A stretch of DNA of 64,000 bases. Source: Acidimicrobiales bacterium. Its GTDB lineage: Bacteria; Actinomycetota; Acidimicrobiia; Acidimicrobiales; Aldehydirespiratoraceae. The stretch lies in assembly GCA_029263195.1 (NCBI GenBank), contig JAJCXX010000084.1, positions 65,713-129,712 on the forward strand, in the 5' to 3' direction. This document shows, piece after piece, positions 1 to 64,000 of this stretch (its first letter is position 1; each line of letters begins with the position of its first letter). The translations under genes were made by a program, and so were the position numbers. The notes under the pieces are model-generated. The model was given only the letters and a program-made list of their open reading frames with translations. It was not told the origin of the DNA and searched no databases.

Positions 1-5
1 AACTG

Positions 6-626
6 GTGACAGCGGTGCATCCAGATGGTGTATCAATCGGACGTCTGACCGATGACGGCTCGGTCGTCTTTTCGTTTGGCGCGTGGTCCACGGTCACGGG
101 ATTCGTTCGACTCGGAGTCGATCACATTGCCGGCGGCCTGGATCACCTGCTGTTCCTGGTCGTACTTACGGCTGGCGTTGTCGGGCTCGGCGCGCGCCGG
201 GTCCGGTGGCGTGAACTCATCCGTCTCGTCTCGACGTTCACAGCCGGGCATGCCATCAGTCTGGGCCTCGCCTACTTCGGCCTCGTTTCAGTACCCGCGG
301 GCATCGTCGAGCCGGCCATTGCGCTCTCGATCGTCGTCGGCGCGGTCGCCATTCGATGGGAGTCGGCGATCCAACACCGCACCATGGCCGTCGCCGGCAT
401 CGGAGTGATTCATGGGCTCGGCTTCGCCGGCAGCCTGGCCAGCCAGGGCCTCATCGCCGGCAACCGATGGATGGCGCTGGCCTCGTTCAACATCGGAGTC
501 GACATTGCCCAGATTGCGGTCGTCTGCGTCATCGCCAGTTCGTTGGTCGCGTTCACTCACGTCCTCGGCCGCCTGGGTGAGAGTGCTTTGGGTCAAGCGC
601 GGCCAGACTGGATATCGAACTCCTAG
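6..626 (+). CDS. HupE/UreJ family membrane protein (probably 5'-truncated by the window edge)
   Basis: Motifs GVDHI..GLDHLLFL, FTAGHAISL, VEPAIALSI, GVIHGLGFA, FNIGVDIAQ. Confidence 0.85.
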   Translation: MTAVHPDGVSIGRLTDDGSVVFSFGAWSTVTGFVRLGVDHIAGGLDHLLFLVVLTAGVVGLGARRVRWRELIRLVSTFTAGHAISLGLAYFGLVSVPAGIVEPAIALSIVVGAVAIRWESAIQHRTMAVAGIGVIHGLGFAGSLASQGLIAGNRWMALASFNIGVDIAQIAVVCVIASSLVAFTHVLGRLGESALGQARPDWISNS

Positions 627-638
627 TGAGGTGTCGTC

Positions 639-956
639 TTGGCCAAGACAACTGTCGTCCACAACTTGCGCGATGACTTCGACGTCTATATCGGACGTGA
701 GGTGCCAGACCAAGGAATTCGCGCCAGCAAGTGGGGAAACCCGTTCGTCATGGTGGACGAGAGTGACACCGAGCGAGAGCGCGCCATTGCCGCTTACCGT
801 GAATGGGTAGTGAAGCAGCCTGAGTTGATGGGTTCGCTCGAGGAATTGCGAGGCCGGCGTTTGGGCTGTTGGTGTGCACCGAAGCGCTGCCACGGTGATG
901 TGCTGGTCGAACTCATCGAATCGCCTCAAAAACCCGTGGCGGCCCCGGCGTTCTAG
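639..956 (+). CDS. DUF4326 domain protein
   Basis: Motifs VYIGR, SKWGNPF, LGCWCAPKRCHGDVL. Confidence 0.85.
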   Translation: MAKTTVVHNLRDDFDVYIGREVPDQGIRASKWGNPFVMVDESDTERERAIAAYREWVVKQPELMGSLEELRGRRLGCWCAPKRCHGDVLVELIESPQKPVAAPAF

Positions 957-1075
957 GAATTGAGCCCCGATTTCGACTTCGACGCCTTCTTGTCTCTCTT
1001 GGACTGACGCTTCTCTTTTGCTGATTTGGCTGCGGGCGTCTTGGCGCTCCGCCCACCCTTGTCCTTGCCGGCCAT
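953..1075 (-). CDS. Small basic Lys-rich protein (40 aa)
   Basis: ATG at 1075 preceded by SD GGAGAGG; MAGKDKGGRSAKTPAAKSAKEKRQSKRDKKASKSKSGLNS; stop overlaps the DUF4326 stop. Confidence 0.65.
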   Translation of the reverse strand: MAGKDKGGRSAKTPAAKSAKEKRQSKRDKKASKSKSGLNS

Positions 1076-1155
1076 GTTGGCCTCTCCCTGACCGGGCTGA
1101 AAGCCGGCCAGGCTCCACCCTCTCACACCAGAGGGCCACGGGGTGCTGATCGCCT

Positions 1156-2121
1156 CTAGTTCCGGTGTAGTTGATTGAGAATGAGGCCGGTGACGACCAG
1201 GGCGGTGCCGCCGATCTGGCCCGGAGTGATTGTCTCGTCGAGCATGATCCAGGATGTGATTCCGCTGACGACCGGCACGGCAAAGAGGAGCGGGGCGACC
1301 TGGGTTGGCTCGAGTCGTTGGAGGACCCAGTTCCAGACCGACCAGGCGACGAAGACCGGAGCCACGACGAGCCACAGCAGGGCCAGCCAGCCGGTCGTCG
1401 TTACCGCCGACCACTCCTGGTTCGGCAGCTGCCAGGCAGTTGCTGCCATGACCGGGATGGCAGCGATGGAGATGCCGTAGGTGGTGAGTGTGACTGGCGG
1501 GTAGTGATCGACAAGGTCGCGGTTCATCAGCAGGTAGGTCGCATACGCGGCGGCAACTGCCACTGAGATCAGGTCGCCCCAGCCGAAAGAGACGGACGTG
1601 CGGGCGGTAACGAACATGGTCGTGCCGATGGCGGCGAGGCCGACGGCGACGAGCGAGGCGGCCTGGGGGAGCTGCCGCTGTCGTGTTGCGGTGATGGCCA
1701 GAACCCACATAGGTACCAGCGCCAGTAGCAGCGAGGCCGAGAAGGCGCTGGTGAAGTTGAGTCCGACGCTGAAGCCGAACACGTAACCCAAGAATCCGAC
1801 CAAGGCGACGAGCACCATCGGCCTGCGGTGTTGAGGTTCGATCGGACGGATCTGGTTCGTCGCGGCGATGACGATCCAGCCGATCGCGCTCATGGCGGCG
1901 AAGCGGAAGAAGTTGAACGTCGCCAGGTCGAACTGGTTCAATGCGTGCTTCGCGAACACGAAATTGATCCCCCACCCGAACACGACGACCGCGGCGATCA
2001 CCCACGCCCGACGGCTCTCTGACGACGCTTCGCGAACCTGCGCTGGTCGTCGTGTTGAAGAAGCGTTCGTGCCCACGGCCGTGTCGAGATCATGGAGGTC
2101 CTGGTCGATTCCGAGGCTCAT
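1156..2121 (-). CDS. EamA/DMT family transporter
   Basis: About 10 hydrophobic segments; WGINFVFAK, FRF, GDL motifs; ATGA overlap with the upstream gene. Confidence 0.85.
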   Translation of the reverse strand: MSLGIDQDLHDLDTAVGTNASSTRRPAQVREASSESRRAWVIAAVVVFGWGINFVFAKHALNQFDLATFNFFRFAAMSAIGWIVIAATNQIRPIEPQHRRPMVLVALVGFLGYVFGFSVGLNFTSAFSASLLLALVPMWVLAITATRQRQLPQAASLVAVGLAAIGTTMFVTARTSVSFGWGDLISVAVAAAYATYLLMNRDLVDHYPPVTLTTYGISIAAIPVMAATAWQLPNQEWSAVTTTGWLALLWLVVAPVFVAWSVWNWVLQRLEPTQVAPLLFAVPVVSGITSWIMLDETITPGQIGGTALVVTGLILNQLHRN

Positions 2122-2966
2122 GACAACCCGAGCCACAGCGCGATGCCGCCAGTGAGTGCGACGGCGATCAGGGCGAGGAGAACCGGGCCTCGCTTGGCAG
2201 GTGACACGGTCGGGAGCAGCTTGGTCAGCGCGGACATTGCCGCCATCGGGGGAGCGCTTCGCCATAGGTCTCGCTTTGCCCGGGGTCCGGCGCGATCGAG
2301 GACTTCATCGATGTAGCCGAGAGAGCGCACCAAGTTCGGCACGGTGCGAGCCAACTTCTCTCGCCGCAGGGCATTGCCGGAGACCATGGCTTCGAGCGCC
2401 TCCTCGAGCCCGCGCGTGTCGTTGGCCCACTGTGCCCGGAAGCGAATCGTTCCAGTCTGGTCAATCAGGTAGGCGGAGTTCGGCTTGGGGCTCATGGCCC
2501 GGTGAAGCGTGCCGTCGAGGTCGTCGACAGCCACCGCGAACTCGAACCGGTGGTGGTCCCGAAGAGCATGTGCCTGGGCGAGTTTGTCGGCGGCGGTGTG
2601 TGGCTGCGGGATGTTCTCGCCGGGATGTGCTTCCCGGACGTTGACCGCGACGAATCGGACCTGGTCGCCGAATCGACGGTGGAGTTGGTTGAGGCCGGGC
2701 CCGGATGCCTCGGTGAGCGGGCAGGTCAGCGAGCCGAAGACCATGAGGACCGGCTTGGTGAGTGCGGTACTGCGAAATCTGTCGCCGTCGGTTGTGGGTA
2801 GATCGAATGGCGGGACCGGGTCGCCTGCGCCAGGGTCTCGCCGGCGGAATCGCATGTCGGCCAAGATCAGTGGCAAGGAGAGACGGTCGAAGTCGTAGCT
2901 GTGGCTTAGTGCGTCGCGATTGGCGACAGCGTTGTCCTCATCGGCTGGTGTGTCGGTGGTTGTCAT
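2118..2966 (-). CDS. Iodothyronine deiodinase-like / redoxin thioredoxin-fold protein with C-terminal TM helix
   Basis: PPFDL, VFGSLTCP, VREAHP, VDDLDG and PNSAYLI resemble the deiodinase/peroxiredoxin-like fold; Cys at the Sec-equivalent site. Confidence 0.7.
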   Translation of the reverse strand: MTTTDTPADEDNAVANRDALSHSYDFDRLSLPLILADMRFRRRDPGAGDPVPPFDLPTTDGDRFRSTALTKPVLMVFGSLTCPLTEASGPGLNQLHRRFGDQVRFVAVNVREAHPGENIPQPHTAADKLAQAHALRDHHRFEFAVAVDDLDGTLHRAMSPKPNSAYLIDQTGTIRFRAQWANDTRGLEEALEAMVSGNALRREKLARTVPNLVRSLGYIDEVLDRAGPRAKRDLWRSAPPMAAMSALTKLLPTVSPAKRGPVLLALIAVALTGGIALWLGLS

Positions 2967-3589
2967 TGTTTTGCACCTTCCTCGTGCGTTGATGTCTGGG
3001 GGTGACCTTCTAGTTCTGCTTCCAGCTCACGGATGTGCTGCCGGAGCGGGCCTGTGAGCGCATCAACGTGCTCTTGGGTGAAGCGCGGGGTGATGAACTT
3101 GGGGCAGTTCCAGTCGAAGGAGACGACGTCAACTGTGATCGCCCCGTCACGGCGGGTGTCATTGCCGCCGAGCGTGTCGATCAGGTCGGACGGAGGTTCG
3201 AGGTGATGTGTGGCCAGCCCAAACAGTTTGAGCCGGGTTCGGCTCGGGTAGTCCACGATGATGATCGCCACCTTGTTGTTGGCGGCAATGTTTCCAGCGC
3301 TCACGTACTGACGGTTTCCGAGGCGTTCCACCCAGCCGATGGTGTGGTCGTCGATCACTTTTACGAATCCTCTAGAGCCGCCGCGATGTTGGACGTAGGG
3401 CCATTCGGTGTCGGACACCGATGCCATGTAGAAGCTGTCCGCGGCCTGTATGTGGCCGATTTCTCCCGTGTCGAGCCCGATCGGGTTCGGCCATGTTTCG
3501 GCGGCCCGGCTGTAGTGCTCCCGCGCTCCCTTTAGTGTTTGGAGTTCGGTGACCGGCGGCGTGAAGGCGATGTCGAAGTACTTTTCCAT
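2963..3589 (-). CDS. Pyridoxamine 5'-phosphate oxidase-like FMN-binding protein
   Basis: WPYVQHRGG..GF, GNRQYVS.GN, RLK, DWNCPKFITPRFT. Confidence 0.85.
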   Translation of the reverse strand: MEKYFDIAFTPPVTELQTLKGAREHYSRAAETWPNPIGLDTGEIGHIQAADSFYMASVSDTEWPYVQHRGGSRGFVKVIDDHTIGWVERLGNRQYVSAGNIAANNKVAIIIVDYPSRTRLKLFGLATHHLEPPSDLIDTLGGNDTRRDGAITVDVVSFDWNCPKFITPRFTQEHVDALTGPLRQHIRELEAELEGHPQTSTHEEGAKQ

Positions 3590-3601
3590 GATTGTTCCTT
3601 C

Positions 3602-3620
3602 GTACCGAACGATCGGTACA
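3602..3620. promoter_or_regulatory. Palindromic TetR-type operator, copy 1
   Basis: GTACCGAACGATCGGTAC just upstream of the PNPOx gene; the 18-mer TACCGAACGATCGGTACA recurs exactly at 4242-4259. Confidence 0.8.
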
Positions 3621-3665
3621 ATAGTGGGGTAGAGGGGCGCGCGAAAACGTTGGTCCAGGGGCGCT

Positions 3666-4229
3666 CTAGTCCCTCTGCAGGAGACGCTCAGGGAGCAGGG
3701 CTATCGCCCGTTCGAACGCGTTGTGGTTGTTGGTCGTTCGAGCCACCACCAGGGCGCCCTGAATGCTCGCAACAGCATCGGTGGCCCGGACCTGGGCGTC
3801 GCTACGGCTGTGCCCGGCGTCCCGAGAGAGCCCAGCCAAGACGCTGATCCAGGTGGTCATCGCCTGCTCGAGGAGGTCTGCCAGGTCGCCGGCCGGCTGT
3901 CCTATCGACATGGTGTCGAGCAGGCACGGCAGGTGTCCATCGTCGTAGAAGGACACGAGGTTTCGGCCGATCTCATTGATGCGGTCCTCCAGCGGCTCGT
4001 CGGTGCTGGCAGCAGCAAGGATGGTGGTGCCGAACCTGTTCGTGACCTCTGCGACAACAGCGCACGCCATATCGTTCTTTCCGGCGGGGAACCGGTGATA
4101 CAGGCTCGAACGTTTGAGGCCGGATGCGTCCTGGAGCCGGGCCAGGCTCGCCCCCTCGAACCCTTCCTGGCGAAAGACCTCGATAAGTCGGTCCATTAGG
4201 AGGATGTCAGAGACGAGTTTCGGAGGCAC
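3666..4229 (-). CDS. TetR/AcrR family transcriptional regulator
   Basis: N-terminal HTH FRQEGFEGASLARL..SGLKRSSLYHRFP.GK. Confidence 0.9.
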   Translation of the reverse strand: MPPKLVSDILLMDRLIEVFRQEGFEGASLARLQDASGLKRSSLYHRFPAGKNDMACAVVAEVTNRFGTTILAAASTDEPLEDRINEIGRNLVSFYDDGHLPCLLDTMSIGQPAGDLADLLEQAMTTWISVLAGLSRDAGHSRSDAQVRATDAVASIQGALVVARTTNNHNAFERAIALLPERLLQRD

Positions 4230-4241
4230 CTCGCATTTATA

Positions 4242-4259
4242 TACCGAACGATCGGTACA
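4242..4259. promoter_or_regulatory. Palindromic TetR-type operator, copy 2 (autoregulatory position)
   Basis: TACCGAACGATCGGTACA identical to 3603-3620, immediately upstream of the tetR start. Confidence 0.8.
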
Positions 4260-4316
4260 GTCAACCCATTTTCTGAGTTTGGTCAGCCGGAGGCGGTGGC
4301 TGCTCTTTGGCCGAGG

Positions 4317-4880
4317 TCAACCGGCAGTCTCGGTGGTCAGGGCGGCGAGGATTGTGGTCGTTGCGTCGCTGACGATGGTGGCTGCAGCGATGGGAATTTC
4401 GGCAACGAGTTCGGATACGGCGTTGAGCATGTGGCGGACAAGCTTCGTGGTGGTGTCGAGGCTCAGGCTGGGGCGGAACTCACCGGTCGTGGTGCCATCG
4501 GTCAGGGCGCGGTGGATCTGGTGTTCGAGTTCGTCGTCGAAGGCGGAGAGTTGGTCGCGCAGGTCGGGCGGGAGTCCGTGGTGGGTCTGGAGGGTGTGAC
4601 CGTGGCTGGAGATGGCGGCGACGTAGCGGACGAGTTGTTGGATCGTTTCGATCGGGGTGGAGACTACGGCCAGGGTCTGGTGAAGCCCGGCAATGGCCAT
4701 GTCGTTGTGGCGTGTCGCACCGTCGGCCAGGATGCTGGCCACGTCGGGGTAATGGTTGTAGAGGGTGGCGCGGGCGATGCCGGCGGTGCGGGCGATATCG
4801 ATCATGGCGACGGCGCTCAAGCCGTGGTCGGCGACGAGGCCGAAGGTGGCTTCGATGATGCGGTCCTGGGTGGTGGTCAC
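4317..4880 (-). CDS. TetR/AcrR family transcriptional regulator
   Basis: GTG start; HTH DIARTAGIARATLYNHYPD; last gene of the ABC operon. Confidence 0.9.
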   Translation of the reverse strand: MTTTQDRIIEATFGLVADHGLSAVAMIDIARTAGIARATLYNHYPDVASILADGATRHNDMAIAGLHQTLAVVSTPIETIQQLVRYVAAISSHGHTLQTHHGLPPDLRDQLSAFDDELEHQIHRALTDGTTTGEFRPSLSLDTTTKLVRHMLNAVSELVAEIPIAAATIVSDATTTILAALTTETAG

Positions 4881-4882
4881 GG

Positions 4883-5689
4883 TCAGGCGCCGTTTCGATA
4901 GAGGCGGACCGAGAGGGGCACGAACACCACGAGGAGGCCGATCGTCCAGCCTGCCGCCAGGATGATGTCGGTCGATGCGGGGGTGCCTTCGCAAAGGCCG
5001 CGGACGGCGTCGGCGGCGACGGAGATGGGTTGGTAGGTGGCGAAGGGCTGAAGCCAGCCGGGCATCGAATCGGCCGGGGTGAAGGCGGTGCTGGCCAGCA
5101 TGAGAGGGAACAGCCAGAACATCGACAGCATGCCGACCATGTCGGGCTGTCTGACTTTGGCGGCGATGGCGGCGCCGAGCCAGGAGAAGCCGAACCCGAC
5201 CGCTGTGGTGAGAAGGATCGCAGCGATTGCACCCTGGGCGGAGTCGAAGCGGTAGCCCATGACCAGGGCAAGTAGAGCAACGAGGACGAGCCCGACAAGG
5301 TTGCGGGCGGCATCGGCGATGGTGCGGCCGGCGATTACTGCGACCTGGCTCATTGGCAGTGAGCGGAATCGGTCGGTAACTCCTTCGGAGAGGTCGGTGG
5401 CGAACCCCATGCTGGTCTGTTGCGCTCCTTGCAGGGCCGTGATGACAAACACGCCGGGTACGAGGAACTGGAGATAGTCGACCCCGGCCCCGGAGCCGAT
5501 GGCGCCACCGAAGACGTAGTTGAACAGCACGAGAAAGAACACGCCCATTACCACCGAGAACACGAGCAACTCAGGTTGACGGGCGGTGCGGATCATGTCG
5601 CGCCACAGCATGGTCAACGTGTCCTGGGCAGCCCAACGGATGCGGTCGCGAGCGCTTGGTGCGAGGTGGGCTGGTGCTGTTGTGATCAT
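4883..5689 (-). CDS. ABC-2 type exporter permease (DrrB-like)
   Basis: YLQFLVPG, DRFRSLPMS, MPGWLQPFA..QP motifs; about 6 TM helices. Confidence 0.9.
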   Translation of the reverse strand: MITTAPAHLAPSARDRIRWAAQDTLTMLWRDMIRTARQPELLVFSVVMGVFFLVLFNYVFGGAIGSGAGVDYLQFLVPGVFVITALQGAQQTSMGFATDLSEGVTDRFRSLPMSQVAVIAGRTIADAARNLVGLVLVALLALVMGYRFDSAQGAIAAILLTTAVGFGFSWLGAAIAAKVRQPDMVGMLSMFWLFPLMLASTAFTPADSMPGWLQPFATYQPISVAADAVRGLCEGTPASTDIILAAGWTIGLLVVFVPLSVRLYRNGA

Positions 5690-6651
5690 CGTCGGACCTC
5701 CTCGGTCGGGGTGGTGGGGGAGCCGGTCAGGGCCAAGAAGACGTCGTCGAGGGTCGGCCGGCGGAGCTGGAAGTCGTCGATGGTGACTCCCGTGTCGTCG
5801 AGCTGTCTGAGTACGTCGAGTGACTGGGCGGCCCCGCTGGTGATGGGGAGGTCGACTTGGCGGCGATCGGGGTCGATCAGTACGCCGGCGACGCTGGCCA
5901 AGAGGTTCTGCGCCAGGGCCAGGTCGGTGTCGTCGGGGACGTGGATCTCGAGGACGTCACGGCCCACCTCGGCCTTGAGCTGCTCTGGTGTTCCCGCGGC
6001 GACGGTGCGACCTTGGTCGATGACCAGGATCTGATCGGCAAGTTGGTCGGCTTCGTCGAGGTACTGGGTCGTCAACAAGATCGCCGTGCCGGCTGCGGCC
6101 AGCTCTCGCACCGAGTTCCAGACCTCGGCCCGGCTGCGCGGGTCGAGGCCGGTCGTGGGCTCATCAAGAAACAGCGCCAGCGGATCCGCGACCAGGGCGG
6201 CGGCGATGTCGAGGCGTCGACGCTGTCCGCCCGAATAGGTCGAGGCCGCTCGGTCAGCAAACGTACCCATGTCGAAACGCTCCACGAGCTCATCTATGCG
6301 GGCGTGCCGGCGCTGGCGTGGAAGCTTGTAGAGACGGGCGAACAGCTCGAGATTCTCGCGGGCCGTCAGCTTCTCGTCGACTGCTGCCGCCTGTCCGGCC
6401 AGCCCGATCAGCCGTCGAACCTGCTCCGGGTTGCGGTCTACGTCGAAACCAGCGACGGTCGCGTTGCCCCGGTCGATCGGGATCAGGGTTGTCAACATCT
6501 TCACTACGGTCGTCTTGCCAGCCCCGTTCGGCCCCAGCAGCCCAAGCACTTCGCCGCGTCTGGCCGACAACGTCACGTCCTCGGCGGCCACAACATCGCC
6601 GAAGTGCTTGGTCAACCCGTTGGTCACGATCATGGCGTTGGAGTCAGACAT
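5686..6651 (-). CDS. ABC exporter ATP-binding subunit (DrrA-like)
   Basis: Walker A GPNGAGKT, YSGGQRRRLD, LDEPTTGLDP, TTQYLDEAD, PTLDDVFL. Confidence 0.92.
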   Translation of the reverse strand: MSDSNAMIVTNGLTKHFGDVVAAEDVTLSARRGEVLGLLGPNGAGKTTVVKMLTTLIPIDRGNATVAGFDVDRNPEQVRRLIGLAGQAAAVDEKLTARENLELFARLYKLPRQRRHARIDELVERFDMGTFADRAASTYSGGQRRRLDIAAALVADPLALFLDEPTTGLDPRSRAEVWNSVRELAAAGTAILLTTQYLDEADQLADQILVIDQGRTVAAGTPEQLKAEVGRDVLEIHVPDDTDLALAQNLLASVAGVLIDPDRRQVDLPITSGAAQSLDVLRQLDDTGVTIDDFQLRRPTLDDVFLALTGSPTTPTEEVRR

Positions 6652-6757
6652 AGCGTTCAATATAGCAGACAGAGTGTCCAGAGCGAGTATGAGTCGATTT
6701 CGGGTGGGGACCGGATGAACTCGTGGTCCCGTTGAGCGGCGTCGCTACGCTCGCGTC

Positions 6758-7294
6758 ATGCCCACCTACGTTGCGTTCCTACGTGGCCTCAACGTCCAGG
6801 GTCGCCGCGTGAAGAACGACGAGCTCTGCGCGTGCTTCGAGGATGTGGGCCTTGAGCGGGTGTCGGCATTCCTCGCCAGCGGGAACGTCATCTTCCATTG
6901 CGGTCGTAGGTCAGCGGCGAAGTTGGAGACCCAGATCGAGCTTGCCCTGACGGAGAGGCTGGGCTACCAGGTGCCGACATTCCTGCGCAACGCCGGTGAT
7001 GTCGGCGAGATTGCGCGGAAGCGGCCCTTTCCGAACGCCGCGGTCGAATCGTCGGCCGGAAACCTTGAGGTCGCCCTTCTCTCGACCTCCCCGACCATCT
7101 CGGCCCGCACTTCTGCGTTGGCTCTGGCGACTGCTGACGATCATCTCGACATCAATGGCCGAGAGATGTACTGGCTCCCGAAGGGGACACTGTCGGAGTC
7201 CGGGCTCAACCTGAAGACCCTGGGAAGGATCCTTGGTCCCATGACGATTCGAGCGCAGCGAACGATCATTCGTCTGGCAACGAAGCTTGGCTGA
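6758..7294 (+). CDS. DUF1697 domain protein
   Basis: YVAFLRGLNV, ASGNVIF. Confidence 0.85.
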   Translation: MPTYVAFLRGLNVQGRRVKNDELCACFEDVGLERVSAFLASGNVIFHCGRRSAAKLETQIELALTERLGYQVPTFLRNAGDVGEIARKRPFPNAAVESSAGNLEVALLSTSPTISARTSALALATADDHLDINGREMYWLPKGTLSESGLNLKTLGRILGPMTIRAQRTIIRLATKLG

Positions 7295-7330
7295 GCTTCG
7301 TTGTTGCTTGCGATCGAATTGCCGCGGTTG

Positions 7331-8809
7331 TCAGCTGGTGGTCGCGTCGTTGGGGAAGCGGTCGACGAGAATGTCGGCCCAGTGGGATCGGCCGGTATCG
7401 CGGAGGCGTTCCAGGTAGGCGGGGAGGTGGCCACGGGTGTGATAGGGCCCGCCTTCGGCCAGCACGATGTCCATCGGGTCGCCCAACCCGCCGAGTGAAA
7501 TCTCGACCTGTTCGGCGGTCCACTCCTCAAGCATGGTGGCGCCGTCGGCGACGAGGGTCGGGACGACGTCGGCGAGGTCGGTTGTCTCGTGGGGATCTGA
7601 CGCGACGTCGAAGAGCATTTCAGGGTTCCAGTGCGGGTGGTAGCCGTCGTGGAAGGTGCGGAGGTAGAGGTGGTCGCCCCAGCGGACGCCCCGCTGGCAG
7701 CTCCACGCCCCTTGTGACAGGAAGAGGGCGTCTCGTCCTGACTCCTCGCCGGCGAGCAGGGCGTTCTTCGCTGACTCTCCGCTCCACCATCCGGTGGGAA
7801 CCTCGATTCCTGCGAGATCGACCACAGTGGCGGCCATGTCGAGGTGGTAGTGCAGGCCCGCGTACGAGCGAGCCTCGACCCCGGGCCAGCGGAGGATCGC
7901 CGGGATGTGGCAGGTGGCCTGATCGGCGCCCTGGTGATCGGCGTAGACGCCGAGTTCGCCGAACGCCTCGCCATGGTCAGATGAAACCAACACGGCAGTG
8001 TCGTCGAGGACTCCGAGCTCGTCGAGCTTGGACATGATCGTTCCGACCGCGTCGTCCGCGTAGCGGATGCCGACGTCGTATCCGTCGAAGATCCCCTTCA
8101 CCGAGTCGGCCGAGTCTGCGTTCCATGGCTGACGTACGGGTGGAGGGCCCCACTCATCGGGGGTGAATCCCCACGGTTCCTGGGCGGAGTGCGGCCCGGC
8201 GAGGCCCCAGTTGTGCTGACGGACTTCCTCGGTGTGCCAAGCCGGTATCGGATCGCTGTCGAACGGGTTCCCGTACTGGTCGGGCGTGTTGTAGGGCGTG
8301 TGGGGATCCCACAAGTGAAGATGAAGGAACCACTCGTCGGCAGCGCCGCGGCGGTCGAGCCAGTCCAGCGCCCCGGGCAGGACCTCGTCGGCCCGTTCGC
8401 CCCCCATTCCCCGCATGAGGTTCATGGCCTCCATCACACCGTGGTTCCACCAGCTGGCCGAGTGGCGGAACGGAAAGCTCGAAATTGAGGCCGTGTGCCA
8501 GCCCGCCGAGTAGAACTTCGACGCCCACGCGTTCGCGGCGACCGCGCCAATGAATTGACGGGTCGAGCCCTCACCCCGAAGGTCCGAAGCGACACCGCCG
8601 TGGTTCACCACTCCGTTGCGGATCCCGAACATCCCCGTGGCCAGAGCGGTGCGGGAGGGCAGGCAGGGCACGTCCGACGCGTAGACGTTGTCGAAGCGGA
8701 CCCCCTCGGCCGCGATCGCATCGATGTTGGGCGACGTGTTGCGGTGGTAGCCGTAGCAGCCCAGATGGTCGGCCCTCAGGGTGTCGATGTCGATGTAGAG
8801 GAACCGCAT
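7331..8809 (-). CDS. Sulfatase (Cys-type, formylglycine-dependent)
   Basis: DTLRADHLGCYGY, CLPSR signature, WDPHTPY, SDHGE. Confidence 0.92.
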   Translation of the reverse strand: MRFLYIDIDTLRADHLGCYGYHRNTSPNIDAIAAEGVRFDNVYASDVPCLPSRTALATGMFGIRNGVVNHGGVASDLRGEGSTRQFIGAVAANAWASKFYSAGWHTASISSFPFRHSASWWNHGVMEAMNLMRGMGGERADEVLPGALDWLDRRGAADEWFLHLHLWDPHTPYNTPDQYGNPFDSDPIPAWHTEEVRQHNWGLAGPHSAQEPWGFTPDEWGPPPVRQPWNADSADSVKGIFDGYDVGIRYADDAVGTIMSKLDELGVLDDTAVLVSSDHGEAFGELGVYADHQGADQATCHIPAILRWPGVEARSYAGLHYHLDMAATVVDLAGIEVPTGWWSGESAKNALLAGEESGRDALFLSQGAWSCQRGVRWGDHLYLRTFHDGYHPHWNPEMLFDVASDPHETTDLADVVPTLVADGATMLEEWTAEQVEISLGGLGDPMDIVLAEGGPYHTRGHLPAYLERLRDTGRSHWADILVDRFPNDATTS

Positions 8810-8935
8810 CCGTCAGCTGATCTCCGTGATGGCGGCAACGACCGATCGTCCTCGCCCATTGGCCGGGAACCTATCACCGGACAAATCTTCACTGGACGCG
8901 AACCCTCTGCCCCTCGCGCAATGACGCTCAACAGG

Positions 8936-11900
8936 TCACCCTGGCTTGGCGGCGCCCGGGCCTCTGATCCGTTCCCACCCTTCGGTCATGTCGTCGAGTT
9001 GGTGCTTGATCTGCTCGAGTCGGTCGCGGGATTGCTCAATTGTTGTCGCCACCGCCACGGCGGCGAGGCCGATGACGATCACAGTGATCCAGAGTCCGGG
9101 TCCTTGCACTACAGCGAGGTCTGACAGGGGCACTCCAATCAGGAATAGCACTGCGAGCACGACGGCCGCAACGCCGAAGTCCAGACGACGCCGAACCTTC
9201 GTGATCACTCCCCACCCCGCCAATGCGAGGCCGATGCCGATGGCCAACAGCGCGTTCACCAGATCGCCGGCCAGAGTCCGTGCTAGGGGTGCTGCCACGG
9301 TGAAGGCCATGCCGACCAGCTCCAACAGGACGATGTCGAGCCCCACGACTTCCCCGCCCCGGTCGGCACGGATCCACCGGATCAACCCGACCGTCACCAA
9401 CACCGTGACGCCGATTGGCACCGTGAACCAGTTGGCTTCGCCGGAGAGTGCATCGCCGGCATGGAGAAGCCAGGCAGTGCACGCCAGAGCTGGGGAGGCA
9501 ATGAACAGCGAGGGACGGGCCGCGATCAGGCCGATAGCGACGATCTCGGCGGCGGCGGCCAGCAGCACGACGATCAAGAGATTGTTACTGGGGAGATGGT
9601 CGATCGCTGCTTCGGCACCACCGACCTGCGTCACCACGGCCCACAGGACAGCCGGGCCGATCCATGGTGACGAGGGAGCAAACGCAAACGTAACCAAGGT
9701 GACGACAAGGAGACCGAGGGCCAGCAGCGTCATCACGATGGCGATGACAGCAATACTGGGTTCGAGTGCCCACAGCAATGGCAGCCACGCCAGAGTGAGG
9801 ATGGCCACCGCCAGCCAGCGCAGTGACGGTCCGATCACAGAGGCGCACATGCCACACGCGATGGCCACCAAGGCAAGGGCGGCGGCCACGGTCAGCCCAC
9901 CTGGACGACGAGCGATCTCACTGTGGAATACGAGTGTCGTACTGGCGATGGAGGTGATCGCACCCGCGACAACCCAGACCACGGCCAGTTCGTGGGGAGC
10001 GCGTCGAGAACGGAGCACTGCTGCAGCGCAGATCGAAACCGCGGCGGCGCCTGGAGCTGTTGCATACAGCACGGTGGAAACAGACCACGACAGCCAAACC
10101 GCGAGGCTGATCCAGGAGCCGACGATGCTGCCCCCACCGAGAAGAAGAAGGATCCATCGCATCGGAGACGAGAGCTGCAGCCCCGCCACGGTCAGGGCCA
10201 GTCCGGCCGCCAGAAGGGCGAGGGCCAACCACCCCGGGCCGGCGTCTGCCGCGGCGAACAGAGTCAACGCGGCACCTGCAACAGCCCAGGGCCACTGCCG
10301 AATGACGATCGACACAGCCACGGACACCGCCGCCGCGGCGAGGAAGGTCGGTGATACCGAGTCCTCTATCACTGATGCCACCAGGGCCGTACCGATCACG
10401 CCGTGGGCGACCACGAACGACGGTATGTCCCAGCGGGATGGACGAGGCTGTGTTCCGGGCGACCATGTCATCCACGCCGCCATGAGTACCGCTACACCGA
10501 CGGGCACGATCGACCATGGATGCTCGATGGGATCCCAGGGCGAGAGCAACAGCATGGAGATGAACGCCAGGGTCTCGAAGAGGCCGGCCAGCGCACCCAG
10601 CGACAACAGCAGCGCCGCGGCCAAGGCAACGACCGCCAGCCCGGCCGACATCCAACCGATCTCGGTTGTCGTCCCTTGGGTGAGTCCGGAGATGCCCCCC
10701 ACGGCGATCGCAACGGTGCCAAGCGTCGACGGCGCGAGCAAGCTGCGCTGACGCACGAAGGTGCCAGACGCCGCCGGCCCGTTCAGGCGGTTGTCCACCA
10801 GCAGGCTGCCGAGCAGAACCAGAGCTCCCCAACTGATGAGAGAGGCGTCGACCCAACGCTCGGCCAGCCCGACCCGATCAGAAGCAAGTGCGGTCATCAC
10901 GCCGAACTCGGCCCAGCCCACCCAAGCAAAGAGCAGCGGTCGTGGGCTCCGGGCCAGGGTCACCACGACGATGCCGAGGGCAAGGCAGGAGATCGCCGAC
11001 CAGCTCGATCCCTCAGGCGCAACCGATGGCGCCATGTATGCAGCCCCGAGTGACAACATCAGTGTTGCCCACGTCAACAGGCGTGGATTGGCCCGCCGCC
11101 ACGACACCAAGCGAACCGCGGCCCCGGCGACAACTGCGACACCAGCAAAGACTGCCGGCGCCCAGGCGCCATCGGTGGCAATGAGACCACCGGCATCGGC
11201 AGCTAGAAGAGCCGCGAGTGCCCCACCGCCGATCGACACGAGAATCGGCAGGTCGTCTGCCCAAGTAGTCCAGTCCGGCGGGTTCGCTTCAGTGGTCCTT
11301 CGCAACCAACCGATGTGGGCCGCGTCTGATTGTTCGTTGACCACTGAGGTCGCCAGCCACCCTGCGGTTGCTGCCCCCACGACGAGCGTTGACGTCCAAC
11401 CCAGACCATCCAGCGCCAGGATTGCTCCTATTGCCGATGTGTGTCCGATGAATGCCAAGTGGTGAGTGATCGGCCAGTCTCGGGCAAGGCCGAGGACCAC
11501 GAGCGCGAGAGCGAGGGCTGCGAGGCTGGCCGCCTGGGTGTCTCGACCCAGTTCCAAGACGGTTGCCAGGTTGGCCAGGGACCACATCCAGATGGCGCTG
11601 GCCAGCCATGCCCTCTGTCCAGATTTCAGGGCGCTCAGCACCACGGCGGCCCCTGCCATGCCGGCTCCGGCCGCGATCGAACCGGGTATCTCACCCCATC
11701 GGGCTCCGATGGAAGCGACTGTCAGAGCTGCTGCGGCCGCCGGTACCAGCCACTGCCACAGTAGATCTGAGCGGACTCGCGGCCACGAATGTCCGGCAAC
11801 AGCCAGCAACAGCACGCCCGCTCCGGTCAACAAGACGCTGGAACCTCCGTCTCCAAATCGCCATAGCTCACCCACAGCCACCGTCGCGGCCGCGGCAGCT

Positions 11901-13368
11901 ACGACACCCGCCCGATCCACAACCGGAAGCCATCTTGGCGGGGCAACATGGCGCCACAGTGCCCAACACGCAGCCGCTCCGAATGCCAGCGACCCAGCAC
12001 CCGCGCTGGCGACAGACGCCACCAAGGCGAGCCCCACCACGACCAGCCCGATCCCTGCACCCATCGTCGTGGGTCGTCGCCATCCCGCGTACTCAATAAG
12101 AGCCAGCAGCGCGAGCACGGCGACACCTGCGGTCCACTCACCGTCTGTGTGAGTGCCGAGACGAGCACTCGTGACCCCGATCACTGCCACCTGAGCGACC
12201 GTCACCGCCCACTGCGGGAAACGGGCAGCCGAGACTTCGACGATCCCGAGTGCGGCCAACCCTGAGAGCAGGGCGGCAGTCACCGGCCACCCTTCGTTCC
12301 CGGACAGAACCAGCTCAAGGACATAAACCGATCCCGCAGTTGGCAGAGCTACGGCCATTGTCGCTTTCGCCAGCCGTCCGTCCGGTCGCCAACGCTCGAA
12401 CAGAACCATGGTTGCGGCTATCGCCGCGAGAACCGCCCCGAGCTGGAGCGCAGAGGCACGCGAAACGTCGTAGCCCTGGGCTACCTCGTCCTGGAAGATG
12501 GGGCGAAGAGGCCGACCCCGAGCCAAATGACCGGAGCGACAAGGAATCGCAGCGGTGTCGAGTCGTCTCGACGTCGCGCGATTGCATACATCGCCGTAGC
12601 GATCGCAATGCACAGGGCTCCATGTACAACCGGGAGGGCTCGGCCGGTCACATCGGGAGGGAAGGGGGCGTTGTCGGTCACCGACGCCAGGGCAACCAGT
12701 GGCACCAGGCCCGCCCCTATCAGCGTCAGTGCCCCTGACACCGTCGGGGCCCCACGCTGTTGGAGATACCGGCCGGCCACGAGCAGGCTGGTCGGCACCA
12801 ACAGTTCGGTGAGGGTGCGGAACTCGGCGCTGATGTCACCGAAGGAGAATGCGATCAGTCCCACAACCCCGGCGAACATCAACAGCACTCCGAGATACGC
12901 CAACCCGTGCAGCACCAGATCGCTACGAACCGCCTCACGGGTCCGACCCCACCAGCGCGCTATCGAGCCAGGCTCGACCCGGACAGGCTCGATCCCGACC
13001 GGCTCGACTGCGGACTTGTGCCGACGGGGTGAGGGAAGTCTCGAATTCACCGCCGCCGGCGAAGGAGGCGGCAGATGCTGATGGGCTGTCACCTGAGTGC
13101 AGACACGGGAGCGCTGTTGCAGGTCGGGGAGCAGTCGGCTGACCGTCTCTCTGCTGATCAGACCGCGCTCAGCGGCGTTGTCCAGGTACGACCGGACGAC
13201 GTCGGCTTCGGCTGCGGCGAGGCGCCTCTCGACCTCGGCGATCGGGGTCGGATCGGTTTTCGTGTTGCCACCCCAGGACACCACGTCGGTCCAGGCCCGG
13301 CCATCCCAGTAGCGGGCCGCTCCAACCGCCACAGGATCGGCATACCAGCCCCGCTCCCTGGCGGTCAT
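8936..13368 (-). pseudogene. Large DUF2510-containing polytopic membrane protein, split by a frameshift near 12500
   Basis: N-terminal GWYADP..RYWDGRAWT (DUF2510). The membrane-protein reading continues in another frame across GCC CC ATC TTC (C4 run at 12500-12503). Confidence 0.65.
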
Positions 13369-13479
13369 GTCGACGCCGTCCACGTTCGGACCGGGACCCG
13401 ATGAAGCCCCAGATCATGTGCTGCCGGAAAGAGAACGAATGCCATGGGTCAACCTTCAAGGGTCGAGCCATCAGCCGCA

Positions 13480-13497
13480 ATCGGGGATGCCCCTCAT
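13480..13497. promoter_or_regulatory. Inverted-repeat site, candidate response-regulator box
   Basis: ATCGGGGATGCCCCTCAT; similar to ATAGGGGAGACCCCGGAT at 15357-15374. Confidence 0.45.
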
Positions 13498-13551
13498 TTT
13501 GACCCCGGAAATCCCCTACGGATGCCTCACGTCCATTGGAGAGGCTGCCGT

Positions 13552-14190
13552 TCAGTCGATGCCGTGCTCGATCGCGTAGCGCATGAGCTCGTCGCGGCGA
13601 CTGAGATGGAGCTTGTTGAGAATGTTTCGGACGTGGTTCTCGACTGTCCGCGGTGAGATGAATAGATCTTCACCTATCGCCCGGTAGGTGTGTCCCCGGG
13701 CCACGAGTTGGAGAACCTCGCGTTCCCGCTCCGACAGCGCCTGGCTCGCCCCGGGAGCGGCGCCCACCATCTTGCGGAATTCTCCGAGCACGAGCGCGGC
13801 GAGCGTCGGTGAGAACACCGGCTCACCCGCCGCGGCCCGAATCAGCGCAGCCCGCAGCTCCGCCAGCGAAGTGGACTTCACGAGGTATCCGACGGCCCCG
13901 GCCGCCACTGCATCGAGCAGATCGCGCTCTTGCTCGGACACGGTCAACATCACGATCTTGCTCTTCGTGGCACACTCGCGGACGACCCGCAACCCGCCTC
14001 CACCAGGCATATTCAGGTCGCAAACCACCAGATCCGGCTTCGTGTCTTCGATGACCTTCACAGCGGAGGAGGCATCCGCAGCCTCGCCGACGACGACGAA
14101 TGCCTCTCCCAGGTCACCCCGCACGCCGTCACGCCAGATCGGGTGATCATCGACCAGGACCACCCGGATCGGCTCATTCACGGTAGCCAC
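13552..14190 (-). CDS. NarL/LuxR family response regulator
   Basis: VDDH, DLNMP receiver; LSEREREVL..ISPRTVENHV HTH. Confidence 0.93.
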   Translation of the reverse strand: MATVNEPIRVVLVDDHPIWRDGVRGDLGEAFVVVGEAADASSAVKVIEDTKPDLVVCDLNMPGGGGLRVVRECATKSKIVMLTVSEQERDLLDAVAAGAVGYLVKSTSLAELRAALIRAAAGEPVFSPTLAALVLGEFRKMVGAAPGASQALSEREREVLQLVARGHTYRAIGEDLFISPRTVENHVRNILNKLHLSRRDELMRYAIEHGID

Positions 14191-15299
14191 AGCAGTACCT
14201 CCGTGCCCTTGTCGATTCCGCTGTGGACCTCCACACGGCCGCCGGCGTCGACGATGCGGCCTCGGATCGAGTCAGTGAGACCCCTACCCTCCGTCACCGC
14301 ATCCGGGTCGAAGCCGACACCGTTGTCGTGCACTGAGCAAAACAGCGACCACCCATCACCCGGCTCTGCGTACACGGTCACCTTCTTGGCTGCCCCGTGC
14401 TTGCCCGCGTTGGTGAGCGCCTCGGTGACGGCCCCTCCAAGCGCGTGTACCTTCGGGGAAGGCAACGGCCCGATATCGGTGGCAACGATTACATCCACGA
14501 TGCCGTCGAACGACTGCTCGAATCGTCGTCCGGCCGCACGTAGCACGGCCTCGAGATCCTTTCCACCGTCGCTTGGCAGGTCTCGGTCGCCGTACAAGTA
14601 CTCGCGCAGCTCGCCCTCCTGATCGCGTGCCAGCCGAGCCAGAGCAGGATCGGCAGCCCGACTCTGCACCACCGCAAGCGTCTGCAATACACCGTCGTGC
14701 AACGTCCGAGCCACCTCCTCACGCGCTCGGGCCACCGCCACCTCACGCTCCCAGCGTCGAACAAAGCTCATCACGACCCCGGCCACGACCCCGTTCAGCA
14801 TCGAGATTACGGTGAACGACACAACCGCCATGATGATTGCACGGTCGAACTCACCGGTGTCCGACACGACTGCCGCCAAGCCCCGCGACAACCCGATTGC
14901 GGTTCCGGCGACACCGCCCCATCGTGGTCCGCGGGCAACGCCCACGGCAATCACCCCAGCGGTGGGCCACCCTGTTCCCAGCGATGGGCCTCGCCCGTTG
15001 ACGTGGTCCAACCCGTAGACCAAGCCGGTCGATGCAATCAGCGCAACCCCGAGGCCCACCTCCACGGCCATGATCACAGAAGATGTCGCTACGGCCGGAG
15101 AGGTGCGCAGGAGCCCCGCGACCACAGTCACCGCGAACGCTCCTGCCAGGAGAGCGATTGCCAGCCACGCCCAGCGTCCGTTCATCTCGTCGGCGTGCAC
15201 GGCGGCCACCACGGCCATCCACACCCAGGTTCCCCACCGGTACAGCGAGAGTCCCCGCAGGAAACTCAGCGTTGCCCCTTCTCGGCTCCATGGCACCAC
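14178..15299 (-). CDS. Membrane sensor histidine kinase (HisKA_3, MacS-like)
   Basis: ARTLHDGVLQ H-box, EALTNAGKH, DNGVGF, GRGL, GTEV; N-terminal TM segments. Confidence 0.9.
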   Translation of the reverse strand: MVPWSREGATLSFLRGLSLYRWGTWVWMAVVAAVHADEMNGRWAWLAIALLAGAFAVTVVAGLLRTSPAVATSSVIMAVEVGLGVALIASTGLVYGLDHVNGRGPSLGTGWPTAGVIAVGVARGPRWGGVAGTAIGLSRGLAAVVSDTGEFDRAIIMAVVSFTVISMLNGVVAGVVMSFVRRWEREVAVARAREEVARTLHDGVLQTLAVVQSRAADPALARLARDQEGELREYLYGDRDLPSDGGKDLEAVLRAAGRRFEQSFDGIVDVIVATDIGPLPSPKVHALGGAVTEALTNAGKHGAAKKVTVYAEPGDGWSLFCSVHDNGVGFDPDAVTEGRGLTDSIRGRIVDAGGRVEVHSGIDKGTEVLLWLP

Positions 15300-15356
15300 C
15301 TCAACCTACTGCACGCCCCGGCCCACCTCATATCCCCGAGGACCCCCGTTTCGAGA

Positions 15357-15374
15357 ATAGGGGAGACCCCGGAT
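15357..15374. promoter_or_regulatory. Inverted-repeat site, candidate response-regulator box
   Basis: ATAGGGGAGACCCCGGAT in the divergent intergenic region; similar to 13480-13497. Confidence 0.45.
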
Positions 15375-15489
15375 GGCGTATCTAGCCGCGACAGGCGCAA
15401 GATCGTGATGTGATCAGCAAGACCGTCACTGTCAATGCGTCGACAAGCGATAGGCAGTCGCCCTGGTGCCCAAAAGAGAGGACCACGTC

Positions 15490-16191
15490 ATGACCGAACG
15501 TCCAACCGCCACCCTCCGGCCCGCGGAGGTACACCACGCACTTGCTTGGTTTGCTGTCGCCGTGATCGTGGGAATGCAGGCAGGCACGATCTTTCGATTG
15601 CTCGGATCTGTCGGCGAGACCCGCGTCGCCGACTGGATCGACTTGATAACCCCCTTCGCCATCGTGGGATCGGCGGCGCTCGTTCTACAACACCTGGACA
15701 CAGCGAAGCGACACTGGATTCTGTTTGGAGTAGGCGCCCTGAGCTTCACCCTCGGTCACGGGCTGCACCTATCGGCGAATTCGATCAGCAACGCCGACGA
15801 TATTGCTCTGAAGGAGGCCGACATCGTGCACCTGTGGGACGAGGTGGTCAGTCACCGCATCTGGTACCCAGGGCTGTTTGTCGTACTGGTTGCACTCGCG
15901 CTGGCACTTCGCTCCGAGATGCTGCGGCTGAGACCCGCGGCGGTGCTTCTCACCGCAGCATTTACCGTGACTCTAGTGAACACCTACATCGAGGGCGGTG
16001 TCCCGTGGCTCGGTCTCGGGGCCTTCATCTCGGCAGTAGGCGCCGGGCTGATGTGGCGGCCAAGGCCCGTGGCTGTCCCGCTGCTGATCATCGGCGGACT
16101 CGGTGTGGCGCTGCTCGGCGGCTGGGGCATTGCGTGGTTCGTCGTGGACGGCAGTGTGTTCCCCGAATTCAGCGACGTCGGATGGATCTAG
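15490..16191 (+). CDS. Hypothetical membrane protein
   Basis: SD GAGAGGA; about 7 TM helices with His motifs GHGLHLSANS and HLWDEVVSH. Confidence 0.7.
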   Translation: MTERPTATLRPAEVHHALAWFAVAVIVGMQAGTIFRLLGSVGETRVADWIDLITPFAIVGSAALVLQHLDTAKRHWILFGVGALSFTLGHGLHLSANSISNADDIALKEADIVHLWDEVVSHRIWYPGLFVVLVALALALRSEMLRLRPAAVLLTAAFTVTLVNTYIEGGVPWLGLGAFISAVGAGLMWRPRPVAVPLLIIGGLGVALLGGWGIAWFVVDGSVFPEFSDVGWI

Positions 16192-16230
16192 AAGTGCCGA
16201 AGGGCTCGCTGCGGTTGAAACGAGTGGGCA

Positions 16231-16890
16231 ATGTTTGCTGATCGACGACAGGCTGGTCGGCGACTCGCGCCTCTGCTCTCACATCTTCGCGGGGAAGACG
16301 TTGTCGTGGTCGGATTGCCCAGGGGAGGTGTTCCAGTCGCGGAGGAGCTTGCCACCGACCTCGGTGCGCCGCTCGACGTGATCCTGGTTCGCAAGCTTGG
16401 TGTTCCCTCTCAGCCCGAGCTGGGCATGGGGGCCATCGGGGAGGGAGGTGTCCGGGTGATCAACGATGAGGTCGTGGCGATAGCGGGCGTCGGCTCCGCC
16501 GACCTCGCCGCGGTAGAGCGCGTCGAGCGCGTCGAGCTGCACCGGCGCGCCCAGCGCTACCGATCTGGGCGCGAGCGGGAGCGTCTTGCCGGGCGGATTG
16601 TCGTAGTGGTCGACGACGGGATCGCCACGGGTTCCACGGCGAGAGCAGCCTGCGAGGTGGCCCGCGCCGAGGGTGCACAACGGGTGATCTTGGCTGTCCC
16701 GGTTGCTCCCCGTGGCTGGACCGATCGCCTCGCAGGTAGCGCCGACGAATTCATCTGTGTGGACACACCGAGCCCGTTCTTGGGGGTGGGCCAGTTCTAT
16801 GACCGGTTCACGCAGACCACCGATGAGGAGGTCATCGCCAGCCTGCTTCGAGCAGCTCGGACGGCAACGGGTGAGGAGATGTCCGACTGA
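16231..16890 (+). CDS. Phosphoribosyltransferase family protein
   Basis: FADRRQAGRRLA, LPRGGVPVA, VVVDDGIATG PRPP-binding loop. Confidence 0.9.
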   Translation: MFADRRQAGRRLAPLLSHLRGEDVVVVGLPRGGVPVAEELATDLGAPLDVILVRKLGVPSQPELGMGAIGEGGVRVINDEVVAIAGVGSADLAAVERVERVELHRRAQRYRSGRERERLAGRIVVVVDDGIATGSTARAACEVARAEGAQRVILAVPVAPRGWTDRLAGSADEFICVDTPSPFLGVGQFYDRFTQTTDEEVIASLLRAARTATGEEMSD

Positions 16891-16947
16891 GGTTCGTGTG
16901 GCGCAATCTCCCTGCTGCGCTACAGATTGAGGGAGTGGCGGAGTTCT

Positions 16948-16976
16948 CTCAACCTGTCTGGGGTGTTGGCCGATGG
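16948..16976 (+). promoter_or_regulatory. Sigma-28/WhiG-type promoter
   Basis: CTCAA-N16-GCCGATGG upstream of a GGDEF-EAL gene. Confidence 0.6.
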
Positions 16977-17076
16977 GTGGGGTATCTAGCGGGTGGTCTG
17001 GCTCGTGTGTTGGAAGGCGAGGTGTGATGTGAGATCGAGGGATTCAGGAGTCGAGCGTGGCAGTTTGCTGCCGACC

Positions 17077-19173
17077 ATGCAAGCTCGTCTGATTGCGGTG
17101 ATGGCGACGTTGTCGGTGTGCTTCTTGGCCGCTGTAGGGGTGATTACGTGGTCGATGCTCGGCATGGAGAGCAGTCTGTCGGCGATGGCGGCGCACACAA
17201 GTGAGGAAGTGGTTCCGGTTATGCATCTGGAGGGGGAGGTCCGCGAGACGGAGCTAGCGGGCTGGACGGCCTCCTTTGCGATCCAACAGGGTGCTCCGTC
17301 GTTCGTTCGCGGCGAGTACGACCGTGCCGCGGCCATTGCAAACGACACATTTGACTATCTCCGTGCTCAGGATGAGCACATCGTCGAGGAGCTGGCCCTG
17401 CTCCAAGCCGCTGAAGAGCATTGGCGTGTGGCGTTGGATGGGTTCGACTTCGCGATGGCTGGTGGCTTCTCCGATGCATTGGCGCTGGCCGACTACCTGG
17501 CTGGTGTCGGCGATGAGATCGATGCGGTGGTAGAGGCGCTTGACGGCGCACAAGAATCGGCGTTGTTCGAACAGGCCGAGGCAGCCGATGCGGCGACGGC
17601 CCGGAAGCGTTTGGCGTTGGGGTTGGCTGCCGTCACGTTGTTGGCCACGCTCGCGCTCATGTATTTGGTGACAAAGTTGTTGATGGGCGGGGCGGTAGCC
17701 GCGATCGTACGGCTGCGTGAAGCGGCCCAGCGGTTGGCCTCGGGCGAGTGGGGCCAGCACGTTGAGGTGAACGGTCCCTCGGAATTGGCAGAGTTGGGCA
17801 AGTCGTTCAACACCATGTCCGATCGACTCCGCCAGAGCCACAACGATCTCGAGCATCGGGCATTGCATGATCAGCTCACAGGGTTGGGAAACCGCACTCT
17901 CATGGCTGATCGAATCGAACACGGCGCCGCGACCCGCCAAGCCCAACGCCGTATCGACGCGCTCTTGGTGATCGATCTGGACCGCTTCAAAGACCTCAAC
18001 GACACCCGCGGCCATGCGTTGGGTGATCAAGCGCTCATCGAGGTGGCGAGACGACTGTGCCGATGTGTTCGCGATGTCGACACCGTGGCTCGTTTGGGTG
18101 GTGACGAGTTCGGGGTGCTGCTCGAAGGCCTCGACGGGTTGGCCGAAGCCGAGGACGTCGCTGAGCGCATCGTCACGGCGATATCGACGCCTCTGCGTCT
18201 CAGGGGCGCCGAGGTCACGGTCAGCGCCAGCGTGGGTATCGCGAATGCTGCCCAGGTGACGTCGACCACCGAACTGATCAGTGGCGCGGACCTGGCCATG
18301 TATGAAGCCAAACGCGCTGGCGGGTCGACCTGGCGACTGTTCGAAGAGGATCTACGCGTCGCGCTCGCGGACCGTGTCCAGATCGAAGCGGATCTGCGAA
18401 TCGCAATCACCGACAACAAGATCGACGTCGCCTACCAGGCTGTATATGACCTCGAATCCAACCAGCCCATCGGCGTAGAGACGCTGGCGCGGTGGACCCA
18501 CCCCACTCACGGCGTGGTCGGCCCCGCCCGGTTCATTCCCATCGCCGAGAACGCGGGCCTCATCGCTGAGCTCGGCTGGAACGTACTTCACCGGGCCTGT
18601 ACGCAGACCGGCATCTGGCGCTCCCACTACCCCCACCTCGACTCATTCACCGTCGCAGTCAACATCGCCGCCGCCCACCTCCAAGAGTCCGAGTTCGTTC
18701 CGCGGGTGCTCGACATCGTTGGTTGCGCAGGACTCGAACCAGCCAACCTGGTCCTCGAGATCACCGAAACCATGATGATCCAACGCGGATCAGACGCCCG
18801 CGAAAAGCTGCTTCAACTCCGCGAGCATGGTGTCAGCGTCTCCATCGACGACTTCGGCACCGGGTACTCGTCGCTGGCCCAACTACGCGACTACCCGGCC
18901 GACAGCCTCAAGATCGATCGAGGGTTCATCGCCGACGTCGATACAGACACCGACAAACAGGCCCTCACCCGAACGATCATCGAACTCGGCCTGAACCTCG
19001 GCCTTCCCTGCATCGCCGAAGGCATCGAAACCCCCGAAGAGTTTGCCACGCTCCGCGCCCTCAACTGTCAGTTCGCCCAAGGCTTCCTCTTCCACAAACC
19101 CAGCCCCGCAATCGAAACCGAAGCCCTGCTCGCCCTCCACACCTCCACCTCGACACGACCCGAGAGTGTCTGA
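17077..19173 (+). CDS. Membrane HAMP-GGDEF-EAL diguanylate cyclase/phosphodiesterase
   Basis: 2 TM, HAMP, HDQLTGLGNR, intact RLGGDEF, ETLARW, DDFGTGYSSL, KIDR, AEGIE; start codon uncertain. Confidence 0.92.
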   Translation: MQARLIAVMATLSVCFLAAVGVITWSMLGMESSLSAMAAHTSEEVVPVMHLEGEVRETELAGWTASFAIQQGAPSFVRGEYDRAAAIANDTFDYLRAQDEHIVEELALLQAAEEHWRVALDGFDFAMAGGFSDALALADYLAGVGDEIDAVVEALDGAQESALFEQAEAADAATARKRLALGLAAVTLLATLALMYLVTKLLMGGAVAAIVRLREAAQRLASGEWGQHVEVNGPSELAELGKSFNTMSDRLRQSHNDLEHRALHDQLTGLGNRTLMADRIEHGAATRQAQRRIDALLVIDLDRFKDLNDTRGHALGDQALIEVARRLCRCVRDVDTVARLGGDEFGVLLEGLDGLAEAEDVAERIVTAISTPLRLRGAEVTVSASVGIANAAQVTSTTELISGADLAMYEAKRAGGSTWRLFEEDLRVALADRVQIEADLRIAITDNKIDVAYQAVYDLESNQPIGVETLARWTHPTHGVVGPARFIPIAENAGLIAELGWNVLHRACTQTGIWRSHYPHLDSFTVAVNIAAAHLQESEFVPRVLDIVGCAGLEPANLVLEITETMMIQRGSDAREKLLQLREHGVSVSIDDFGTGYSSLAQLRDYPADSLKIDRGFIADVDTDTDKQALTRTIIELGLNLGLPCIAEGIETPEEFATLRALNCQFAQGFLFHKPSPAIETEALLALHTSTSTRPESV

Positions 19174-19196
19174 TCGGGGACTGGAATGTGGGAAGG

Positions 19197-20024
19197 TCAG
19201 CCAGCGGCTCGCAGGCCGTCGGTGGGGGAGAGGCGGGCGCCGGCGCCAATGACGAGAGCGGCGCCAGTTCCGGCCGCGATTGCGATGCGCGGGTTGATTG
19301 TCTCCCAGCTGCGGATTCGGGTGTAGATGTTGGTGGCGGCTACGCCAAGGGCCACGCCGCCGGCCTGCACGGTCAGGACATTGGTACCAAGGGAGTCGAG
19401 TTGGACCAGCAGCACGAGCCGGGAGGACTCAGAGAGTCCGAGCCAGTCGACCATGGCGGCGATACCGATCATGATGCCCAGCGCGGAGAGAATGGTTCGC
19501 ACCTTACGAGTTCGCATTCCGACCGCTACTCGTGGGCGTTCGCCACCATCGGGGAAACGAATAGTCAGAAACTCAAGCACGACGTCGTCCAATGGTCCGC
19601 CGTCGGCGAGAAAGCTCGCTCCGGTGAACGTCAGCACAACCGCGTTTGCCGGGGCTATCACCGGGTCGGTGTGGTCGTTGGCGATCGGATATGAGCGGGG
19701 CACTACACCTTCACGTGGCTGATAGCTGGTAGCTCCCGGGACGTGCTCGAGCCCCTCGGCATAGAACTCCAAATCGAGGGGAAGTCCGCAAGACGCGGCA
19801 CTGATGTTGGTCAATCTGATGCCGGTGAACATCTTTCCGCCGGCGCCGTCTCGGATGCCGAGGTCGGCCGACAAGTCAGAAGAGGTACACAATCGCAGGC
19901 CGTCGGGTGGTGCCGGCGCGGCGATGAGTGCCTGCTCCGCCAACTCTTGGGCACTCTCGTTCGAGCACCCTGTGAGGATGACTGTGGCCAACACCCCGCA
20001 CACCAACCAACGCCGCCACCGCAT
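19197..20024 (-). pseudogene. Chimeric ORF: DUF4232-like lipoprotein fused to an internally deleted MacB/FtsX-type ABC permease remnant
   Basis: Lipobox ILTGC; C-terminal part has LSALGIMIGIAAMV and LDSLGTNVLTV followed directly by ARLSPTDGLR. Confidence 0.5.
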
Positions 20025-20140
20025 CGTCCAACATTAGATCGCACCACCGCCGCCACAAGAGCCAGGTCTCGACTTCTTGGCATCTCGACGGCCCAGTTAG
20101 AGTCCATTCATCCGCTCCGGGCGAGATCAGGAGACTGCCG

Positions 20141-20317
20141 ATGAGGTTGAGCGCACCAACGAATCGGACCTTCTTCATGGCGTTCGCGCTGATCGTTCTC
20201 GGCGTTGCGGCTTGGGTCTCTCCAATCGGAGACGAAGTCTCGACCGACACAGCATTCTGGGCGGTCGCCGCTGGCGGTGGGCTGCTTGTGATCGGGAGTG
20301 TCTTCAATCGCGTTTGA
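20141..20317 (+). CDS. Small two-TM membrane protein (58 aa), absent from the ORF track
   Basis: SD AGGAGA, ATG; MRLSAPTNRTFFMAFALIVLGVAAWVSPIGDEVSTDTAFWAVAAGGGLLVIGSVFNRV. Confidence 0.7.
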   Translation: MRLSAPTNRTFFMAFALIVLGVAAWVSPIGDEVSTDTAFWAVAAGGGLLVIGSVFNRV

Positions 20318-21230
20318 CCGCTCCTGGCGTAGCGACCTCCGTTCGGGTCTGAGCGAGGAACGCTCCGCCTGAGACGATGACGATTCCTATGACGCCGAGA
20401 GCGCCGGGCCGTTCCCCGAGGAAGACCCACGCCAGCGCGGCGATTTGGATCAGCATGGTGTTGTTGATTGCGGATGACTCGACTGCCGCAAGCCGCCGTT
20501 GAGCGGTGTTCCACAGGGTGAACGCAATGGCGGTGTTCACGATGGCAAGCCATCCAATTATCAAGGCCGACTTGACCCCGAGATCGGGCAGGCCTTCCAC
20601 CCCCAATCCAATGGCAAGTAGGACCGCTGCCCCGATGGTCATGCTGACGGTGGTGACTACGAGGGGCGAAGCGTTGCCTTGTCGGTTCACGTGTCGTCCG
20701 AGCAAGGCCCCCGCGACGTTGGCGGTCAAGCCGGCGCTTGACGCGACCATACCGACCCAGGTTGCGCCGAGATCGCCTGAGAAATACACAGCCGCACCGC
20801 CCGCCACGAGCACTGCACCTATCAATTGACGGGCTGAGACCCTCTCACCGATCGACCAGCTCGAAAGCACCGCCACGAAGAATGCGGTCGGAGCGAGCAT
20901 CAGGCTCGAGGTCGCGGCCGGCTGTGCGTCGATCGCTACGAACTGGGCCCCCTGAGTGACGCTGAAATAGACAAGCCCCAGAATCACCAGCATCTTGATC
21001 GTTGATCTGTCGAGCTTGACGAACTGGTGACGACGCGATCGACTTGAAACGGTCCATCCCAGCAGCACCATCGCTGCAACCGTGAAACGCAAACCGGCGA
21101 AGGTGAGCGGTGGAAGCTCCTCATCGTCGAGTCCAATGCGGATCAGCACCCACGACGAACTCCACAACATCGTTACGAAGAGGGCCGTCCATACGGCGCG
21201 GGCATGGCTGGGACGATCGGCTTCGGGCAT
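20304..21230 (-). CDS. EamA/DMT family transporter (preceded by a riboswitch)
   Basis: LWSSSWVLIRIGL, PPLTFAGLRF, about 10 TM, FLGE. Confidence 0.88.
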   Translation of the reverse strand: MPEADRPSHARAVWTALFVTMLWSSSWVLIRIGLDDEELPPLTFAGLRFTVAAMVLLGWTVSSRSRRHQFVKLDRSTIKMLVILGLVYFSVTQGAQFVAIDAQPAATSSLMLAPTAFFVAVLSSWSIGERVSARQLIGAVLVAGGAAVYFSGDLGATWVGMVASSAGLTANVAGALLGRHVNRQGNASPLVVTTVSMTIGAAVLLAIGLGVEGLPDLGVKSALIIGWLAIVNTAIAFTLWNTAQRRLAAVESSAINNTMLIQIAALAWVFLGERPGALGVIGIVIVSGGAFLAQTRTEVATPGAVKRD

Positions 21231-21274
21231 CTGGAGCTTCCTGGGTCGGCACGCGTTCTACGGTGCCGATCTCA

Positions 21275-21370
21275 CTCCTCGAGGCTTTTGTCCCTTCAGA
21301 TGCACGCCGACTCTTCGAGGGCGCTGTGGCGCTCGGTCCTCTCCGTTGGCACGGCCGGATCCCTAGCCAC
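21275..21370 (-). ncRNA. ykkC-family riboswitch (guanidine-I-like, variant P3)
   Basis: GUGGC-UAGGGAUCCG..CCGU/ACGG stem..GGACCGAGC-GCCAC, a P2 hairpin, then GGGACAAAAGCCUCGAGGAG, matching the ykkC hallmarks CUAGGGUUCCG, CCGAG and GGGAYAAAAGCC. Confidence 0.75.
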
Positions 21371-21446
21371 CGATGTCGATCGGTTGCCGGTCACTCTAGA
21401 AACGAATGCGGAACCTGTCGAGCAGAAGGGAATCAGCGCGGCCGGC

Positions 21447-23600
21447 TCACCGGTGCGCCCGGGACCGTTCCCTTGCTCTGCGAGGAGAAGACGTGGCGCC
21501 CTGGAGCCAGCGTTGTTCGAACTCGTCGGCGGCAACGGCTTTCCCGAACCAGTAGCCCTGTGCGTTCGAGGCACCGAGCTCTTGAAGCGTGGTCGCGTCC
21601 TCTTCGGTTTCGACACCCTCAGCCACAACTATTCGGCCAAAGGCGGTTGACATCTGGATCACGGCCCCGACGAGCGAGCGAAGTTCCTCGAGGTCGGAGA
21701 TTCCGCTGACGAAGCTTCGGTCGATCTTAATGACGTCGACATCGAGTGTGTTCATGAGGTGCAGCGATGAGTAGCCAGTTCCGAAGTCGTCGAGGGCGAT
21801 GCTTATTCCGATATCTCGGAGATAGTGGAGCTTGCCGTCGATGGGCTGCTTGAACATCGCCGTCTCGGTCAGTTCGAGACAGAGGTGTTGTGGTGCTGCT
21901 CCGGAGCGCGCCAGTGCGGCTTCGATGTCGCCGACGAAGTTGGTGAGTGCGAGCTGGTGAGCGGAGACGTTCACTGAGATCCTGAATGCGTCGACACCGG
22001 CGAACTGGTTGCGCCATCGGGTCGAGTCCCGCAGCGCGATGTCGAGTACCTCCGCGCCGAGGGGGACGATGAGTCCGGTGTGTTCGGCGACATCGATGAA
22101 TTCGGCCGGTGAGAGTAGCCCTCGCTCGGGGTGGCGCCAGCGCACCAGCGCTTCGGCTCCGATGACTGTTCGGTGCTCGAGATCGACAATGGGCTGGTAG
22201 TGGACTTCGAACTGTCCGGTGTCGATGGCGCCTCGGAGGTCCTCGGCGATCTGATTTCGTCGGGTCGCGTCGTCGAGAAGGGTCTCCTTGAAGATCTCGC
22301 TCCGGTTGCCTCCTTCGGTCTTGGCGGCGTACATGGCAAGATCCGCTTGGCGAATCAGGTCCGCAGCGCTCTCGGTGCCGTCGATTGCCAATGCGATCCC
22401 GGCGCTCGCGGTGAGTTGTGTCGCGTGGCCTGCGATCTGGAGGGGCTTGTTGATTGCTGTGAGGAAGCGCTCGGCGAGCTCGGTTGATGCGGCCGTGGCG
22501 TTTGGTGCGACGATGACGAACTCGTCACCGTCGAGTCGACAGGCGGTGTCGGTCTCTCTCAGACACGATCGGATCCGCTCAGCAATGATCACGAGTGCTT
22601 CGTCTCCGCCGGAGTGCCCGAGGGCGTCATTGAGATCCTTGAATCGATCGAGATCCAACAAGATCACGGTGAATTGGTCAGCCGGTCGTCGGCGCAGTTG
22701 TGACATTGCAACGTCCAAGCATTGCTGAAGGGTGGCGCGGTTTCCGAGTCCGGTCAGTTGATCTTGGTAGGCGTGACGGGTGAGTGTGGCTTCACGATCG
22801 CGCAACGCGTCAGCCATCGAGTTGAACGACGACGCGACGTCTACGATTTCTGCCGGGCCCTGGAGCGCTACGAGGAAGCTCTGCTCTCCGTTGGCGATGC
22901 GAGTCGCTCCGACACGGAGTTCGTCCAGTGTCGCGGCCAGGCTCTGAGCCAGCTTCTCCATCAGGAGACCTGATGCGAATAGGCCAATCAATGCAACGGC
23001 GATCGCCAATCGCTCGGTGGTGCGGCGTTGGGACACGCCCTGTTCGGTCTCTTCGATGGATTCCAGGTGCGAGAGCTCCGCAGTTGTCTCAAGGTCGGCC
23101 GCGGCCGATGACATGGCATCAAAAGTATTCGCGATGTGAAGGTCGCGCGTGTCGAGATCCGGGGCACGGACCGCCAACGCGAGCTCCGAGCGGACTTGGG
23201 TCCACTCGTCGCGGGCCCGATTGAAGGTGACCAGCTCTGCGTCATCATGTACGTGCGATCCCACGGCCGCTAGTGCTGCATCAATCGCAGCGATCTCGGA
23301 CTCGAGCGACGACAGTTGGGCGGACAGCGTGGTTGCGGATTGGCTGGTCATGTTGGAGATGTCCGCCATAGTTCGGTTGATCGAAGATGCCGCCTTTAGG
23401 AGCGGAATCGTCTCGTCGACCTGTTCGTCGTGAGCCTTGTCAACCGTGGAGGCCGACGATCTCCCGCCCCACATCATCGCAGCGATGACGACAACCACCG
23501 ATACCAAAACGACGAAGCCGACGCCCCAGATGCGAGCTGTAACGGATCCGTTCCGCCAACGCGTGTGTCTGCTCGTAGTCGAGGTGGCCCGCGCTTCCAT
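21447..23600 (-). CDS. Membrane HAMP-GGDEF-EAL protein (DGDEF variant)
   Basis: 2 TM, HAMP, DQLTGLGNR, RLDGDEF, AEALVRW, DDFGTGYSSL, AEGVE. Confidence 0.92.
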   Translation of the reverse strand: MEARATSTTSRHTRWRNGSVTARIWGVGFVVLVSVVVVIAAMMWGGRSSASTVDKAHDEQVDETIPLLKAASSINRTMADISNMTSQSATTLSAQLSSLESEIAAIDAALAAVGSHVHDDAELVTFNRARDEWTQVRSELALAVRAPDLDTRDLHIANTFDAMSSAAADLETTAELSHLESIEETEQGVSQRRTTERLAIAVALIGLFASGLLMEKLAQSLAATLDELRVGATRIANGEQSFLVALQGPAEIVDVASSFNSMADALRDREATLTRHAYQDQLTGLGNRATLQQCLDVAMSQLRRRPADQFTVILLDLDRFKDLNDALGHSGGDEALVIIAERIRSCLRETDTACRLDGDEFVIVAPNATAASTELAERFLTAINKPLQIAGHATQLTASAGIALAIDGTESAADLIRQADLAMYAAKTEGGNRSEIFKETLLDDATRRNQIAEDLRGAIDTGQFEVHYQPIVDLEHRTVIGAEALVRWRHPERGLLSPAEFIDVAEHTGLIVPLGAEVLDIALRDSTRWRNQFAGVDAFRISVNVSAHQLALTNFVGDIEAALARSGAAPQHLCLELTETAMFKQPIDGKLHYLRDIGISIALDDFGTGYSSLHLMNTLDVDVIKIDRSFVSGISDLEELRSLVGAVIQMSTAFGRIVVAEGVETEEDATTLQELGASNAQGYWFGKAVAADEFEQRWLQGATSSPRRARERSRAHR

Positions 23601-23607
23601 GACGCTC

Positions 23608-23635
23608 AAGTCGGCATCTAGTCCGAAATATTGAG
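23608..23635 (-). promoter_or_regulatory. Sigma-28/WhiG-type promoter
   Basis: CTCAA-N15-GCCGAC; ATG at 23600 lies 9 nt past the -10 hexamer. Confidence 0.65.
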
Positions 23636-23657
23636 TTGCCGCGCCGTCGGAGGAGTA

Positions 23658-24422
23658 TCAGGACCAGCGGATACGGACGTTCCCGCGCCAGACCCCCATC
23701 AGGTCGGTGTTGCCGGTCATCGTGACGGTGGAGTCAGGGGCACGGTTCCACATCAGGAGATATAGCTCCTCGGCCGATCCTCTGAGTGTGAGATCAGCGT
23801 TTCCGCCCTGACGTGAGGTCTCGATGCTCTCCGGTCCGATTGTGAGGAACCAGTCCTGGTCGACGTCCTCGGCGTGGACGTGCATCACCTTCTCTGCATC
23901 GATTGCGAGCTCTCGGCGGCGTGGGGCGAATCCGCACAACATCTCGTCGAGAACGTCGGCTGCGAACGCATTCTCGAAGTGTGTCGTGACGCCGCGAGCA
24001 GACTCGGCATCGAAGCGGTGGATTGCTATCTCGCTGGCCTGCCGACGGGCCCACATCGCCAGTGGGGAAGGTGCCGGGAGATACATGAAGCTCTCGACGT
24101 CGGCCGGCGCGGCCCTCAGCGTTTCAACCAGGTTTGCGCTGGTGGCTCGGTACCAGCTGACAAGATCGGCGTCGTCGGGCCATGCAGCCAGATCCGGCCA
24201 GTACTCGGCGAGGTCCTGCAGCTTCACATCGTCTGGCTCGGCGTGAGGAAAGGCGATGTGTCCCGCGGCCCAGAGATGAATCAAACCGAGGTGGCGGACC
24301 AGCTCGCGCATGTCCCAGCCGGGACAGGTCTCAACGGCCGCCCCCAAGTCTCCGCTTTCAGCCGCGGCGGCAAACAGTTCCGCCTCCGAGGCCACGAATC
24401 CGATGTGCTCCGATACATCCAT
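23658..24422 (-). CDS. Maleylpyruvate isomerase family mycothiol-dependent enzyme (MDMPI)
   Basis: TCPGWDMRELVRHLG, WARRQASEIAIHRFDAE, LYLLMWNR. Confidence 0.88.
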   Translation of the reverse strand: MDVSEHIGFVASEAELFAAAAESGDLGAAVETCPGWDMRELVRHLGLIHLWAAGHIAFPHAEPDDVKLQDLAEYWPDLAAWPDDADLVSWYRATSANLVETLRAAPADVESFMYLPAPSPLAMWARRQASEIAIHRFDAESARGVTTHFENAFAADVLDEMLCGFAPRRRELAIDAEKVMHVHAEDVDQDWFLTIGPESIETSRQGGNADLTLRGSAEELYLLMWNRAPDSTVTMTGNTDLMGVWRGNVRIRWS

Positions 24423-24465
24423 GAAGCTCTCCCTCTCGAGGAACCTCCCATCACCGAGATTCCCT

Positions 24466-24496
24466 GCTACTGCATAATGCAGCAGTAGCCTACTGC
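24466..24496. promoter_or_regulatory. Alternating CTACTGC/GCAGTAG repeats, candidate operator
   Basis: GCTACTGC-N8-GCAGTAGC-CTACTGC upstream of the MDMPI gene. Confidence 0.45.
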
Positions 24497-24533
24497 AAAA
24501 CGCCGCACTGTCAAGGGCTCGATCTGTCCACAG

Positions 24534-25550
24534 TCACTTCGGCTTCTCGCCCACGCAGTGCCAGTTGAGGGTCAGTAATTCCTCTTCCTCGGCTTGGATG
24601 TAGGACTGGCTGTTCTCGTTCAGTCGCTTCATCAACGCGTTGGTCTTTCTGGGGATCAGGTGGATCCGGGCGAGGAACTTGAATGCCGCTTCGTACTTGT
24701 CGAACAGCGCGACTTCTTTCTTGATCATCTCCACCGCTGGTCGCCCCACCGAGGAGGTCAGATCGAACCCGGCAGTCCGATATGAGTCCTCCCAGTACTT
24801 GTAGTGCCAGAACCCTCCGAACACTGTGAGTTCGCGAGTGTGCTGAATCAGCGTCTTCTGGTGTGGGTTGTCGCGGTCGTAGGCATCGAGAGCAGCGACG
24901 TCGTTGATGACGAACACTCCTCCCGGCTTCAGGACACGAAACACCTCATTGAAGGTGAACTCGTGGTCGCTGACGTACGTCATCGGCTGGACTGCGTAGA
25001 CAGCGTCGAACATGCCGTCGTGGAAATCGAGCGGCTTGTTGAAGTCTCCGACTGTGAAGTTGGAACTCGGGAGATTCGGATTCTTCCAGGACTTCACGAT
25101 CTGAGATCTGTCGAGGTTGATGCCGTAGGGGGTGGCCCCGGTGAGGTCCGCGATGTGCTCGGCGATGGCGCCACAGCCACAGCCCAGGTCGAGAACCTTG
25201 TCACCCGTGCCCAGCGCGAGGTCGTTGGCGACGATGCGCTCGAACAGGATCTGGTTCTGGAGCACTGATTGCTCCGGGTCGATCTCGGGCGGCATGTACA
25301 TCTTCTCGACCGAGCCGAGTGTGCAGAGCAAATGAATAACCTTGTAGAGCTCCTGGAGTTCGTTGCTGCTGCCCTGGGGATACCCCTGGATTGCAACTCC
25401 GTTGTCGTGGTCTGCCCTGGTGTTCTCGGGCGAGTCCACGAACAATTCGTCGTAGGAACGCATGTAGGCGTTGAAGTCTTCGTCGCTGATCGTGAGTAGG
25501 CCTCGGAGGGCGCCCAGTCGGTCGAGCACGGAGGTCGGCTTGTGCTTCAC
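24534..25550 (-). CDS. Class I SAM-dependent methyltransferase, distantly sterol C24-methyltransferase-like
   Basis: VLDLGCGCG, GDF, FDAVY, EVFRVLKPGG, YDRDNPHQ. Confidence 0.8.
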   Translation of the reverse strand: MKHKPTSVLDRLGALRGLLTISDEDFNAYMRSYDELFVDSPENTRADHDNGVAIQGYPQGSSNELQELYKVIHLLCTLGSVEKMYMPPEIDPEQSVLQNQILFERIVANDLALGTGDKVLDLGCGCGAIAEHIADLTGATPYGINLDRSQIVKSWKNPNLPSSNFTVGDFNKPLDFHDGMFDAVYAVQPMTYVSDHEFTFNEVFRVLKPGGVFVINDVAALDAYDRDNPHQKTLIQHTRELTVFGGFWHYKYWEDSYRTAGFDLTSSVGRPAVEMIKKEVALFDKYEAAFKFLARIHLIPRKTNALMKRLNENSQSYIQAEEEELLTLNWHCVGEKPK

Positions 25551-25585
25551 GGTCTCTTTCTGGTCGCGGTTTGTGCGGGATTGGC

Positions 25586-26044
25586 TCAGCGAGTGTCGCG
25601 GCCCAAGAAGGCCTTGACCAAATCTGCCACTCGGCCGTCGGGATCGCCATGGTGGGTCAGTGTGAGCGGACGGAGGAGCTGGTTTGCCAACTCTTTGGCA
25701 TTGAGGCTGCTGACGTAGGCGGCGTCACCGACGTCGCTACGGCTGCAGGCGTAGACAATCTCGCTGACGCCGAAAACCGCTGCGGCGTGTAGGCACATAG
25801 CGCACGGTTCCAATGTCGTGAACAGGATGGCACCGGGGGAGAGCAAGCGACAGGCCGCAGCTTCTCGTAGAGCCGCTACCTCGGCGTGGGCGGTTGGATC
25901 GGAGCCGTCCTCGGCCTGACTCCCGGATACGGCAACCGCTTCCTGCCCGACCACGACACAGGCTCCGTTGGGGAAGTCGCCAGCGCTGTCCGCGTCGGCA
26001 GCAGCGTCGAGGCAAAGGGCCATCCAACGATCGTGATCACGCAT
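25586..26044 (-). CDS. Cytidine/guanine deaminase-family zinc-dependent deaminase
   Basis: DPTAHAE and EPCAMC zinc motifs. Confidence 0.88.
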   Translation of the reverse strand: MRDHDRWMALCLDAAADADSAGDFPNGACVVVGQEAVAVSGSQAEDGSDPTAHAEVAALREAAACRLLSPGAILFTTLEPCAMCLHAAAVFGVSEIVYACSRSDVGDAAYVSSLNAKELANQLLRPLTLTHHGDPDGRVADLVKAFLGRDTR

Positions 26045-26137
26045 TCCCGCACGCTAGTGGGCGGCCCCGAGAACGATTGGGTGATGAGTGGTGCAAAGAT
26101 TCCAACAGCACGCCCACAAACCGAAACGACACCCGCC

Positions 26138-27016
26138 ATGCCCATCTCAGAAGAGTTTCCATATGAGTCTCGATACGTCGAGGTGCTCGGATCCTCGATG
26201 CACTACGTCGAACAGGGAGAGGGCGACCCGATCCTGTTTCTCCACGGCAATCCGACCTCGAGTTACCTGTGGCGCAACATCATCCCCTACGCCTCCCCGC
26301 ACGGCCGGGCCGTTGCCGTCGACCTGATTGGTATGGGCAAATCGGCCAAGCCCGACATCGACTACCGCTTCGTCGACCACGCTCGATACCTCGACGGCTT
26401 CATCGAGACCCTCGGACTCACGAATGTCACGCTCGTCATCCACGACTGGGGTTCGGGGCTCGGGTTTCACTACGCACATCGCAACCCCGACAATGTGCGA
26501 GGCATCGCGTTCATGGAAGCGATCTTGAAACCAGCCGAGTGGAGCGACGCCAACCCGGTCGTCCGGTTCATCTTCAAACGCATGCGCGACCAAGCCAAAG
26601 GCGACCGTATGAACATGGACAACAACTTCTTCATCAAGCGACTCCTTCCCATGATGACCAGCCGAAAGCTCAGCGCTGTCGAACGAGAGACCTATGGGGT
26701 GCCCTACCCGGACCGGGCCTCACGCAAGCCGGTGGCGGTGTGGCCCCGCGAGATCCCCTTCGTCGGAGACGGGCCCGCCGACATGAACAAGATCGTCACC
26801 GACTATGCCGCCTGGCTCAAGACGACCGAGATCCCGAAACTGTTGCTCCACGCCAAGCCGGGCATCATCCTCACCAAGGATTCCGTGGCCGAGCTCGAGG
26901 CCACCCTGTCCAACCTCACGTCAGTCCATATCGGCAAGGGCAAGCACTACGTGCAAGAAGACCAGCCAGATGCCATTGGCCAGGCGTTGGCGGAATGGCT
27001 CGCGGTCAGCCGCTGA
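26138..27016 (+). CDS. Haloalkane dehalogenase (DhaA/LinB-type alpha/beta hydrolase)
   Basis: FLHGNPTSSYLWRN, HDWG nucleophile, FME acid, WPREIP, HYVQED base. Confidence 0.9.
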   Translation: MPISEEFPYESRYVEVLGSSMHYVEQGEGDPILFLHGNPTSSYLWRNIIPYASPHGRAVAVDLIGMGKSAKPDIDYRFVDHARYLDGFIETLGLTNVTLVIHDWGSGLGFHYAHRNPDNVRGIAFMEAILKPAEWSDANPVVRFIFKRMRDQAKGDRMNMDNNFFIKRLLPMMTSRKLSAVERETYGVPYPDRASRKPVAVWPREIPFVGDGPADMNKIVTDYAAWLKTTEIPKLLLHAKPGIILTKDSVAELEATLSNLTSVHIGKGKHYVQEDQPDAIGQALAEWLAVSR

Positions 27017-27061
27017 GCTTCTCGGCTGGTTCGAGAAGCAAGGGAGGGTCGTATCGCCGGC

Positions 27062-27337
27062 TCAGCTTGTCGGTACGAGCTCGATGTCGTCGATCGAAGA
27101 ATGGTCGGTCTTGGTCTGCTGCTCCAAGAGGTCGAGGATTCGCTCGCTGGTGGCCCTGGTGGCTTCCACATTGTCGAACATGACGCGGGGCGGGAAGTCC
27201 TCCGGCATGTCCTCCATGCACTTTCGCATCCTGTCCGCCATCGTGACCTTCGGCCCGGTCGAGGCCGAGCGACTCTTGGCTACAGCGACGACTACGGCCA
27301 TGCCGACGACAACGCCGGTGATCAGTTTCTTGTTCAT
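27062..27337 (-). CDS. Small hypothetical protein with N-terminal membrane anchor
   Basis: SD GGAGA; MNKKLITGVVVGMAVVVAV..MEDMPEDFPPRVMFDN. Confidence 0.6.
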   Translation of the reverse strand: MNKKLITGVVVGMAVVVAVAKSRSASTGPKVTMADRMRKCMEDMPEDFPPRVMFDNVEATRATSERILDLLEQQTKTDHSSIDDIELVPTS

Positions 27338-27490
27338 GTTGTGTCTCCGGTGGGTCGAGCCCCCCGACCGGGGCCTTCTCACGTATGTCGACGGCGGCCA
27401 GCAGTCGCTTTCGACCCAATCGCAGGGTGGGGGTGACGCCTAGAGGCGAAGGTCCCTTGGGGGTACCGGCTGACGGCTGCGGGGAACTAT

Positions 27491-27916
27491 CTAGTCGCCG
27501 ACTGTTGGCGAAGAGTCGTGCAGCCATGGAGTGTGGCAGACACCAACGAGGAGGCCTTCGGGTCCGAGTAGTCGAGCGATGGTCTGGCCCCAAGGCTCGG
27601 TCCGCGAGCTGTGAACGAGTTCGTGGCCAGCGGCAACGAACTCCTCTGCTGCTGCGGACACGTCTGTGACCTCGAACTCGATGGTGGCCTGAGGGATTGG
27701 TACGTCTTCGGGCCAGTCGGTTGTTCCGAAGCACGACAGTGCGGCCTCGCTGAGCGGCCACACGCCAAGATGCTTGGTGCCGCCGAAGCCGTCCACGGCG
27801 ACGTAGTCGCCCGACACAGACTCGAGCGGTAGCCCGAGAGTGTCGCGGTAGAACTCGATAGCCGAGGGCGGGTCCGGGACGATTGGGGAAAAGCCGGCAA
27901 CGAAGAGAATCTGCAT
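27491..27916 (-). CDS. VOC/glyoxalase family protein
   Basis: FYRDTLGL, EPWGQTIARLLGPEGLLVG. Confidence 0.88.
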   Translation of the reverse strand: MQILFVAGFSPIVPDPPSAIEFYRDTLGLPLESVSGDYVAVDGFGGTKHLGVWPLSEAALSCFGTTDWPEDVPIPQATIEFEVTDVSAAAEEFVAAGHELVHSSRTEPWGQTIARLLGPEGLLVGVCHTPWLHDSSPTVGD

Positions 27917-27987
27917 TCGGCCATTGTGTCAGCCCGAACCAGCCAGGGTAGGACGGTCATCTGGCCCCCACGGAGCGGGGTCGTGAC

Positions 27988-29298
27988 TCACCGCGCTGCG
28001 GCGAACCCCTTCTCGAGATCGGCGATGATGTCGTCGATGCTCTCGATGCCAACCGACAGGCGAACCAGTCCGGGGTAGACGCCGGCCGCGGCCTGTTCTT
28101 CCTCGGAGAGTTGGCTGTGGGTGGTGGACGCCGGCTGAATGGCGAGGCTACGAACATCACCGATATTGGCCACATGGCTGTGCAGTTCGAGGCCCTCGAC
28201 GAACTTCTTACCCGCCTCCAGCCCGCCCTTGATGTTGAATGCCGGAATGGCTCCATATCCCTTGCCGCCGGTGAGCGACGTGGCGCGGTCGTGCCATTCA
28301 CTGCTGGAAAGCCCTGCGTACTGTACCGAATCGACCTGGTCGTGGCCGTCGAGGAACTCGGCTACGGCGAGGGCGTTGGCGCAGTGGCGTTCCATACGGA
28401 GGCTGAGGGTCTCGAGGCCCTGCAGGAACATGAAGGAATTGAACGGAGTGGTGCACGCGCCCAGGTCGCGCAGCATCTGAACCCGGGCCTTGATGATGTA
28501 GGCGCCATGGCCGAGAGCGGGCCAGTACGCCAGGCCGTTGTAGCTCGGATCGGGATCGGTCATACCGGCGAACTTGTCGTTTTGTCCCCAGTCGAATGAG
28601 CCTCCGTCGACGATCAGCCCGCCGATGGATGTGCCGTGGCCTCCGATGTACTTGGTGGCGGAGTGCACCACGATGTCGGCGCCGTGGTCGATGGGTCGGA
28701 CCAGCCAGGGTGTGGCCGCGGTGTTGTCGACCATGAGCGGTACGCCGTTGGAGTGGGCCACCCCGCTGACGCCGGAAATATCGAGCCAGTTGTTCTTCGG
28801 ATTGGGGTTGACCTCGCCGTAGAAGAGCTTGGTGTTGGGCTTGACCGCGGCCTGCCACTCGTCGAGGTCGTCGGGATCGTCGACGAAGGTGACGGTGATC
28901 CCGAACTTGGGGAGCGGGTAGTGGAAGAGGTTGAACGTGCCGCCATACAGCGACGCACCGGCCACCAAGTGGTCGCCCGACTCGAGGATGGTGAGGATCG
29001 CGAGGGTTTCAGCGGCCTGGCCCGACGCCACGGCCAGCGCACCGGGAATACCGACTGCGGTCTCGGTGGCACCTTCGAGTGCAGCGATCCGAGCCTCGAA
29101 CACACCCTGGGTGGGGTTCATGATGCGGGTGTAGATGTTTCCCATTTCCGCCAAGGCGAAGAGATTGGCAGCGTGGTCAGTGCTGTCGAAGGTGTACGAC
29201 GTCGTCTGGTAGATCGGAACCGCCCTGGAGTTGGTGGCCCCGTCTGGTTCCTGGCCTGCGTGGATCTGTTTGGTCTCGAAGCCCCAGTTGGTGCTCAT
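27988..29298 (-). CDS. metY: O-acetylhomoserine aminocarboxypropyltransferase (sulfhydrylase)
   Basis: FETKQIHAGQ, PIYQTTSY, IYTRIMNPT, PLP Lys in HSATKYIGGHG, ANIGDVRSL. Confidence 0.93.
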   Translation of the reverse strand: MSTNWGFETKQIHAGQEPDGATNSRAVPIYQTTSYTFDSTDHAANLFALAEMGNIYTRIMNPTQGVFEARIAALEGATETAVGIPGALAVASGQAAETLAILTILESGDHLVAGASLYGGTFNLFHYPLPKFGITVTFVDDPDDLDEWQAAVKPNTKLFYGEVNPNPKNNWLDISGVSGVAHSNGVPLMVDNTAATPWLVRPIDHGADIVVHSATKYIGGHGTSIGGLIVDGGSFDWGQNDKFAGMTDPDPSYNGLAYWPALGHGAYIIKARVQMLRDLGACTTPFNSFMFLQGLETLSLRMERHCANALAVAEFLDGHDQVDSVQYAGLSSSEWHDRATSLTGGKGYGAIPAFNIKGGLEAGKKFVEGLELHSHVANIGDVRSLAIQPASTTHSQLSEEEQAAAGVYPGLVRLSVGIESIDDIIADLEKGFAAAR

Positions 29299-29505
29299 CG
29301 TGTCTCCTGCCGGATGGTGGTGAGCGCTGAATCTACGCCGCAATCATGACCGATGCAATCGGGATTATGGTGGTCATCGGCATGCCGATTTCGCCTTCGA
29401 GCCGGGCCTTCCGGGTGACGGCGCTTGCCAGCCCCGGAATGTATGGTGCGTCAGGCCTTGCCACTGGTAGTCAGTGCACAGATTCGCGACACGTGGAGTC
29501 GATAG

Positions 29506-30528
29506 ATGACCGCAACAACTCCTGGTCTGGTGTGTTCTCACCATCACCTCTATTCGGCGTTGGCGCGAGGAATGCCGGCTCCGCCGAAGAACCCCGCCAG
29601 CTTCATGGAGATACTCGAACAGGTCTGGTGGCGTCTCGACACGGCTCTCGACCTGGAGATGCTGCGATGGTCGGCGATGCTCGGAGCGGTTGAGGCCCTC
29701 GAGAACGGCACCACAGCCATTGTCGACCACCATGAGAGTCCCAACGCGATCGAGGGCAGCCTCGATGTGATCGCCGACGCGTGCGCAGAAGTCGGGGAGC
29801 GGATCAACACCACCTACGGCATCACCGACCGTCACGGCATCGAGGGCGCCCGGCGTGGCCTCGCCGAGAATGAGAGGTTCATCAAGGCGGGTGGCCAGGG
29901 CTACGTCGGGGTACACGCCTCGTTCACCTGCAGCGACGAATCGCTCGAGGCTGCGGCAGGGCTCGCTGACGACTTGGGAGTCGGAGTCCACATACACGTC
30001 GCCGAGGGTGTCGATGATGTCGATGCCACCGAGCGGCTCAAGGGACTCACCAACGAGAGATGGCTGTTGATTCACGGCGTCCACCTGCCCGACGACCATG
30101 AGCTGCAAGGCACGATCGTGCACAATCCGCGATCCAACCTCAACAACGCTGTCGGATACGCCAACCCAGCGCGATTCTCCAATCCGGTGGCGCTCGGCAC
30201 CGACGGCATCGGAGCCAACATGATCGAAGCGTTCCGCCTCGCCTATGTTATGCAGCGGTCCGTCGATGTGAGTAGCAGCCCCGACGATGCGTGGTCCTGG
30301 CTCTCCGCAGGTTGGGATCTCATGCCCGAGGCCCAAAGCGACACCGTCACATGGTCCTACGACCCGATGGATCCTTGGCACCTGGCGTTCACGCCGGGTG
30401 TCATGCCGGTCTCCGTCGAGGTCGGTGGTGAGACGGTGTTCGAGCACGGAAAGACAACCCGTGTCGACGCCGGCGAGGTACGAGCCAAGGCGAATGAGCA
30501 GGCGGGCCGCCTTCACGCCCTCCTCTGA
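29506..30528 (+). CDS. ssnA: SsnA-like amidohydrolase (compact form)
   Basis: HHHLYSALARG, WWRLD, GTTAIVDHH, HIHVAEG, HNPRSN..NAVG, LGTDG; adjacent to ygfK. Confidence 0.8.
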   Translation: MTATTPGLVCSHHHLYSALARGMPAPPKNPASFMEILEQVWWRLDTALDLEMLRWSAMLGAVEALENGTTAIVDHHESPNAIEGSLDVIADACAEVGERINTTYGITDRHGIEGARRGLAENERFIKAGGQGYVGVHASFTCSDESLEAAAGLADDLGVGVHIHVAEGVDDVDATERLKGLTNERWLLIHGVHLPDDHELQGTIVHNPRSNLNNAVGYANPARFSNPVALGTDGIGANMIEAFRLAYVMQRSVDVSSSPDDAWSWLSAGWDLMPEAQSDTVTWSYDPMDPWHLAFTPGVMPVSVEVGGETVFEHGKTTRVDAGEVRAKANEQAGRLHALL

Positions 30529-30580
30529 GGGGTGAGGAACACCGCGCCACACGATTCAACGGTACGAGGAGAGAAGCGAC

Positions 30581-33500
30581 ATGTCCGACCGATTCCATCC
30601 GATCTCGATGGAGCAACTCACCAACTGGGTTTTCGATGAGCTAGAGGCCAAGGAGGCGCTCTTTGGCGTGCCAGAGACGGCGTTCTTTGTGCCGAATGGG
30701 GAGCACCGTTATCGCACCGAGATGTACGGCGTCGAACTCGACACGCCGTTCGGAGTGGCGGCAGGTCCCCAGACTCAGATGGCGCAGAACATCATCGTGT
30801 CGTGGCTGGTAGGTGCCCGTTTCATCGAGCTCAAGACCATCCAGACCCTCGACGAACTTGATGTGGCGAAGCCCTGCATCGACGTCCAGGACGAGGGTTA
30901 CAACGTCGAGTGGTCCCAGGAGCTGAAGGTCTACGAGTCATTCGACGAATACCTGCGGGCGTGGGTACTCATCCATGCCTTGCACCACAAGTTCGGTTGG
31001 CACGGCGACCTGCCGGGTCTGATCTTCAACATGAGCGTTGGCTACAACCTGGAAGGCATGTTGAAGCCCAACGTCCAGTGGTTCTTCAACGCCATGGACG
31101 ATGCCTCGGAGTATCTCCCGGCCTACATAGACATCGTGGCCGAGCGCTATCCCGAAGTGCGCGACATCGAGATTCCTTCGAAGATCTCCGACACCATCAC
31201 TCTCTCCACTATGCACGGCTGTCCCCCCGACGAGATCGAGAAGATCTCCCTCTACCTGATCGAGGAGCGCGGTCTCCACACCTCGGTCAAATGCAATCCG
31301 ACGCTGCTCGGAGCTGATCGCGTGCGGGCGATCCTCAACGATGACCTGAGCTTCAGCGACGTACCCGTGCCCGACGAGGCGTTCGGACACGACCTCATGT
31401 ACGTCGACGCGGTGCCCATGTTGCACAACCTGCGCCGCGTCGCGGCGGGCCGCGGCCTTACGTTCGGTGTGAAGCTCAGCAACACGCTTGAAGTCAACAA
31501 CTGGCGTGGCGTGTTCGAGGGCGACGACATGATGTACCTGTCGGGACGGGCCCTTCACGCCTTGACAACCAACCTCGCGTCGAAGCTCTCCGAGGAATAC
31601 CGAGGCGACTTGCTGATGTCGTTCGCCGGGGGCGCCGACTGTTTCAACGTCGCCGATCTCATTCGATCGGGCATGAAGACCATCACCGTGTGCTCTGACT
31701 TGCTCAAGACCGGCGGCTATCTGCGCATGCTTCAGTACACGGAGAACCTCGATGCGGCGATGGACACCGTCGGAGCGGGTGATACCGCCGACTTCATCAT
31801 GATGTCGGCGATGGCCCAGCCGAACTTCCACGAATTCCCGATGTCGCTCCGCCTGGCCGCCATCGGCGATAGCGGACTCGAGCTGCCAAGACACCTTTGT
31901 GATTCTCTACATCTGAAGCTGTCGGAGGCCACCGGCGAACGCCCCGTTCTTTTGGTCGTGGCCGATTGGGCCGCCGCCAACGGTTTCGATGGTGAACGTG
32001 CCGAAGTCATCGTGCAGCTCACCCTCAAGACCATGGCCCGCCTCAACCTCCGTCAGAGCGCCGACGATGTCCGCTCGGACTGGCGCTACCAGAAGCACTC
32101 TTTCCGAATGGACCGCTCCAAGACCGAGCGGGAGCTTCACTACTTCGACTGCATCGAGGCTCCCTGTGTCGATGAGTGCCCCGTCGATCAGAACGTCCCC
32201 GAATACATGAACGCAGTCCGTGAAGGCGACTTCGCCGAAGCAGTCAGGATCACACGCCAGGACAATCCCGTCCCGGCCATTCTCGGCCGTGTGTGTGATC
32301 ATCTTTGCGAAAACACCTGCATTCGTTCCCACCTCGACCAGCCGCTGGCGATCCGCCACATGAAGCGGTTCATCATGAGTCACGAGGTTCAGCCGGTCGT
32401 GCTCGGCCGGAAACCGGCCGAGGCAGGCAAGGTCGCCATCATCGGTGCCGGGCCGGCGGGCATAGCCGCGGCGCAAGAGCTTGGCTACGCCGGGTTCGGT
32501 GTGACCATCTTCGAGGCTCATCCCTACTCAGGTGGAATGGTGGGCGGCGCCATCCCCTCATACCGACTGCCTCGCAGCGACATCGACAAGGACATGGCCG
32601 TCCTCGATGAGCTCGGCGTGGAGGTCCGCTACAGCCAGAAGGCCGGCGTCGATTTCACCATCGACGATCTGCGCAGCGACGGCTACATCGCAGTGATGGT
32701 CGCGGTCGGTGCCCAGCTGGCGAAGAAGTTGGGACTACCAGGAGACGACGCCGACGGAGTGATCGACGGCATCACCTTCCTGCGGTCGGTCCGTGAAGGT
32801 GACCCAATGCCGATCGGGCCGAAGGTTGGCGTAATCGGCGCCGGCGACACCGCAATGGACTGCATCCGTTCGGCCCGCCGAGTGGGTGCCGGTGAGGTCA
32901 ACCTCATCTACCGGCGAACGATCGATCAGATGCCTGCCGATCCCGAAGAGATCGTGGCCAGTGTCGAGGAGGGCATCAACATCGTCGAGTTGGCCAGCCC
33001 GGCAGGAGTGAACGTCAGCGACGGGCGGCTGGCAGGCATCGTCTGCACCCGCACCGAGTATCGAGGCGAGCGCGACGCTTCGGGCCGCAACATCCCGTTC
33101 GCCGTGCCCGACTCAGAATTCGAGATCGAACTCGACACGTTGATTCTTGCCATCAGCCAGCACTCGGTCCTCGACTTCTTTGCCGACGATCAGCCCGAGC
33201 TCAACGACTGGGGCTACATCAAGGTCGATCCTCACACCTACGAGTCGTCGATTCCGGGTCTCTATGCCGGCGGTGATGTCGCTGCCGACGGGCCCTCCTC
33301 GATCGTGAAGGCGGCTTCGGATGGCAAGGCGGTTGCCGCGGCGATCATCGCCAAGCACACATCGCCTGAGCCGACCGTCGTTGTCGAGGATCCCAGGTCG
33401 ATCGATCTCCAAGGCCTGGTGGTCCGCCGGGCCCGTCGCGAGTATCGGGTCCCGATCCAGTTCAGTCCGCTCGACCAGCGTGATGGGTTCGAGGAGACCG

Positions 33501-34150
33501 TCCTCAACTTCACAGATGAAGAGGCGATGGCCGAGGCGGGTCGCTGTCTCGACTGTCACGACATCTGCAGCCTCTGTGTGGGCGTTTGCCCGAATATGGC
33601 CCTGATGACATATGAGATGAGCCCTTCAGCGGCCAAGCTCCCAACGCTGCAGTTCAGCGACGGGGCCCTGGCGGCCAGCGGCGACGTTGAGTTCAGGGTT
33701 GGTCAGGGGCTTCAGATAGCGGTGCTCACCGACTTCTGCAACGAGTGCGGAAACTGCGAAACCGTTTGTCCTACGTCGGGCACGCCCTACCGCGACAAGC
33801 CTCGTCTTTTCCTCAACAGAGCCGATTTCGAGAGCGAGACCGATAACGCATTCATGTTGATGGGTGACTCTGCTGTCGAATGTCGCGTGGCCGGGGAGAC
33901 TCATCGGGTGGATGTCAACGGCCAACTCGAATACAGCTCACCGACCTTCACCGCCACGCTCGACCGTCACACCATGGAATTGCTCGACGCGTCACCCAAC
34001 GGGGGAGCGACCGCGGAGGATGAATTTTCGCTCGAGCCGCTGGCCGTCATGCTGACGATCTCCGAGGGCGTCTCCGGCTCGCTGCCGCACATCCCGGTGC
34101 ATGCCGAAGCCGGCACCTTCGTCGAGCATCCCGGCTACGCGGAGGACTGA
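30581..34150 (+). CDS. ygfK: YgfK-type Fe-S flavoprotein oxidoreductase ('putative selenate reductase')
   Basis: GVAAGPQTQMAQNI, ELKT, KPCID, HGCPPDEIE, KLSNT, GltD-like GAGPAG, ferredoxin motifs CSLCVGVCPN and CNECGNC. Confidence 0.9.
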   Translation: MSDRFHPISMEQLTNWVFDELEAKEALFGVPETAFFVPNGEHRYRTEMYGVELDTPFGVAAGPQTQMAQNIIVSWLVGARFIELKTIQTLDELDVAKPCIDVQDEGYNVEWSQELKVYESFDEYLRAWVLIHALHHKFGWHGDLPGLIFNMSVGYNLEGMLKPNVQWFFNAMDDASEYLPAYIDIVAERYPEVRDIEIPSKISDTITLSTMHGCPPDEIEKISLYLIEERGLHTSVKCNPTLLGADRVRAILNDDLSFSDVPVPDEAFGHDLMYVDAVPMLHNLRRVAAGRGLTFGVKLSNTLEVNNWRGVFEGDDMMYLSGRALHALTTNLASKLSEEYRGDLLMSFAGGADCFNVADLIRSGMKTITVCSDLLKTGGYLRMLQYTENLDAAMDTVGAGDTADFIMMSAMAQPNFHEFPMSLRLAAIGDSGLELPRHLCDSLHLKLSEATGERPVLLVVADWAAANGFDGERAEVIVQLTLKTMARLNLRQSADDVRSDWRYQKHSFRMDRSKTERELHYFDCIEAPCVDECPVDQNVPEYMNAVREGDFAEAVRITRQDNPVPAILGRVCDHLCENTCIRSHLDQPLAIRHMKRFIMSHEVQPVVLGRKPAEAGKVAIIGAGPAGIAAAQELGYAGFGVTIFEAHPYSGGMVGGAIPSYRLPRSDIDKDMAVLDELGVEVRYSQKAGVDFTIDDLRSDGYIAVMVAVGAQLAKKLGLPGDDADGVIDGITFLRSVREGDPMPIGPKVGVIGAGDTAMDCIRSARRVGAGEVNLIYRRTIDQMPADPEEIVASVEEGINIVELASPAGVNVSDGRLAGIVCTRTEYRGERDASGRNIPFAVPDSEFEIELDTLILAISQHSVLDFFADDQPELNDWGYIKVDPHTYESSIPGLYAGGDVAADGPSSIVKAASDGKAVAAAIIAKHTSPEPTVVVEDPRSIDLQGLVVRRARREYRVPIQFSPLDQRDGFEETVLNFTDEEAMAEAGRCLDCHDICSLCVGVCPNMALMTYEMSPSAAKLPTLQFSDGALAASGDVEFRVGQGLQIAVLTDFCNECGNCETVCPTSGTPYRDKPRLFLNRADFESETDNAFMLMGDSAVECRVAGETHRVDVNGQLEYSSPTFTATLDRHTMELLDASPNGGATAEDEFSLEPLAVMLTISEGVSGSLPHIPVHAEAGTFVEHPGYAED

Positions 34151-34238
34151 CCGCCACCGGGTAGTCCATGGGCGGTCGGCTCGAACCGCGATCTCCCCCA
34201 GTAGGTAGGCGGAGCTGGATTGAACCTACGCTCGCTTG

Positions 34239-35393
34239 ATGAAGCCGTTCTCGGTGGCGATGTGGGACTTTTCTTGGGCAACTCGGCGCTCGGGAAACGA
34301 GGCCGAGTACCGGGACTGGGAACGAGTTCTGGACGAACTGGCCGACCGAGGATACGACTGTGTTCGGATCGACGCCTTCCCTCACCTGATCGGGTCCGGC
34401 CCGGCAGACTCACCGGTAACGACATCTGTGATCGGGCCCCAACGAAAGCGCTTCATGTGGGGCAATCACATCGCGGTCGAAATTCGGCCTCGACATGACT
34501 TGCTCGGATTCGTAACCGCCTGCGCCGATCGCGGGATCGGCGTGGCCCTGTCGTCTTGGTTCATACCCGACGCATCCGATCGACGACGTGAGGTCGTAAC
34601 CCCCGACGACTTCGTACGAGTTTGGGATGAGACCTTGAGATGTCTCGCCGAAGCTGACCTGCTCGACTCCGTCGTATGGGTCGACCTGTGCAACGAGTTT
34701 CCGCTCGACGTTTGGGCCCCGGGCGCGGCCCGTCAGATCTTCGGTCATGCGTTTCGCAGACCGGTCGGGGTTGCTCTTCGAGGTCTACCTTGGCGTGAGA
34801 TATGGGCGCAGCGAACCCAGCAGTACCTCACAGACGCGGTGGGCGAACTCAAGGAGCGCTGGCCGGGGATGCGATTCTGCTACTCGTACCATGGGTTGGT
34901 CGGTGGGCAGCTACGACGGCTGGATTCGTCGGCCTTCGACGTGGCGGAGGTGCACTGTTGGCTGACCGACGGCGCCCTGTGGAATCTCTGGAGCCTTCAG
35001 GTACTGCCTCTCCTGGAGGTGCCTATGGGCGCAAAGCTGCACGCGTGGAGGATGGCTGCAGTCTCGCGGCGCAGGATAGAGCGGTGGGTCGATTCGACCC
35101 TGGATCCGGTCATGCGCGAATGGGCGAGTTGGGCATCGGTGGAGTCGCTTCCGCTCATCACCAGCGAGGGCTGGGGCCCGACCAATTACGTCGATCAGAC
35201 TGCTATCGATGCGGAGTGGCGGTGGATTCGCGATGTGTCGGAGCTGGCCGTCGAGCGGGCCATCGACCTGGGTTGGATCGGGATCTGCACCAACAACTTC
35301 TGCCAGCCCCACCACCGCGGAATGTGGACGGAAGTCGGGTGGCACCGCGAATTGACCGACGAAATTCGCCGGGCCGGGACTCGTCGGTCATAG
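34239..35393 (+). CDS. Cellulase-like (clan GH-A) putative glycoside hydrolase
   Basis: MWDFSW, RGYDCVRIDAFPHL, DLCNE acid/base, TSEGWG nucleophile-like. Confidence 0.7.
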   Translation: MKPFSVAMWDFSWATRRSGNEAEYRDWERVLDELADRGYDCVRIDAFPHLIGSGPADSPVTTSVIGPQRKRFMWGNHIAVEIRPRHDLLGFVTACADRGIGVALSSWFIPDASDRRREVVTPDDFVRVWDETLRCLAEADLLDSVVWVDLCNEFPLDVWAPGAARQIFGHAFRRPVGVALRGLPWREIWAQRTQQYLTDAVGELKERWPGMRFCYSYHGLVGGQLRRLDSSAFDVAEVHCWLTDGALWNLWSLQVLPLLEVPMGAKLHAWRMAAVSRRRIERWVDSTLDPVMREWASWASVESLPLITSEGWGPTNYVDQTAIDAEWRWIRDVSELAVERAIDLGWIGICTNNFCQPHHRGMWTEVGWHRELTDEIRRAGTRRS

Positions 35394-35474
35394 CCCCTCT
35401 GTGGCCTCTGGGATGGTTCGGTTGGCGCCGTGGCGCGATCTTCGCATGGCGGCGGGCTGTGCAAGACTTGGGCT

Positions 35475-36854
35475 ATGCGGATTTCGGCGGTGGTTGTTGC
35501 GGTGACTCTCTTGGCGACCGCCTGTGGTGGCGAGGGCACCGACCTCACGACCGAGCCGAGCGACAACACCACATCCGTGCCACCGACCACGGTCGCCCCG
35601 CCGGCCATCTCGCCGACCGCCCCGGCGGATCTCGCGATCCAGCTCTGCGACAACATCGAAATTCCCGTGCCATCGGTGATCGGAACGCTGAGCGGAGCTG
35701 AGAACATGCCATGGGAGCTCAACGGTGTGCTGAGCACCTACGTCGTTGAACACCCCGACACCTACGGGGGTAGATGGATCGATCGAGAGTACGGCGGCAC
35801 GGTCGTGCTCGCCTTCACCGACGAACCAGGCCCCCATCTGGAGGAGATTCTCGGGCGTCGGCCGAGCGAAACCGATATCGCCGCGATCGAACCCCGCCCA
35901 CCAATCACCGTCGACTGGACAGTCGGCGAGTCGGGCTACGCGGTTGATGTCGTGCAGGTCACCCACACCGAGACCGACCTGCGCGCCCTCCAGGACGAGG
36001 CTGTTCAGGCCCTGTTCGGACGCGACGACGTCGCTGTGGTCGGGATGGGAGCCAGCAGCTCACTCAACCGAACGACCCTCGACATGATCCGGCCGACACC
36101 GGCGCAACTCAAGGTCATCGCCTCTGAGTTCCCCGACCGTGCCGACATGTTCTGTCTGCGCGGCAGCCTGTGGGACGAGTCGATGGCGCCGCCCTCAGTC
36201 GATGAGCCGCTTACGGTGATGGCCGATGGGAACGACGATCCCCTCGTCACGTGTGGAGAGACAGAGTCGTTCGTGCTGTCGGTACTCGATGGTCCGCCCG
36301 ACGTGGATCCCGCGTCCGACGACCCCCTCGTTGTCGCCCTGCTCACGTCGGTACCGGTAGGCGTCCCCGTCCCCCAGGCGGGTTGGCGCACGCTTCACCG
36401 CGACGACGAGACCGCTCTGTTCGGTCACTTCGAGGATCCCGCCGGCGCCTTGCTGCACTCGTTCGAAAACACTATGGCTGGATGGTCGCTTCGCGGTACG
36501 CGCGGCTGCTCGCTGAGCCTGGCGCTGCCGGACGGGGTCGGCCTCATGAACGTCGGACTCGATCCCGAGCATCCGATTGATCCGGACTCGGTGACGCTGC
36601 ATTTGCTGGTGTCCCAATCAGCGTGCTCGAGTGGCGCCAGCGGCGTCGAGAACATGCGACCGCCGGAGGTCATCGAGTCCGCCACGGAGGTCCGTATCGC
36701 GATCGCCGTCCTATTGCCGGAAGGAAACCAAACCTGTCAGGGCAACCCAACGGCGCCGATCACCGTCGAGCTTCAGTCGCCCATCGGCGACCGCTCACTT
36801 CTCGATGGCATGAGCGTCCCGCCCGAACTGCTCGAGAATTGGGATGGCTTCTGA
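35475..36854 (+). CDS. Hypothetical lipoprotein
   Basis: Lipobox LATAC, Thr/Pro linker, C-terminal ACSSG..TCQGNP domain. Confidence 0.7.
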   Translation: MRISAVVVAVTLLATACGGEGTDLTTEPSDNTTSVPPTTVAPPAISPTAPADLAIQLCDNIEIPVPSVIGTLSGAENMPWELNGVLSTYVVEHPDTYGGRWIDREYGGTVVLAFTDEPGPHLEEILGRRPSETDIAAIEPRPPITVDWTVGESGYAVDVVQVTHTETDLRALQDEAVQALFGRDDVAVVGMGASSSLNRTTLDMIRPTPAQLKVIASEFPDRADMFCLRGSLWDESMAPPSVDEPLTVMADGNDDPLVTCGETESFVLSVLDGPPDVDPASDDPLVVALLTSVPVGVPVPQAGWRTLHRDDETALFGHFEDPAGALLHSFENTMAGWSLRGTRGCSLSLALPDGVGLMNVGLDPEHPIDPDSVTLHLLVSQSACSSGASGVENMRPPEVIESATEVRIAIAVLLPEGNQTCQGNPTAPITVELQSPIGDRSLLDGMSVPPELLENWDGF

Positions 36855-36886
36855 GCTCATGGGGCTCGGTCATACACTTCCGGCTC

Positions 36887-37672
36887 CTACGCCCAGATGA
36901 CCGAAGTCTCGACGCTCCCGTCGTCTCGGAGCTCGACCAGGCGAGCACCGGATTGTGTGGCTGTTGAGTTGTTCTCCTGCATAGGGTGCACGTGACGAAG
37001 CTGAAGACAGGTTGAAGGGGAGAGTAGATACTTCACTCCACGTCGCTCGATCTCATCGGCGGTGTGGAGGTGGCCCGACATCACCGCTGAGACGTTGGGG
37101 TGGCGATCGATGATCTCCAGGAACTGCCAAGCATTGAAGGTACGGCAATCACTGTCTGGGCAGGGTGACAGCGGCGGGTGGTGAACCCCGATGAGGATCG
37201 AGTGGTCGCAGTCGAGCGCAGCTTCGAGTTCTTCCAACGTGGCATCGGTGAAGCTGCCGCCTTGGGTGCCGTGAGTGGAGGAGTTCACCACCAGCACACG
37301 CCATCCACCGAGATCTCTGAACCCAACGTTGGTGGCTACGCGGTCGCCGAACACCGACTTCATGAGTTCGACCCCGTCGTGGTTCCCCGGCGTGGCGAAT
37401 ATGGGAGCGTCGAATCTCTCGAAGAGGGCCAGGGCGTCCATATAGGCGTCCTCTGCCGGAATGTCGACGATGTCACCGGTATGCACGACGAGATCGATGC
37501 CGCCGACAGCGTCGACGAACTCTTTGGTCGCATTGACGACGAGTGCTGCGCTTTCGTCGGTGGTCGTGCCGTTGAGGAAGTGGACGGCATCGGCGAAACA
37601 CTTCGGTGGAAACTCCGGCACTGCGTTGGGACGAATGTGAGTGTCGGTGATCTGTACGACTCGAATGGTCAT
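36887..37672 (-). CDS. Calcineurin-like metallophosphoesterase (CpdA-like)
   Basis: DTH, GD..D, GNHD, HHPP, GHLH motifs. Confidence 0.88.
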   Translation of the reverse strand: MTIRVVQITDTHIRPNAVPEFPPKCFADAVHFLNGTTTDESAALVVNATKEFVDAVGGIDLVVHTGDIVDIPAEDAYMDALALFERFDAPIFATPGNHDGVELMKSVFGDRVATNVGFRDLGGWRVLVVNSSTHGTQGGSFTDATLEELEAALDCDHSILIGVHHPPLSPCPDSDCRTFNAWQFLEIIDRHPNVSAVMSGHLHTADEIERRGVKYLLSPSTCLQLRHVHPMQENNSTATQSGARLVELRDDGSVETSVIWA

Positions 37673-37679
37673 GGCGAGG

Positions 37680-38417
37680 TCACTGGTACTTTCGGGTGGG
37701 GGAGACGGCTATCAGGAGCGGAAACCCGCAACGTCTGAGCAAGGCGAAGCGTCCCCGGGGCACGGCCCGGGCTTCCCTGCGTATGGCCTCGGGGATGGAT
37801 CGGTTGGCGCCGTGGCGGGGATGGCGATCATGGATCGCCTGGAGTTGTTCCTTCGGGATCACCCGCGATCGCAATCCGGTGAGGTCGGCGAGCGCGCCAG
37901 TCTGCACGTAGTAGCCCAGAGGATTGGTGTCGGGACGTAATCCTGGAGTGGCGTGCGCGACCACCGCGTCGGAGATGACGGTCGCTTGGGTGGGGTCAAC
38001 GGCGTCGGTGCACGCTCTTCGTATGACCTCGGCGGAACGAATAGTGAAGTCCTCACCGACGACGCTGGACATCAGACCCGAGTCGTGGAGAAGGGCGGCG
38101 GCGTACAACAACTCGGGATCGACTGCCACACCGTCGAGTTGGCTGAAACAGGCCCCGAAGATCCATGTGCGGTATCCGTGTCCGATTAAGGCGGGGGACT
38201 GCTCATCGGCGCACTCCTCGACCTGACGAGCGAACTTCGAGTCTGGGGCAACGGGATCAGGAACCGCGGCGTTGGTGGTCCGATGGGGCGGCAGGCGATC
38301 GGCGATGTAGCTCACCACACTTCCGGCGATCGGTCGAAGCATCGCAAGTCGCTCCGTACGGCTCAGGTCTCCGCCGGTGCGGGTGGCCCAGTCGATCGAC
38401 ACCAATGGTTGGCTCAC
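37680..38417 (-). CDS. HD domain protein
   Basis: GHGYRTW, AALLHDSGL, AVVAH, GALAD. Confidence 0.8.
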   Translation of the reverse strand: MSQPLVSIDWATRTGGDLSRTERLAMLRPIAGSVVSYIADRLPPHRTTNAAVPDPVAPDSKFARQVEECADEQSPALIGHGYRTWIFGACFSQLDGVAVDPELLYAAALLHDSGLMSSVVGEDFTIRSAEVIRRACTDAVDPTQATVISDAVVAHATPGLRPDTNPLGYYVQTGALADLTGLRSRVIPKEQLQAIHDRHPRHGANRSIPEAIRREARAVPRGRFALLRRCGFPLLIAVSPTRKYQ

Positions 38418-38463
38418 AGCGACAGCGTATTACTCGGCGTTCACATCTTGTTGCCGATAGCGG

Positions 38464-40731
38464 TCAGCCGACAGGAACCAGCTCCCGCGGGCACACCGGC
38501 TCATCAACGTCGTCCTCGATCGAGGGAACGGGCTCGTACTCGGGTTCCGGCAGGCTGGCTTCACCATCGATGTCGATGGTCGGCAGTATCCGGTCGAGCC
38601 AGCCCGGGATCCACCAGTTGGCGTCGCCCATCAGCTTCATGGTGGCCGGCACCAGCACGATCCGCACCACGGTGGAGTCGACGAGAATCGCGGTGGCGAG
38701 ACCGAGACCGAACATCTTCATGATCGGATCGTCGCCCATGACGAAGCCGCCGAACACCGAGATCATGATCAGGGCGGCCGAGGTGATGACCCGGGCCGTG
38801 CTCGAGATTCCATGTATGACCGAGGCGTCGTTGTCGCCGGTGGCGAGATACTCCTCACGGACTCGTGAGAGCAGGAACACCTCGTAGTCCATGGACAGGC
38901 CGAAGAGGATCGCGAACATGAACATCGGGATGAACGAGACGATCGGCACGGTCGACTCGAGGCCGATCAGGTCCTTGCCCCAGCCCCACTGGAAGACCAT
39001 CACGAGCACGCCGTAGGCCGCGCCGATACTCAACAGGTTGAGTATGGCGGCCTTAAGGGGCACCAGAACCGATCGGAAGACCATCACCAGGAGCAGGAAG
39101 GACAGGACGATCACTGCCGCGATGAAGATGAAGAGCCGGTCACTGATACGTCCAGCCACGTCGGCAAAGCTGGCCGTCTGGCCGCCAACGTGGGCCGTGG
39201 CAGCACTGTCAGCCAGTACGACTGGGAACACCTCGTTGCGCAGCCGTTCAACAGTTTCGAAGGTGGCGGCATCCTGAGGAGCAGTGGTGGGGAACGCCAC
39301 GAGTGTGGCCACGCCAGCATCAGTGTTGATCTCGGCCGGGGCGACAGCGTCGATCCCCGGGTCGCCGACAACGGCACTGGCGAGAGGTTCGACGACACTT
39401 GCGTCCTGTGAGATGTCGATCGCGATCAGAAGAGGTCCGTTGATGCCGGCTCCGAAACCGTCGGCGACGATGTCGTAGGCCTGACGCTGGGTGCTGGACT
39501 CGGCGAGGGTTCCCTCGTCGGGAAAGCCGAGTCGTAGGGCGAACACCGGCGCGGTGAGGGCCACCAGCACGACGGTGACGCCGATCGCGTAGGGCCAAGC
39601 ATGGGCCGATACGTGGCGACCCCAGCGCTCCCAGCCTTGGCCAGCCGGCCGGCTGCCCTCGCCGTGGTGAATGCCCCGCCTGTGGATACCGAGTCGGTTG
39701 ATCCAATGGCCACTCAGGCCGAGAAAGGCCGGAAGCAATGTCACCGAGGCGACGACGATGATCAACACGATTACCGCGATGGCGATACCGGCTGCGGTCA
39801 GGAACGGGATGCCGGCAACCGCAAGACCAAGAATGGCGATCACGACGGTTCCGCCGGCAAAGACCACTGCCTGCCCGGCGGTGGCAACAGCGCGACCAGC
39901 CGACTCCTCGACCGTCATGCCCCGGGCGAGGAACTCGCGATGCCGTGTGACGAGGAAGAGTGCATAGTCGATGCCCACGCCAAGACCGATCATTGCGCCG
40001 ATGTCCGGCGCCCATGATGGGATCTCGACCAGGTAGGTGATGAGCGACATCGAGCTGACCCCGAGGGCCAGTCCGAACAGCGCCATGGCAATGGGAAGAC
40101 CCATGGCGATCAGCGATCCGAATGCCAGCAACAGCGTGATCGCTGCGACTATCAGTCCGACCATCTCACCGCCTTCGGCCTCTTCGAATGTGAAGAAGAG
40201 GTCGCCGCCTGTCTCGATGCGGAGTGGCGATCCCTCGCGGGCGCTGACCACAAACTCCTTCAAGTTGTCGAGGTCGGCTTTGGAGAGATCCTCCATCAAG
40301 GGGTACTGGATCTGGATCAGAGCGATCCGGCCGTCGAAGGAAACAGCCCCGGATGAGACAGCAGACTCGTTGCCGGCCTGTAGAGCTCCGGCCGGATCGT
40401 TCGTCCCCAGAACATTCGGGAGAGCGGCTACTTCTTGCTGGACCTCGACCAGAGCGCTCTGAGCCTCTGGCGAGTCGAAGAACGTCGAGCTGTCATCAAG
40501 GGGCACCAGGACGATTCGAGCGGTGAGTCCGGCCTGCTCCGACTCGGCGGCCTCCAGGAGCTCGACGGCCTCTTGAGAGTCGAGTCCAGGGGCCTCGAAG
40601 GTGTCTTCGAGCTCACGGCCGAAGGTACTGGACGCTGCCACCACCACGACGGCGGCAAGCAGCCAGATCCCGATCATCACCCATGGTCTGCGGGCCGCAA
40701 ATCGACCTACTCGATAGAGCAAAGTTGACAT
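38464..40731 (-). CDS. MMPL family transporter
   Basis: GVGIDYALF, GLSMDYEVFLLSR, ARVITSAALIM, ANWWIPGWLDR. Confidence 0.93.
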   Translation of the reverse strand: MSTLLYRVGRFAARRPWVMIGIWLLAAVVVVAASSTFGRELEDTFEAPGLDSQEAVELLEAAESEQAGLTARIVLVPLDDSSTFFDSPEAQSALVEVQQEVAALPNVLGTNDPAGALQAGNESAVSSGAVSFDGRIALIQIQYPLMEDLSKADLDNLKEFVVSAREGSPLRIETGGDLFFTFEEAEGGEMVGLIVAAITLLLAFGSLIAMGLPIAMALFGLALGVSSMSLITYLVEIPSWAPDIGAMIGLGVGIDYALFLVTRHREFLARGMTVEESAGRAVATAGQAVVFAGGTVVIAILGLAVAGIPFLTAAGIAIAVIVLIIVVASVTLLPAFLGLSGHWINRLGIHRRGIHHGEGSRPAGQGWERWGRHVSAHAWPYAIGVTVVLVALTAPVFALRLGFPDEGTLAESSTQRQAYDIVADGFGAGINGPLLIAIDISQDASVVEPLASAVVGDPGIDAVAPAEINTDAGVATLVAFPTTAPQDAATFETVERLRNEVFPVVLADSAATAHVGGQTASFADVAGRISDRLFIFIAAVIVLSFLLLVMVFRSVLVPLKAAILNLLSIGAAYGVLVMVFQWGWGKDLIGLESTVPIVSFIPMFMFAILFGLSMDYEVFLLSRVREEYLATGDNDASVIHGISSTARVITSAALIMISVFGGFVMGDDPIMKMFGLGLATAILVDSTVVRIVLVPATMKLMGDANWWIPGWLDRILPTIDIDGEASLPEPEYEPVPSIEDDVDEPVCPRELVPVG

Positions 40732-40911
40732 CTGATTTCTCCTTCGGTGAGCCGCCGTTCGCCCTCGTGGCGATCAACATCAGTGAGCATGATGAGTACG
40801 GCCCGCCGGGTCGCCGGTGAAGTGGCCATATATCTCCTGACCGATCAGCCAGTGAAAAGACCATCCGTTCGACTGATACCCCGCGGCCCGGGATTCTCTA
40901 CGCTGGAACCC

Positions 40912-42063
40912 ATGAGGAATTCCCTCCACGCCCTATGGGCTGAATCCCGGGCCACGGAACCGCCGGCGCGATTGCCTCGTGACTACGTATTGGTCGCTGT
41001 CCTGATTCCGATCGTGGTGATCGAAGGGCTCTTCCAGCCCGACCTCGCCTGGCGTGCCTTCGCCATCCCGTACGGCGTAGCCCTTTCATTCACTCTCCTG
41101 TGGAGGCGTACCCATCCGCTCGCCATGGTCGCGTTGGCACTGGGATCCTTCACAGCGCTCGACATCGCATCCTCCATCTTCAACAACAAGCCGGTGGAGC
41201 TCTATGCCGGTGCCTTCGCCTTGATCCTGGTCTACTCATTGTTTCGATGGGGCGCCGGAAGGGATACAGCAATCGGTTTCGCCGTCATGATCGTCGCCCT
41301 TGTGACCAGCCTGATTACCGACTTCACCGGAATCGGTGACGCCATCGGTGGGTCGGTGGTGCTGATGTTTCCTGCTGTGCTCGGTCTCGACGTTCGCTAC
41401 TGGATCGTCGTCAGGCGCCAGCGGCTGGAACGATTCCAGTCCCAGGAACGCGAGCAACTGGCGCGCGAACTCCACGACACCGTCGCCCATCACGTGTCGG
41501 CGATCGCCATCCAGGCGCAGGCCGGACGCATTCTCGCCGGCACCTCATCTCCCGAGAGGGCAGTCGAAGCTCTCGAGGTGATCGAGGAAGAGGCCTCTCG
41601 AGCGCTCGCCGAGATGCGATCGATAGTCACGGTTCTGAGAGACGGAGAGGCAAGTCCCGATCTGTCACCCCAACAAGGAGTCGCCGAGTTGGGGGCCCTC
41701 GCCGCCGCCGGCGGTCCCGATGCCCCGGTTGTCGACGTGGAAATGTGCGGCGAGCTGGAAGGCCTCCGACCCTCGGTTGAGTCAGCGGTGTATCGGATCG
41801 CTCAAGAATCGATCACCAATGCAGTCCGTCATGCGCGCAACGTCTCGCGGGTCGAGGTGAGGGTCGAAGGAGGAGGCGACTCCGTGCGGCTCACCGTCAG
41901 CGATGACGGCGAGGCTGTCACCACGACCAACTTGTCCGGATATGGCCTGGTCGGAATGAATGAGCGTGCGAGTCTTCTCGGAGGAACGCTGGACGCCGGC
42001 CCCTCGCCCGACCGAGGATGGACTGTTCGTGCTGTTCTCCCGCGGCGAGGTACCCCTTCGTGA
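40912..42063 (+). CDS. Sensor histidine kinase (HisKA_3)
   Basis: ARELHDTVAHHVS, QESITNAVRHA, DDG, GLVGMNER. Confidence 0.92.
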   Translation: MRNSLHALWAESRATEPPARLPRDYVLVAVLIPIVVIEGLFQPDLAWRAFAIPYGVALSFTLLWRRTHPLAMVALALGSFTALDIASSIFNNKPVELYAGAFALILVYSLFRWGAGRDTAIGFAVMIVALVTSLITDFTGIGDAIGGSVVLMFPAVLGLDVRYWIVVRRQRLERFQSQEREQLARELHDTVAHHVSAIAIQAQAGRILAGTSSPERAVEALEVIEEEASRALAEMRSIVTVLRDGEASPDLSPQQGVAELGALAAAGGPDAPVVDVEMCGELEGLRPSVESAVYRIAQESITNAVRHARNVSRVEVRVEGGGDSVRLTVSDDGEAVTTTNLSGYGLVGMNERASLLGGTLDAGPSPDRGWTVRAVLPRRGTPS

Positions 42064-42716
42064 CCATCAGAGTCCTGATCGCCGATGACCAGAGCATCAT
42101 CCGCGCCGGACTCGCCACGATCCTCGATGCTCAACCCGATATCGACGTGATCGCGCAGGCTGAGGACGGTCGTCAGGCCGTTGCGCTGGCCAACGAGCTT
42201 CGGCCCGACGTGTGTCTGCTCGACATTCGAATGCCCCGCCTCGATGGGGTCGAAGCCACACGCCAACTCGCCGGGCCTCAAGTTGATCGGCCGCTGGCGG
42301 TCGTGGTGATCACCACCTTCGACACCGACGAGTATGTGCGTGGGGCCCTGAAGGCCGGGGCAAGGGGATTCCTTCTCAAAGATGCCGGCCCCGATCTGCT
42401 CGTTCAGGCGATCCATGCTGCCGCCAACGGCGATGCTCTCATCGCCCCCAGCATCACCGCCCGCCTGCTCTCCAGCTTCTCCGACACCATCTCTCAGACC
42501 CCGCCCTCAGAGCCGGTGGACTCGCTCACCGACCGAGAAGAGGAGGTTCTCGTCACCGTGGCGAGGGGCCGCACCAACTCTGAGATCGCCGATGAGCTCC
42601 ACATCAGTCTGAGCACGGTGAAGTTCCACCTCGCGAGTCTCATGAGCAAGCTCGGCGCCCGAAATCGTGTGGAGATCGCGATGTGGGCCTACGAGACCGA
42701 CCGCGTGCGGCACTGA
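42060..42716 (+). CDS. NarL/LuxR family response regulator
   Basis: GTG start overlapping the kinase stop; IADD, DIRMP, LTDREEEVL HTH. Confidence 0.93.
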   Translation: MTIRVLIADDQSIIRAGLATILDAQPDIDVIAQAEDGRQAVALANELRPDVCLLDIRMPRLDGVEATRQLAGPQVDRPLAVVVITTFDTDEYVRGALKAGARGFLLKDAGPDLLVQAIHAAANGDALIAPSITARLLSSFSDTISQTPPSEPVDSLTDREEEVLVTVARGRTNSEIADELHISLSTVKFHLASLMSKLGARNRVEIAMWAYETDRVRH

Positions 42717-42764
42717 GCAGATCCGAGAGTTGGTCCTGATGTCGGGGCCGATCGCACGGATCGG

Positions 42765-43229
42765 CTACACAGCCGCAGTTCCAACGGCGTCGGCTGTCAG
42801 CTCGAGGTGCCCGAGGTGCTGAAATAGCTCCTCCAGCGCATGTAACACGAGTGAGCCGTCCGATGTGTCGCCTTCGTGCAGAAGGGTACGTAGTTCGTGA
42901 TCGGTGGCCGACGGCCCAGCGTCGAGCTCGGTGGCAAGGGCGGCCAGCCGTTCTGTGGTGGATTCGATCAGAATCTTCAGCTCCGAGATCGTGGACTCCA
43001 CCTCGAACTCGAACTCGCGATCACGGTCGACGTGGCGACCAATACCGATGTGCTCGAACCAGTAACGAGCCGCCGCACATGAGTGCACGATCAGGGCGGC
43101 GGCACTGTTGGTCTGTGCGCCGTGAGGTCGGATGTTGACCGTTTCATCGTCGAATCGTTGGAGCGTACGGTCCATACCGGCGAGGGCCTCGCGGCAATAC
43201 ACGGCGATCGTGTGAGCGGCGAGTTCCAT
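42765..43229 (-). CDS. DinB/DUF664 family protein
   Basis: NSAAALIVH, RDREFEF, LHALEELFQHLGHLELT. Confidence 0.8.
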   Translation of the reverse strand: MELAAHTIAVYCREALAGMDRTLQRFDDETVNIRPHGAQTNSAAALIVHSCAAARYWFEHIGIGRHVDRDREFEFEVESTISELKILIESTTERLAALATELDAGPSATDHELRTLLHEGDTSDGSLVLHALEELFQHLGHLELTADAVGTAAV

Positions 43230-43262
43230 GTGTGGAGATCCTAGTAGGCCCCGCCGTCGTGA

Positions 43263-43509
43263 TCAGTCGGCTGAACCAAGCTCGCTCAGGGGCTTGTTGA
43301 TCGGTTGGCTCAGACTCGACGGATCGACGCTGAAGCCGAAGACTCCCCGAAAGCTCGCTCCTGGGACATCTCGGTGGACGGTGCCAGCGGGGGCCGACGC
43401 TTCCGACGAAGTCCATAGCGAGACCGAACAAGCCCTTCTCCTCAACCGCGGCCATGGCCTCCTCCTCGGTGGTCACATCTGTGTGAGAGACAGTGGCGGC
43501 GTTGGTCAT
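43263..43509 (-). pseudogene. Probable gene remnant (cupin-like) with internal deletion or frameshift
   Basis: N-part MTNAATVSH..AMDFVGS and C-part APAGTVHRD..FGFSVDP..INKP lie in different frames joined at about 43398. Confidence 0.4.
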
Positions 43510-43592
43510 GGAGAAAACCTCGTCGGGTTCGGTCGGGGCCACTGACACTATTGCGCCAAGTAGCGCACACGAGGGTAGAGCGGTGGAAACAA

Positions 43593-43637
43593 TGAGGTAG
43601 AGAATTGGGCATGTGCCCGATGCGCCGCACTACCTCA
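43593..43637. promoter_or_regulatory. Nested inverted repeat upstream of the small ORF/LuxR gene
   Basis: TGAGGTAG...CTACCTCA enclosing ATTGGGCA-TG-TGCCCGAT. Confidence 0.55.
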
Positions 43638-43655
43638 GACCTTCAATATGGAGTC

Positions 43656-43802
43656 ATGCACCACATGACCTTCACCACACCCGATTACCCCCGAGAGCTT
43701 GCGGGCCTCACCGACCGCCAGCGTTCGGCCCGTGCGGCCTGGCGATTCTCGTTGCGCGAGGCACTCTTGAACAACCGCCTAGAGAGTGCAACAAGAAGCT
43801 GA
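43656..43802 (+). CDS. Small hypothetical protein (48 aa) preceding the LuxR ATPase
   Basis: MHHMTFTTPDYPRELAGLTDRQRSARAAWRFSLREALLNNRLESATRS; ends 18 nt before the next gene. Confidence 0.45.
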   Translation: MHHMTFTTPDYPRELAGLTDRQRSARAAWRFSLREALLNNRLESATRS

Positions 43803-43820
43803 CGCATTCCCGTCGCTAGT

Positions 43821-46508
43821 ATGACCAATATGGTTGCACGCCCTGATCCTGGCGGGAGCAGGCCGTTCGTCGGCAGGGGCCGCGAACTTGCTGTAGCCAC
43901 GACGCTGCTGGAGGAGACCGACCGGGCTGGAGTGGCACTCATAGGCGGGGAGAGCGGCCTGGGCAAGACTCGGCTCGTAACGGAGATCATCGCGGCCGCA
44001 CCAGATGGCACTCACGTGGTTCGCGGCGGCGCCGTGCCGCGCCAGACCCCGATTCCGTTCGAACTGATCCACTCCGCGATGGGCCGAGTGGCGGATAGCG
44101 ATGAAGACCACCCGCCGGCGACTCAGGTGCTGGCTGCTGCTGAGGCTCTGCGTGCCCTGCACAACGAATCAACCATCTACGTATTCGAGGATGTCCACTG
44201 GGCCGACGCCGAAAGCCTGGAGGTCATCGATCGTCTCATGGCGGCTGGACCATTGGGGGCGTCGGTGCTCGTTACGTACCGTCCCAACGCCTTACGTCCG
44301 GGGCATCCTGGAAGCACATTTCTGCAACGGGCCGAGCGACGCAGTCATGTCGCCCAACTTCGACTCGAGCCGCTTCGTCGCGACGAGGTGGCCGACTATC
44401 TAGCGGCGGTTGGTCGCGCTGCCGATGCCAAGACCGTCGAACACGTTCACAGCCGCACCGGCGGCAACCCTCTGTTGTTGTCAGAGCTGGTAGCGGCCAC
44501 CGACGATGAAGCCGACCTCACCGGCGGTCTGCCCTGGACCCTCGCCGAGATGCTCCGGCCCGAGATCGAGCGATTGCCGGGGAACGAACGGGTGGTGGCC
44601 GAGGCTGTGGCCGTGTTGGGCATTGATGTCGGATTTGAGGTGGTGGCCGCTGCTGTGCAGGCGTCAGAGGACCAACTCTTGGAGAGCCTTCGCTCTCTCG
44701 TCATCCTCGGAATACTCGTGGAGAGCGGCCCCGATCGCTTCAGCTTCCGGCACGATCTCGTACGCGAGGCCGTGGCCGACAGCTTGTTCACCAGAGAGCG
44801 GCGTCGGATCCACGCCGCGGTTCATGACGCTCTACTGGCTTCTGGCTCCGACGACGTGGTGGCGCTCATCACACATGCCACCGGAGCAGGTCGCACCAAA
44901 CAGGCCGCCGATGTGGCGCGAGAGGCGGCATTTGCGGCCCTCGAAGGCGGCAGTAGCCATCAGGCGCTGGCGTTCGCCGAAGAGGCCATGCTTGTGCACA
45001 CCGACGACATCGGTCTCCTTCGGGTGGCAGTGGTAGCGGGATGGATGATCGGTCAGGAGAGGGCCGCCTTCGATCATCTCGACAGGTGGGAGGAGCTCGT
45101 GGGCCCGGGTTTGGCTGAGCGGGCCGAAATCCTGCATCACCGTGTCCGACTTCTATGGGAACAGAGCGACACCGAGCGCGCCGAGCGAGTCGCGGAGGAA
45201 CTAGCGGCCGTCGTGGAAGCAATGGATCCGTCGGTGAGCAAAGCCCAAGCGCTGGCCGATCTGGCCCAGCACCACATGCTCAATGGTCGAGCCGGGCCGG
45301 CCATGGCTACGGCTGATCTGGCGATCGCGATGGCCGAGAAGGTCGGGCCGGGGGCGGCTGATGCCGCATTGCAGGCCCGGGCCGAGCGAGCCAGCGCGAG
45401 TCTGTGGGGTGGAGTGGATCTCGAGGAGACGGTCAGCGAACTGTTGGCTGTGGTGACCGATGCCGAAGCGGCCAGCAATCACGTCGTGGCGAGTCGGGCT
45501 CTAAACAACGTTCCGATAGAGGGTGTCAAGCTCGACGCGCGCACCCACCTCGAGCGAATGCGCCGTGCCAGCCAGCGGGCGGGCCTCACCTGCATAGCCA
45601 CCGGGACGTACCGCACTTCGTTGCTGTTCGTCGCGGAGATCGAAGGAGATCGAGACGCGTACGAGCCACTTCTGAACGCGGCCCTGGAGGATCTGCCTGA
45701 TAACGCGGAGGTCGTCATCCGTGCGATGTCGCTGGCTCTCGACGATGGACGTGTCGAGGACGCCCGAAGGCTGGCGAAGTCGATTTCAAATCTCCCCCGG
45801 GCCTCTCACCACGCCGATACCCGGTCAGATGGTGTCGTCGCGTTCGCCGAACTCGTTCTGGGTGACTCTGGCCCGGCGCGTTCCTGGTTCGAGGAGGCTG
45901 AAACCGAAGGCCACACCGGAGCGATGGAAACCATCCTTCGCTTCCTCAGCTCGATCGTCGCCGCCGGGCTCATCCCCGATCTTCGGGGCTACCTCCGTCG
46001 CCGAAGCGACGCCCAGTCGAGTGGGGAGGCGTGCTTTTTCATAGACCCGGCCATCAGAGGGATCGAGGCCGAGTTCCTCGGGGACGATCCAGCAAAGGCC
46101 GATGATCTCTACGATGCCTCGCTCGGGTCCGGATTCAGGCGCTCAGTCTTCGACGAGGTCGAAGTTCATCTCGCACGCGCTCGTCTGGCGACGATCCTTC
46201 ATCGAGACGAACGGCCGCACCTCGAGGCTGCTGGTCAGATTCTCGTTCGGTGGCCGGGGCGACGCCAAGACCTCGTCGCTTCGCTGTTGGGTGAGTCGTG
46301 CTGCGACGATGCGCCGACCCTGCTCACACCACGTGAGCGTGAGGTGGCGACCTTGGTGACCCGCGGCCTCACGAACGGTGGTATTGCGGACGAACTGTTC
46401 ATCTCGACCAAGACCGCGAGCGTCCATGTGAGCAACATTCTGGCCAAATTGGGGATGTCGTCTCGCACCGAAATCGCCGCGTGGGTTGCGGGCGGCGCCC
46501 TCACCTGA
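43821..46508 (+). CDS. AAA-ATPase (STAND/LAL-type) LuxR family transcriptional regulator
   Basis: FVGR, GESGLGKT, EDVHWAD, GGNP, FRHDLVRE, C-terminal LTPREREV HTH. Confidence 0.92.
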   Translation: MTNMVARPDPGGSRPFVGRGRELAVATTLLEETDRAGVALIGGESGLGKTRLVTEIIAAAPDGTHVVRGGAVPRQTPIPFELIHSAMGRVADSDEDHPPATQVLAAAEALRALHNESTIYVFEDVHWADAESLEVIDRLMAAGPLGASVLVTYRPNALRPGHPGSTFLQRAERRSHVAQLRLEPLRRDEVADYLAAVGRAADAKTVEHVHSRTGGNPLLLSELVAATDDEADLTGGLPWTLAEMLRPEIERLPGNERVVAEAVAVLGIDVGFEVVAAAVQASEDQLLESLRSLVILGILVESGPDRFSFRHDLVREAVADSLFTRERRRIHAAVHDALLASGSDDVVALITHATGAGRTKQAADVAREAAFAALEGGSSHQALAFAEEAMLVHTDDIGLLRVAVVAGWMIGQERAAFDHLDRWEELVGPGLAERAEILHHRVRLLWEQSDTERAERVAEELAAVVEAMDPSVSKAQALADLAQHHMLNGRAGPAMATADLAIAMAEKVGPGAADAALQARAERASASLWGGVDLEETVSELLAVVTDAEAASNHVVASRALNNVPIEGVKLDARTHLERMRRASQRAGLTCIATGTYRTSLLFVAEIEGDRDAYEPLLNAALEDLPDNAEVVIRAMSLALDDGRVEDARRLAKSISNLPRASHHADTRSDGVVAFAELVLGDSGPARSWFEEAETEGHTGAMETILRFLSSIVAAGLIPDLRGYLRRRSDAQSSGEACFFIDPAIRGIEAEFLGDDPAKADDLYDASLGSGFRRSVFDEVEVHLARARLATILHRDERPHLEAAGQILVRWPGRRQDLVASLLGESCCDDAPTLLTPREREVATLVTRGLTNGGIADELFISTKTASVHVSNILAKLGMSSRTEIAAWVAGGALT

Positions 46509-46616
46509 GCGTCCGGGTCGAATGGGGCCCGTATCGGTTGCAGAGCAACTGGATCGCGATTAGAAGATTATGCACGGGCGCACGTGCGGCCCCGTTCACC
46601 TAGTGGGGGAATGTTC

Positions 46617-48515
46617 ATGGCAGTTCAGGCGAAGTTGGGTAAACGCGGGAAGTTCCGCCAGTTGTTGACGCTGCTGGCGGTGTTTTGCCTTGCGGCGACT
46701 GCTGTGGCGTTCGCCAACACCGCGTCGGCACACGACAGGGACGGCGGCCGTTCCGACGACGAATCGTCCGAGGACGAACAGTCCGATGATGACGACGATG
46801 AGTCCGATCACGAGTCTGACGACGACGAGTCCGATCACGACGATGACGACGACGATGATGACGATGATGACGACAGCGATGACGATGATGACGACGATCT
46901 GGTCGACCTTCAGTTGCTGGCCTTCAACGACTATCACGGCCATCTCGAAGCGACTACGCCCGGAAGCGTCGGCGGAGTTCCCGCCGGTGGATCAGAGTTT
47001 CTATCTGCGAAGTTGTCGGAGCTCCGAGCGGGCCACGAGAACTCACTCACGGTGGCAGCTGGCGACCTGATCGGTGGATCGCCTGCCTTCTCCGGCCTGT
47101 TCCACGACGAACCCTCGGTGGAGTCGCTCAATGCGTTGGGGCTCGACGTCTCAAGTGTCGGTAACCACGAGTTCGATGAGGGAGTGACCGAGCTACTGCG
47201 CATGCAGGGCGGCGGTTGCCACCCGATCGACGGTTGCTACTTCCCCACACAGCCCTACGCCGGGGCGGACTTCCAGTGGTTGTCGGCGAATGTCGTCGAC
47301 CAGAATGGTCAAACTCCGCTTCCGCCTTACTGGGTTGAGGAGATCGACGACGTGAAGGTCGGCTTCATCGGCATGACCCTCGAAGGCACCAGCAACCTCG
47401 TTGCTGCCGCCGGAATCGTTGGATACCAGTTCCTCGACGAGGCCGAGACGGCCAATCGTGTGGCGGAAACACTCCGTGAAGACGATGTCGAGGCAATCGT
47501 CGTGCTGCTGCACGAAGGCGGAGTACCCAACCCGTTCGCGATCAACGGCTGCCAAGGCATCTCAGGTCCGATCGTTGCCATCAACGGTGCGCTGAGCCCG
47601 GCCATCGATGCTGTGATCACCGGCCACACCCACCAGCCCTACACCTGTGTGTTCGACGATCCGGCTGGGAATCCCAGGACCATCACCAGCGCCTACTCGT
47701 TTGGTCGAGTCGTGTCGGAGATCAACCTGGTACTCGACAAGGAGACCGACGACGTGCGTCGTGACCTAACCACGGTCACCAACCACGTGGTCGACCAGAC
47801 CGTTCTGACGGCCGACCCGGCCCTGACGGCTGTGATTGACAAATGGACGCCTCTGGTGATCCCGGCCCGCGAAACTCAGATCGGCACGATCGTCTCCGAC
47901 ATCACCCGTGGCGGTGTCCCCACCGGATCCGACCGAGGAGTCGAGTCGGCTGCCGGAAACCTCATCGCCGATGCCCAGTTGTGGTCGAGCAGTGCGGCAG
48001 GTGCGCAGATAGCGCTGATGAACCCGGGTGGGGTTCGCTCAGATCTGACGTTCGTTGCGTCGGGAACTGAAGGGGACGGTGTCGTCACCTTTGCCGAGGC
48101 TTTCACTTTCCAGCCCTTCGGCAACACCCTCCAGACGATTCCGATGACCGGTGCTCAGGTGGTGACAGCGCTCGAGCAGCAATGTCAGCCGGCCGCCGCG
48201 AGCCGACCGTTCCTGCATCTCGGAGTCTCCGAGGGGCTCACCTACGACCTGGCAACGACGATCACCGCTGGTACCTGCACCAGTGTTTCGATCACCAATG
48301 TCTTGTTGAACGGTGTGGCTCTCAGCCCGAGCACCACGTATTTCGTTACCGTCAACAGCTTCTTGGCCGACGGCGGTGACAACTTCGGGGTGTTCGCCAC
48401 TGTGGCGGCTTCGCTGCGGGTCGACGGAGGCAACGATCTCGAAGCTTTGGTCAACTACCTCGGCACGTTCAGCCCGGTAGCACCCCCGCCCACCGATCGA
48501 GCCAACGAGCTCTGA
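46617..48515 (+). CDS. Secreted bifunctional metallophosphatase/5'-nucleotidase with poly-Asp linker
   Basis: Signal peptide ending ASA; NDYHG, AGDLIG, GNHEFD, GHTH, NPGGVR, QPFGN, FLADGGD. Confidence 0.92.
   Translation: MAVQAKLGKRGKFRQLLTLLAVFCLAATAVAFANTASAHDRDGGRSDDESSEDEQSDDDDDESDHESDDDESDHDDDDDDDDDDDDSDDDDDDDLVDLQLLAFNDYHGHLEATTPGSVGGVPAGGSEFLSAKLSELRAGHENSLTVAAGDLIGGSPAFSGLFHDEPSVESLNALGLDVSSVGNHEFDEGVTELLRMQGGGCHPIDGCYFPTQPYAGADFQWLSANVVDQNGQTPLPPYWVEEIDDVKVGFIGMTLEGTSNLVAAAGIVGYQFLDEAETANRVAETLREDDVEAIVVLLHEGGVPNPFAINGCQGISGPIVAINGALSPAIDAVITGHTHQPYTCVFDDPAGNPRTITSAYSFGRVVSEINLVLDKETDDVRRDLTTVTNHVVDQTVLTADPALTAVIDKWTPLVIPARETQIGTIVSDITRGGVPTGSDRGVESAAGNLIADAQLWSSSAAGAQIALMNPGGVRSDLTFVASGTEGDGVVTFAEAFTFQPFGNTLQTIPMTGAQVVTALEQQCQPAAASRPFLHLGVSEGLTYDLATTITAGTCTSVSITNVLLNGVALSPSTTYFVTVNSFLADGGDNFGVFATVAASLRVDGGNDLEALVNYLGTFSPVAPPPTDRANEL
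46755..46898 (+). repeat. GAC/GAT-rich low-complexity tract encoding a 48-aa Asp-rich segment
   Basis: Runs of 12 and 7 Asp; GAGTCCGATCACGA occurs twice. Confidence 0.9.
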
Positions 48516-48534
48516 CCCGGTCAGACAGTTCGGT

Positions 48535-48570
48535 ACCGAGGGCGCGCATCGCGAGATGTGCGCCCTCGGT
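48535..48570. terminator. Hairpin between convergent genes (probable bidirectional terminator)
   Basis: ACCGAGGGCGCGCATC-GCGA-GATGTGCGCCCTCGGT. Confidence 0.75.
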
Positions 48571-49349
48571 CAACCGATCGGTGTGCTGGCAATCATGAAC
48601 AGGCGTGTGAACGGCAAGAGAGTGATGCCGTTGGTCGTCCGTGGATAGCGCCGGTTGATTCGTTCGGAGTACTCGGCGATGAAACGCCGTGCCTCGGGTT
48701 CCGGTAGTACCGACAGGATCGGACGCAGTGCGCTGCCTGATACCCAAGCCGTGACAGCGTTGGGCCCCGAAAGCTCCTGGATGTAAGTCGTTGTCCAGAT
48801 ATCGAGGGTCTGAGCAATCGGGGACAGCACCTGGTGGTAGTCGCCAGGCCTTCCGACCGGATCCGAGAACAGGTTCGGTTCAAGATCGACGGTCCAGTCC
48901 AGCTCCCGGGCCACGTCGTTGATGATGGTGTGGGTCGGCTGATCGAAGTTGGCCGGCATCTGCGCGGCGAGAACTCCACCGGGGTTCAGGCAAGCCATCA
49001 AGGCGGCAAGAAGCGACTCGTGGTCGGGTAGCCAGTGCAGCGTGGCGTTGCTGTAGAGCAGATCGACCGGAGAACTGGGCCGCCAGGTGTTCAGGTCGGC
49101 CTCCAACCAGGAAGCGTCCGGATGATCAGCGCGAGCCCGTAGGAGCATGTCGGGGGAGTTGTCTACGCCCAGATAGTCGACGGTGGGCCAGCGCGACATC
49201 ATGAACGGGCGGGCCGATCCTGTGCCGCAGCCGAGATCGATCACCGTCTCCACGGCATCGGACGGCACTCTGGCCAGCAACTCGACGGCCGGACGGAGAC
49301 GATGGTCGGCAAATTCCAGATACTGCCCGGGATCCCACTTGCCTGTCAC
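48570..49349 (-). CDS. tam: Trans-aconitate 2-methyltransferase
   Basis: WDPGQYL, RLRPAVELL, DLGCGTG, NATLHWLPDH, QMP.N, LPFTRLF. Confidence 0.85.
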   Translation of the reverse strand: MTGKWDPGQYLEFADHRLRPAVELLARVPSDAVETVIDLGCGTGSARPFMMSRWPTVDYLGVDNSPDMLLRARADHPDASWLEADLNTWRPSSPVDLLYSNATLHWLPDHESLLAALMACLNPGGVLAAQMPANFDQPTHTIINDVARELDWTVDLEPNLFSDPVGRPGDYHQVLSPIAQTLDIWTTTYIQELSGPNAVTAWVSGSALRPILSVLPEPEARRFIAEYSERINRRYPRTTNGITLLPFTRLFMIASTPIG

Positions 49350-49361
49350 AGTGACACTGTG

Positions 49362-49652
49362 TCATTCGAGCGGGGGTGACACGCCATCCTCGCCATCCTC
49401 GCCATCGTCGACGACGGTGCCGAGGTCGATCGTGACGAACGGGTTCCTTGGATTGGATGGAGCTACCCACCTCTCGGCCTGAAAGGACGTCGGCTCGTCG
49501 AGATCGATCTCTTCGGCGACGTCATAGAAATCCTCGAACTCGGAATCTGACGATGAGCCGCCGACGTAGGGGCGAGCCAGAGTGAATACGGCCATCAGGG
49601 CAGTGATGGCGAGCGCGAGCAGGAGCTTCGAAGAGGGTCGTTGGGCGCTCAC
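49362..49652 (-). CDS. Small membrane-anchored protein at the pilP position
   Basis: N-terminal TM; RNPF motif (PilP-like RDPF); overlaps the pilO stop. Confidence 0.55.
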   Translation of the reverse strand: MSAQRPSSKLLLALAITALMAVFTLARPYVGGSSSDSEFEDFYDVAEEIDLDEPTSFQAERWVAPSNPRNPFVTIDLGTVVDDGEDGEDGVSPPLE

Positions 49653-50263
49653 TGTTCGCTCTCCGTGGGATCTGTGAAGTCTTCGAGGTCAGGTTCGGCC
49701 TCGGGCGTGAGGACCGCTGTGGTGAACACACGAAGCTCGAGGTCGAGAATGACCTGCTCCGATATCTCGTCGTCGACATTGAGATCGACCAGGTCGATCA
49801 GCACGAGGCGATCGAGAGCCGTCAACTCGTCGACGAAGGCCAGAAGCCCCGGGTATGTACCTACAGCCCCGATGCTGATCACGATGGACGAGGTGCCGAC
49901 CGGAAGTTCGGCGAGTTGATCGTCGACGTCGTCGTCTCCGCTCACGGCCAAGGGGGCGATCTGGTCAATCGTCACGCCGGCTCGGTTGCCGGCAATGCCG
50001 GCATCAGCGATGAAGACCCCGAGCTGAGACTCCGGTGGTATCGCGCTTTCGGTAGTGGCGATGCGCTGCTCGAACAGGTCGAGGTTCTCGTCGAGAAGCG
50101 AGGCTTCGTTCAACTCTGCGATCAGTTGTACGCGGTCGTCCTCGGCTTGCTGAAGTCTCGCTGCCTCCGTGCCGGACTGCGCTGGGATCCAGCTTGCTGC
50201 GAACCAGACGGAGAGCGTGAGGGCAGGGGCACCGACGAGCTGCATGATCGAACGGCCGGTCAT
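49649..50263 (-). CDS. pilO: Type IV pilus assembly protein PilO
   Basis: TM, coiled coil, IP..., GTY..LLAFVDEL..LDRLV. Confidence 0.75.
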   Translation of the reverse strand: MTGRSIMQLVGAPALTLSVWFAASWIPAQSGTEAARLQQAEDDRVQLIAELNEASLLDENLDLFEQRIATTESAIPPESQLGVFIADAGIAGNRAGVTIDQIAPLAVSGDDDVDDQLAELPVGTSSIVISIGAVGTYPGLLAFVDELTALDRLVLIDLVDLNVDDEISEQVILDLELRVFTTAVLTPEAEPDLEDFTDPTESEQ

Positions 50264-51966
50264 CGGAGTGGATCCAGTTCAATGACCGTCACGGCCGGCG
50301 TCACGACTGCTCCGTCGATGGTGAACACGGCAGCGGTCCTGTCTTCGCTGCTGTAGGGACCGGTGGCAGATTGCGCCAGCCAGAGCCCGGATAGAGATGG
50401 CACCTCCTCGACGGACTGCAACCAGCTGCCGACGCCGCCCAGGTCCTCAGTCACGCCTGTGACGCTCAGAATCGCTCCGGGCTGTGAGCCGTTGTAGCCA
50501 ATGGGGGACTCGCCTCGCTGGGCGCGTTGAATACGAAGAGACAGGAGGAACGAGTCCTGAGGGGCTGCCTCCGCCAGTTGCCGTATCACTGTCGTGAAGC
50601 CGTATTCCTGATTGAGTAGCTCGTTTACTCGATCGGTTTGTCGAGCCGCGGCGGCCTCTTGAGCTTGGTCATCGTCGAGAGCCGACAGATCGGTGCGGAG
50701 CTCCTCGACCACGCGCTCCACCGCCTCGGTGGATGTTCGAAGATTCTGGGCGTTGTCGCTGCGATCCATGGCGTTCGCCATCAGTACTGGTGACATGGCG
50801 ATGGCCACGGCCACTCCGGCACCGATGCGGGACATCCCGGCTCGTCGGTCGCGCACCACGGTCGGGACGAGATCGAAGGTACGGGCGGCGAGCGATGTCG
50901 TGGTGGCGGCGTGGGCCACCGCGAGTGCCTCGTCGAATTGTGAAGCATCGTCGGTGTCGGCTGGCCAGTGTTTGTGTTCGTGGCGCAGGATTTCGGCCTG
51001 TGGGAAAAGCTCCGCCAGATCTGAGGCCAAACTGCGGGATACCGACATGATGCCGCAGAGAGTGATCCGCCCGATCGTGCGAGTGTCAAGGTCCCCCTGG
51101 ACGTAGCGGAGAGTACGACGAATCCCTTCCACCACAGTGGCGCTGCTGGCCACAGCAGGGTCGATCGCTACCGAGTCGTGGCCGCTGTGGTCGTCGTTGC
51201 GTCCGAATTCTTCCAGGATGCTGAGTTCCTTCTGGAGTTCATCGGAGAGCGATGTGGACGAGGCACTGATGCCTGCGGTGACGACTCTGGTGAACAAGAT
51301 GCCGTCGTTGTCGTGCACAATTACGCTGGTGACCGTGGTTGACACGTCGACCAGCACCCCTATGGAGTCCTCAGGCAGCGGATTAGGGCGACTGATCGAC
51401 GACGTGAGAGCTGCCTGAGTCAACTCAATGGACTCGAGTCTCAGCCCGGCTGCCTTGACGGACTGTCGAAGGTCGAGAACGGTTTGCTGTCGGGTGGCGA
51501 GAATCAGGGACTGCACGGTTCCGGGCGACAGGCTCCCTTGGGATCCGATGTCCAGGACGGACACGAGAGCCTCGTCGATCGGGTAGCTCAGGAGATCGGC
51601 AATCTCGAACTCGGCGGCCTGCTGGATGCCTCTCTTGGCCTCCGGGGGGAAGATGGCACGCCGAATCACCGCGGCCCGAGCATCGAGACCCACGGCAATC
51701 CGCTTGGTGGAAAACCCGGCTTCACTCCATAGCTCACGAAGACAGTCTCGGAAGGCTCCGACGTCAGAGATCTCGCCCTGGTCGACGACGCCCGGCGGGA
51801 GATCGAAGGCGATTGCCTTGGTGACGACGTCATTGGATGGCCGTCCAAGTCGGCCCGCGGGCGCGAGTTCGACGGCCCGGATTGTCTGGTCGTCGAACGC
51901 GACTCCGACTGTGCGCCTAGACATGGCCGTCGGCTTTCGCGCCCACGAGGCGAATTGTTGTCGCAT
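50260..51966 (-). CDS. Fused PilM-PilN type IV pilus alignment protein
   Basis: PilM-like VGVAFD..IRAVEL, LPPGVVDQGEI, AAGL; then FDLVP (PilN INLLP-like), TM, coiled coil and PilN-like domain in one ORF. Confidence 0.75.
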   Translation of the reverse strand: MRQQFASWARKPTAMSRRTVGVAFDDQTIRAVELAPAGRLGRPSNDVVTKAIAFDLPPGVVDQGEISDVGAFRDCLRELWSEAGFSTKRIAVGLDARAAVIRRAIFPPEAKRGIQQAAEFEIADLLSYPIDEALVSVLDIGSQGSLSPGTVQSLILATRQQTVLDLRQSVKAAGLRLESIELTQAALTSSISRPNPLPEDSIGVLVDVSTTVTSVIVHDNDGILFTRVVTAGISASSTSLSDELQKELSILEEFGRNDDHSGHDSVAIDPAVASSATVVEGIRRTLRYVQGDLDTRTIGRITLCGIMSVSRSLASDLAELFPQAEILRHEHKHWPADTDDASQFDEALAVAHAATTTSLAARTFDLVPTVVRDRRAGMSRIGAGVAVAIAMSPVLMANAMDRSDNAQNLRTSTEAVERVVEELRTDLSALDDDQAQEAAAARQTDRVNELLNQEYGFTTVIRQLAEAAPQDSFLLSLRIQRAQRGESPIGYNGSQPGAILSVTGVTEDLGGVGSWLQSVEEVPSLSGLWLAQSATGPYSSEDRTAAVFTIDGAVVTPAVTVIELDPLR

Positions 51967-51988
51967 TGTCCCGATATCTCACCCGACT

Positions 51989-52016
51989 CCATCGGATCAC
52001 CGGTGATGGGCTTGAG
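51989..52016 (-). promoter_or_regulatory. Sigma-28/WhiG-type promoter for pilMN-pilO
   Basis: CTCAA-N15-TCCGATGG. Confidence 0.7.
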
Positions 52017-52032
52017 GGATTTGGCAAAACAT

Positions 52033-52060
52033 CTCACCCTGAACAGGAAATAGCCGATGG
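52033..52060 (+). promoter_or_regulatory. Sigma-28/WhiG-type promoter for the minor pilin operon
   Basis: CTCAC-N15-GCCGATGG. Confidence 0.7.
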
Positions 52061-52068
52061 TCACGGTG

Positions 52069-52572
52069 ATGAACCCCACGTCCGCCTCTCGCGCGTCGAA
52101 GCAACTTGAACGCGGCGCCACGATCGTGGAGATGATCGTGGCCACCATGTTGTTGGCAATCGCGGTATTGGCCGCGGCGACAGCCATGGGGGCCGCGACC
52201 AAGACAGCCGCCGTGGCCGAACATCGAAGCGTGGCCGCCCGTCTCGCCACCAGTGAAGTCGAGTCGATTCGCTCGCGCCCCTACGGTCTGATTGGAATCG
52301 ATCCAGCCACCAGGGGGTACAAGCCGCGCTTCGAGGGGCGACCGACAGTGTCCGGGCGCGATCATGTGCTGAAGCCAACCGGAACCGTGAGCGTGGGCGG
52401 AGTCGACTACCGGATTGAGCGCCACGTGACGTGGTCGCCAATCACGGTCGGAGGTTCGACCTCCGCTGAAGGGTTCAAGATCATCACGATCATCGTCGCC
52501 TGGGACGACACCGGCGGGCCACACGAAGTACGTCAGGACACGGGGATCTTTCGTCATGATGACGATGACTGA
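52069..52572 (+). CDS. Minor pilin (PilV-like)
   Basis: Class III signal ERG/ATIVEMIVA; RLATSEVESIRS. Confidence 0.75.
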   Translation: MNPTSASRASKQLERGATIVEMIVATMLLAIAVLAAATAMGAATKTAAVAEHRSVAARLATSEVESIRSRPYGLIGIDPATRGYKPRFEGRPTVSGRDHVLKPTGTVSVGGVDYRIERHVTWSPITVGGSTSAEGFKIITIIVAWDDTGGPHEVRQDTGIFRHDDDD

Positions 52573-53146
52573 CCACGAGCGCGGAACCACCATCATCGAG
52601 ATGCTGGTCGTGTTGTCGATGTCGGCGCTGTTGGCCGTTCCGCTGCTGGGTGTCGTTCAGAGTGCAACTCGGATCGAGGAGGACCAGATCACGCGAATCG
52701 ATGTTCGGTCCAAGCTTGATAGGGCCCTCACCGAGATCTCCGATGACATTCGTCTTTCGGTGCCGAACGCAGATCTGGTTTCATCGTCGAGTCTCGGACA
52801 TACGCTACCTCTCTCGGCGAACGCGGCCGATGGCAGCCAGACGCTCACGCTCTGGGTGGTGGGGGCCGACGGGCTGGAGCGTGTCGTCCACGACGCCGCG
52901 ACCTTGCGAGAGACACAACGCTCGGTGTTCGTGGCTGAGGTGGTTCCCGTGGCCGGTATGCCTTCGTTCTCGTACTTCGACTCCGACGGAGATGAGCTTC
53001 AACCCAGAACCACACCGATCGACACGCTCGTCAACTGCACGGCGCTTATCAGGGTGACGCTCGCAGCCGATGCGGGGAGCAAGATCGTGACGTCCTCCGT
53101 CGACGTGGCGCTGCGCTCGAGAGAGCCTGGAGGGAACGGATGCTGA
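52565..53146 (+). CDS. Minor pilin (PilW-like)
   Basis: ERG/TTIIEMLVV; EISDDIR; FSYFD. Confidence 0.75.
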   Translation: MTDHERGTTIIEMLVVLSMSALLAVPLLGVVQSATRIEEDQITRIDVRSKLDRALTEISDDIRLSVPNADLVSSSSLGHTLPLSANAADGSQTLTLWVVGADGLERVVHDAATLRETQRSVFVAEVVPVAGMPSFSYFDSDGDELQPRTTPIDTLVNCTALIRVTLAADAGSKIVTSSVDVALRSREPGGNGC

Positions 53147-54195
53147 ACCGCCGTGGGTTGAGAGATCCCGAGAGTGGCAGTGTTGTCCTGGCCCTTCTGG
53201 TGATGATGGTGGTGACCCTTTTGGGCATCGCCGTTCTCTCGGAATCGCAACGTGCTCTTGGTGGAAGTCGCCGCGACACCGATGAGGGGCGAGCCCTCGC
53301 ATCGGCTGAACTCGCAGTGAACGAGGCATTCGCCCGCATAGATGCTGGCGAGGTGTCACATTTCGCTGGCGCTGGCGCCTTCGACAATGCCGACTACAGC
53401 TTCGATGCCCAGCCGGCAGGCCGTTCGACATGGGACATACAGGCTCGCGCCACATCCGGTGACACAACTCGAGCCTTCACCGCAACGGTCAGCCGGGAGG
53501 CACTCTTCTCCTACACGCTGTTCGCCACCTCAAGCATCGAGATCAACCGCAACACCGGCCGGATCAGGGGACGAGTCGGCACCAACGGATCGATGGATAT
53601 CACGGGACCGGCCCCCGGCGACGTGCAGGAGCTCTATCTACCCGACGGAATCTGCTCCGGCTGTACTGACCCGGTCACTCTCGACGGACCTCGCGCCGTT
53701 CCTTCGGTGGAGTTTCCGGACGGTTCGACCCAGGAATGTCCTGAAGACGGGCTGTTCGAGGAGGACGTCGACGGCCGGTCGGGAATTCCCTACATCTGCG
53801 ACGATTCCTTCGACGAGGTTGTCTTCGAGGGAGAGGTGAGAATTCTGAATCCCCCTCTGATCGTCTATGTAGACGAGGGTGTGGATGTCGAGTTGGACGA
53901 AGCCACTGTGGTGCCGCCTGGCCGGGCGTCTGGGTTCCAGCTGTTCGTGGCGAGCGAGGACGATGATGACGATGAGTCGATATCAGCCTCCGAGGCCGAG
54001 ATCAAGGGCCTGATTTTCGCGCCGGGACGGTCTCTTCGCACCGACGACTTCGATCTGACCGGCTCGATCACTCTGCGAAGCTTGGAAGTGCCTCGAAGGG
54101 GGGACGTGTCGATATTGGCCGATGTCTCACTCCTGACCTTGGGCGACGGTTCGTGGCGCCTGGTCGATCTTCGGTCGGTTCCGCCCAAGGCGTGA
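53140..54195 (+). CDS. Minor pilin (PilX-like)
   Basis: ESG/SVVLALLVMMVV lacking E5; RALASAE; beta-rich C-terminus with GLIFAP. Confidence 0.7.
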   Translation: MLNRRGLRDPESGSVVLALLVMMVVTLLGIAVLSESQRALGGSRRDTDEGRALASAELAVNEAFARIDAGEVSHFAGAGAFDNADYSFDAQPAGRSTWDIQARATSGDTTRAFTATVSREALFSYTLFATSSIEINRNTGRIRGRVGTNGSMDITGPAPGDVQELYLPDGICSGCTDPVTLDGPRAVPSVEFPDGSTQECPEDGLFEEDVDGRSGIPYICDDSFDEVVFEGEVRILNPPLIVYVDEGVDVELDEATVVPPGRASGFQLFVASEDDDDDESISASEAEIKGLIFAPGRSLRTDDFDLTGSITLRSLEVPRRGDVSILADVSLLTLGDGSWRLVDLRSVPPKA

Positions 54196-54214
54196 CAGCC
54201 ACCGCGAGACCGGG

Positions 54215-55930
54215 TCAGGTGATGACCCGGAACAGCTCCTCCACCGTGGTCAATCCCGTCTTCACTTTCCGAAGCCCGTCGGCCCGCAGGGTGATCATTC
54301 CCTGCTGAATGGCCAGACGTTCGACCTCCTCGACCCGTGCGTGCGAGAGGACCAGTTCGGAGATCTCTTCCGACATCGACAGGACTTCGTGAATGGCGAA
54401 CCGGCCCCGGTAGCCGGTACCGCTGCAGGAATCGCATCCAACAGTAGCGAAGCCCTCGAAGGATTCGCTCGATCTGAGGTCCTCCGGGAGCGCCGCAATG
54501 CCTGCGTCCTTCAGGCCAAGATGTTCGAGCCGGATCTCCTTGGGTACCTTGCACTTCTCACAGAGCTTGCGTGCCAATCGCTGAGCCAAGACCGCCGAGA
54601 GCGAGGAAGAGACCAAGAATGGCTCGACTCCCATCTCGATGAGCCGCATCGGAGCGGACGCGCTGTTGTTGGTGTGAAGAGTCGAGAGTACGAGGTGACC
54701 GGTGAGGGCCGCCTCCACGGCAGTGGTGGCGGTCTCACCGTCGCGAATTTCGCCGATGAGCATGACATCAGGATCGGCCCGCAGGAAGGATCGGAGCGCC
54801 CGAGCGAATGTCATGCCGGTCTTCTCGTTGACCTGGACCTGCTTGATGCCGTCCATTCGATACTCGACGGGATCCTCGATAGTGATGATGTTGCGTGTCG
54901 GGTCTCGTAGTTCCTCGAGAGTGGCGTACAGCGTCGTGGATTTGCCCGACCCGGTGGGTCCGGTGACCAGAATCGCTCCCCAGGGCTGCTCGTAGGCGTC
55001 CCGATAGCGAGCCAGCTGGTCGGGGAGGAATCCGATTCCGCCGATGCCCCCACCATGCGTGCCGCCCCTCAGGAGTCTGAGAACGGCAGCCTCTCCATGG
55101 ATTGTTGGAATGGTCACGACCCGCACGTCGTAGTCGACATTGTTGACGCTGGCCGTGAGGCGTCCGTCCTGGGGCACCCGACGCTCCGCGATGTCCATCT
55201 CGGCCATGACCTTGATTCGGCTGATGATCCCGGCGCGGAGAGAACGTGGGGGTGACATTGCTTCATGCAACACGCCGTCGACTCGGAATCGAATACGAAG
55301 ATCATCAGAAGTCGGCTCCACGTGGATATCCGACGCATCCTCCTGTATCGCCTTGGCAAGCAGTAGGTCGATGAATTGAACGATCGGGGCCTTGCTCCGA
55401 TCACTACTCGGCGACGTGGTGATGGGCGCCGCGGCATCCTTGCGCTCTCCGACGGCGGCCTGGATGGTCTCCAACACTCGGTTGTCGCTGTGTCCAAGTT
55501 GGCCTATGGCGGCCGTGATCTGTGCAGCCTCCGCCATTACAGGCACGACCTGGCGACCTACGAGCGATCGAATGTCGTCGAGGGCGAGAACGTCCGCTGG
55601 ATTGACCATGGCTACGACTATCTGGCGGCCATCTCTCCAGACCGGTAGCGCACGATGTCGGGTTGCCAGCTGTTGGGGAATTGCCTGGGCAAGTTCAATG
55701 TCGATCGGCCGATCGTTGAGATCGACGAACGGAAGATCGAACTGCACTGCCAAGGCCCGCACGAGATCTCGTGACTTGACCAAACCCTGGTCGAGGAGGA
55801 CCTCGCCGAGTCTCTTGCCGGTTGAGCGTTGAAGTTCCAGCGCGCTCGAAATGTCGGATTCGTTGACAATATTCAGCTCGACGAGGATCTCGCCGATTCT
55901 TCGGCGTGTTGCGACAGCGATCTGGCTCAT
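54215..55930 (-). CDS. pilB: Type IV pilus assembly ATPase PilB with N-terminal MshEN domain
   Basis: RIGEIL..Q and RLGEVL..GLV..L..Q; ASDIH, GPTGSGKST, EDPVEY, LRADPD, TGHLV, CEKC/CDSC. Confidence 0.93.
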   Translation of the reverse strand: MSQIAVATRRRIGEILVELNIVNESDISSALELQRSTGKRLGEVLLDQGLVKSRDLVRALAVQFDLPFVDLNDRPIDIELAQAIPQQLATRHRALPVWRDGRQIVVAMVNPADVLALDDIRSLVGRQVVPVMAEAAQITAAIGQLGHSDNRVLETIQAAVGERKDAAAPITTSPSSDRSKAPIVQFIDLLLAKAIQEDASDIHVEPTSDDLRIRFRVDGVLHEAMSPPRSLRAGIISRIKVMAEMDIAERRVPQDGRLTASVNNVDYDVRVVTIPTIHGEAAVLRLLRGGTHGGGIGGIGFLPDQLARYRDAYEQPWGAILVTGPTGSGKSTTLYATLEELRDPTRNIITIEDPVEYRMDGIKQVQVNEKTGMTFARALRSFLRADPDVMLIGEIRDGETATTAVEAALTGHLVLSTLHTNNSASAPMRLIEMGVEPFLVSSSLSAVLAQRLARKLCEKCKVPKEIRLEHLGLKDAGIAALPEDLRSSESFEGFATVGCDSCSGTGYRGRFAIHEVLSMSEEISELVLSHARVEEVERLAIQQGMITLRADGLRKVKTGLTTVEELFRVIT

Positions 55931-55937
55931 GAATCTG

Positions 55938-55965
55938 TAATCGGCCGCATGGTGCATGTTGTGAG
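55938..55965 (-). promoter_or_regulatory. Sigma-28/WhiG-type promoter for pilB
   Basis: CTCAC-N15-GCCGATTA; ATG 9 nt past the hexamer. Confidence 0.7.
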
Positions 55966-56012
55966 ACATCTGTTCGGCATCGTGACTCTCGGACCCGCCG
56001 GGAAACGATGCG

Positions 56013-56040
56013 CTCAAGATGGCGATGCTGCGTCCGACTC
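56013..56040 (+). promoter_or_regulatory. Sigma-28/WhiG-type promoter for pilT-pilC
   Basis: CTCAA-N15-TCCGAC; GTG 9 nt past the hexamer. Confidence 0.7.
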
Positions 56041-56047
56041 TGAACAT

Positions 56048-57208
56048 GTGGAAGCTGAACTAAACACCGACTGGAACGACCTCGACGATGACAGCCGAGA
56101 CTTTCTCGCTGGCGCTCTCATGGAAGGTGACACCCAAGGAGGCGACCGACTCGGCGAGCTACTTGATGCGGCGGTATCTGCCGGAGCGTCGGATCTTCAC
56201 CTGAGCGCCGGGCACGCCCCCCACATTCGAGTCTCGGGCGATCTGAGACCTCTGGCCGGATCGGAACTCTTCTCGGAGCGCGAACTCAATGAGATCCTCA
56301 CAGGCGCCCTGTCCGTTGATCAACGAGCCACTCTTGAATCTGCCGGTGATCTGGACACAGCGCTCAGCCTCGGTGCCAGCGGCGACGGCCGACGGTTTCG
56401 GGCCAGCTTCTTCCGGCAATCAGGATCCCTCGCGGCCGCGATACGAGTTGTGCCTTCGAGAATCCCTGCACTTGCCGATCTGGGTCTGCCGCCCCTGGTT
56501 GATCAGTTCGCTCAACTCCGAAGTGGTCTCGTGCTGGTCACCGGCCCCACCGGTTCTGGAAAGTCCACAACTCTCGCTTCGATGATCGAGCAGATCAATC
56601 AGACCCGGTCGGCTCACATCATCACCATTGAAGATCCGGTGGAGTACCGGTATTCACCAGTCATGTCCGTTGTCCAGCAGCGGGAGGTCGGGCCCGACAC
56701 GAAGTCATTCGTCACGGCGCTGCGTTCCGCCCTCCGGCAGGACCCTGATGTCGTTCTGATCGGCGAGCTCAGAGATCTCGAAACCATTCGGATCGCCCTA
56801 ACGGCAGCGGAGACTGGCCACGTCGTGTACGCGACCCTTCACAGTTCGGATGCCACCAGCTCGGTCAATCGCATCATCGACGTGTTCCCGGCCGATCAGC
56901 AAAGCCAGATTCGCTCGCAGTTGGCTCTTTCGATCGAGGGTTGTATCAGTCAACGACTCCTCACCGCCCGTGATGGCTCGCTCGTACCGGCCACCGAGGC
57001 AATGGTGGCGACCACCGCCATCAGGAATCTGATCCGAGTTGACAAGGTCCATCAGTTGAAGTCCGTCCTGGAAATGGGCGGAGCTGAAGGCATGCACACG
57101 TTCGATCAATCGCTCGCCGGCTTGGTCCGTCGAGGGCGCCTCGACATTCAGGTTGCAATGACGGTGGCCGACAACACGAAGAACTTGGAAGCGCTGGTGA
57201 GAGCATGA
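56048..57208 (+). CDS. pilT: Type IV pilus retraction ATPase PilT
   Basis: ASDLHL, GPTGSGKSTT, QREVG, ALRQDPD, AAETGH and the PilT-specific AIRNLIR; start uncertain. Confidence 0.93.
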   Translation: MEAELNTDWNDLDDDSRDFLAGALMEGDTQGGDRLGELLDAAVSAGASDLHLSAGHAPHIRVSGDLRPLAGSELFSERELNEILTGALSVDQRATLESAGDLDTALSLGASGDGRRFRASFFRQSGSLAAAIRVVPSRIPALADLGLPPLVDQFAQLRSGLVLVTGPTGSGKSTTLASMIEQINQTRSAHIITIEDPVEYRYSPVMSVVQQREVGPDTKSFVTALRSALRQDPDVVLIGELRDLETIRIALTAAETGHVVYATLHSSDATSSVNRIIDVFPADQQSQIRSQLALSIEGCISQRLLTARDGSLVPATEAMVATTAIRNLIRVDKVHQLKSVLEMGGAEGMHTFDQSLAGLVRRGRLDIQVAMTVADNTKNLEALVRA

Positions 57209-58515
57209 GAGCGCTCTCGGTTCGCTCCTCGACCCGCCGTCAGGGGCAGGGTCCGACTCGGCCACGCGACGCCGCGCGGACTCCAGCGAGTCGCCGACCC
57301 CGCACTTACCGCTACAAGGCGATTTCGGCAGATGGTTCGGTCCTGGCCGGGGACGTGGAAGGCGATTCCGAGTCCGATGCCGCTGCTCGAATCCGTCGAC
57401 TGGGGCTTCGTCCCATGTCGGTCCGCAAGTCGCATTCGGCCAATCTCGGCAAAGAGATGTCCATCCCGGGATTCAGAGCGAAGGTGAAGGGCGGGGATCT
57501 CGCTGTTGTGGCGCGCCAGTTCGCGACCATGGTCAACGCGGGGGTACCTCTCCTTCGGGCCTTGGCGGTGCTGAGAGATCAGTCCGACAACGCGCTGCTG
57601 AGCGCGACGTTGGAACGAATGAGGGCAGATGTCGAAGGCGGTGACTCACTCAGCGACGCGATCAGCCGCCATCCCCGCGTCTTCGATCGCCTCTTCGTGT
57701 CGATGATTCGGTCAGGAGAGGCCGCCGGAGCGCTGGATGTCGTTCTGATGCAGATGGCCACGACGCTGGAACGATCGGTCGCAATGCGTCAGAAGATCCG
57801 GTCTGCTCTGGCATACCCGATTGCGGTGCTGTTCATGGTTACGGGAGTGATCATCGCGATGCTCGCGTTCGTAGTACCGGCATTTGCTGGGATCTACGAC
57901 GACCTCGGTGGAACGCTGCCACTGCCGACCAGGGTCCTGGTTGCGGTGTCTGATCTGTTCACGCAACGACTTCCGCTGGTGATCGTTCTGATTGTGGTGA
58001 CCGTGGTGGGGGTACGGAGTTGGAAGCGCACCGAGTCGGGGCAGCTGCGCTGGGACTCGATCAAGCTACGGCTGCCGCTGGTCGGCGATCTGCTTCTCAA
58101 AAGCAGCATGGCCCGATTCGGGAGAACCATGTCGGTTCTCACAAAGTCCGGAGTACCGGTACTGGAGACTCTCAGGATCACCTCAGAGACCCTCGGCAAC
58201 GCGGTTCTTTCGCGCTCGTTGCTCGATGCACGTGACGCGGTGCGCCGAGGGGAGGAGATTGCTCCGAATCTGGCGAAGAACAGTCTGTTCCCGGCGATGG
58301 TCGTGCAGCTGGTAACAGTCGGCGAGGAGGCTGGAGCGCTCGACGAGATGTTCGACACGATCGGCCGCACCTACGAGCAAGAGGTCGAGACGGCGGTCGC
58401 CGGCTTTGCCGCTCTGATCGAACCGTTGATGATGGCATTCATCGGGGTGGTCGTCGGCGGAATGGTTGTTGCTCTGTATCTCCCGATGTTCAGGGTGATT
58501 GATCTCGTGCAGTGA
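57205..58515 (+). CDS. pilC: Type IV pilus platform protein PilC (T2SS F family)
   Basis: RQFATMVNAGVPL, GEAAG.L, ALAYP, IEP, ALYLPMF. Confidence 0.93.
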   Translation: MRALSVRSSTRRQGQGPTRPRDAARTPASRRPRTYRYKAISADGSVLAGDVEGDSESDAAARIRRLGLRPMSVRKSHSANLGKEMSIPGFRAKVKGGDLAVVARQFATMVNAGVPLLRALAVLRDQSDNALLSATLERMRADVEGGDSLSDAISRHPRVFDRLFVSMIRSGEAAGALDVVLMQMATTLERSVAMRQKIRSALAYPIAVLFMVTGVIIAMLAFVVPAFAGIYDDLGGTLPLPTRVLVAVSDLFTQRLPLVIVLIVVTVVGVRSWKRTESGQLRWDSIKLRLPLVGDLLLKSSMARFGRTMSVLTKSGVPVLETLRITSETLGNAVLSRSLLDARDAVRRGEEIAPNLAKNSLFPAMVVQLVTVGEEAGALDEMFDTIGRTYEQEVETAVAGFAALIEPLMMAFIGVVVGGMVVALYLPMFRVIDLVQ

Positions 58516-58529
58516 CCTGGCGCCAAACC

Positions 58530-58557
58530 CTCACCTGCGCGGTGACTCGTCCGACAG
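58530..58557 (+). promoter_or_regulatory. Sigma-28/WhiG-type promoter for pilA
   Basis: CTCAC-N15-TCCGACAG. Confidence 0.7.
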
Positions 58558-58609
58558 GTAGAAGACCCGATTCTCGTGAAGTGCTCTACGAATCAAACAG
58601 GAGAGAGAC

Positions 58610-59107
58610 ATGAATACTTTGACATCAACCGCCGGCCGCAAGCGACCGGGATTCCGCGATCGGGAGGCCGGATTCACGCTGATCGAGGTGATGGTGGTCG
58701 TCATGATCATCGGGATCCTGCTCGCGATCGGTGTGCCGACCTTCATGGGCGCACGAACCCGCGCCCAAGAGAGAGCGGCACAGTCCAGCCTCCGCATCGC
58801 TCAGACCAGCGCGATGGTGGTCTACACCGACTCGGGAGATTTCGGTGATGCCACCGTGAACGCGCTTCGGGCGACCGAGCCCGGCTTCACATGGCTGTCG
58901 AGTAACTCGGCGTCCACCGACGATAAGCGAATCAGCATTGCCAGCAACAGAGCAGGTACGGAGTGGGCAGCGGCAGCGATGTCCGACTCCGGTACGTGCT
59001 ACTACATCCGTGTTCGCGAAAGCGGCTCCACGCTGTACGGCCAGTCCTCGAGGTCATCGTGTACGGGCCAGTCTGCTCTCACCAGAGCGCGGGGCGCGGA
59101 GTGGTGA
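58610..59107 (+). CDS. pilA: Major type IV pilin
   Basis: SD GGAGAG; EAG/FTLIEVMVVVMIIGILLAIGVP; C-terminal Cys pair. Confidence 0.9.
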   Translation: MNTLTSTAGRKRPGFRDREAGFTLIEVMVVVMIIGILLAIGVPTFMGARTRAQERAAQSSLRIAQTSAMVVYTDSGDFGDATVNALRATEPGFTWLSSNSASTDDKRISIASNRAGTEWAAAAMSDSGTCYYIRVRESGSTLYGQSSRSSCTGQSALTRARGAEW

Positions 59108-59120
59108 TCACGTAGATCGG

Positions 59121-59148
59121 AGGGCCCTCGGCATTGGTCGGGGGCCCT
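59121..59148. terminator. Hairpin after pilA, between convergent genes
   Basis: AGGGCCCTCGGC-ATTG-GTCGGGGGCCCT. Confidence 0.6.
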
Positions 59149-59177
59149 GCGGGTTCTGCTGCCGCCGCTTGCAGCTC

Positions 59178-61256
59178 TCAGTCGGTGCCTGTGGTGGCCG
59201 ACTCCAAATCCATCATCCAACGAAGCTCGAAGTCACTCGCCGAGACCGCTCTGCCGTATAGGTAGCCCTGGGCGAAGGTCGCACCGAGAGTCGTCAGCAG
59301 AGACGCATCTTGCTCAGTCTCCACCCCCTCGGCGATCGTTTCACAGCCATAGGCATCCGCGATTCGCATGATCGAACTGACCATCGCTCTGAGTTCGGGA
59401 CGATGGGATACACCCAGGACGAACGACTGGTCGATCTTGATGTAGTCGACTCGAAGAGTGTTGATCAGATGCAGAGACGAAAAGCCGGTACCGAAATCAT
59501 CCAGAGCAACACCGATGCCCCGCAATCGCAATGTGGTGAGATCACGAGTCAGATTGGTTGATGGGTTGAATGCGGCCGCCTCCGTAATCTCGAGGCAGAG
59601 TGCCGTGGGCGGCAGCCCGGTTCGTTGCAGCGCAGAAGCAACGTCGTCAACGAATGTGCCCGTGCCGAGCTGTCGCGGTGAGACGTTCACCGTGATGATG
59701 AAATCATCGGCCATCTCACGCCACCGTGCAGCGTCTCGAAATGCCTCCTCCATGATCTGAAGTCCCAACCGACAGATATGACCGCCCTGCTCGGCGGTCT
59801 CCAGGAAATCGACTGGCTGCAACAGTCCCTTGACGGGGTGCTGCCAGCGCACGAGCGCCTCTGCCCCCAAGAGTCTTCCGTCTCTCACATCGACGATTGG
59901 CTGGTAGTGGACAACGAACTCGTCGACGTCGATGGCGTTCTCGAGCTCCTCGGTCAGCCGGAGTCGGTCAGTCGACCTTTCCCGAAGCGACTGATCGAAT
60001 ACGAGAATCGAGCTCTGGCCCTCAACTCGTCCAGCCAACTTCGCTACTTCCGCGTCCACAATCAGGCTGTCGCTGATCTGAGAGGGCGTCGTTGTGGTCG
60101 CTACGCCGATGCTGACGCGAGGATGAAATACCGAACCGTGGGCCCGGAGGGGCATGGCAATACTGGCAATGAGACTGTCGCCCAGGGCGGTGGCCCCTTC
60201 AGGCGGTTGCACGGTCAGTAGTGCCAGGGTGTCGTTGCGAAGGCCGAACAAGAGGTCTGAGGTGGTCTGAATCGACCGGATTCTCTCTACTACTATTGTC
60301 ATGTAGTTGTCGCCGACGTCGTATCCGTGGCCGGCAATCACTTCGTCGAGGCCCTCCAATGTCAGGGCCAGGATGGAAACTTCGAATGACCGGTCTACGG
60401 GACGCGTCAAGCGAAGGGCCCTGATCTGATCGCAAAGAGCCACGCGGTTCTCGAGACCAGTGGTCGTGTCACGGTAGGCAAGCTGGGTGAGCATTCGCTC
60501 GCGCTCACTGACTACATCCGTCATGGTATTGAACGACGCGACAACGTCAACGAGCTCGGAGGGGCCCTCCTCGCTGACGTGCGTAATGTCCCGGCCCTCC
60601 GCCACCATTAGAGACGCCGTCCTGATGGACTTCAGCGGAGCGGTGATTCTGCGTGCGAAACGTCGCATCAGAATTGCGACGATAATGAAGCCAGCTGCAG
60701 CGACCAGGATCGCTATCCAGCGGCCGTTGCGTTGTCGAAGTTCAGCCTCGTGAACCTCTTCATCGAACTCAGACAACGATATGAAGGAGGCGCTTTCGAG
60801 TGACTCGAAGGCTAGGCGGATCGACTCGACAAGACTTGACGCCAGCTCCGCACGCGAGGCCGAATCCGTTGTTTCAATGAGCACGGACAGAGACGCGCTG
60901 GCGTTGTCCAGCTGTTCCATCGCTCTTCGTACAGCCTCGTCCTCCGCAACGACACCGGGGACATCTGAGATCTTCGAGACTGCGTCGTACAGATTGTCGA
61001 GATCAACAATGGTCTGCTCGAGTTGGGGTCTGCTCCGTTCGGCGGACTCGATATCGAGAACCGCAATGTCCAGCGCCGACGCGAGAGTCGCGTGTGCGCT
61101 TTTCATCAGCGGCACTGATTCTTCGGATATCTCGTTGGTATGGGAAGAAACGGCGCGGTCATGGACAACATCAGCCCATACAACGGTGCCCGCAACGACG
61201 CCGACTACAACCGCTGCCGCACACCCGATAAGGATCAAATCTCTGCGAATGGACAT
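59178..61256 (-). CDS. Membrane HAMP-degenerate GGDEF-EAL protein (probable phosphodiesterase)
   Basis: 2 TM, HAMP, DTTTGLENR, GGDEF replaced by RNDTL, AEALVRW, DDFGTGFSSL. Confidence 0.9.
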   Translation of the reverse strand: MSIRRDLILIGCAAAVVVGVVAGTVVWADVVHDRAVSSHTNEISEESVPLMKSAHATLASALDIAVLDIESAERSRPQLEQTIVDLDNLYDAVSKISDVPGVVAEDEAVRRAMEQLDNASASLSVLIETTDSASRAELASSLVESIRLAFESLESASFISLSEFDEEVHEAELRQRNGRWIAILVAAAGFIIVAILMRRFARRITAPLKSIRTASLMVAEGRDITHVSEEGPSELVDVVASFNTMTDVVSERERMLTQLAYRDTTTGLENRVALCDQIRALRLTRPVDRSFEVSILALTLEGLDEVIAGHGYDVGDNYMTIVVERIRSIQTTSDLLFGLRNDTLALLTVQPPEGATALGDSLIASIAMPLRAHGSVFHPRVSIGVATTTTPSQISDSLIVDAEVAKLAGRVEGQSSILVFDQSLRERSTDRLRLTEELENAIDVDEFVVHYQPIVDVRDGRLLGAEALVRWQHPVKGLLQPVDFLETAEQGGHICRLGLQIMEEAFRDAARWREMADDFIITVNVSPRQLGTGTFVDDVASALQRTGLPPTALCLEITEAAAFNPSTNLTRDLTTLRLRGIGVALDDFGTGFSSLHLINTLRVDYIKIDQSFVLGVSHRPELRAMVSSIMRIADAYGCETIAEGVETEQDASLLTTLGATFAQGYLYGRAVSASDFELRWMMDLESATTGTD

Positions 61257-61389
61257 TGTAGGATGTCCCCTCCACTTGGATATCAGATCCCCACGAACGG
61301 CTCTTCAATCGTAGTGCGGACGCATCTGAATTGATAGTTGGAGCACTCGAGAGGTGAAGATCTCCGAGGATGAGAACCGATCCGAGTGG

Positions 61390-62538
61390 TCAGTACAGGA
61401 ACATCGGCTTGCCGGCCACATGGCGTAGCTTCGGCTGATAGTTACCGGCGTCGTAGAGCTCGTCGATATCGACGCGGCGGACGCCTTCGCCGGTGACGCT
61501 GATCGGCACGTTGGTGTAGGTACCGGATCGAAGGGCAACCATGCGCCCGAGGGTGCCGTCGATGGCCAGATCGACGGCCATGACGGCGTAGTTCATGCCC
61601 ACCATGAGGTCGAGGGAGTCGGGACTGCCAGAACGCATCAGGTAGGCCAGTTCCTGCAGGATGATGCCCTCACCGGTCCGCTCCTTGAGCATGTCGCCGG
61701 TGGTCTTGCCTATCCCGCCGAGCTTGCGATGGCCGTAGGCGTCGGCCTCGCCCGAAAGACTCAAGTCGCTGCCCTCCATGGTGGCGCCCTCGGAGATGGT
61801 GATCATGGCGTAGTTGCTCGGATTGGACGACTTGTCGGCCACTATTAGTTCGCTCAGATGGTCGATGTCGAACGGCACCTCGGAGATGATGGCCCTGTCG
61901 ACACCGGAGAGGTATGCCGTGACCAGGCAAGTCTCGCCGCTGTAGCGGCCGAACAATTCCACGATCGCGATGCGTTCGTGGGAGCCGGTGCTGGTGCGAA
62001 GGTCGTGGATGAACTGCACCCCACGGGTGACAGCGGTGGAGAACCCGATGCAGTAATCGGTGCCGTGCACGTCGTTGTCCATCGTCTTGGGGATGGCCAC
62101 CACCGGTACGCCCTCTTCGTGCATCCGTAGACCGTATGACAGCGTGTCGTCGCCACCGATTGGGAGCAGCACATCGATGCCTAGAGCGTCGAGAACTCTC
62201 AGTATGTGCGGGGTGAAGTCGAAGGGCCCTTCGCCGACGGCCTGGTCGGCGAGAAAATCGGGGACGTTCTCGGCCTTCACACTGCTGGGCTTGGTCCGCG
62301 AGGTGTGAAGGAAGGTGCCGCCGGTTCGATCGATCGTGCGCACGGTCGTTCGATCGAGGACGAGAGTATTGGTGGCAATCGTGTCGGGGTCATCAGGGTT
62401 GCAGTTGAGGAGTCCACCCCAGCCGCGACGAATCCCGATGACTTGGTGACCCTCGTCGATCATCCGGTTGACGGCAGCCTTGATGCAGGGGTTCAGTCCG
62501 GGGACGTCGCCGCCTCCGGTCAGGATCGCTGCTCTCAT
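61390..62538 (-). CDS. 6-phosphofructokinase, probably PPi-dependent
   Basis: [21 protein letters not shown] and PKTMDND. Confidence 0.9.
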
Positions 62539-62605
62539 TTCAGTGTTCCTCTCGATGTCGTGGGACAGTATGCACAGCGTCGCGCAGTCTCGGCCCGTAT
62601 TCGTG

Positions 62606-63808
62606 TCAGATCAGATCAAGGGCCTGTTCCAGATCGACGAGCAGGTCGTCAACTTTCTCGATTCCGGCCGAATACCGCACCAGACCCTCCGGAATGCCGA
62701 GTCGCAGGCGTTCCTCTGCACTGCACTCGACATGGCTGGTGGTGGAAGGCACACCCACTGTTGTCTCGACTGAGCCAAGATTGGCGGCGCGATGGGCGAG
62801 TCGGAGAGCCGGGAGGAACGTCTTCACGGCATCGAAACCCCCCTTGAGAGCGAAGCTGAGCATCCCGCCGAAGCCGGCCATCTGCTGCGCGGCAATCTCG
62901 TGTTTGGGATGCGAGTCGAGGCCCGGGTAGTTGACCGATGCGACCTTGGGGTGGGCCTCGAGGTAGTTCGATACGACGGCCGCGTTGCTGTTCTGTCGTT
63001 CGACCCTCAGATCTAGTGTTTTGACCCCGCGGATCAACAGGTAGGCCGCCATTGGTGAAAGGGCCGCGCCGTTGATCTCGCGGTGATGGAACGCTGCCTC
63101 GACAAGGTCCGGTCGGCCGACGATCACGCCGCCGAGCGCGTCGGCGTGGCCCCCAAGGAACTTGGTGGCGCTGTGGACGACCAAGTCTGCTCCCAGAAGC
63201 AAGGGCAACTGATTGACCGGCGTGGCGAAGGTGTTGTCGACGACCACGGCCGACCCGGCGCGGTGACCGGCATCGATCAGACGACTCAAGTCGAGAATCT
63301 TGAGAGTCGGATTGGTCGGCGTCTCGAGGTAGAGAAGGTCGCAGCCGCCCTGGATCGACCGTTCGATGGCATCGTGATCTGTCGTGTCGACGAGATCAAC
63401 CTCGATCCCCAAGGCGGGAAGGAATTCGGTGAACAAGAGGCTGGTTCCGCCGTATGTGTCCTTCACCGACACCACGCGATCGCCCGGTCGCAGTACTCCG
63501 TGAATCGCTGAGGAGATCGCGGCCATGCCGGAGGCGGCTGACGTAGCAGCCTCGCCGTGCTCGAGGAGCCTCATCTTCTCTTCGAACACCGCAACCGTGG
63601 GGTTGGTATTGCGTCCGTAGATGTGTCCCGGGGCGTCGCCGAGCGCCACCGCCTCCCACTCATCGAGATCGTCGTAACCGTAGGCAACGCTGTGCACTAC
63701 TGGAACCTGTGTGGCGCCGCTCACCATCGAGGTCTCTTCCGCACCCCAAACAGCCACAGTTGCGGGGTCGAGGGGTGTCGATCGGTGCTTGGGTGTCGGC
63801 TCTGTCAT
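62606..63808 (-). CDS. Cystathionine gamma-synthase family PLP enzyme
   Basis: [38 protein letters not shown]. Confidence 0.9.
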
Positions 63809-63820
63809 GGATCCTTCCTC

Positions 63821-64000
63821 TCATTCGTTTCCGAAGTTGGCCATGGCATGTCGCAGGGTGTCGTAGCACGACACTAGGTCGTCGACACGGAGCCACTCGT
63901 CGTCGCTGTGGATGCCGTTTCCGCCGGGGCCGAACACCACGGCCGGAATGTTCCTGCCGGCGAAGAGGGCTGCGTCGGTCCAGAAAGGAGCAGACCGTAG
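63821..64000 (-). CDS. M20 family (ArgE/DapE-like) metallopeptidase, C-terminal fragment
   Basis: Hand translation gives FWTDAALF..IPAVVFGPGGNGIHSDDEW; truncated by the window edge. Confidence 0.8.
   Translation of the reverse strand, partial: LRSAPFWTDAALFAGRNIPAVVFGPGGNGIHSDDEWLRVDDLVSCYDTLRHAMANFGNE

Follow-up and report, generated by a model that had tools for sequence, protein, structure and literature searches.

In an Acidimicrobiales genome, one alternative-sigma-factor motif, a predicted promoter, stands before each of the five type IV pilus transcription units. Two GGDEF-EAL genes are preceded by the same motif, bringing to seven the sites found in the window, i.e., the whole 64,000-nucleotide stretch analysed (GCA_029263195.1 JAJCXX010000084.1:65713-129712). 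The explanation that best accounts for the whole, and which is held with good confidence, is that a factor of the sigma-28 family reads the seven sites as genuine promoters, within a regulon of about 40-50 promoters, the likeliest driver being a WhiG2-type sigma encoded on contig C23 and presumably gated by RsiG and c-di-GMP. The evidence consists of the enrichment, spacing, orientation and conservation of the motif, together with the proteins encoded and the conservation of their residues.

Seven sites in the window

A sequence-only reading had placed the motif upstream of five type IV pilus units and two GGDEF-EAL genes. Pattern search retrieves all seven sites where they had been located (Table 1), and Pfam confirms the identities of most of the genes. 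CTCAM-N15-KCCGAY has exactly six matches in the window (all promoters of Table 1 except the first), against a chance expectation of 0.59 on average, and six matches are reached in none of 100 dinucleotide-preserving shuffles of the window. The N16 version (CTCA-N17-GCCGA) has two matches, the first promoter of Table 1 and an extra one at 52844-52870 (+), within a minor-pilin coding frame; these two alone are not significant, because 16 of 100 shuffles reach two. Genome-wide, this version forms a second real spacer class. With a weight matrix built from 38 sites, all outside contig C84, the seven window sites score 14.2-21.4 bits, and 14.2 bits or more are attained at only 176 of ~14.5 million scored positions. 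Matrix counts that include the training sites are partly circular.

Table 1. Predicted promoters and genes of the window, counted from its first nucleotide; bits refer to the weight matrix
Feature	Position	Strand	Basis and remarks
Predicted sigma-28/WhiG-type promoter of HAMP-GGDEF-EAL gene 1, CTCA-N17-GCCGA-T	16948..16974	+	Pattern match; 21.4 bits
HAMP-GGDEF-EAL gene 1	16993..19173	+	Pfam; ORF opens at GTG 16993, gene call begins at ATG 17077
Predicted WhiG-type promoter of HAMP-GGDEF-EAL gene 2, CTCA-N16-GCCGA-C	23610..23635	-	Pattern match; 21.3 bits; ATG 23600 9 nt past hexamer
HAMP-GGDEF-EAL gene 2	21447..23600	-	Pfam
Predicted WhiG-type promoter of pilMN-pilO, -10 TCCGAT	51991..52016	-	Pattern match; 16.8 bits; earliest possible start ATG 51966, 24 nt past hexamer
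pilMN fusion	50260-51966	-	Pfam PilM_2
pilO	49649-50263	-	Pfam PilO
Small ORF downstream of pilO	49362-49652	-	Gene call; unit spans 49362..51966
Predicted WhiG-type promoter of three minor-pilin genes	52033..52058	+	Pattern match; 18.8 bits
Three pilin-like genes	52057/52066-52572, 52556-53146, 53140-54195	+	ORFs
Predicted WhiG-type promoter of pilB	55940..55965	-	Pattern match; 18.6 bits; ATG 55930 9 nt past hexamer (leaderless arrangement)
pilB extension ATPase	54215..55930	-	Pfam T2SSE (444 bits), MshEN
Predicted WhiG-type promoter of pilT-pilC, -10 TCCGAC	56013..56038	+	Pattern match; 14.2 bits
pilT	56048-57208	+	Pfam T2SSE
pilC	57205-58515	+	Pfam T2SSF; 4-nt overlap with pilT
Predicted WhiG-type promoter of pilA	58530..58555	+	Pattern match; 19.4 bits
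pilA major pilin	58610..59107	+	Pfam N_methyl

Start codons had been noted 9-10 nt past the hexamer in four cases. This distance stands for pilB and GGDEF-EAL gene 2 (ATG, 9 nt), for the minor pilin (ATG, 10 nt) and for pilT (9 nt), but the pilT start is the in-frame GTG 56048 and not the nearby ATG. The latter (ATG 56046) was rejected as out of frame when the frame was checked by hand. The minor pilin, with an N-terminus reading ...ERGATIVEMIV, has two start candidates, GTG 52066, at 7 nt from the hexamer, and ATG 52069, at 10 nt, and a further ATG at 52057 that overlaps the hexamer. Two of the three pilin-like genes are without a Pfam match, the remaining one matching DUF7305 weakly. A predicted leader of ~45 nt with a AGGAGAGAG ribosome-binding site precedes pilA.

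According to motif searches by regular expression, HAMP-GGDEF-EAL gene 1 possesses GGDEF with an I-site, and DDFGTG. In gene 2, the same type of search for a canonical GG(D/E)EF returned none, and EAL, DDFGTG and EGVE are present, a combination pointing to a probable phosphodiesterase. Right beside pilA, a GGDEF-EAL gene (59178-61256) is without an exact site, its best score being 2.8.

The motif in the genome and in related genomes

In the non-coding DNA of the MAG (3.63 Mb), as delimited by a crude gene caller of our own, CTCA-Nx-GCCGA is found at 24 sites for x=16 and 22 for x=17, versus 3-8 for each of the other 12 spacers between x=10 and 23. A same-strand gene start is faced within 200 bp by 21 (x=16) and 16 (x=17) of them, versus 1-3 at other spacers. 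Once the window is excluded, 22 and 21 GCCGA sites are left, respectively. This non-coding peak at the two spacers only, facing gene starts, places the motif above the background of intergenic DNA.

The consensus was also approached de novo. Upstream of 1433 non-coding GCCGA sites, strong positional enrichment is confined to the 4-mers TCAA (spacers 15 and 16), CTCA (16 and 17) and CAAG. A single-base scan of the -35 box yields 46 occurrences of CTCA versus 11.7 for the control, with smaller excesses for GTCA (23 versus 13.3) and CTAA (5 versus 1.3). GCCGA is followed by T/C and next by nGG instead of TAA. Written in the classical way, the consensus becomes (C)T(C/A)A(A/C)-N15/16-(G/T)CCGA(T/C). 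The traits of a sigma-28 promoter class are found in T(C)AA/TCAC-N15/16-GCCGA(T/C), i.e., a TAAA-like -35, a GCCGA -10 and a spacer peak at these two lengths only. The CTCA box is the TCAA variant of TAAA. It had been proposed to be lineage-specific, which does not hold, since Actinoplanes already has a CTCA consensus and the promoter of a sigma-28 paralog alternates between CTCAAG and CTAAAG in relatives (see below). The first ATG or GTG of a long ORF lies 8-13 nt after GCCGA at 19/58 sites, compared with 15/348 shifted anchors; judged from this geometry only, about one third of the promoters appear to make leaderless mRNAs.

The enrichment expected before pil and GGDEF genes is observed genome-wide: besides the pilus units, 7/20 GGDEF genes bear the motif, versus 43/3383 called genes (Fisher p 2e-9), and the exact site is absent from the other 13 of the 20. 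Pfam identifies GGDEF and/or EAL targets on contigs C41, C59, C69, C77 and C82, in addition to the two of the window. Targets also include three Tad/Flp units, namely cpaB-cpaE-cpaF (C16), flp (C61) and tadE-tadE-tadG (C68), as well as three SLH proteins of the envelope and several regulators, i.e., the sigma-28 paralog (C3), an ECF sigma, and OmpR-type and LuxR-type response regulators (Pfam). The background is estimated at ~5 non-coding GCCGA sites per spacer, of which ~2 face a gene, so that a share of the 43 target genes is probably due to chance, candidates being those for gamma-glutamyltranspeptidase, BacA, a HAD hydrolase and ferredoxin.

Conservation was assessed in the 10 closest Acidimicrobiales pil loci. 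Upstream of pilB, the strict pattern (CTCA-N16-GCCGA, then ATG after 9-13 nt) is found in 8/10 loci, and in 9/10 when ACCGA is allowed. With a relaxed pattern, an upstream site is found for pilT in 8/10 and for pilA in 7/10 loci, and an orthologous one for the minor pilin in 7/10 and for pilMN in 3/10. At the pilB, pilT and pilA sites, both boxes are kept across related MAGs and the spacer sequence has diverged. The pilT start reads GTG GAA/GAT in the four loci inspected.

Sigma factors, RsiG and rival explanations

A sigma-28 family gene had been anticipated elsewhere in the genome. TIGR02479 (FliA_WhiG) is matched twice above its curated cut-off, with 270 bits at C23:41370-42041 and with 202 bits at C3:5206-5868, and an RsiG homolog is also present. 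The C23 sigma, of WhiG2 type, aligns to Streptomyces venezuelae WhiG (6pfj_A) with 318 bits and retains all seven of the contacts described for WhiG2, K57, G61 and R62 with c-di-GMP, and T235, L236, E240 and L242 with RsiG (S. venezuelae numbering; PMC13595943). The RsiG homolog (C94:20326-20853), of the twin-motif (monomer-type) form, matches S. venezuelae RsiG (6pfj_T) over its full length (E 4e-12). The c-di-GMP motif of RsiG, E-x3-S-x2-R-x3-Q-x3-D, is borne by helix 1 and, in twin-motif forms, by helix 5 as well. Here motif 1 is exact in 12/12 orthologs and motif 2 reads E-x3-S-x2-R-x3-H-x3-D in 12/12, a His replacing the canonical Gln. A model of WhiG with two c-di-GMP and RsiG scores 0.90 (best control 0.00), a result that may stem from a like complex already being solved, and that shows likeness rather than binding. 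The runs have at least 79% contact agreement and a partner pLDDT of at least 87; in calibration, the mark is reached by 58/80 solved complexes and 2/110 mismatched pairs. Within the order, the sigma is found in 30/41 and RsiG in 27/41 genomes; both are absent from ten family genomes, five of which were tested for PilB and lack it too (this query). These co-occurrence counts overstate independence, because related genomes are kin.

The second match belongs to a 316-residue paralog (gene C3:5026-5976) with housekeeping neighbours near gyrA. It keeps K57 and E240, the other five contacts being changed (G61F, R62Q, T235I, L236G, L242R), a lack of conservation that is a WhiG1 trait. Beyond the order, its top matches do not exceed 49% identity. 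The WhiG1 clade of Denis et al. tracks flagellar clusters (PMC13595943); in contrast, the paralog resides in a genome (94.6% complete) where FHIPEP (FlhA) and Flagellin_N were sought and gave no match.

The proposal that a WhiG-like sigma drives a pilus and c-di-GMP regulon is supported, all runnable refutation tests being favourable, and the interpretation given by the sequence-only reading is largely right. A sigma-28 (FliA/WhiG) factor would read the seven window promoters in a non-flagellated Acidimicrobiales genome. Its regulon would comprise the five type IV pilus units, the three Tad/Flp units, at least 7 of the 20 GGDEF/EAL genes, several SLH-domain envelope proteins, and regulators including the sigma-28 paralog. 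By analogy with Streptomyces and Rubrobacter, high c-di-GMP would lead to sequestration of the WhiG2-type sigma by the twin-motif RsiG, and low c-di-GMP to its release. Pili and the enzymes of c-di-GMP turnover would be switched together, with feedback. We infer which sigma reads the sites, its control by c-di-GMP and the transcription start points.

The sites are not assignable to the RsiG-controlled sigma, because two sigma-28 paralogs coexist and WhiG1- and WhiG2-type sigmas recognise similar promoters (PMC13595943). The promoters might be read mainly or only by the C3 paralog, without RsiG/c-di-GMP control, WhiG2 being at most upstream and transcribing the paralog in a two-tier cascade. 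The loss of five of the seven contacts favours this, as does the paralog's own promoter (CTCAAG-N..-GCCGAAAC), among the clearest sites, ~95 nt upstream. Before its orthologs, the exact pattern is kept in 6/20 loci, own genome counted, and, on inspection, 8 more family loci have the CTAAAG variant in this position. Furthermore, the paralog accompanies the WhiG2-type sigma in most relatives (two matches per genome). Against it, no two promoter sub-classes can be separated by sequence, a single -35 signal emerging de novo; the paralog's promoter is equally compatible with autoregulation; and a lone WhiG2 drives the pil genes of Rubrobacter (PMC8325347). This alternative is considered unlikely.

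A further reading, put forward tentatively and considered rather improbable, is a wiring of the two sigma-28 copies in series in non-flagellated Acidimicrobiales, the WhiG2 gated by c-di-GMP and RsiG transcribing the RsiG-insensitive paralog. Jointly, they might switch on type IVa and Tad/Flp pili, SLH proteins and about half of the c-di-GMP enzymes, mostly by way of leaderless mRNAs. If true, the ancestral flagellar sigma would have been retained in two copies, the paralog being transcribed from a deeply conserved sigma-28 promoter, and the outcome would be a feed-forward latch built into a "developmental" programme of surface attachment.

Another factor binding the motif is highly improbable, whether the ECF sigma at C8:11940-12470 or a dimeric regulator using the boxes as half-sites. 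ECF sigmas are commonly autoregulated, CTCA-N16-GCCGA lies 14 nt ahead of the C8 gene start, and two response regulators are among the targets. However, the boxes differ from each other and are not palindromic, and are therefore not half-sites. The strict gene-ward orientation and the fixed 8-13 nt to start codons are promoter-like, not operator-like. ECF promoters typically show an AAC/CGT pattern, unlike the GCCGA -10 and T(C/A)AA -35 with a 15-16 nt spacer, which correspond to the quoted FliA/WhiG consensus, and the TCAA/TAAA exchange at an orthologous promoter favours a FliA/WhiG reading. Finally, a chance or compositional pattern picked post hoc from seven intergenic regions can be practically discarded: the pattern was indeed defined post hoc and, coding DNA included, its whole-genome N16 count (103) does not stand out from those of same-phase spacers (88-111), but the non-coding spacer peak is sharp and mostly outside the window, all seven sites obtain high scores with the matrix derived outside C84, and other genomes conserve them.

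Comparison with known systems

Phylum-wide predictions of WhiG1/WhiG2 regulons have been reported by Denis et al. (bioRxiv 10.64898/2026.01.14.699351; mSystems 2026, PMC13595943). Their predicted targets (PMC13595943) include c-di-GMP enzymes, more widespread than any other class, WhiG itself and other sigma factors, response regulators and type IV pilus genes; these classes are shared with the regulon considered here. In the main text, pilus targets are given only for Cellulomonadaceae, Cryptosporangiaceae, Sanguibacteraceae, Rubrobacteraceae and Jonesiaceae (PMC13595943). The main texts hold no mention of "Acidimicrob", "Flp", "Tad" or "leaderless"; the supplementary tables may list Acidimicrobiales targets. 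The -35 reported for WhiG2 is T(A/C)AA, in the consensus form T(A/C)AA-N16-GCCGATAA (bioRxiv 10.64898/2026.01.14.699351).

In Actinoplanes missouriensis, FliA-family sigmas transcribe the flagellar genes of zoospores as well as type IV pilus genes (according to PMC8325347 and PMC13595943). Transcription of pil genes by the sigma-28 family is thus a shared trait, and so are the -35 CTCA, the N16-17 spacer and the -10 GCCGA, the consensus reported for Actinoplanes WhiG1 being CTCA-N16-17-GCCGAACT (bioRxiv 10.64898/2026.01.14.699351). Actinoplanes is flagellated, sporangium-forming and without RsiG, whereas the present genome has RsiG and no flagella.

The (RsiG)2-(c-di-GMP)2-WhiG system of Rubrobacter radiotolerans, by which type IV pili and DGC/PDE genes are controlled, is alike in associating a WhiG2-type sigma and RsiG in a unicellular, non-sporulating actinobacterium (PMC8325347). 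Its WhiG promoters precede three pil units and five DGC/PDE genes (Schumacher et al. 2021, PMC8325347). In both systems, sigma-28-type promoters lie inside the type IV pilus cluster and upstream of several GGDEF/EAL genes, of which one is linked to that cluster, and a c-di-GMP feedback loop is predicted. The differences from the published Rubrobacter account are several (PMC8325347). RsiG is here of the twin-motif form with His in motif 2, versus a single-motif homodimer; the -35 is TCAA/TCAC, versus TAAA; the site precedes five of five pil units, versus three, and also three Tad/Flp units; and a second, RsiG-insensitive sigma-28 paralog is itself a target. Rubrobacter starts were mapped by Cappable-seq, whereas those here are predicted from sequence. 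The system adds to the known WhiG–RsiG–c-di-GMP kind, and extends the Rubrobacter switch to a new lineage, with an uncultured Acidimicrobiales bacterium.

Motif statistics and start-codon geometry

The seven sites of the window share a two-box motif, CTCAM-N15-KCCGAY (or N16), written CTCA-N16/17-GCCGA when the -35 box is counted as CTCA. They precede pilMN, the minor pilins, pilB, pilT, pilA, and the GGDEF-EAL genes at 23600 and 17077, and the six N15 sites and one N16 site all lie exactly where the sequence-only reading had placed them. The N16 form is not significant alone in the window, and its second match, which falls in a coding frame, is probably due to chance.

The genome (3.63 Mb in 106 contigs, 63% G+C, 94.6% complete), in which the window spans C84:65713-129712, has its nearest PilB loci in Acidimicrobiales/Acidimicrobiia MAGs, at 64-83% identity, and the four DNA runs with the window stretch are biofilm metagenomes from a single study. 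Spacer counts over the entire genome without a coding mask give no peak because codon periodicity dominates, and they were therefore repeated on non-coding DNA, delimited by rough gene calls of our own (3383 genes, 92% coding; pilB over-extended). There, CTCA-Nx-GCCGA is found 24 times at x = 16 and 22 times at x = 17, versus 3-8 times at each of 12 other spacers (x = 10-23). Of these, 21 and 16, respectively, face the start of a same-strand gene no more than 200 bp away, versus 1-3 at other spacers. The motif is thus not at background frequency: non-coding counts peak only at these two spacers, and mostly outside the window (22 and 21 sites). Upstream of 1433 non-coding GCCGA, the only strongly position-specific 4-mers obtained de novo are TCAA, CTCA, and CAAG, at these same spacings. 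Single-base changes in CTCA abolish the excess (46 vs. a control of 11.7), smaller residues being left for GTCA and CTAA. With a weight matrix trained on 38 sites, all outside the contig of the window (C84), the seven window sites score 14.2-21.4 bits, and only 176 of ~14.5 million positions reach at least 14.2. Flank preferences are weak: T before GCCGA, and T/C after it, followed by nGG.

A start codon 9-10 nt past the hexamer, claimed for four window genes, is borne out by pilB, by the first minor pilin, and by the GGDEF-EAL gene that starts at 23600. In pilT, the neighbouring ATG (56046) does not match the reading frame, which opens with the GTG at 56048, 9 nt past the hexamer. Over 58 sites, including those of pilB and pilT entered by hand, the first ATG/GTG to open a frame of 80 codons or more comes 8-13 nt past GCCGA in 19 cases (mode 9-10), versus 15 of 348 control anchors shifted by 15-40 nt. 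In the SLH-domain gene of contig C80, this distance is 10 nt. Such a fixed spacing is what promoters of leaderless mRNAs would predict.

Downstream genes and conservation

Genome-wide, an exact CTCA-N16/17-KCCGA lies within 200 bp of 43 called genes (see table); pilB and pilT come on top, as the gene caller masked their sites. The association with pil and GGDEF genes proposed by the sequence-only reading holds: 7 of the 20 GGDEF genes above the Pfam cut-off carry an exact site, versus 43 of all 3383 genes (Fisher p 2e-9). CTAA-type sites, with the canonical TAA, stand ahead of two further GGDEF genes, on C15 and at a contig end on C68. The GGDEF/EAL targets are mixed: some have a GGDEF domain only, with GG(D/E)EF and an I-site, others are hybrids that carry both signatures, and the 23600 gene has intact EAL signatures and no canonical GG(D/E)EF. 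Enzymes that make c-di-GMP and enzymes that degrade it are therefore both among the targets. The GGDEF genes of C32, C1, and C8 have a common upstream arrangement, CTTGA(T)-N15/16-GCCGAT, which may be a weaker promoter variant or a different promoter. The Tad/Flp system is split across three loci, with the same promoter motif ahead of each.

Features considered, with their locations (unlabelled coordinates are window positions; C-numbers are contigs of the same genome)
Feature	Location	Strand	Site ahead	Basis or remark
PilM fusion with PilO downstream	window		yes	Pfam
Three pilin-like genes	window			Pfam search; two of three without Pfam match
PilB, PilT-PilC, PilA	window			Pfam
Three HAMP-GGDEF-EAL genes	window			Pfam
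First minor pilin	52057-52140 (5' part)	+	yes	
Second N16 match, CTCAC-N16-GCCGAC	52844-52870	+		within second minor-pilin coding frame
Third HAMP-GGDEF-EAL gene	59178-61256	-		convergent to and beside pilA
GGDEF and/or EAL proteins	C41, C59, C69, C77, C82, and two in window		yes	Pfam
PAS fragment	contig end		yes	Pfam
cpaB-cpaE-cpaF	C16:651-4374	-	yes	Pfam
flp pilin	C61:53928-54110	-	yes	Pfam
tadE-tadE-tadG	C68:132104-134768	+	yes	Pfam
Three SLH-domain proteins, one fused to SpoIID	C39:214-996, C59:64525-65394, C80:19059-21095		yes	Pfam
ECF sigma	C8		yes	Pfam
OmpR-type response regulator			yes	Pfam
LuxR-type response regulator			yes	Pfam
DUF4388 protein			yes	Pfam
A dozen unannotated or unrelated genes			yes	Pfam
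Sigma-28 paralog	C3:5026-5976	-	yes	Pfam; near gyrA and a DUF3566 gene
WhiG2-type sigma	C23:41343-42119	-		begins ~40 nt past the stop of a tyrosine-recombinase-like ORF
rsiG	C94:20326-20853	-		RsiG-motif regex; comes after a MoaD/ThiS-like ORF

Two pilus-cluster genes deserve a comment. The first minor pilin bears a TadE-like signal, …ERGATIVEMIV, despite the PilB/PilT/PilC/PilM cluster around it. The third HAMP-GGDEF-EAL gene has a weak GGDEF domain (50.8 bits, no GG(D/E)EF) and intact EAL signatures; no WhiG-type site was found upstream of it (best matrix score 2.8), and its position beside pilA is reminiscent of the pil-linked DGC/PDE genes of Rubrobacter.

In the ten closest loci of related genomes (L077-L086), the strict pattern, CTCA-N16-GCCGA, is present at pilB in eight; a ninth has ACCGA, and the tenth (L083) has no synteny at pilB. 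With a relaxed pattern, [CT]TCA-N16/17-[GTA]CCGA, picked after variants were seen and counted at gene 5' ends only, sites are found in eight loci for pilT, seven for pilA, seven for the first minor pilin, and three for pilMN. The strict pilB site of the relatives lies ~35 nt upstream of the ATG, with GCCGA 9-13 nt from the start and diverged spacers. At L084, pilC is divergent from pilB and also has a site. The pilT start is GTG GAA/GAT in the four loci inspected, matching the window. The strict motif also occurs 80-100 nt before the pilB match in four Thermoleophilia loci.

The promoter of the sigma-28 paralog is kept across the family, with the exact pattern in 6 of 20 loci and, by inspection, CTAAAG-N..-GCCGAA at the same place in eight more (L165-L169, L172-L174). 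TCAA and TAAA thus interchange at one orthologous promoter. The -35 box had been taken as lineage-specific, a claim that does not survive this swap; CTCA-N16-17-GCCGAACT is, moreover, already quoted for Actinoplanes WhiG1, and T(A/C)AA-N16-GCCGATAA for WhiG2, in the bioRxiv version of a phylum-wide study (Denis et al., 10.64898/2026.01.14.699351; PMC13595943). Judged from these sequences, the CTCA box is a variant of TAAA and no invention of the lineage. Canonical TAAA-N15/16-GCCGA was rejected as a separate class, as it turns up just 3 and 4 times genome-wide.

Sigma factors, RsiG, and the reading of the sites

As anticipated, the genome encodes sigma-28 factors, two genes being above the FliA_WhiG cut-off. 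The C23 sigma (258 aa) scores 318 bits against Streptomyces venezuelae WhiG and retains all seven contacts listed in PMC13595943, with c-di-GMP (K57, G61, R62) and with RsiG (T235, L236, E240, L242). No WhiG-type site was seen upstream of this whiG. The C3 paralog, of 316 aa and extended at its C-terminus, scores 157 bits; of the seven contacts it retains only K57 and E240, with Phe at the G61 position, where any side chain is reported to clash with c-di-GMP. Its orthologs (L162-L181; 59-96% identity) occur in 19 of 40 related genomes searched, and a phylum-wide search with it is positive in 101 of 301 genomes, including the unpublished G041, G213, and G265, on which no conclusion is based; matches outside the order have at most 49% identity. 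FlhA and flagellin were not found in the genome.

The expected rsiG is also present, as one small protein. This RsiG homolog is of the twin-motif form; its alignment with S. venezuelae RsiG spans the full length (E 4e-12), and that with Rubrobacter RsiG chains covers helix 1. Among 12 family orthologs (L182-L193), motif 1 is canonical in all, and motif 2, E-x3-S-x2-R-x3-H-x3-D, with His replacing the canonical Gln, is invariant. No exact site precedes rsiG; a one-mismatch CTCC-N17-GCCGA, 20 nt upstream of the ATG, was left uncounted. A complex model of the C23 sigma, two c-di-GMP, and RsiG scores 0.90 versus 0.00 for the best control (contact agreement at least 79%, partner pLDDT at least 87), with a mark that 58 of the 80 solved complexes attain, as do 2 of the 110 mismatched pairs; since a like complex has already been solved, this result indicates likeness and not binding.

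A search of 41 genomes of the order, this one among them, gave sigma-28 matches to the paralog query in 30, mostly two each, and RsiG in 27. Both are unmatched in ten same-family genomes from five sister genera (G007, G009-G011, G013, G017, G019-G022; mostly closed, at least 92% complete), and no PilB match was obtained in the five of these tested. This suggests that sigma-28, RsiG, and PilB are lost or gained as one block, a co-occurrence that is supportive only, as related genomes are not independent.

The sites are most probably read by a sigma of the sigma-28 family. At low c-di-GMP, RsiG would let go of the WhiG2-type sigma, which would then transcribe both pilus systems, envelope proteins, regulators, and the paralog. 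It would also transcribe the mixed cyclases and phosphodiesterases, thereby feeding back on c-di-GMP. The main rival is a cascade in which the RsiG-insensitive C3 paralog is the direct driver; it is rather unlikely, and it draws on the similar promoters reported for the WhiG1 and WhiG2 clades (PMC13595943) and on the fact that no feature was found that splits the sites between the two sigmas. Two promoter sub-classes, defined by spacer or -10 variant, were considered and rejected: there is one -35 signal only, and GCCGAA sites are too few. An ECF sigma or an operator reading fits poorly and is very improbable, the fixed distance to the start codon being hard to square with an operator. Chance also fits poorly and is extremely improbable. 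The window holds six exact N15 matches versus 0.59 expected, a number that none of 100 dinucleotide-preserving shuffles attains.

Comparison with known WhiG systems

In Rubrobacter, WhiG promoters are reported ahead of three pil units and five DGC/PDE genes (PMC8325347), and a twin-motif RsiG has been reported in three of four Acidimicrobiales species. The phylum-wide study (PMC13595943) has pili and c-di-GMP enzymes among its predicted targets, alongside regulators and WhiG itself; its main text makes no mention of Acidimicrobiia, Flp/Tad, or leaderless starts, and its supplementary tables may hold such targets. A literature search on Acidimicrobiia and WhiG returned no further paper. RsiG was already known in the class, and no regulon for the class was found in the literature searched. 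New here are the lineage, sites ahead of every one of the five pil units, targets of the Tad/Flp and SLH kinds, a predicted link from one sigma to another in the absence of flagella, and the start-codon spacing of the leaderless type. The analysis also provides ~40 testable candidate promoters for an uncultured biofilm organism, and the sharp 10-nt start-codon spacing offers a predictor of leaderless genes in such genomes that needs sequence only. The known paradigm is unchanged by these results, and the predicted regulon gains Tad/Flp pili, SLH envelope proteins, and the link between sigmas. WhiG–RsiG–c-di-GMP control of pili is thereby extended, as a prediction, from Rubrobacter to Acidimicrobiales, which suggests that pilus control as an output of this switch may be widespread and perhaps ancestral.

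Follow-up and report, generated by a model that had tools for sequence, protein, structure and literature searches.

An EamA transporter mRNA leader from an Acidimicrobiales genome is a ykkC-scaffold riboswitch candidate, most likely of orphan subtype 2d or its closest sister

We analyzed a 64,000-nt stretch of Acidimicrobiales DNA (the window) and found that the mRNA of an EamA transporter on its minus strand has a 5' leader with the ykkC scaffold: P1 with P1a and P1b, P2, P3, the internal-loop core, and the A-rich loop of P3 are all present (Table 1). This leader is a riboswitch candidate of subtype 2, that is, a non-guanidine variant, and most likely belongs to subtype 2d or its closest sister. 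We put the probability of this reading at roughly 0.7.

The ykkC fold is the textbook example of a single RNA scaffold that has evolved to recognize different ligands, namely guanidine, ppGpp, PRPP, or nucleoside diphosphates. In searchable papers, the branch that is still unsolved is the one linked to EamA. The window supplies a well-defined representative of this branch, with its boundaries mapped, P0 included, and a likely transcription start just ahead.

Table 1. Features of the leader and its gene, in order of transcription.
Feature	Position in window	Strand	Basis or remark
Promoter-like site: TCGACA (-35), 17-nt spacer, TAGAGT (-10; 21398-21393)	21393..21421	(-)	Consensus match only
Whole aptamer, P0-P1-P1a/P1b-P2-P3-P0	21263..21388	(-)	Span matched by class covariance models
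P0 5' strand, CCGAUC	21378..21383	(-)	Sequence, RNAalifold, covariation
5' linker between P0 and P1, GACAUCG	21371..21377	(-)	Alignments
P1 5' strand, GUGGC	21366..21370	(-)	Sequence, Rfam alignment, covariation
Internal-loop core, 5' side, UAGGGAUCCG	21356..21365	(-)	Aligned to Rfam consensus
P1b hairpin, CCGU-GCCA-ACGG	21343..21354	(-)	Sequence, alignments
Internal-loop core, 3' side, AGAGGACCGAGC	21331..21342	(-)	Aligned to CCGAGAG of Rfam model
GGACCGAGC within 3' side of core	21331..21339	(-)	Sequence
P1 3' strand, GCCAC	21326..21330	(-)	Sequence, covariation
P2 hairpin, GCGCC (21324-21320) / GGCGU (21308-21304)	21304..21324	(-)	Sequence, covariation
J2/3 and P3: GCA, lower stem UCU/GGA, internal loop, upper GG/CC, A-rich loop ACAAAAG	21275..21303	(-)	Rfam alignment, covariation
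P0 3' strand, GAUCGG	21266..21271	(-)	Sequence, RNAalifold, covariation
Competing hairpin, UCGGCAC (21269-21263) / GUGCCGA (21252-21246)	21246..21269	(-)	Folding; segment about -16 kcal/mol
Shine-Dalgarno-like AGGAAG	21237..21242	(-)	6 nt ahead of ATG at 21230
EamA/DMT transporter, 308 aa, two EamA repeats	20304..21230	(-)	EamA, E = 3.3e-32

Structure and conservation of the aptamer

The initial annotation of this DNA, which was made from the letters alone, had listed the strands of P1, the core, the P1b hairpin, P2, the P3 stretch, the UCGGCAC/GUGCCGA hairpin, the AGGAAG motif, and the ATG. All of these are present on the minus strand. It had also suggested that a 5' GAUC could pair with a 3' GAUC. 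This pairing is real and is longer than proposed: RNAalifold predicted the CCGAUC/GAUCGG helix unprompted from 42 homologues. Searching with the Rfam ykkC model, another of its suggestions, gave a significant, full-length, but sub-threshold match: RF00442 (Guanidine-I) aligns at 21275-21377 on the minus strand, over all of model positions 1-107, with 32.7 bits (E = 2.5e-4 on 351 nt, or 6.2e-4 over the whole genome). At the gathering threshold, no Rfam family matches anywhere in the window; the cut-off for RF00442 is 63 bits.

Covariation among homologous leaders, also proposed as a check, supports both P0 and the ykkC helices by compensatory changes. Across the class, P0 has 7 base pairs, with 88% of cells paired. 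Four of the seven pairs change on both sides in a MAFFT alignment of 42 sequences, and 5/7 do so in an alignment based on the covariance model. For instance, one position is C-G in 28 sequences and U-A in 10, and two others vary between G-C and A-U and between A-U and G-C. In the MAFFT alignment of 42 homologues, the share of paired cells is 91.5%, versus at most 49.1% with the partners slid, and two-sided changes occur in 14 pairs, versus 7.7 ± 1.4 in shuffled alignments (0/500 shuffles reach 14). The corresponding values for the alignment of 51-52 sequences that is based on the covariance model, which leans towards the model, are 92.1% of cells paired and 19 two-sided changes versus 10.1 ± 1.5.

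Among the individual ykkC helices, P1 is paired in 99.5% of cells and has two pairs with changes on both sides (42 homologues), every pair of P2 has changed on both sides somewhere among the relatives, and the lower stem of P3 includes a position with C-G (30 sequences), U-A (5), or U-G (4). The UAGGG of the 5' core is invariant in the 42 aligned sequences. The P1b hairpin varies in both sequence and length. The linker between P0 and P1 is diagnostic in the alignments: GACAUCG marks subgroup A, which includes the window, and GAAGG marks subgroup B.

Folding the single sequence (176 nt) gave an unremarkable z score of -1.55 and missed the structure of the family. Two further pairings looked possible by eye, namely an anti-Shine-Dalgarno role for the conserved CACCUC of P3 and a pairing of the 5' linker and P1 with the 5' strand of P3. 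Only one-sided changes favored either of them, and both were dropped.

The downstream transporter and the relationship to subtype 2d

At the DNA level, searching 41 related genomes turned up a single close copy of the region (95% identity), plus two short matches attributable to chance. Because this search was too insensitive, we turned instead to loci anchored on the protein and to covariance models. The RNA is found upstream of the transporter gene, on the same strand and with at least 73.6 bits, at 49 of 80 orthologous EamA loci, in agreement with the initial assignment of an EamA/DMT transporter as the downstream gene. We also scanned whole genomes without any protein reference: all eight matches of at least 94 bits precede an EamA orthologue, with one match per genome. 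In all, the class is present in at least 50 genomes of Acidimicrobiia and Chloroflexota and, as labelled, of Thermotogae, Bipolaricaulota, Acidobacteriota, and Fraserbacteria. The other 31 of the 80 loci do not have the RNA. Upstream of these genes we found no Rfam family at the gathering score and no match above 18.9 bits to our first class model (R1), and their upstream regions are similar between close relatives only.

The RNA is linked only to transporters (EamA, and one weak MFS match) and not to genes for purines, branched-chain amino acids, or NUDIX proteins. Similarly, we found no guanidine carboxylase, SMR/Gdx, or NMT1-type ABC genes downstream; an EamA orthologue follows every strong match. 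Outside of one group of closely related genomes, no neighboring genes are conserved except for the transporter and shadow frames. This branch occurs widely in uncultured Acidimicrobiia and Chloroflexota and follows one transporter clade, without any further gene that would be co-regulated, which narrows the search for the ligand to the substrate of one exporter family. The sequence does not name the ligand, but the members of the class provide many natural sequence variants for ligand work. At one locus (L074), a guanidine-III riboswitch and an SMR gene are the unit's back-to-back neighbors.

Three papers (PMC7266159, PMC5912903, PMC8457001) already describe an orphan riboswitch candidate, ykkC subtype 2d, that precedes transporter genes of the EamA (formerly phn_DUF6) and TauE types; two of these (PMC7266159, PMC5912903) recount that it comes from the work of Nelson in 2017 and Sherlock in 2018-2020. 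The window's RNA fits this description in its ykkC scaffold, its pyrimidine at the position that sorts the subtypes (see below), and its downstream DMT transporter that is annotated as EamA, although the comparison is to 2d as described. Also, two RNAs that precede phn_DUF6-like genes (L109 and L100, whose genes match TIGR03340 with E = 1.4e-32 and 5.9e-20) have the same P3 signature as the window's class. The initial annotation had proposed an unassigned ykkC variant, possibly with a new ligand. The variant does appear to be a non-guanidine one, but its novelty was put too high, as orphan 2d RNAs before EamA and TauE genes had been described, and a "new ligand" holds only as far as 2d stays unsolved in searchable papers. 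We think that this RNA is probably a new member of an already-described orphan class and that the class itself is probably not new.

We say "most likely" 2d, and not more, because of several differences. First, the window's transporter belongs to a 2A78-like clade of EamA proteins: its best match in NCBIfam is TIGR00950 (2A78), it does not match TIGR03340 (phn_DUF6) at E up to 10, and it is similar to a phn_DUF6-like protein over just 89 amino acids (E = 0.005). (No solved structure matches its sequence at E = 0.01.) Second, with R1, the RNAs upstream of phn_DUF6-like genes reach just 42-53 bits, versus at least 73.6 bits for the members, and among the 30 best phn_DUF6-like loci from our sample of Chloroflexota, 0/30 have a match to R1 at E up to 1. 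Third, P0 and the 3' tail of the window's class resemble those of PRPP-like RNAs, while 2d is described as the subtype most like guanidine-I (PMC5912903, eLife).

These differences, along with the covarying P0 and the conserved linkers, would also fit a separate ykkC subtype that is sister to 2d, is tied to the 2A78-like EamA clade, and has a different ligand from the 2d RNAs that are linked to phn_DUF6 and TauE. If so, it would be a sixth ykkC specificity, and the transporter would mark an unrecognized exported metabolite. But L100 and L109 have the same P3 signature, and a member from a cultured bacterium (L010, labelled Ilumatobacter nonamiensis) carries a RefSeq-style accession and would thus probably have been accessible to earlier searches. 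We consider a separate subtype to be a tentative and rather unlikely explanation.

Comparison with nucleotide-sensing and guanidine-sensing ykkC RNAs

We compared the window to other ykkC RNAs by using two class models. R1 was trained on a set that includes the window, and the window's aptamer, as one of the training sequences, scores 97.7 bits. R2 was built from 24 sequences, with the window and the rest of its subgroup A left out, and it still recognizes the window with 65.8 bits (E = 3.2e-18). By comparison, R2 gives 23-36 bits for four guanidine-I RNAs, 41-44 bits for two PRPP-like RNAs, and 34-44.5 bits for the RNAs linked to phn_DUF6. The weak members L065 (40.9 bits) and L010 (49.4 bits) are not fully separated by R2 from the PRPP-like RNAs (44.3 bits).

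In the published subtypes 2a (ppGpp) and 2b (PRPP), conserved 5' and 3' extensions pair as P0, and the 3' strand of P0 is used by the expression platform. The window's RNA has both of these properties, with a P0 formed by its 5' and 3' ends that gives a four-way junction, and, as in PRPP-like RNAs, its marker is a pyrimidine and a UAGG-like junction precedes the 3' strand of P0. Papers also tie P0 to the recognition of larger polyanionic ligands. A subtype-2 aptamer whose ligand is phosphorylated and nucleotide-like, as it is in the classes for ppGpp, PRPP, and NDPs, is conceivable, and the transporter would then respond to that signal. In contrast to those classes, the genes here are transporters and never purine, branched-chain amino acid, or NUDIX genes; our PRPP-like control RNAs precede purS/purL. 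Nor did we find the combination that marks 2a and 2b, with branched-chain amino acid, glutamate, or purine genes and matching nucleotides in P3 and the tail: both strands of P3 and the tail differ, and the PRPP-like RNAs score just 41-50 bits across the two class models. Overall, a nucleotide-like ligand seems improbable.

It is very improbable that this RNA is a divergent but working guanidine-I riboswitch that switches on an EamA-type exporter of guanidine, even though RF00442 is the best and the sole meaningful match in Rfam. The window's RNA shares the three-hairpin architecture, the internal-loop core, and the A-rich P3 loop with guanidine-I, and it is probably an ON switch for an exporter from the DMT superfamily. 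SMR/Gdx exporters, which are also in the DMT superfamily, are classic targets of guanidine-I riboswitches, and L074 adjoins a guanidine-III riboswitch with an SMR gene; yet a second guanidine sensor beside the first would be redundant. The genes downstream are different: for instance, a control guanidine-I RNA (L108) precedes a gene for an NMT1 protein. Also, none of 13 members of the class reach the RF00442 cut-off (12 score 31.7-55.7 bits and one has no match at E = 0.1), while two genuine guanidine-I RNAs score 76 and 84 bits. Because all of the tested members fall below the cut-off, annotation based on Rfam misses the class.

The nucleotides at key positions also argue against guanidine. 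According to published work, a single position (A46 in Reiss, A38 in Battaglia, or A55 in the Burkholderia RNA) is a conserved adenosine in guanidine-I and suffices to segregate the guanidine contexts, and every subtype-2 RNA reported has a pyrimidine there. As read off the alignment rows, the equivalent is C21331 in the window and is C in 51/51 sequences of the class, versus A in all four guanidine-I controls. One member-like RNA (L099) has A at this position. In the guanidine-I riboswitch from D. dadantii, G67, G68, G84, and G85 of the S-turn in P3 hold the guanidinium, and G85A abolished guanidine binding. In the window, the alignment to RF00442 places A at the equivalents of both G68 and G85 and a 2-nt insertion in the 5' strand of P3; these assignments depend on the alignment. 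The ACGG...GGGAG of guanidine-I is replaced by a remodeled P3 base, so the earlier remark that P3 differs from that of guanidine-I is borne out. Furthermore, according to earlier papers, the published subtype-2 RNAs that were tested do not bind guanidine.

The covariance-model matches, C21331, P0, the covariation, and the conservation upstream of orthologues agree with the initial proposal of a ykkC variant other than a normal guanidine-I sensor, and we consider normal guanidine sensing by this RNA to be unlikely.

Expression platform and proposed mechanism

Four nucleotides of the P0 3' strand (21269-21266) double as part of the 5' arm of the downstream hairpin, so P0 and this hairpin should be mutually exclusive. 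This overlap is common in the class: the hairpin takes at least 5 of the 7 nucleotides of the P0 3' strand in 47/50 members. A helix and a hairpin that exclude each other are typical of the expression platforms of riboswitches, and because the P0 3' strand is common to both, we predict a ligand-induced ON switch.

Specifically, the ligand, which is probably the substrate of the transporter or a precursor of that substrate, would bind at the meeting point of P0, P3, and the internal loop. Binding would stabilize P0 and keep its 3' strand from the downstream hairpin; without the ligand, the hairpin would form. The hairpin may be an intrinsic terminator in some lineages, as 5/50 members have a U-rich tail after it. 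More often (33/50 members, including the window), an SD-like motif lies within -3 to +6 nt of the hairpin's end. In the window, this distance is 3 nt, and the hairpin that abuts the ribosome-binding site might hinder initiation or else stop transcription without a U-tract. Because the window's SD is not paired within the hairpin and a terminator scan found no U-tract or terminator-like site there, this read-out step is only inferred. Either way, the predicted effect is that the ligand turns on its exporter.

A leader that does not sense a ligand, and that just binds a protein or stabilizes the mRNA, might explain why 31/80 orthologues manage without the RNA, but this is scarcely credible given that the full core of tertiary contacts is kept, in a scaffold whose characterized members bind small ligands, that P0 and the hairpin exclude each other, and that the RNA is conserved across phyla where no neighboring protein gene is.

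Finally, the TAGAGT that had been noted as a -10-like box belongs to the sole promoter-like site in 21150-21550, with 9/12 matches to the consensus (0.0 expected, from 50 shuffles). Given its position, we infer that the transcript starts a few nucleotides ahead of the 5' strand of P0.

The leader RNA and its gene

At gathering scores, Rfam reports no family anywhere in the window. In E-value mode (351 nt), the covariance-model search proposed with the initial annotation aligned the candidate RNA to 107 of 107 positions of the Guanidine-I model (RF00442), with 32.7 bits (E = 2.5e-4; cut-off 63), and this is the only match of this type in the 3.63-Mb assembly. Reading the minus strand, we found every motif that the annotation had listed where it had placed it. 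The single-sequence fold is unremarkable (z = -1.55), so the case for a ykkC RNA rests on comparative data. We conclude that the window RNA is a genuine and conserved candidate riboswitch of the non-guanidine ykkC kind, with an EamA exporter as its putative target.

Features of the leader and the start of the EamA gene
Feature	Position	Strand	Basis
Promoter-like site TCGACA-17-TAGAGT	21421-21393	minus	consensus match
P0 5' strand CCGAUC	21383-21378	minus	sequence
P1 GUGGC/GCCAC	3' of CCGAUC	minus	sequence
ykkC internal-loop core, then short P1b hairpin	after P1 5' strand	minus	sequence
P2 GCGCC/GGCGU	after P1b	minus	sequence
P3 with A-rich loop	after P2	minus	sequence
P0 3' strand GAUCGG	21271-21266	minus	sequence
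Downstream hairpin UCGGCAC/GUGCCGA	21269-21246	minus	sequence
SD-like AGGAAG	21242-21237	minus	sequence
ATG of 308-aa protein with two EamA repeats	21230	minus	sequence and domain match

The promoter-like site is the only one of its kind in 21150-21550 (0.0 expected from shuffles). Given this site, the transcript would start a few bases 5' of CCGAUC. The same-strand upstream gene and the convergent downstream gene both encode HAMP-GGDEF-EAL products; these paralogs (720 aa, 21447-23609, minus, and 726 aa, 16993-19173, plus, respectively) flank the riboswitch-EamA unit.

Conservation and gene association

We collected relatives by a protein-anchored scan of species-representative genomes with the window transporter. 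This gave 80 loci (42-86% identity), labelled Acidimicrobiia and Ilumatobacter, Chloroflexota, Thermotogae, Bipolaricaulota, Acidobacteriota, Fraserbacteria, and others. Scanning for the two core motifs, we recovered both upstream, correctly spaced, in 41 of the 80, and we aligned these 41 and the window with MAFFT. From these 42 sequences, RNAalifold predicted P1 and the terminal helix P0 (CCGAUC/GAUCGG) unprompted. P0 contains the GAUC/GAUC pairing suggested earlier, and both sides change in 4 of its 7 pairs (for example, C-G in 28 sequences and U-A in 10). For the full ykkC-style structure, 91.5% of cells pair, versus at most 49.1% with slid partners. Covariation across homologous UTRs, another proposed check, is present: both sides change in 14 of 28 pairs, as compared to 7.7 +/- 1.4 after shuffling, and none of 500 shuffles reached 14. 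A model-based alignment, which is biased towards its own model, gives 92.1% paired and 19 such pairs.

With a covariance model built from the 42 sequences (R1), 49 of the 80 loci have the RNA upstream of the transporter and on its strand (73.6-127 bits; the window, part of the training set, scores 97.7), so it is conserved upstream of orthologues. The other 31 orthologues (including L016, L021, and L023) lack the RNA, and no Rfam family reaches its gathering score near them.

Because R1 contained the window, we built a second model (R2) from 24 sequences, leaving out the window and its entire subgroup (A). On R2 the window scores 65.8 bits (E = 3.2e-18) and other subgroup-A members score 49-80 bits, versus 23-36 for four guanidine-I RNAs, 41-44 for two PRPP-like RNAs, and 34-44.5 for the pair of RNAs found upstream of phn_DUF6-like genes. 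These scores put the window clearly with the class, although R2 is an imperfect classifier, as the weak members L065 (40.9) and L010 (49.4) overlap the PRPP-like range.

Subgroup A, the smaller one, and subgroup B precede the same transporter. They differ jointly in the 5' linker (21371-21377), the P3 5' strand (21295-21301), and the 3' tail (21272-21278; all minus strand), which suggests some contact among these three segments.

We also scanned whole genomes with R1, without the transporter as bait, in three samples of 151 genomes each. In Acidimicrobiia, 8 genomes had matches: seven (94-124 bits, one per genome) lie 28-44 nt before a transporter orthologue, and the eighth (44.8 bits) is a textbook guanidine-I RNA with a U-tract terminator. 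In Actinomycetota there were matches in 10 genomes (including the unpublished genome G671, whose locus went unused), and the four with at least 81 bits are the window, two RNAs before EamA orthologues, and L152. At L152:774-1627, an RNA that clearly belongs to the class (81 bits on R1, 79 on R2) precedes a 221-aa ORF that is not EamA. The ORF has a weak match to MFS_1 (E = 2.7e-6, below the Pfam cut-off) and may represent another transporter family controlled by this class of RNA. In Chloroflexota, 16 genomes had matches, just one with at least 73 bits; those inspected include PRPP-like RNAs (L101, before purS/purL), guanidine-I RNAs (L108, before an NMT1-type binding protein), and a few divergent relatives.

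When neighbouring genes were compared across the family, none besides the transporter was common, so the regulated unit appears to be the transporter gene alone.

Guanidine sensing and subtype 2d

In the literature consulted (including PMC8457001), one position sorts the ykkC family: A in guanidine-I and a pyrimidine in all reported subtype-2 RNAs. It is C in the window (C21331) and in all 51 class sequences, and A in four guanidine-I controls. By the RF00442 alignment, the window equivalents of G68 and G85 are both A, and G85A abolished guanidine binding in a D. dadantii RNA. The P3 5' strand has two more bases than in guanidine-I, and a regular lower stem is possible, in which one pair is C-G in 30 and U-A in 5 of the 42 sequences. 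None of the 13 class members tested reached the Rfam cut-off, which two genuine guanidine-I RNAs exceed (76 and 84 bits). Together, these features make normal guanidine sensing by the window RNA unlikely.

A member-like RNA (61 bits) with P0, which precedes an orthologue of the window transporter, is the sole such case seen with A at the marker position (L099:467-1627). At L074:559-1172, two units lie back to back, about 105 nt apart: a variant ykkC RNA (1052-1172, plus) with its EamA gene, and an SMR-family gene (PF00893, 5.4e-20) preceded by a Guanidine-III riboswitch (RF01763, 52.6 bits, cut-off 36; 886-947, minus). This single case could point to a guanidine-related substrate, or the locus may just be a cluster of exporters.

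A 2020 review (PMC7266159) and a 2018 eLife paper (PMC5912903) place subtype 2d upstream of transporters annotated as EamA (originally phn_DUF6) and TauE, leave its ligand undetermined, and guess at a small, charged, toxic compound; in 2021, PMC8457001 still called it an orphan subtype without a structure. Our literature search, with most subscription journals outside its reach, found no later ligand report. Compared by description only, the window RNA fits the written definition of 2d, with reservations about transporter type and the scores of phn_DUF6-linked RNAs. We put the probability that it belongs to 2d at roughly two in three.

That it instead represents a distinct sister subtype seems improbable to us, but several observations point that way. 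The window transporter has no match to TIGR03340 (phn_DUF6) at E up to 10 (best, TIGR00950, 1.7e-21), and it can barely be aligned to a phn_DUF6-like protein, while it is 50% identical to a Chloroflexota orthologue. Also, the phn_DUF6-linked RNAs L100 and L109 score just 53 and 42 bits on R1, and none of the best 30 phn_DUF6-like loci in a Chloroflexota sample has the class RNA (phn_DUF6-like search tally, 177/401 genomes, including the unpublished genome G421). On the other hand, the P3 signature of the class is present in L100 and L109 and absent from guanidine-I and PRPP-like RNAs. The unassigned ykkC variant of the initial annotation, correctly read there as distinct from normal guanidine-I, most likely belongs to a known orphan class. 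What we add is mapped P0 boundaries, a predicted single-gene regulon, and a wide distribution for RNAs that Rfam-based annotation misses.

The short phn_DUF6-like ORF behind the divergent RNA of L100 is directly followed by an FMN riboswitch (RF00050, 84.7 bits; 2196-2343). The same genome has a second divergent RNA of this kind, with a P0 and a score of 35.8 bits; it precedes a 479-aa open frame without a Pfam match (L118:1501-3127).

Predicted switching

Of 50 members, 47 have a stable hairpin (median about -17 kcal/mol) that takes up at least 5 of the 7 P0 3'-strand nucleotides, which makes it and P0 mutually exclusive. A U-rich tail follows the hairpin in 5 of the 50, none labelled Acidimicrobiia, forming an intrinsic terminator. 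The window is among the 33 of 50 that lack a U-tract and have an SD-like motif at -3 to +6 nt relative to the 3' end of the hairpin. Ligand binding would favour P0, which in the U-tail members would prevent the terminator hairpin; in the window's lineage, the hairpin would block initiation or transcription. Both layouts are predicted to be ON switches, as published for other ykkC subtypes.
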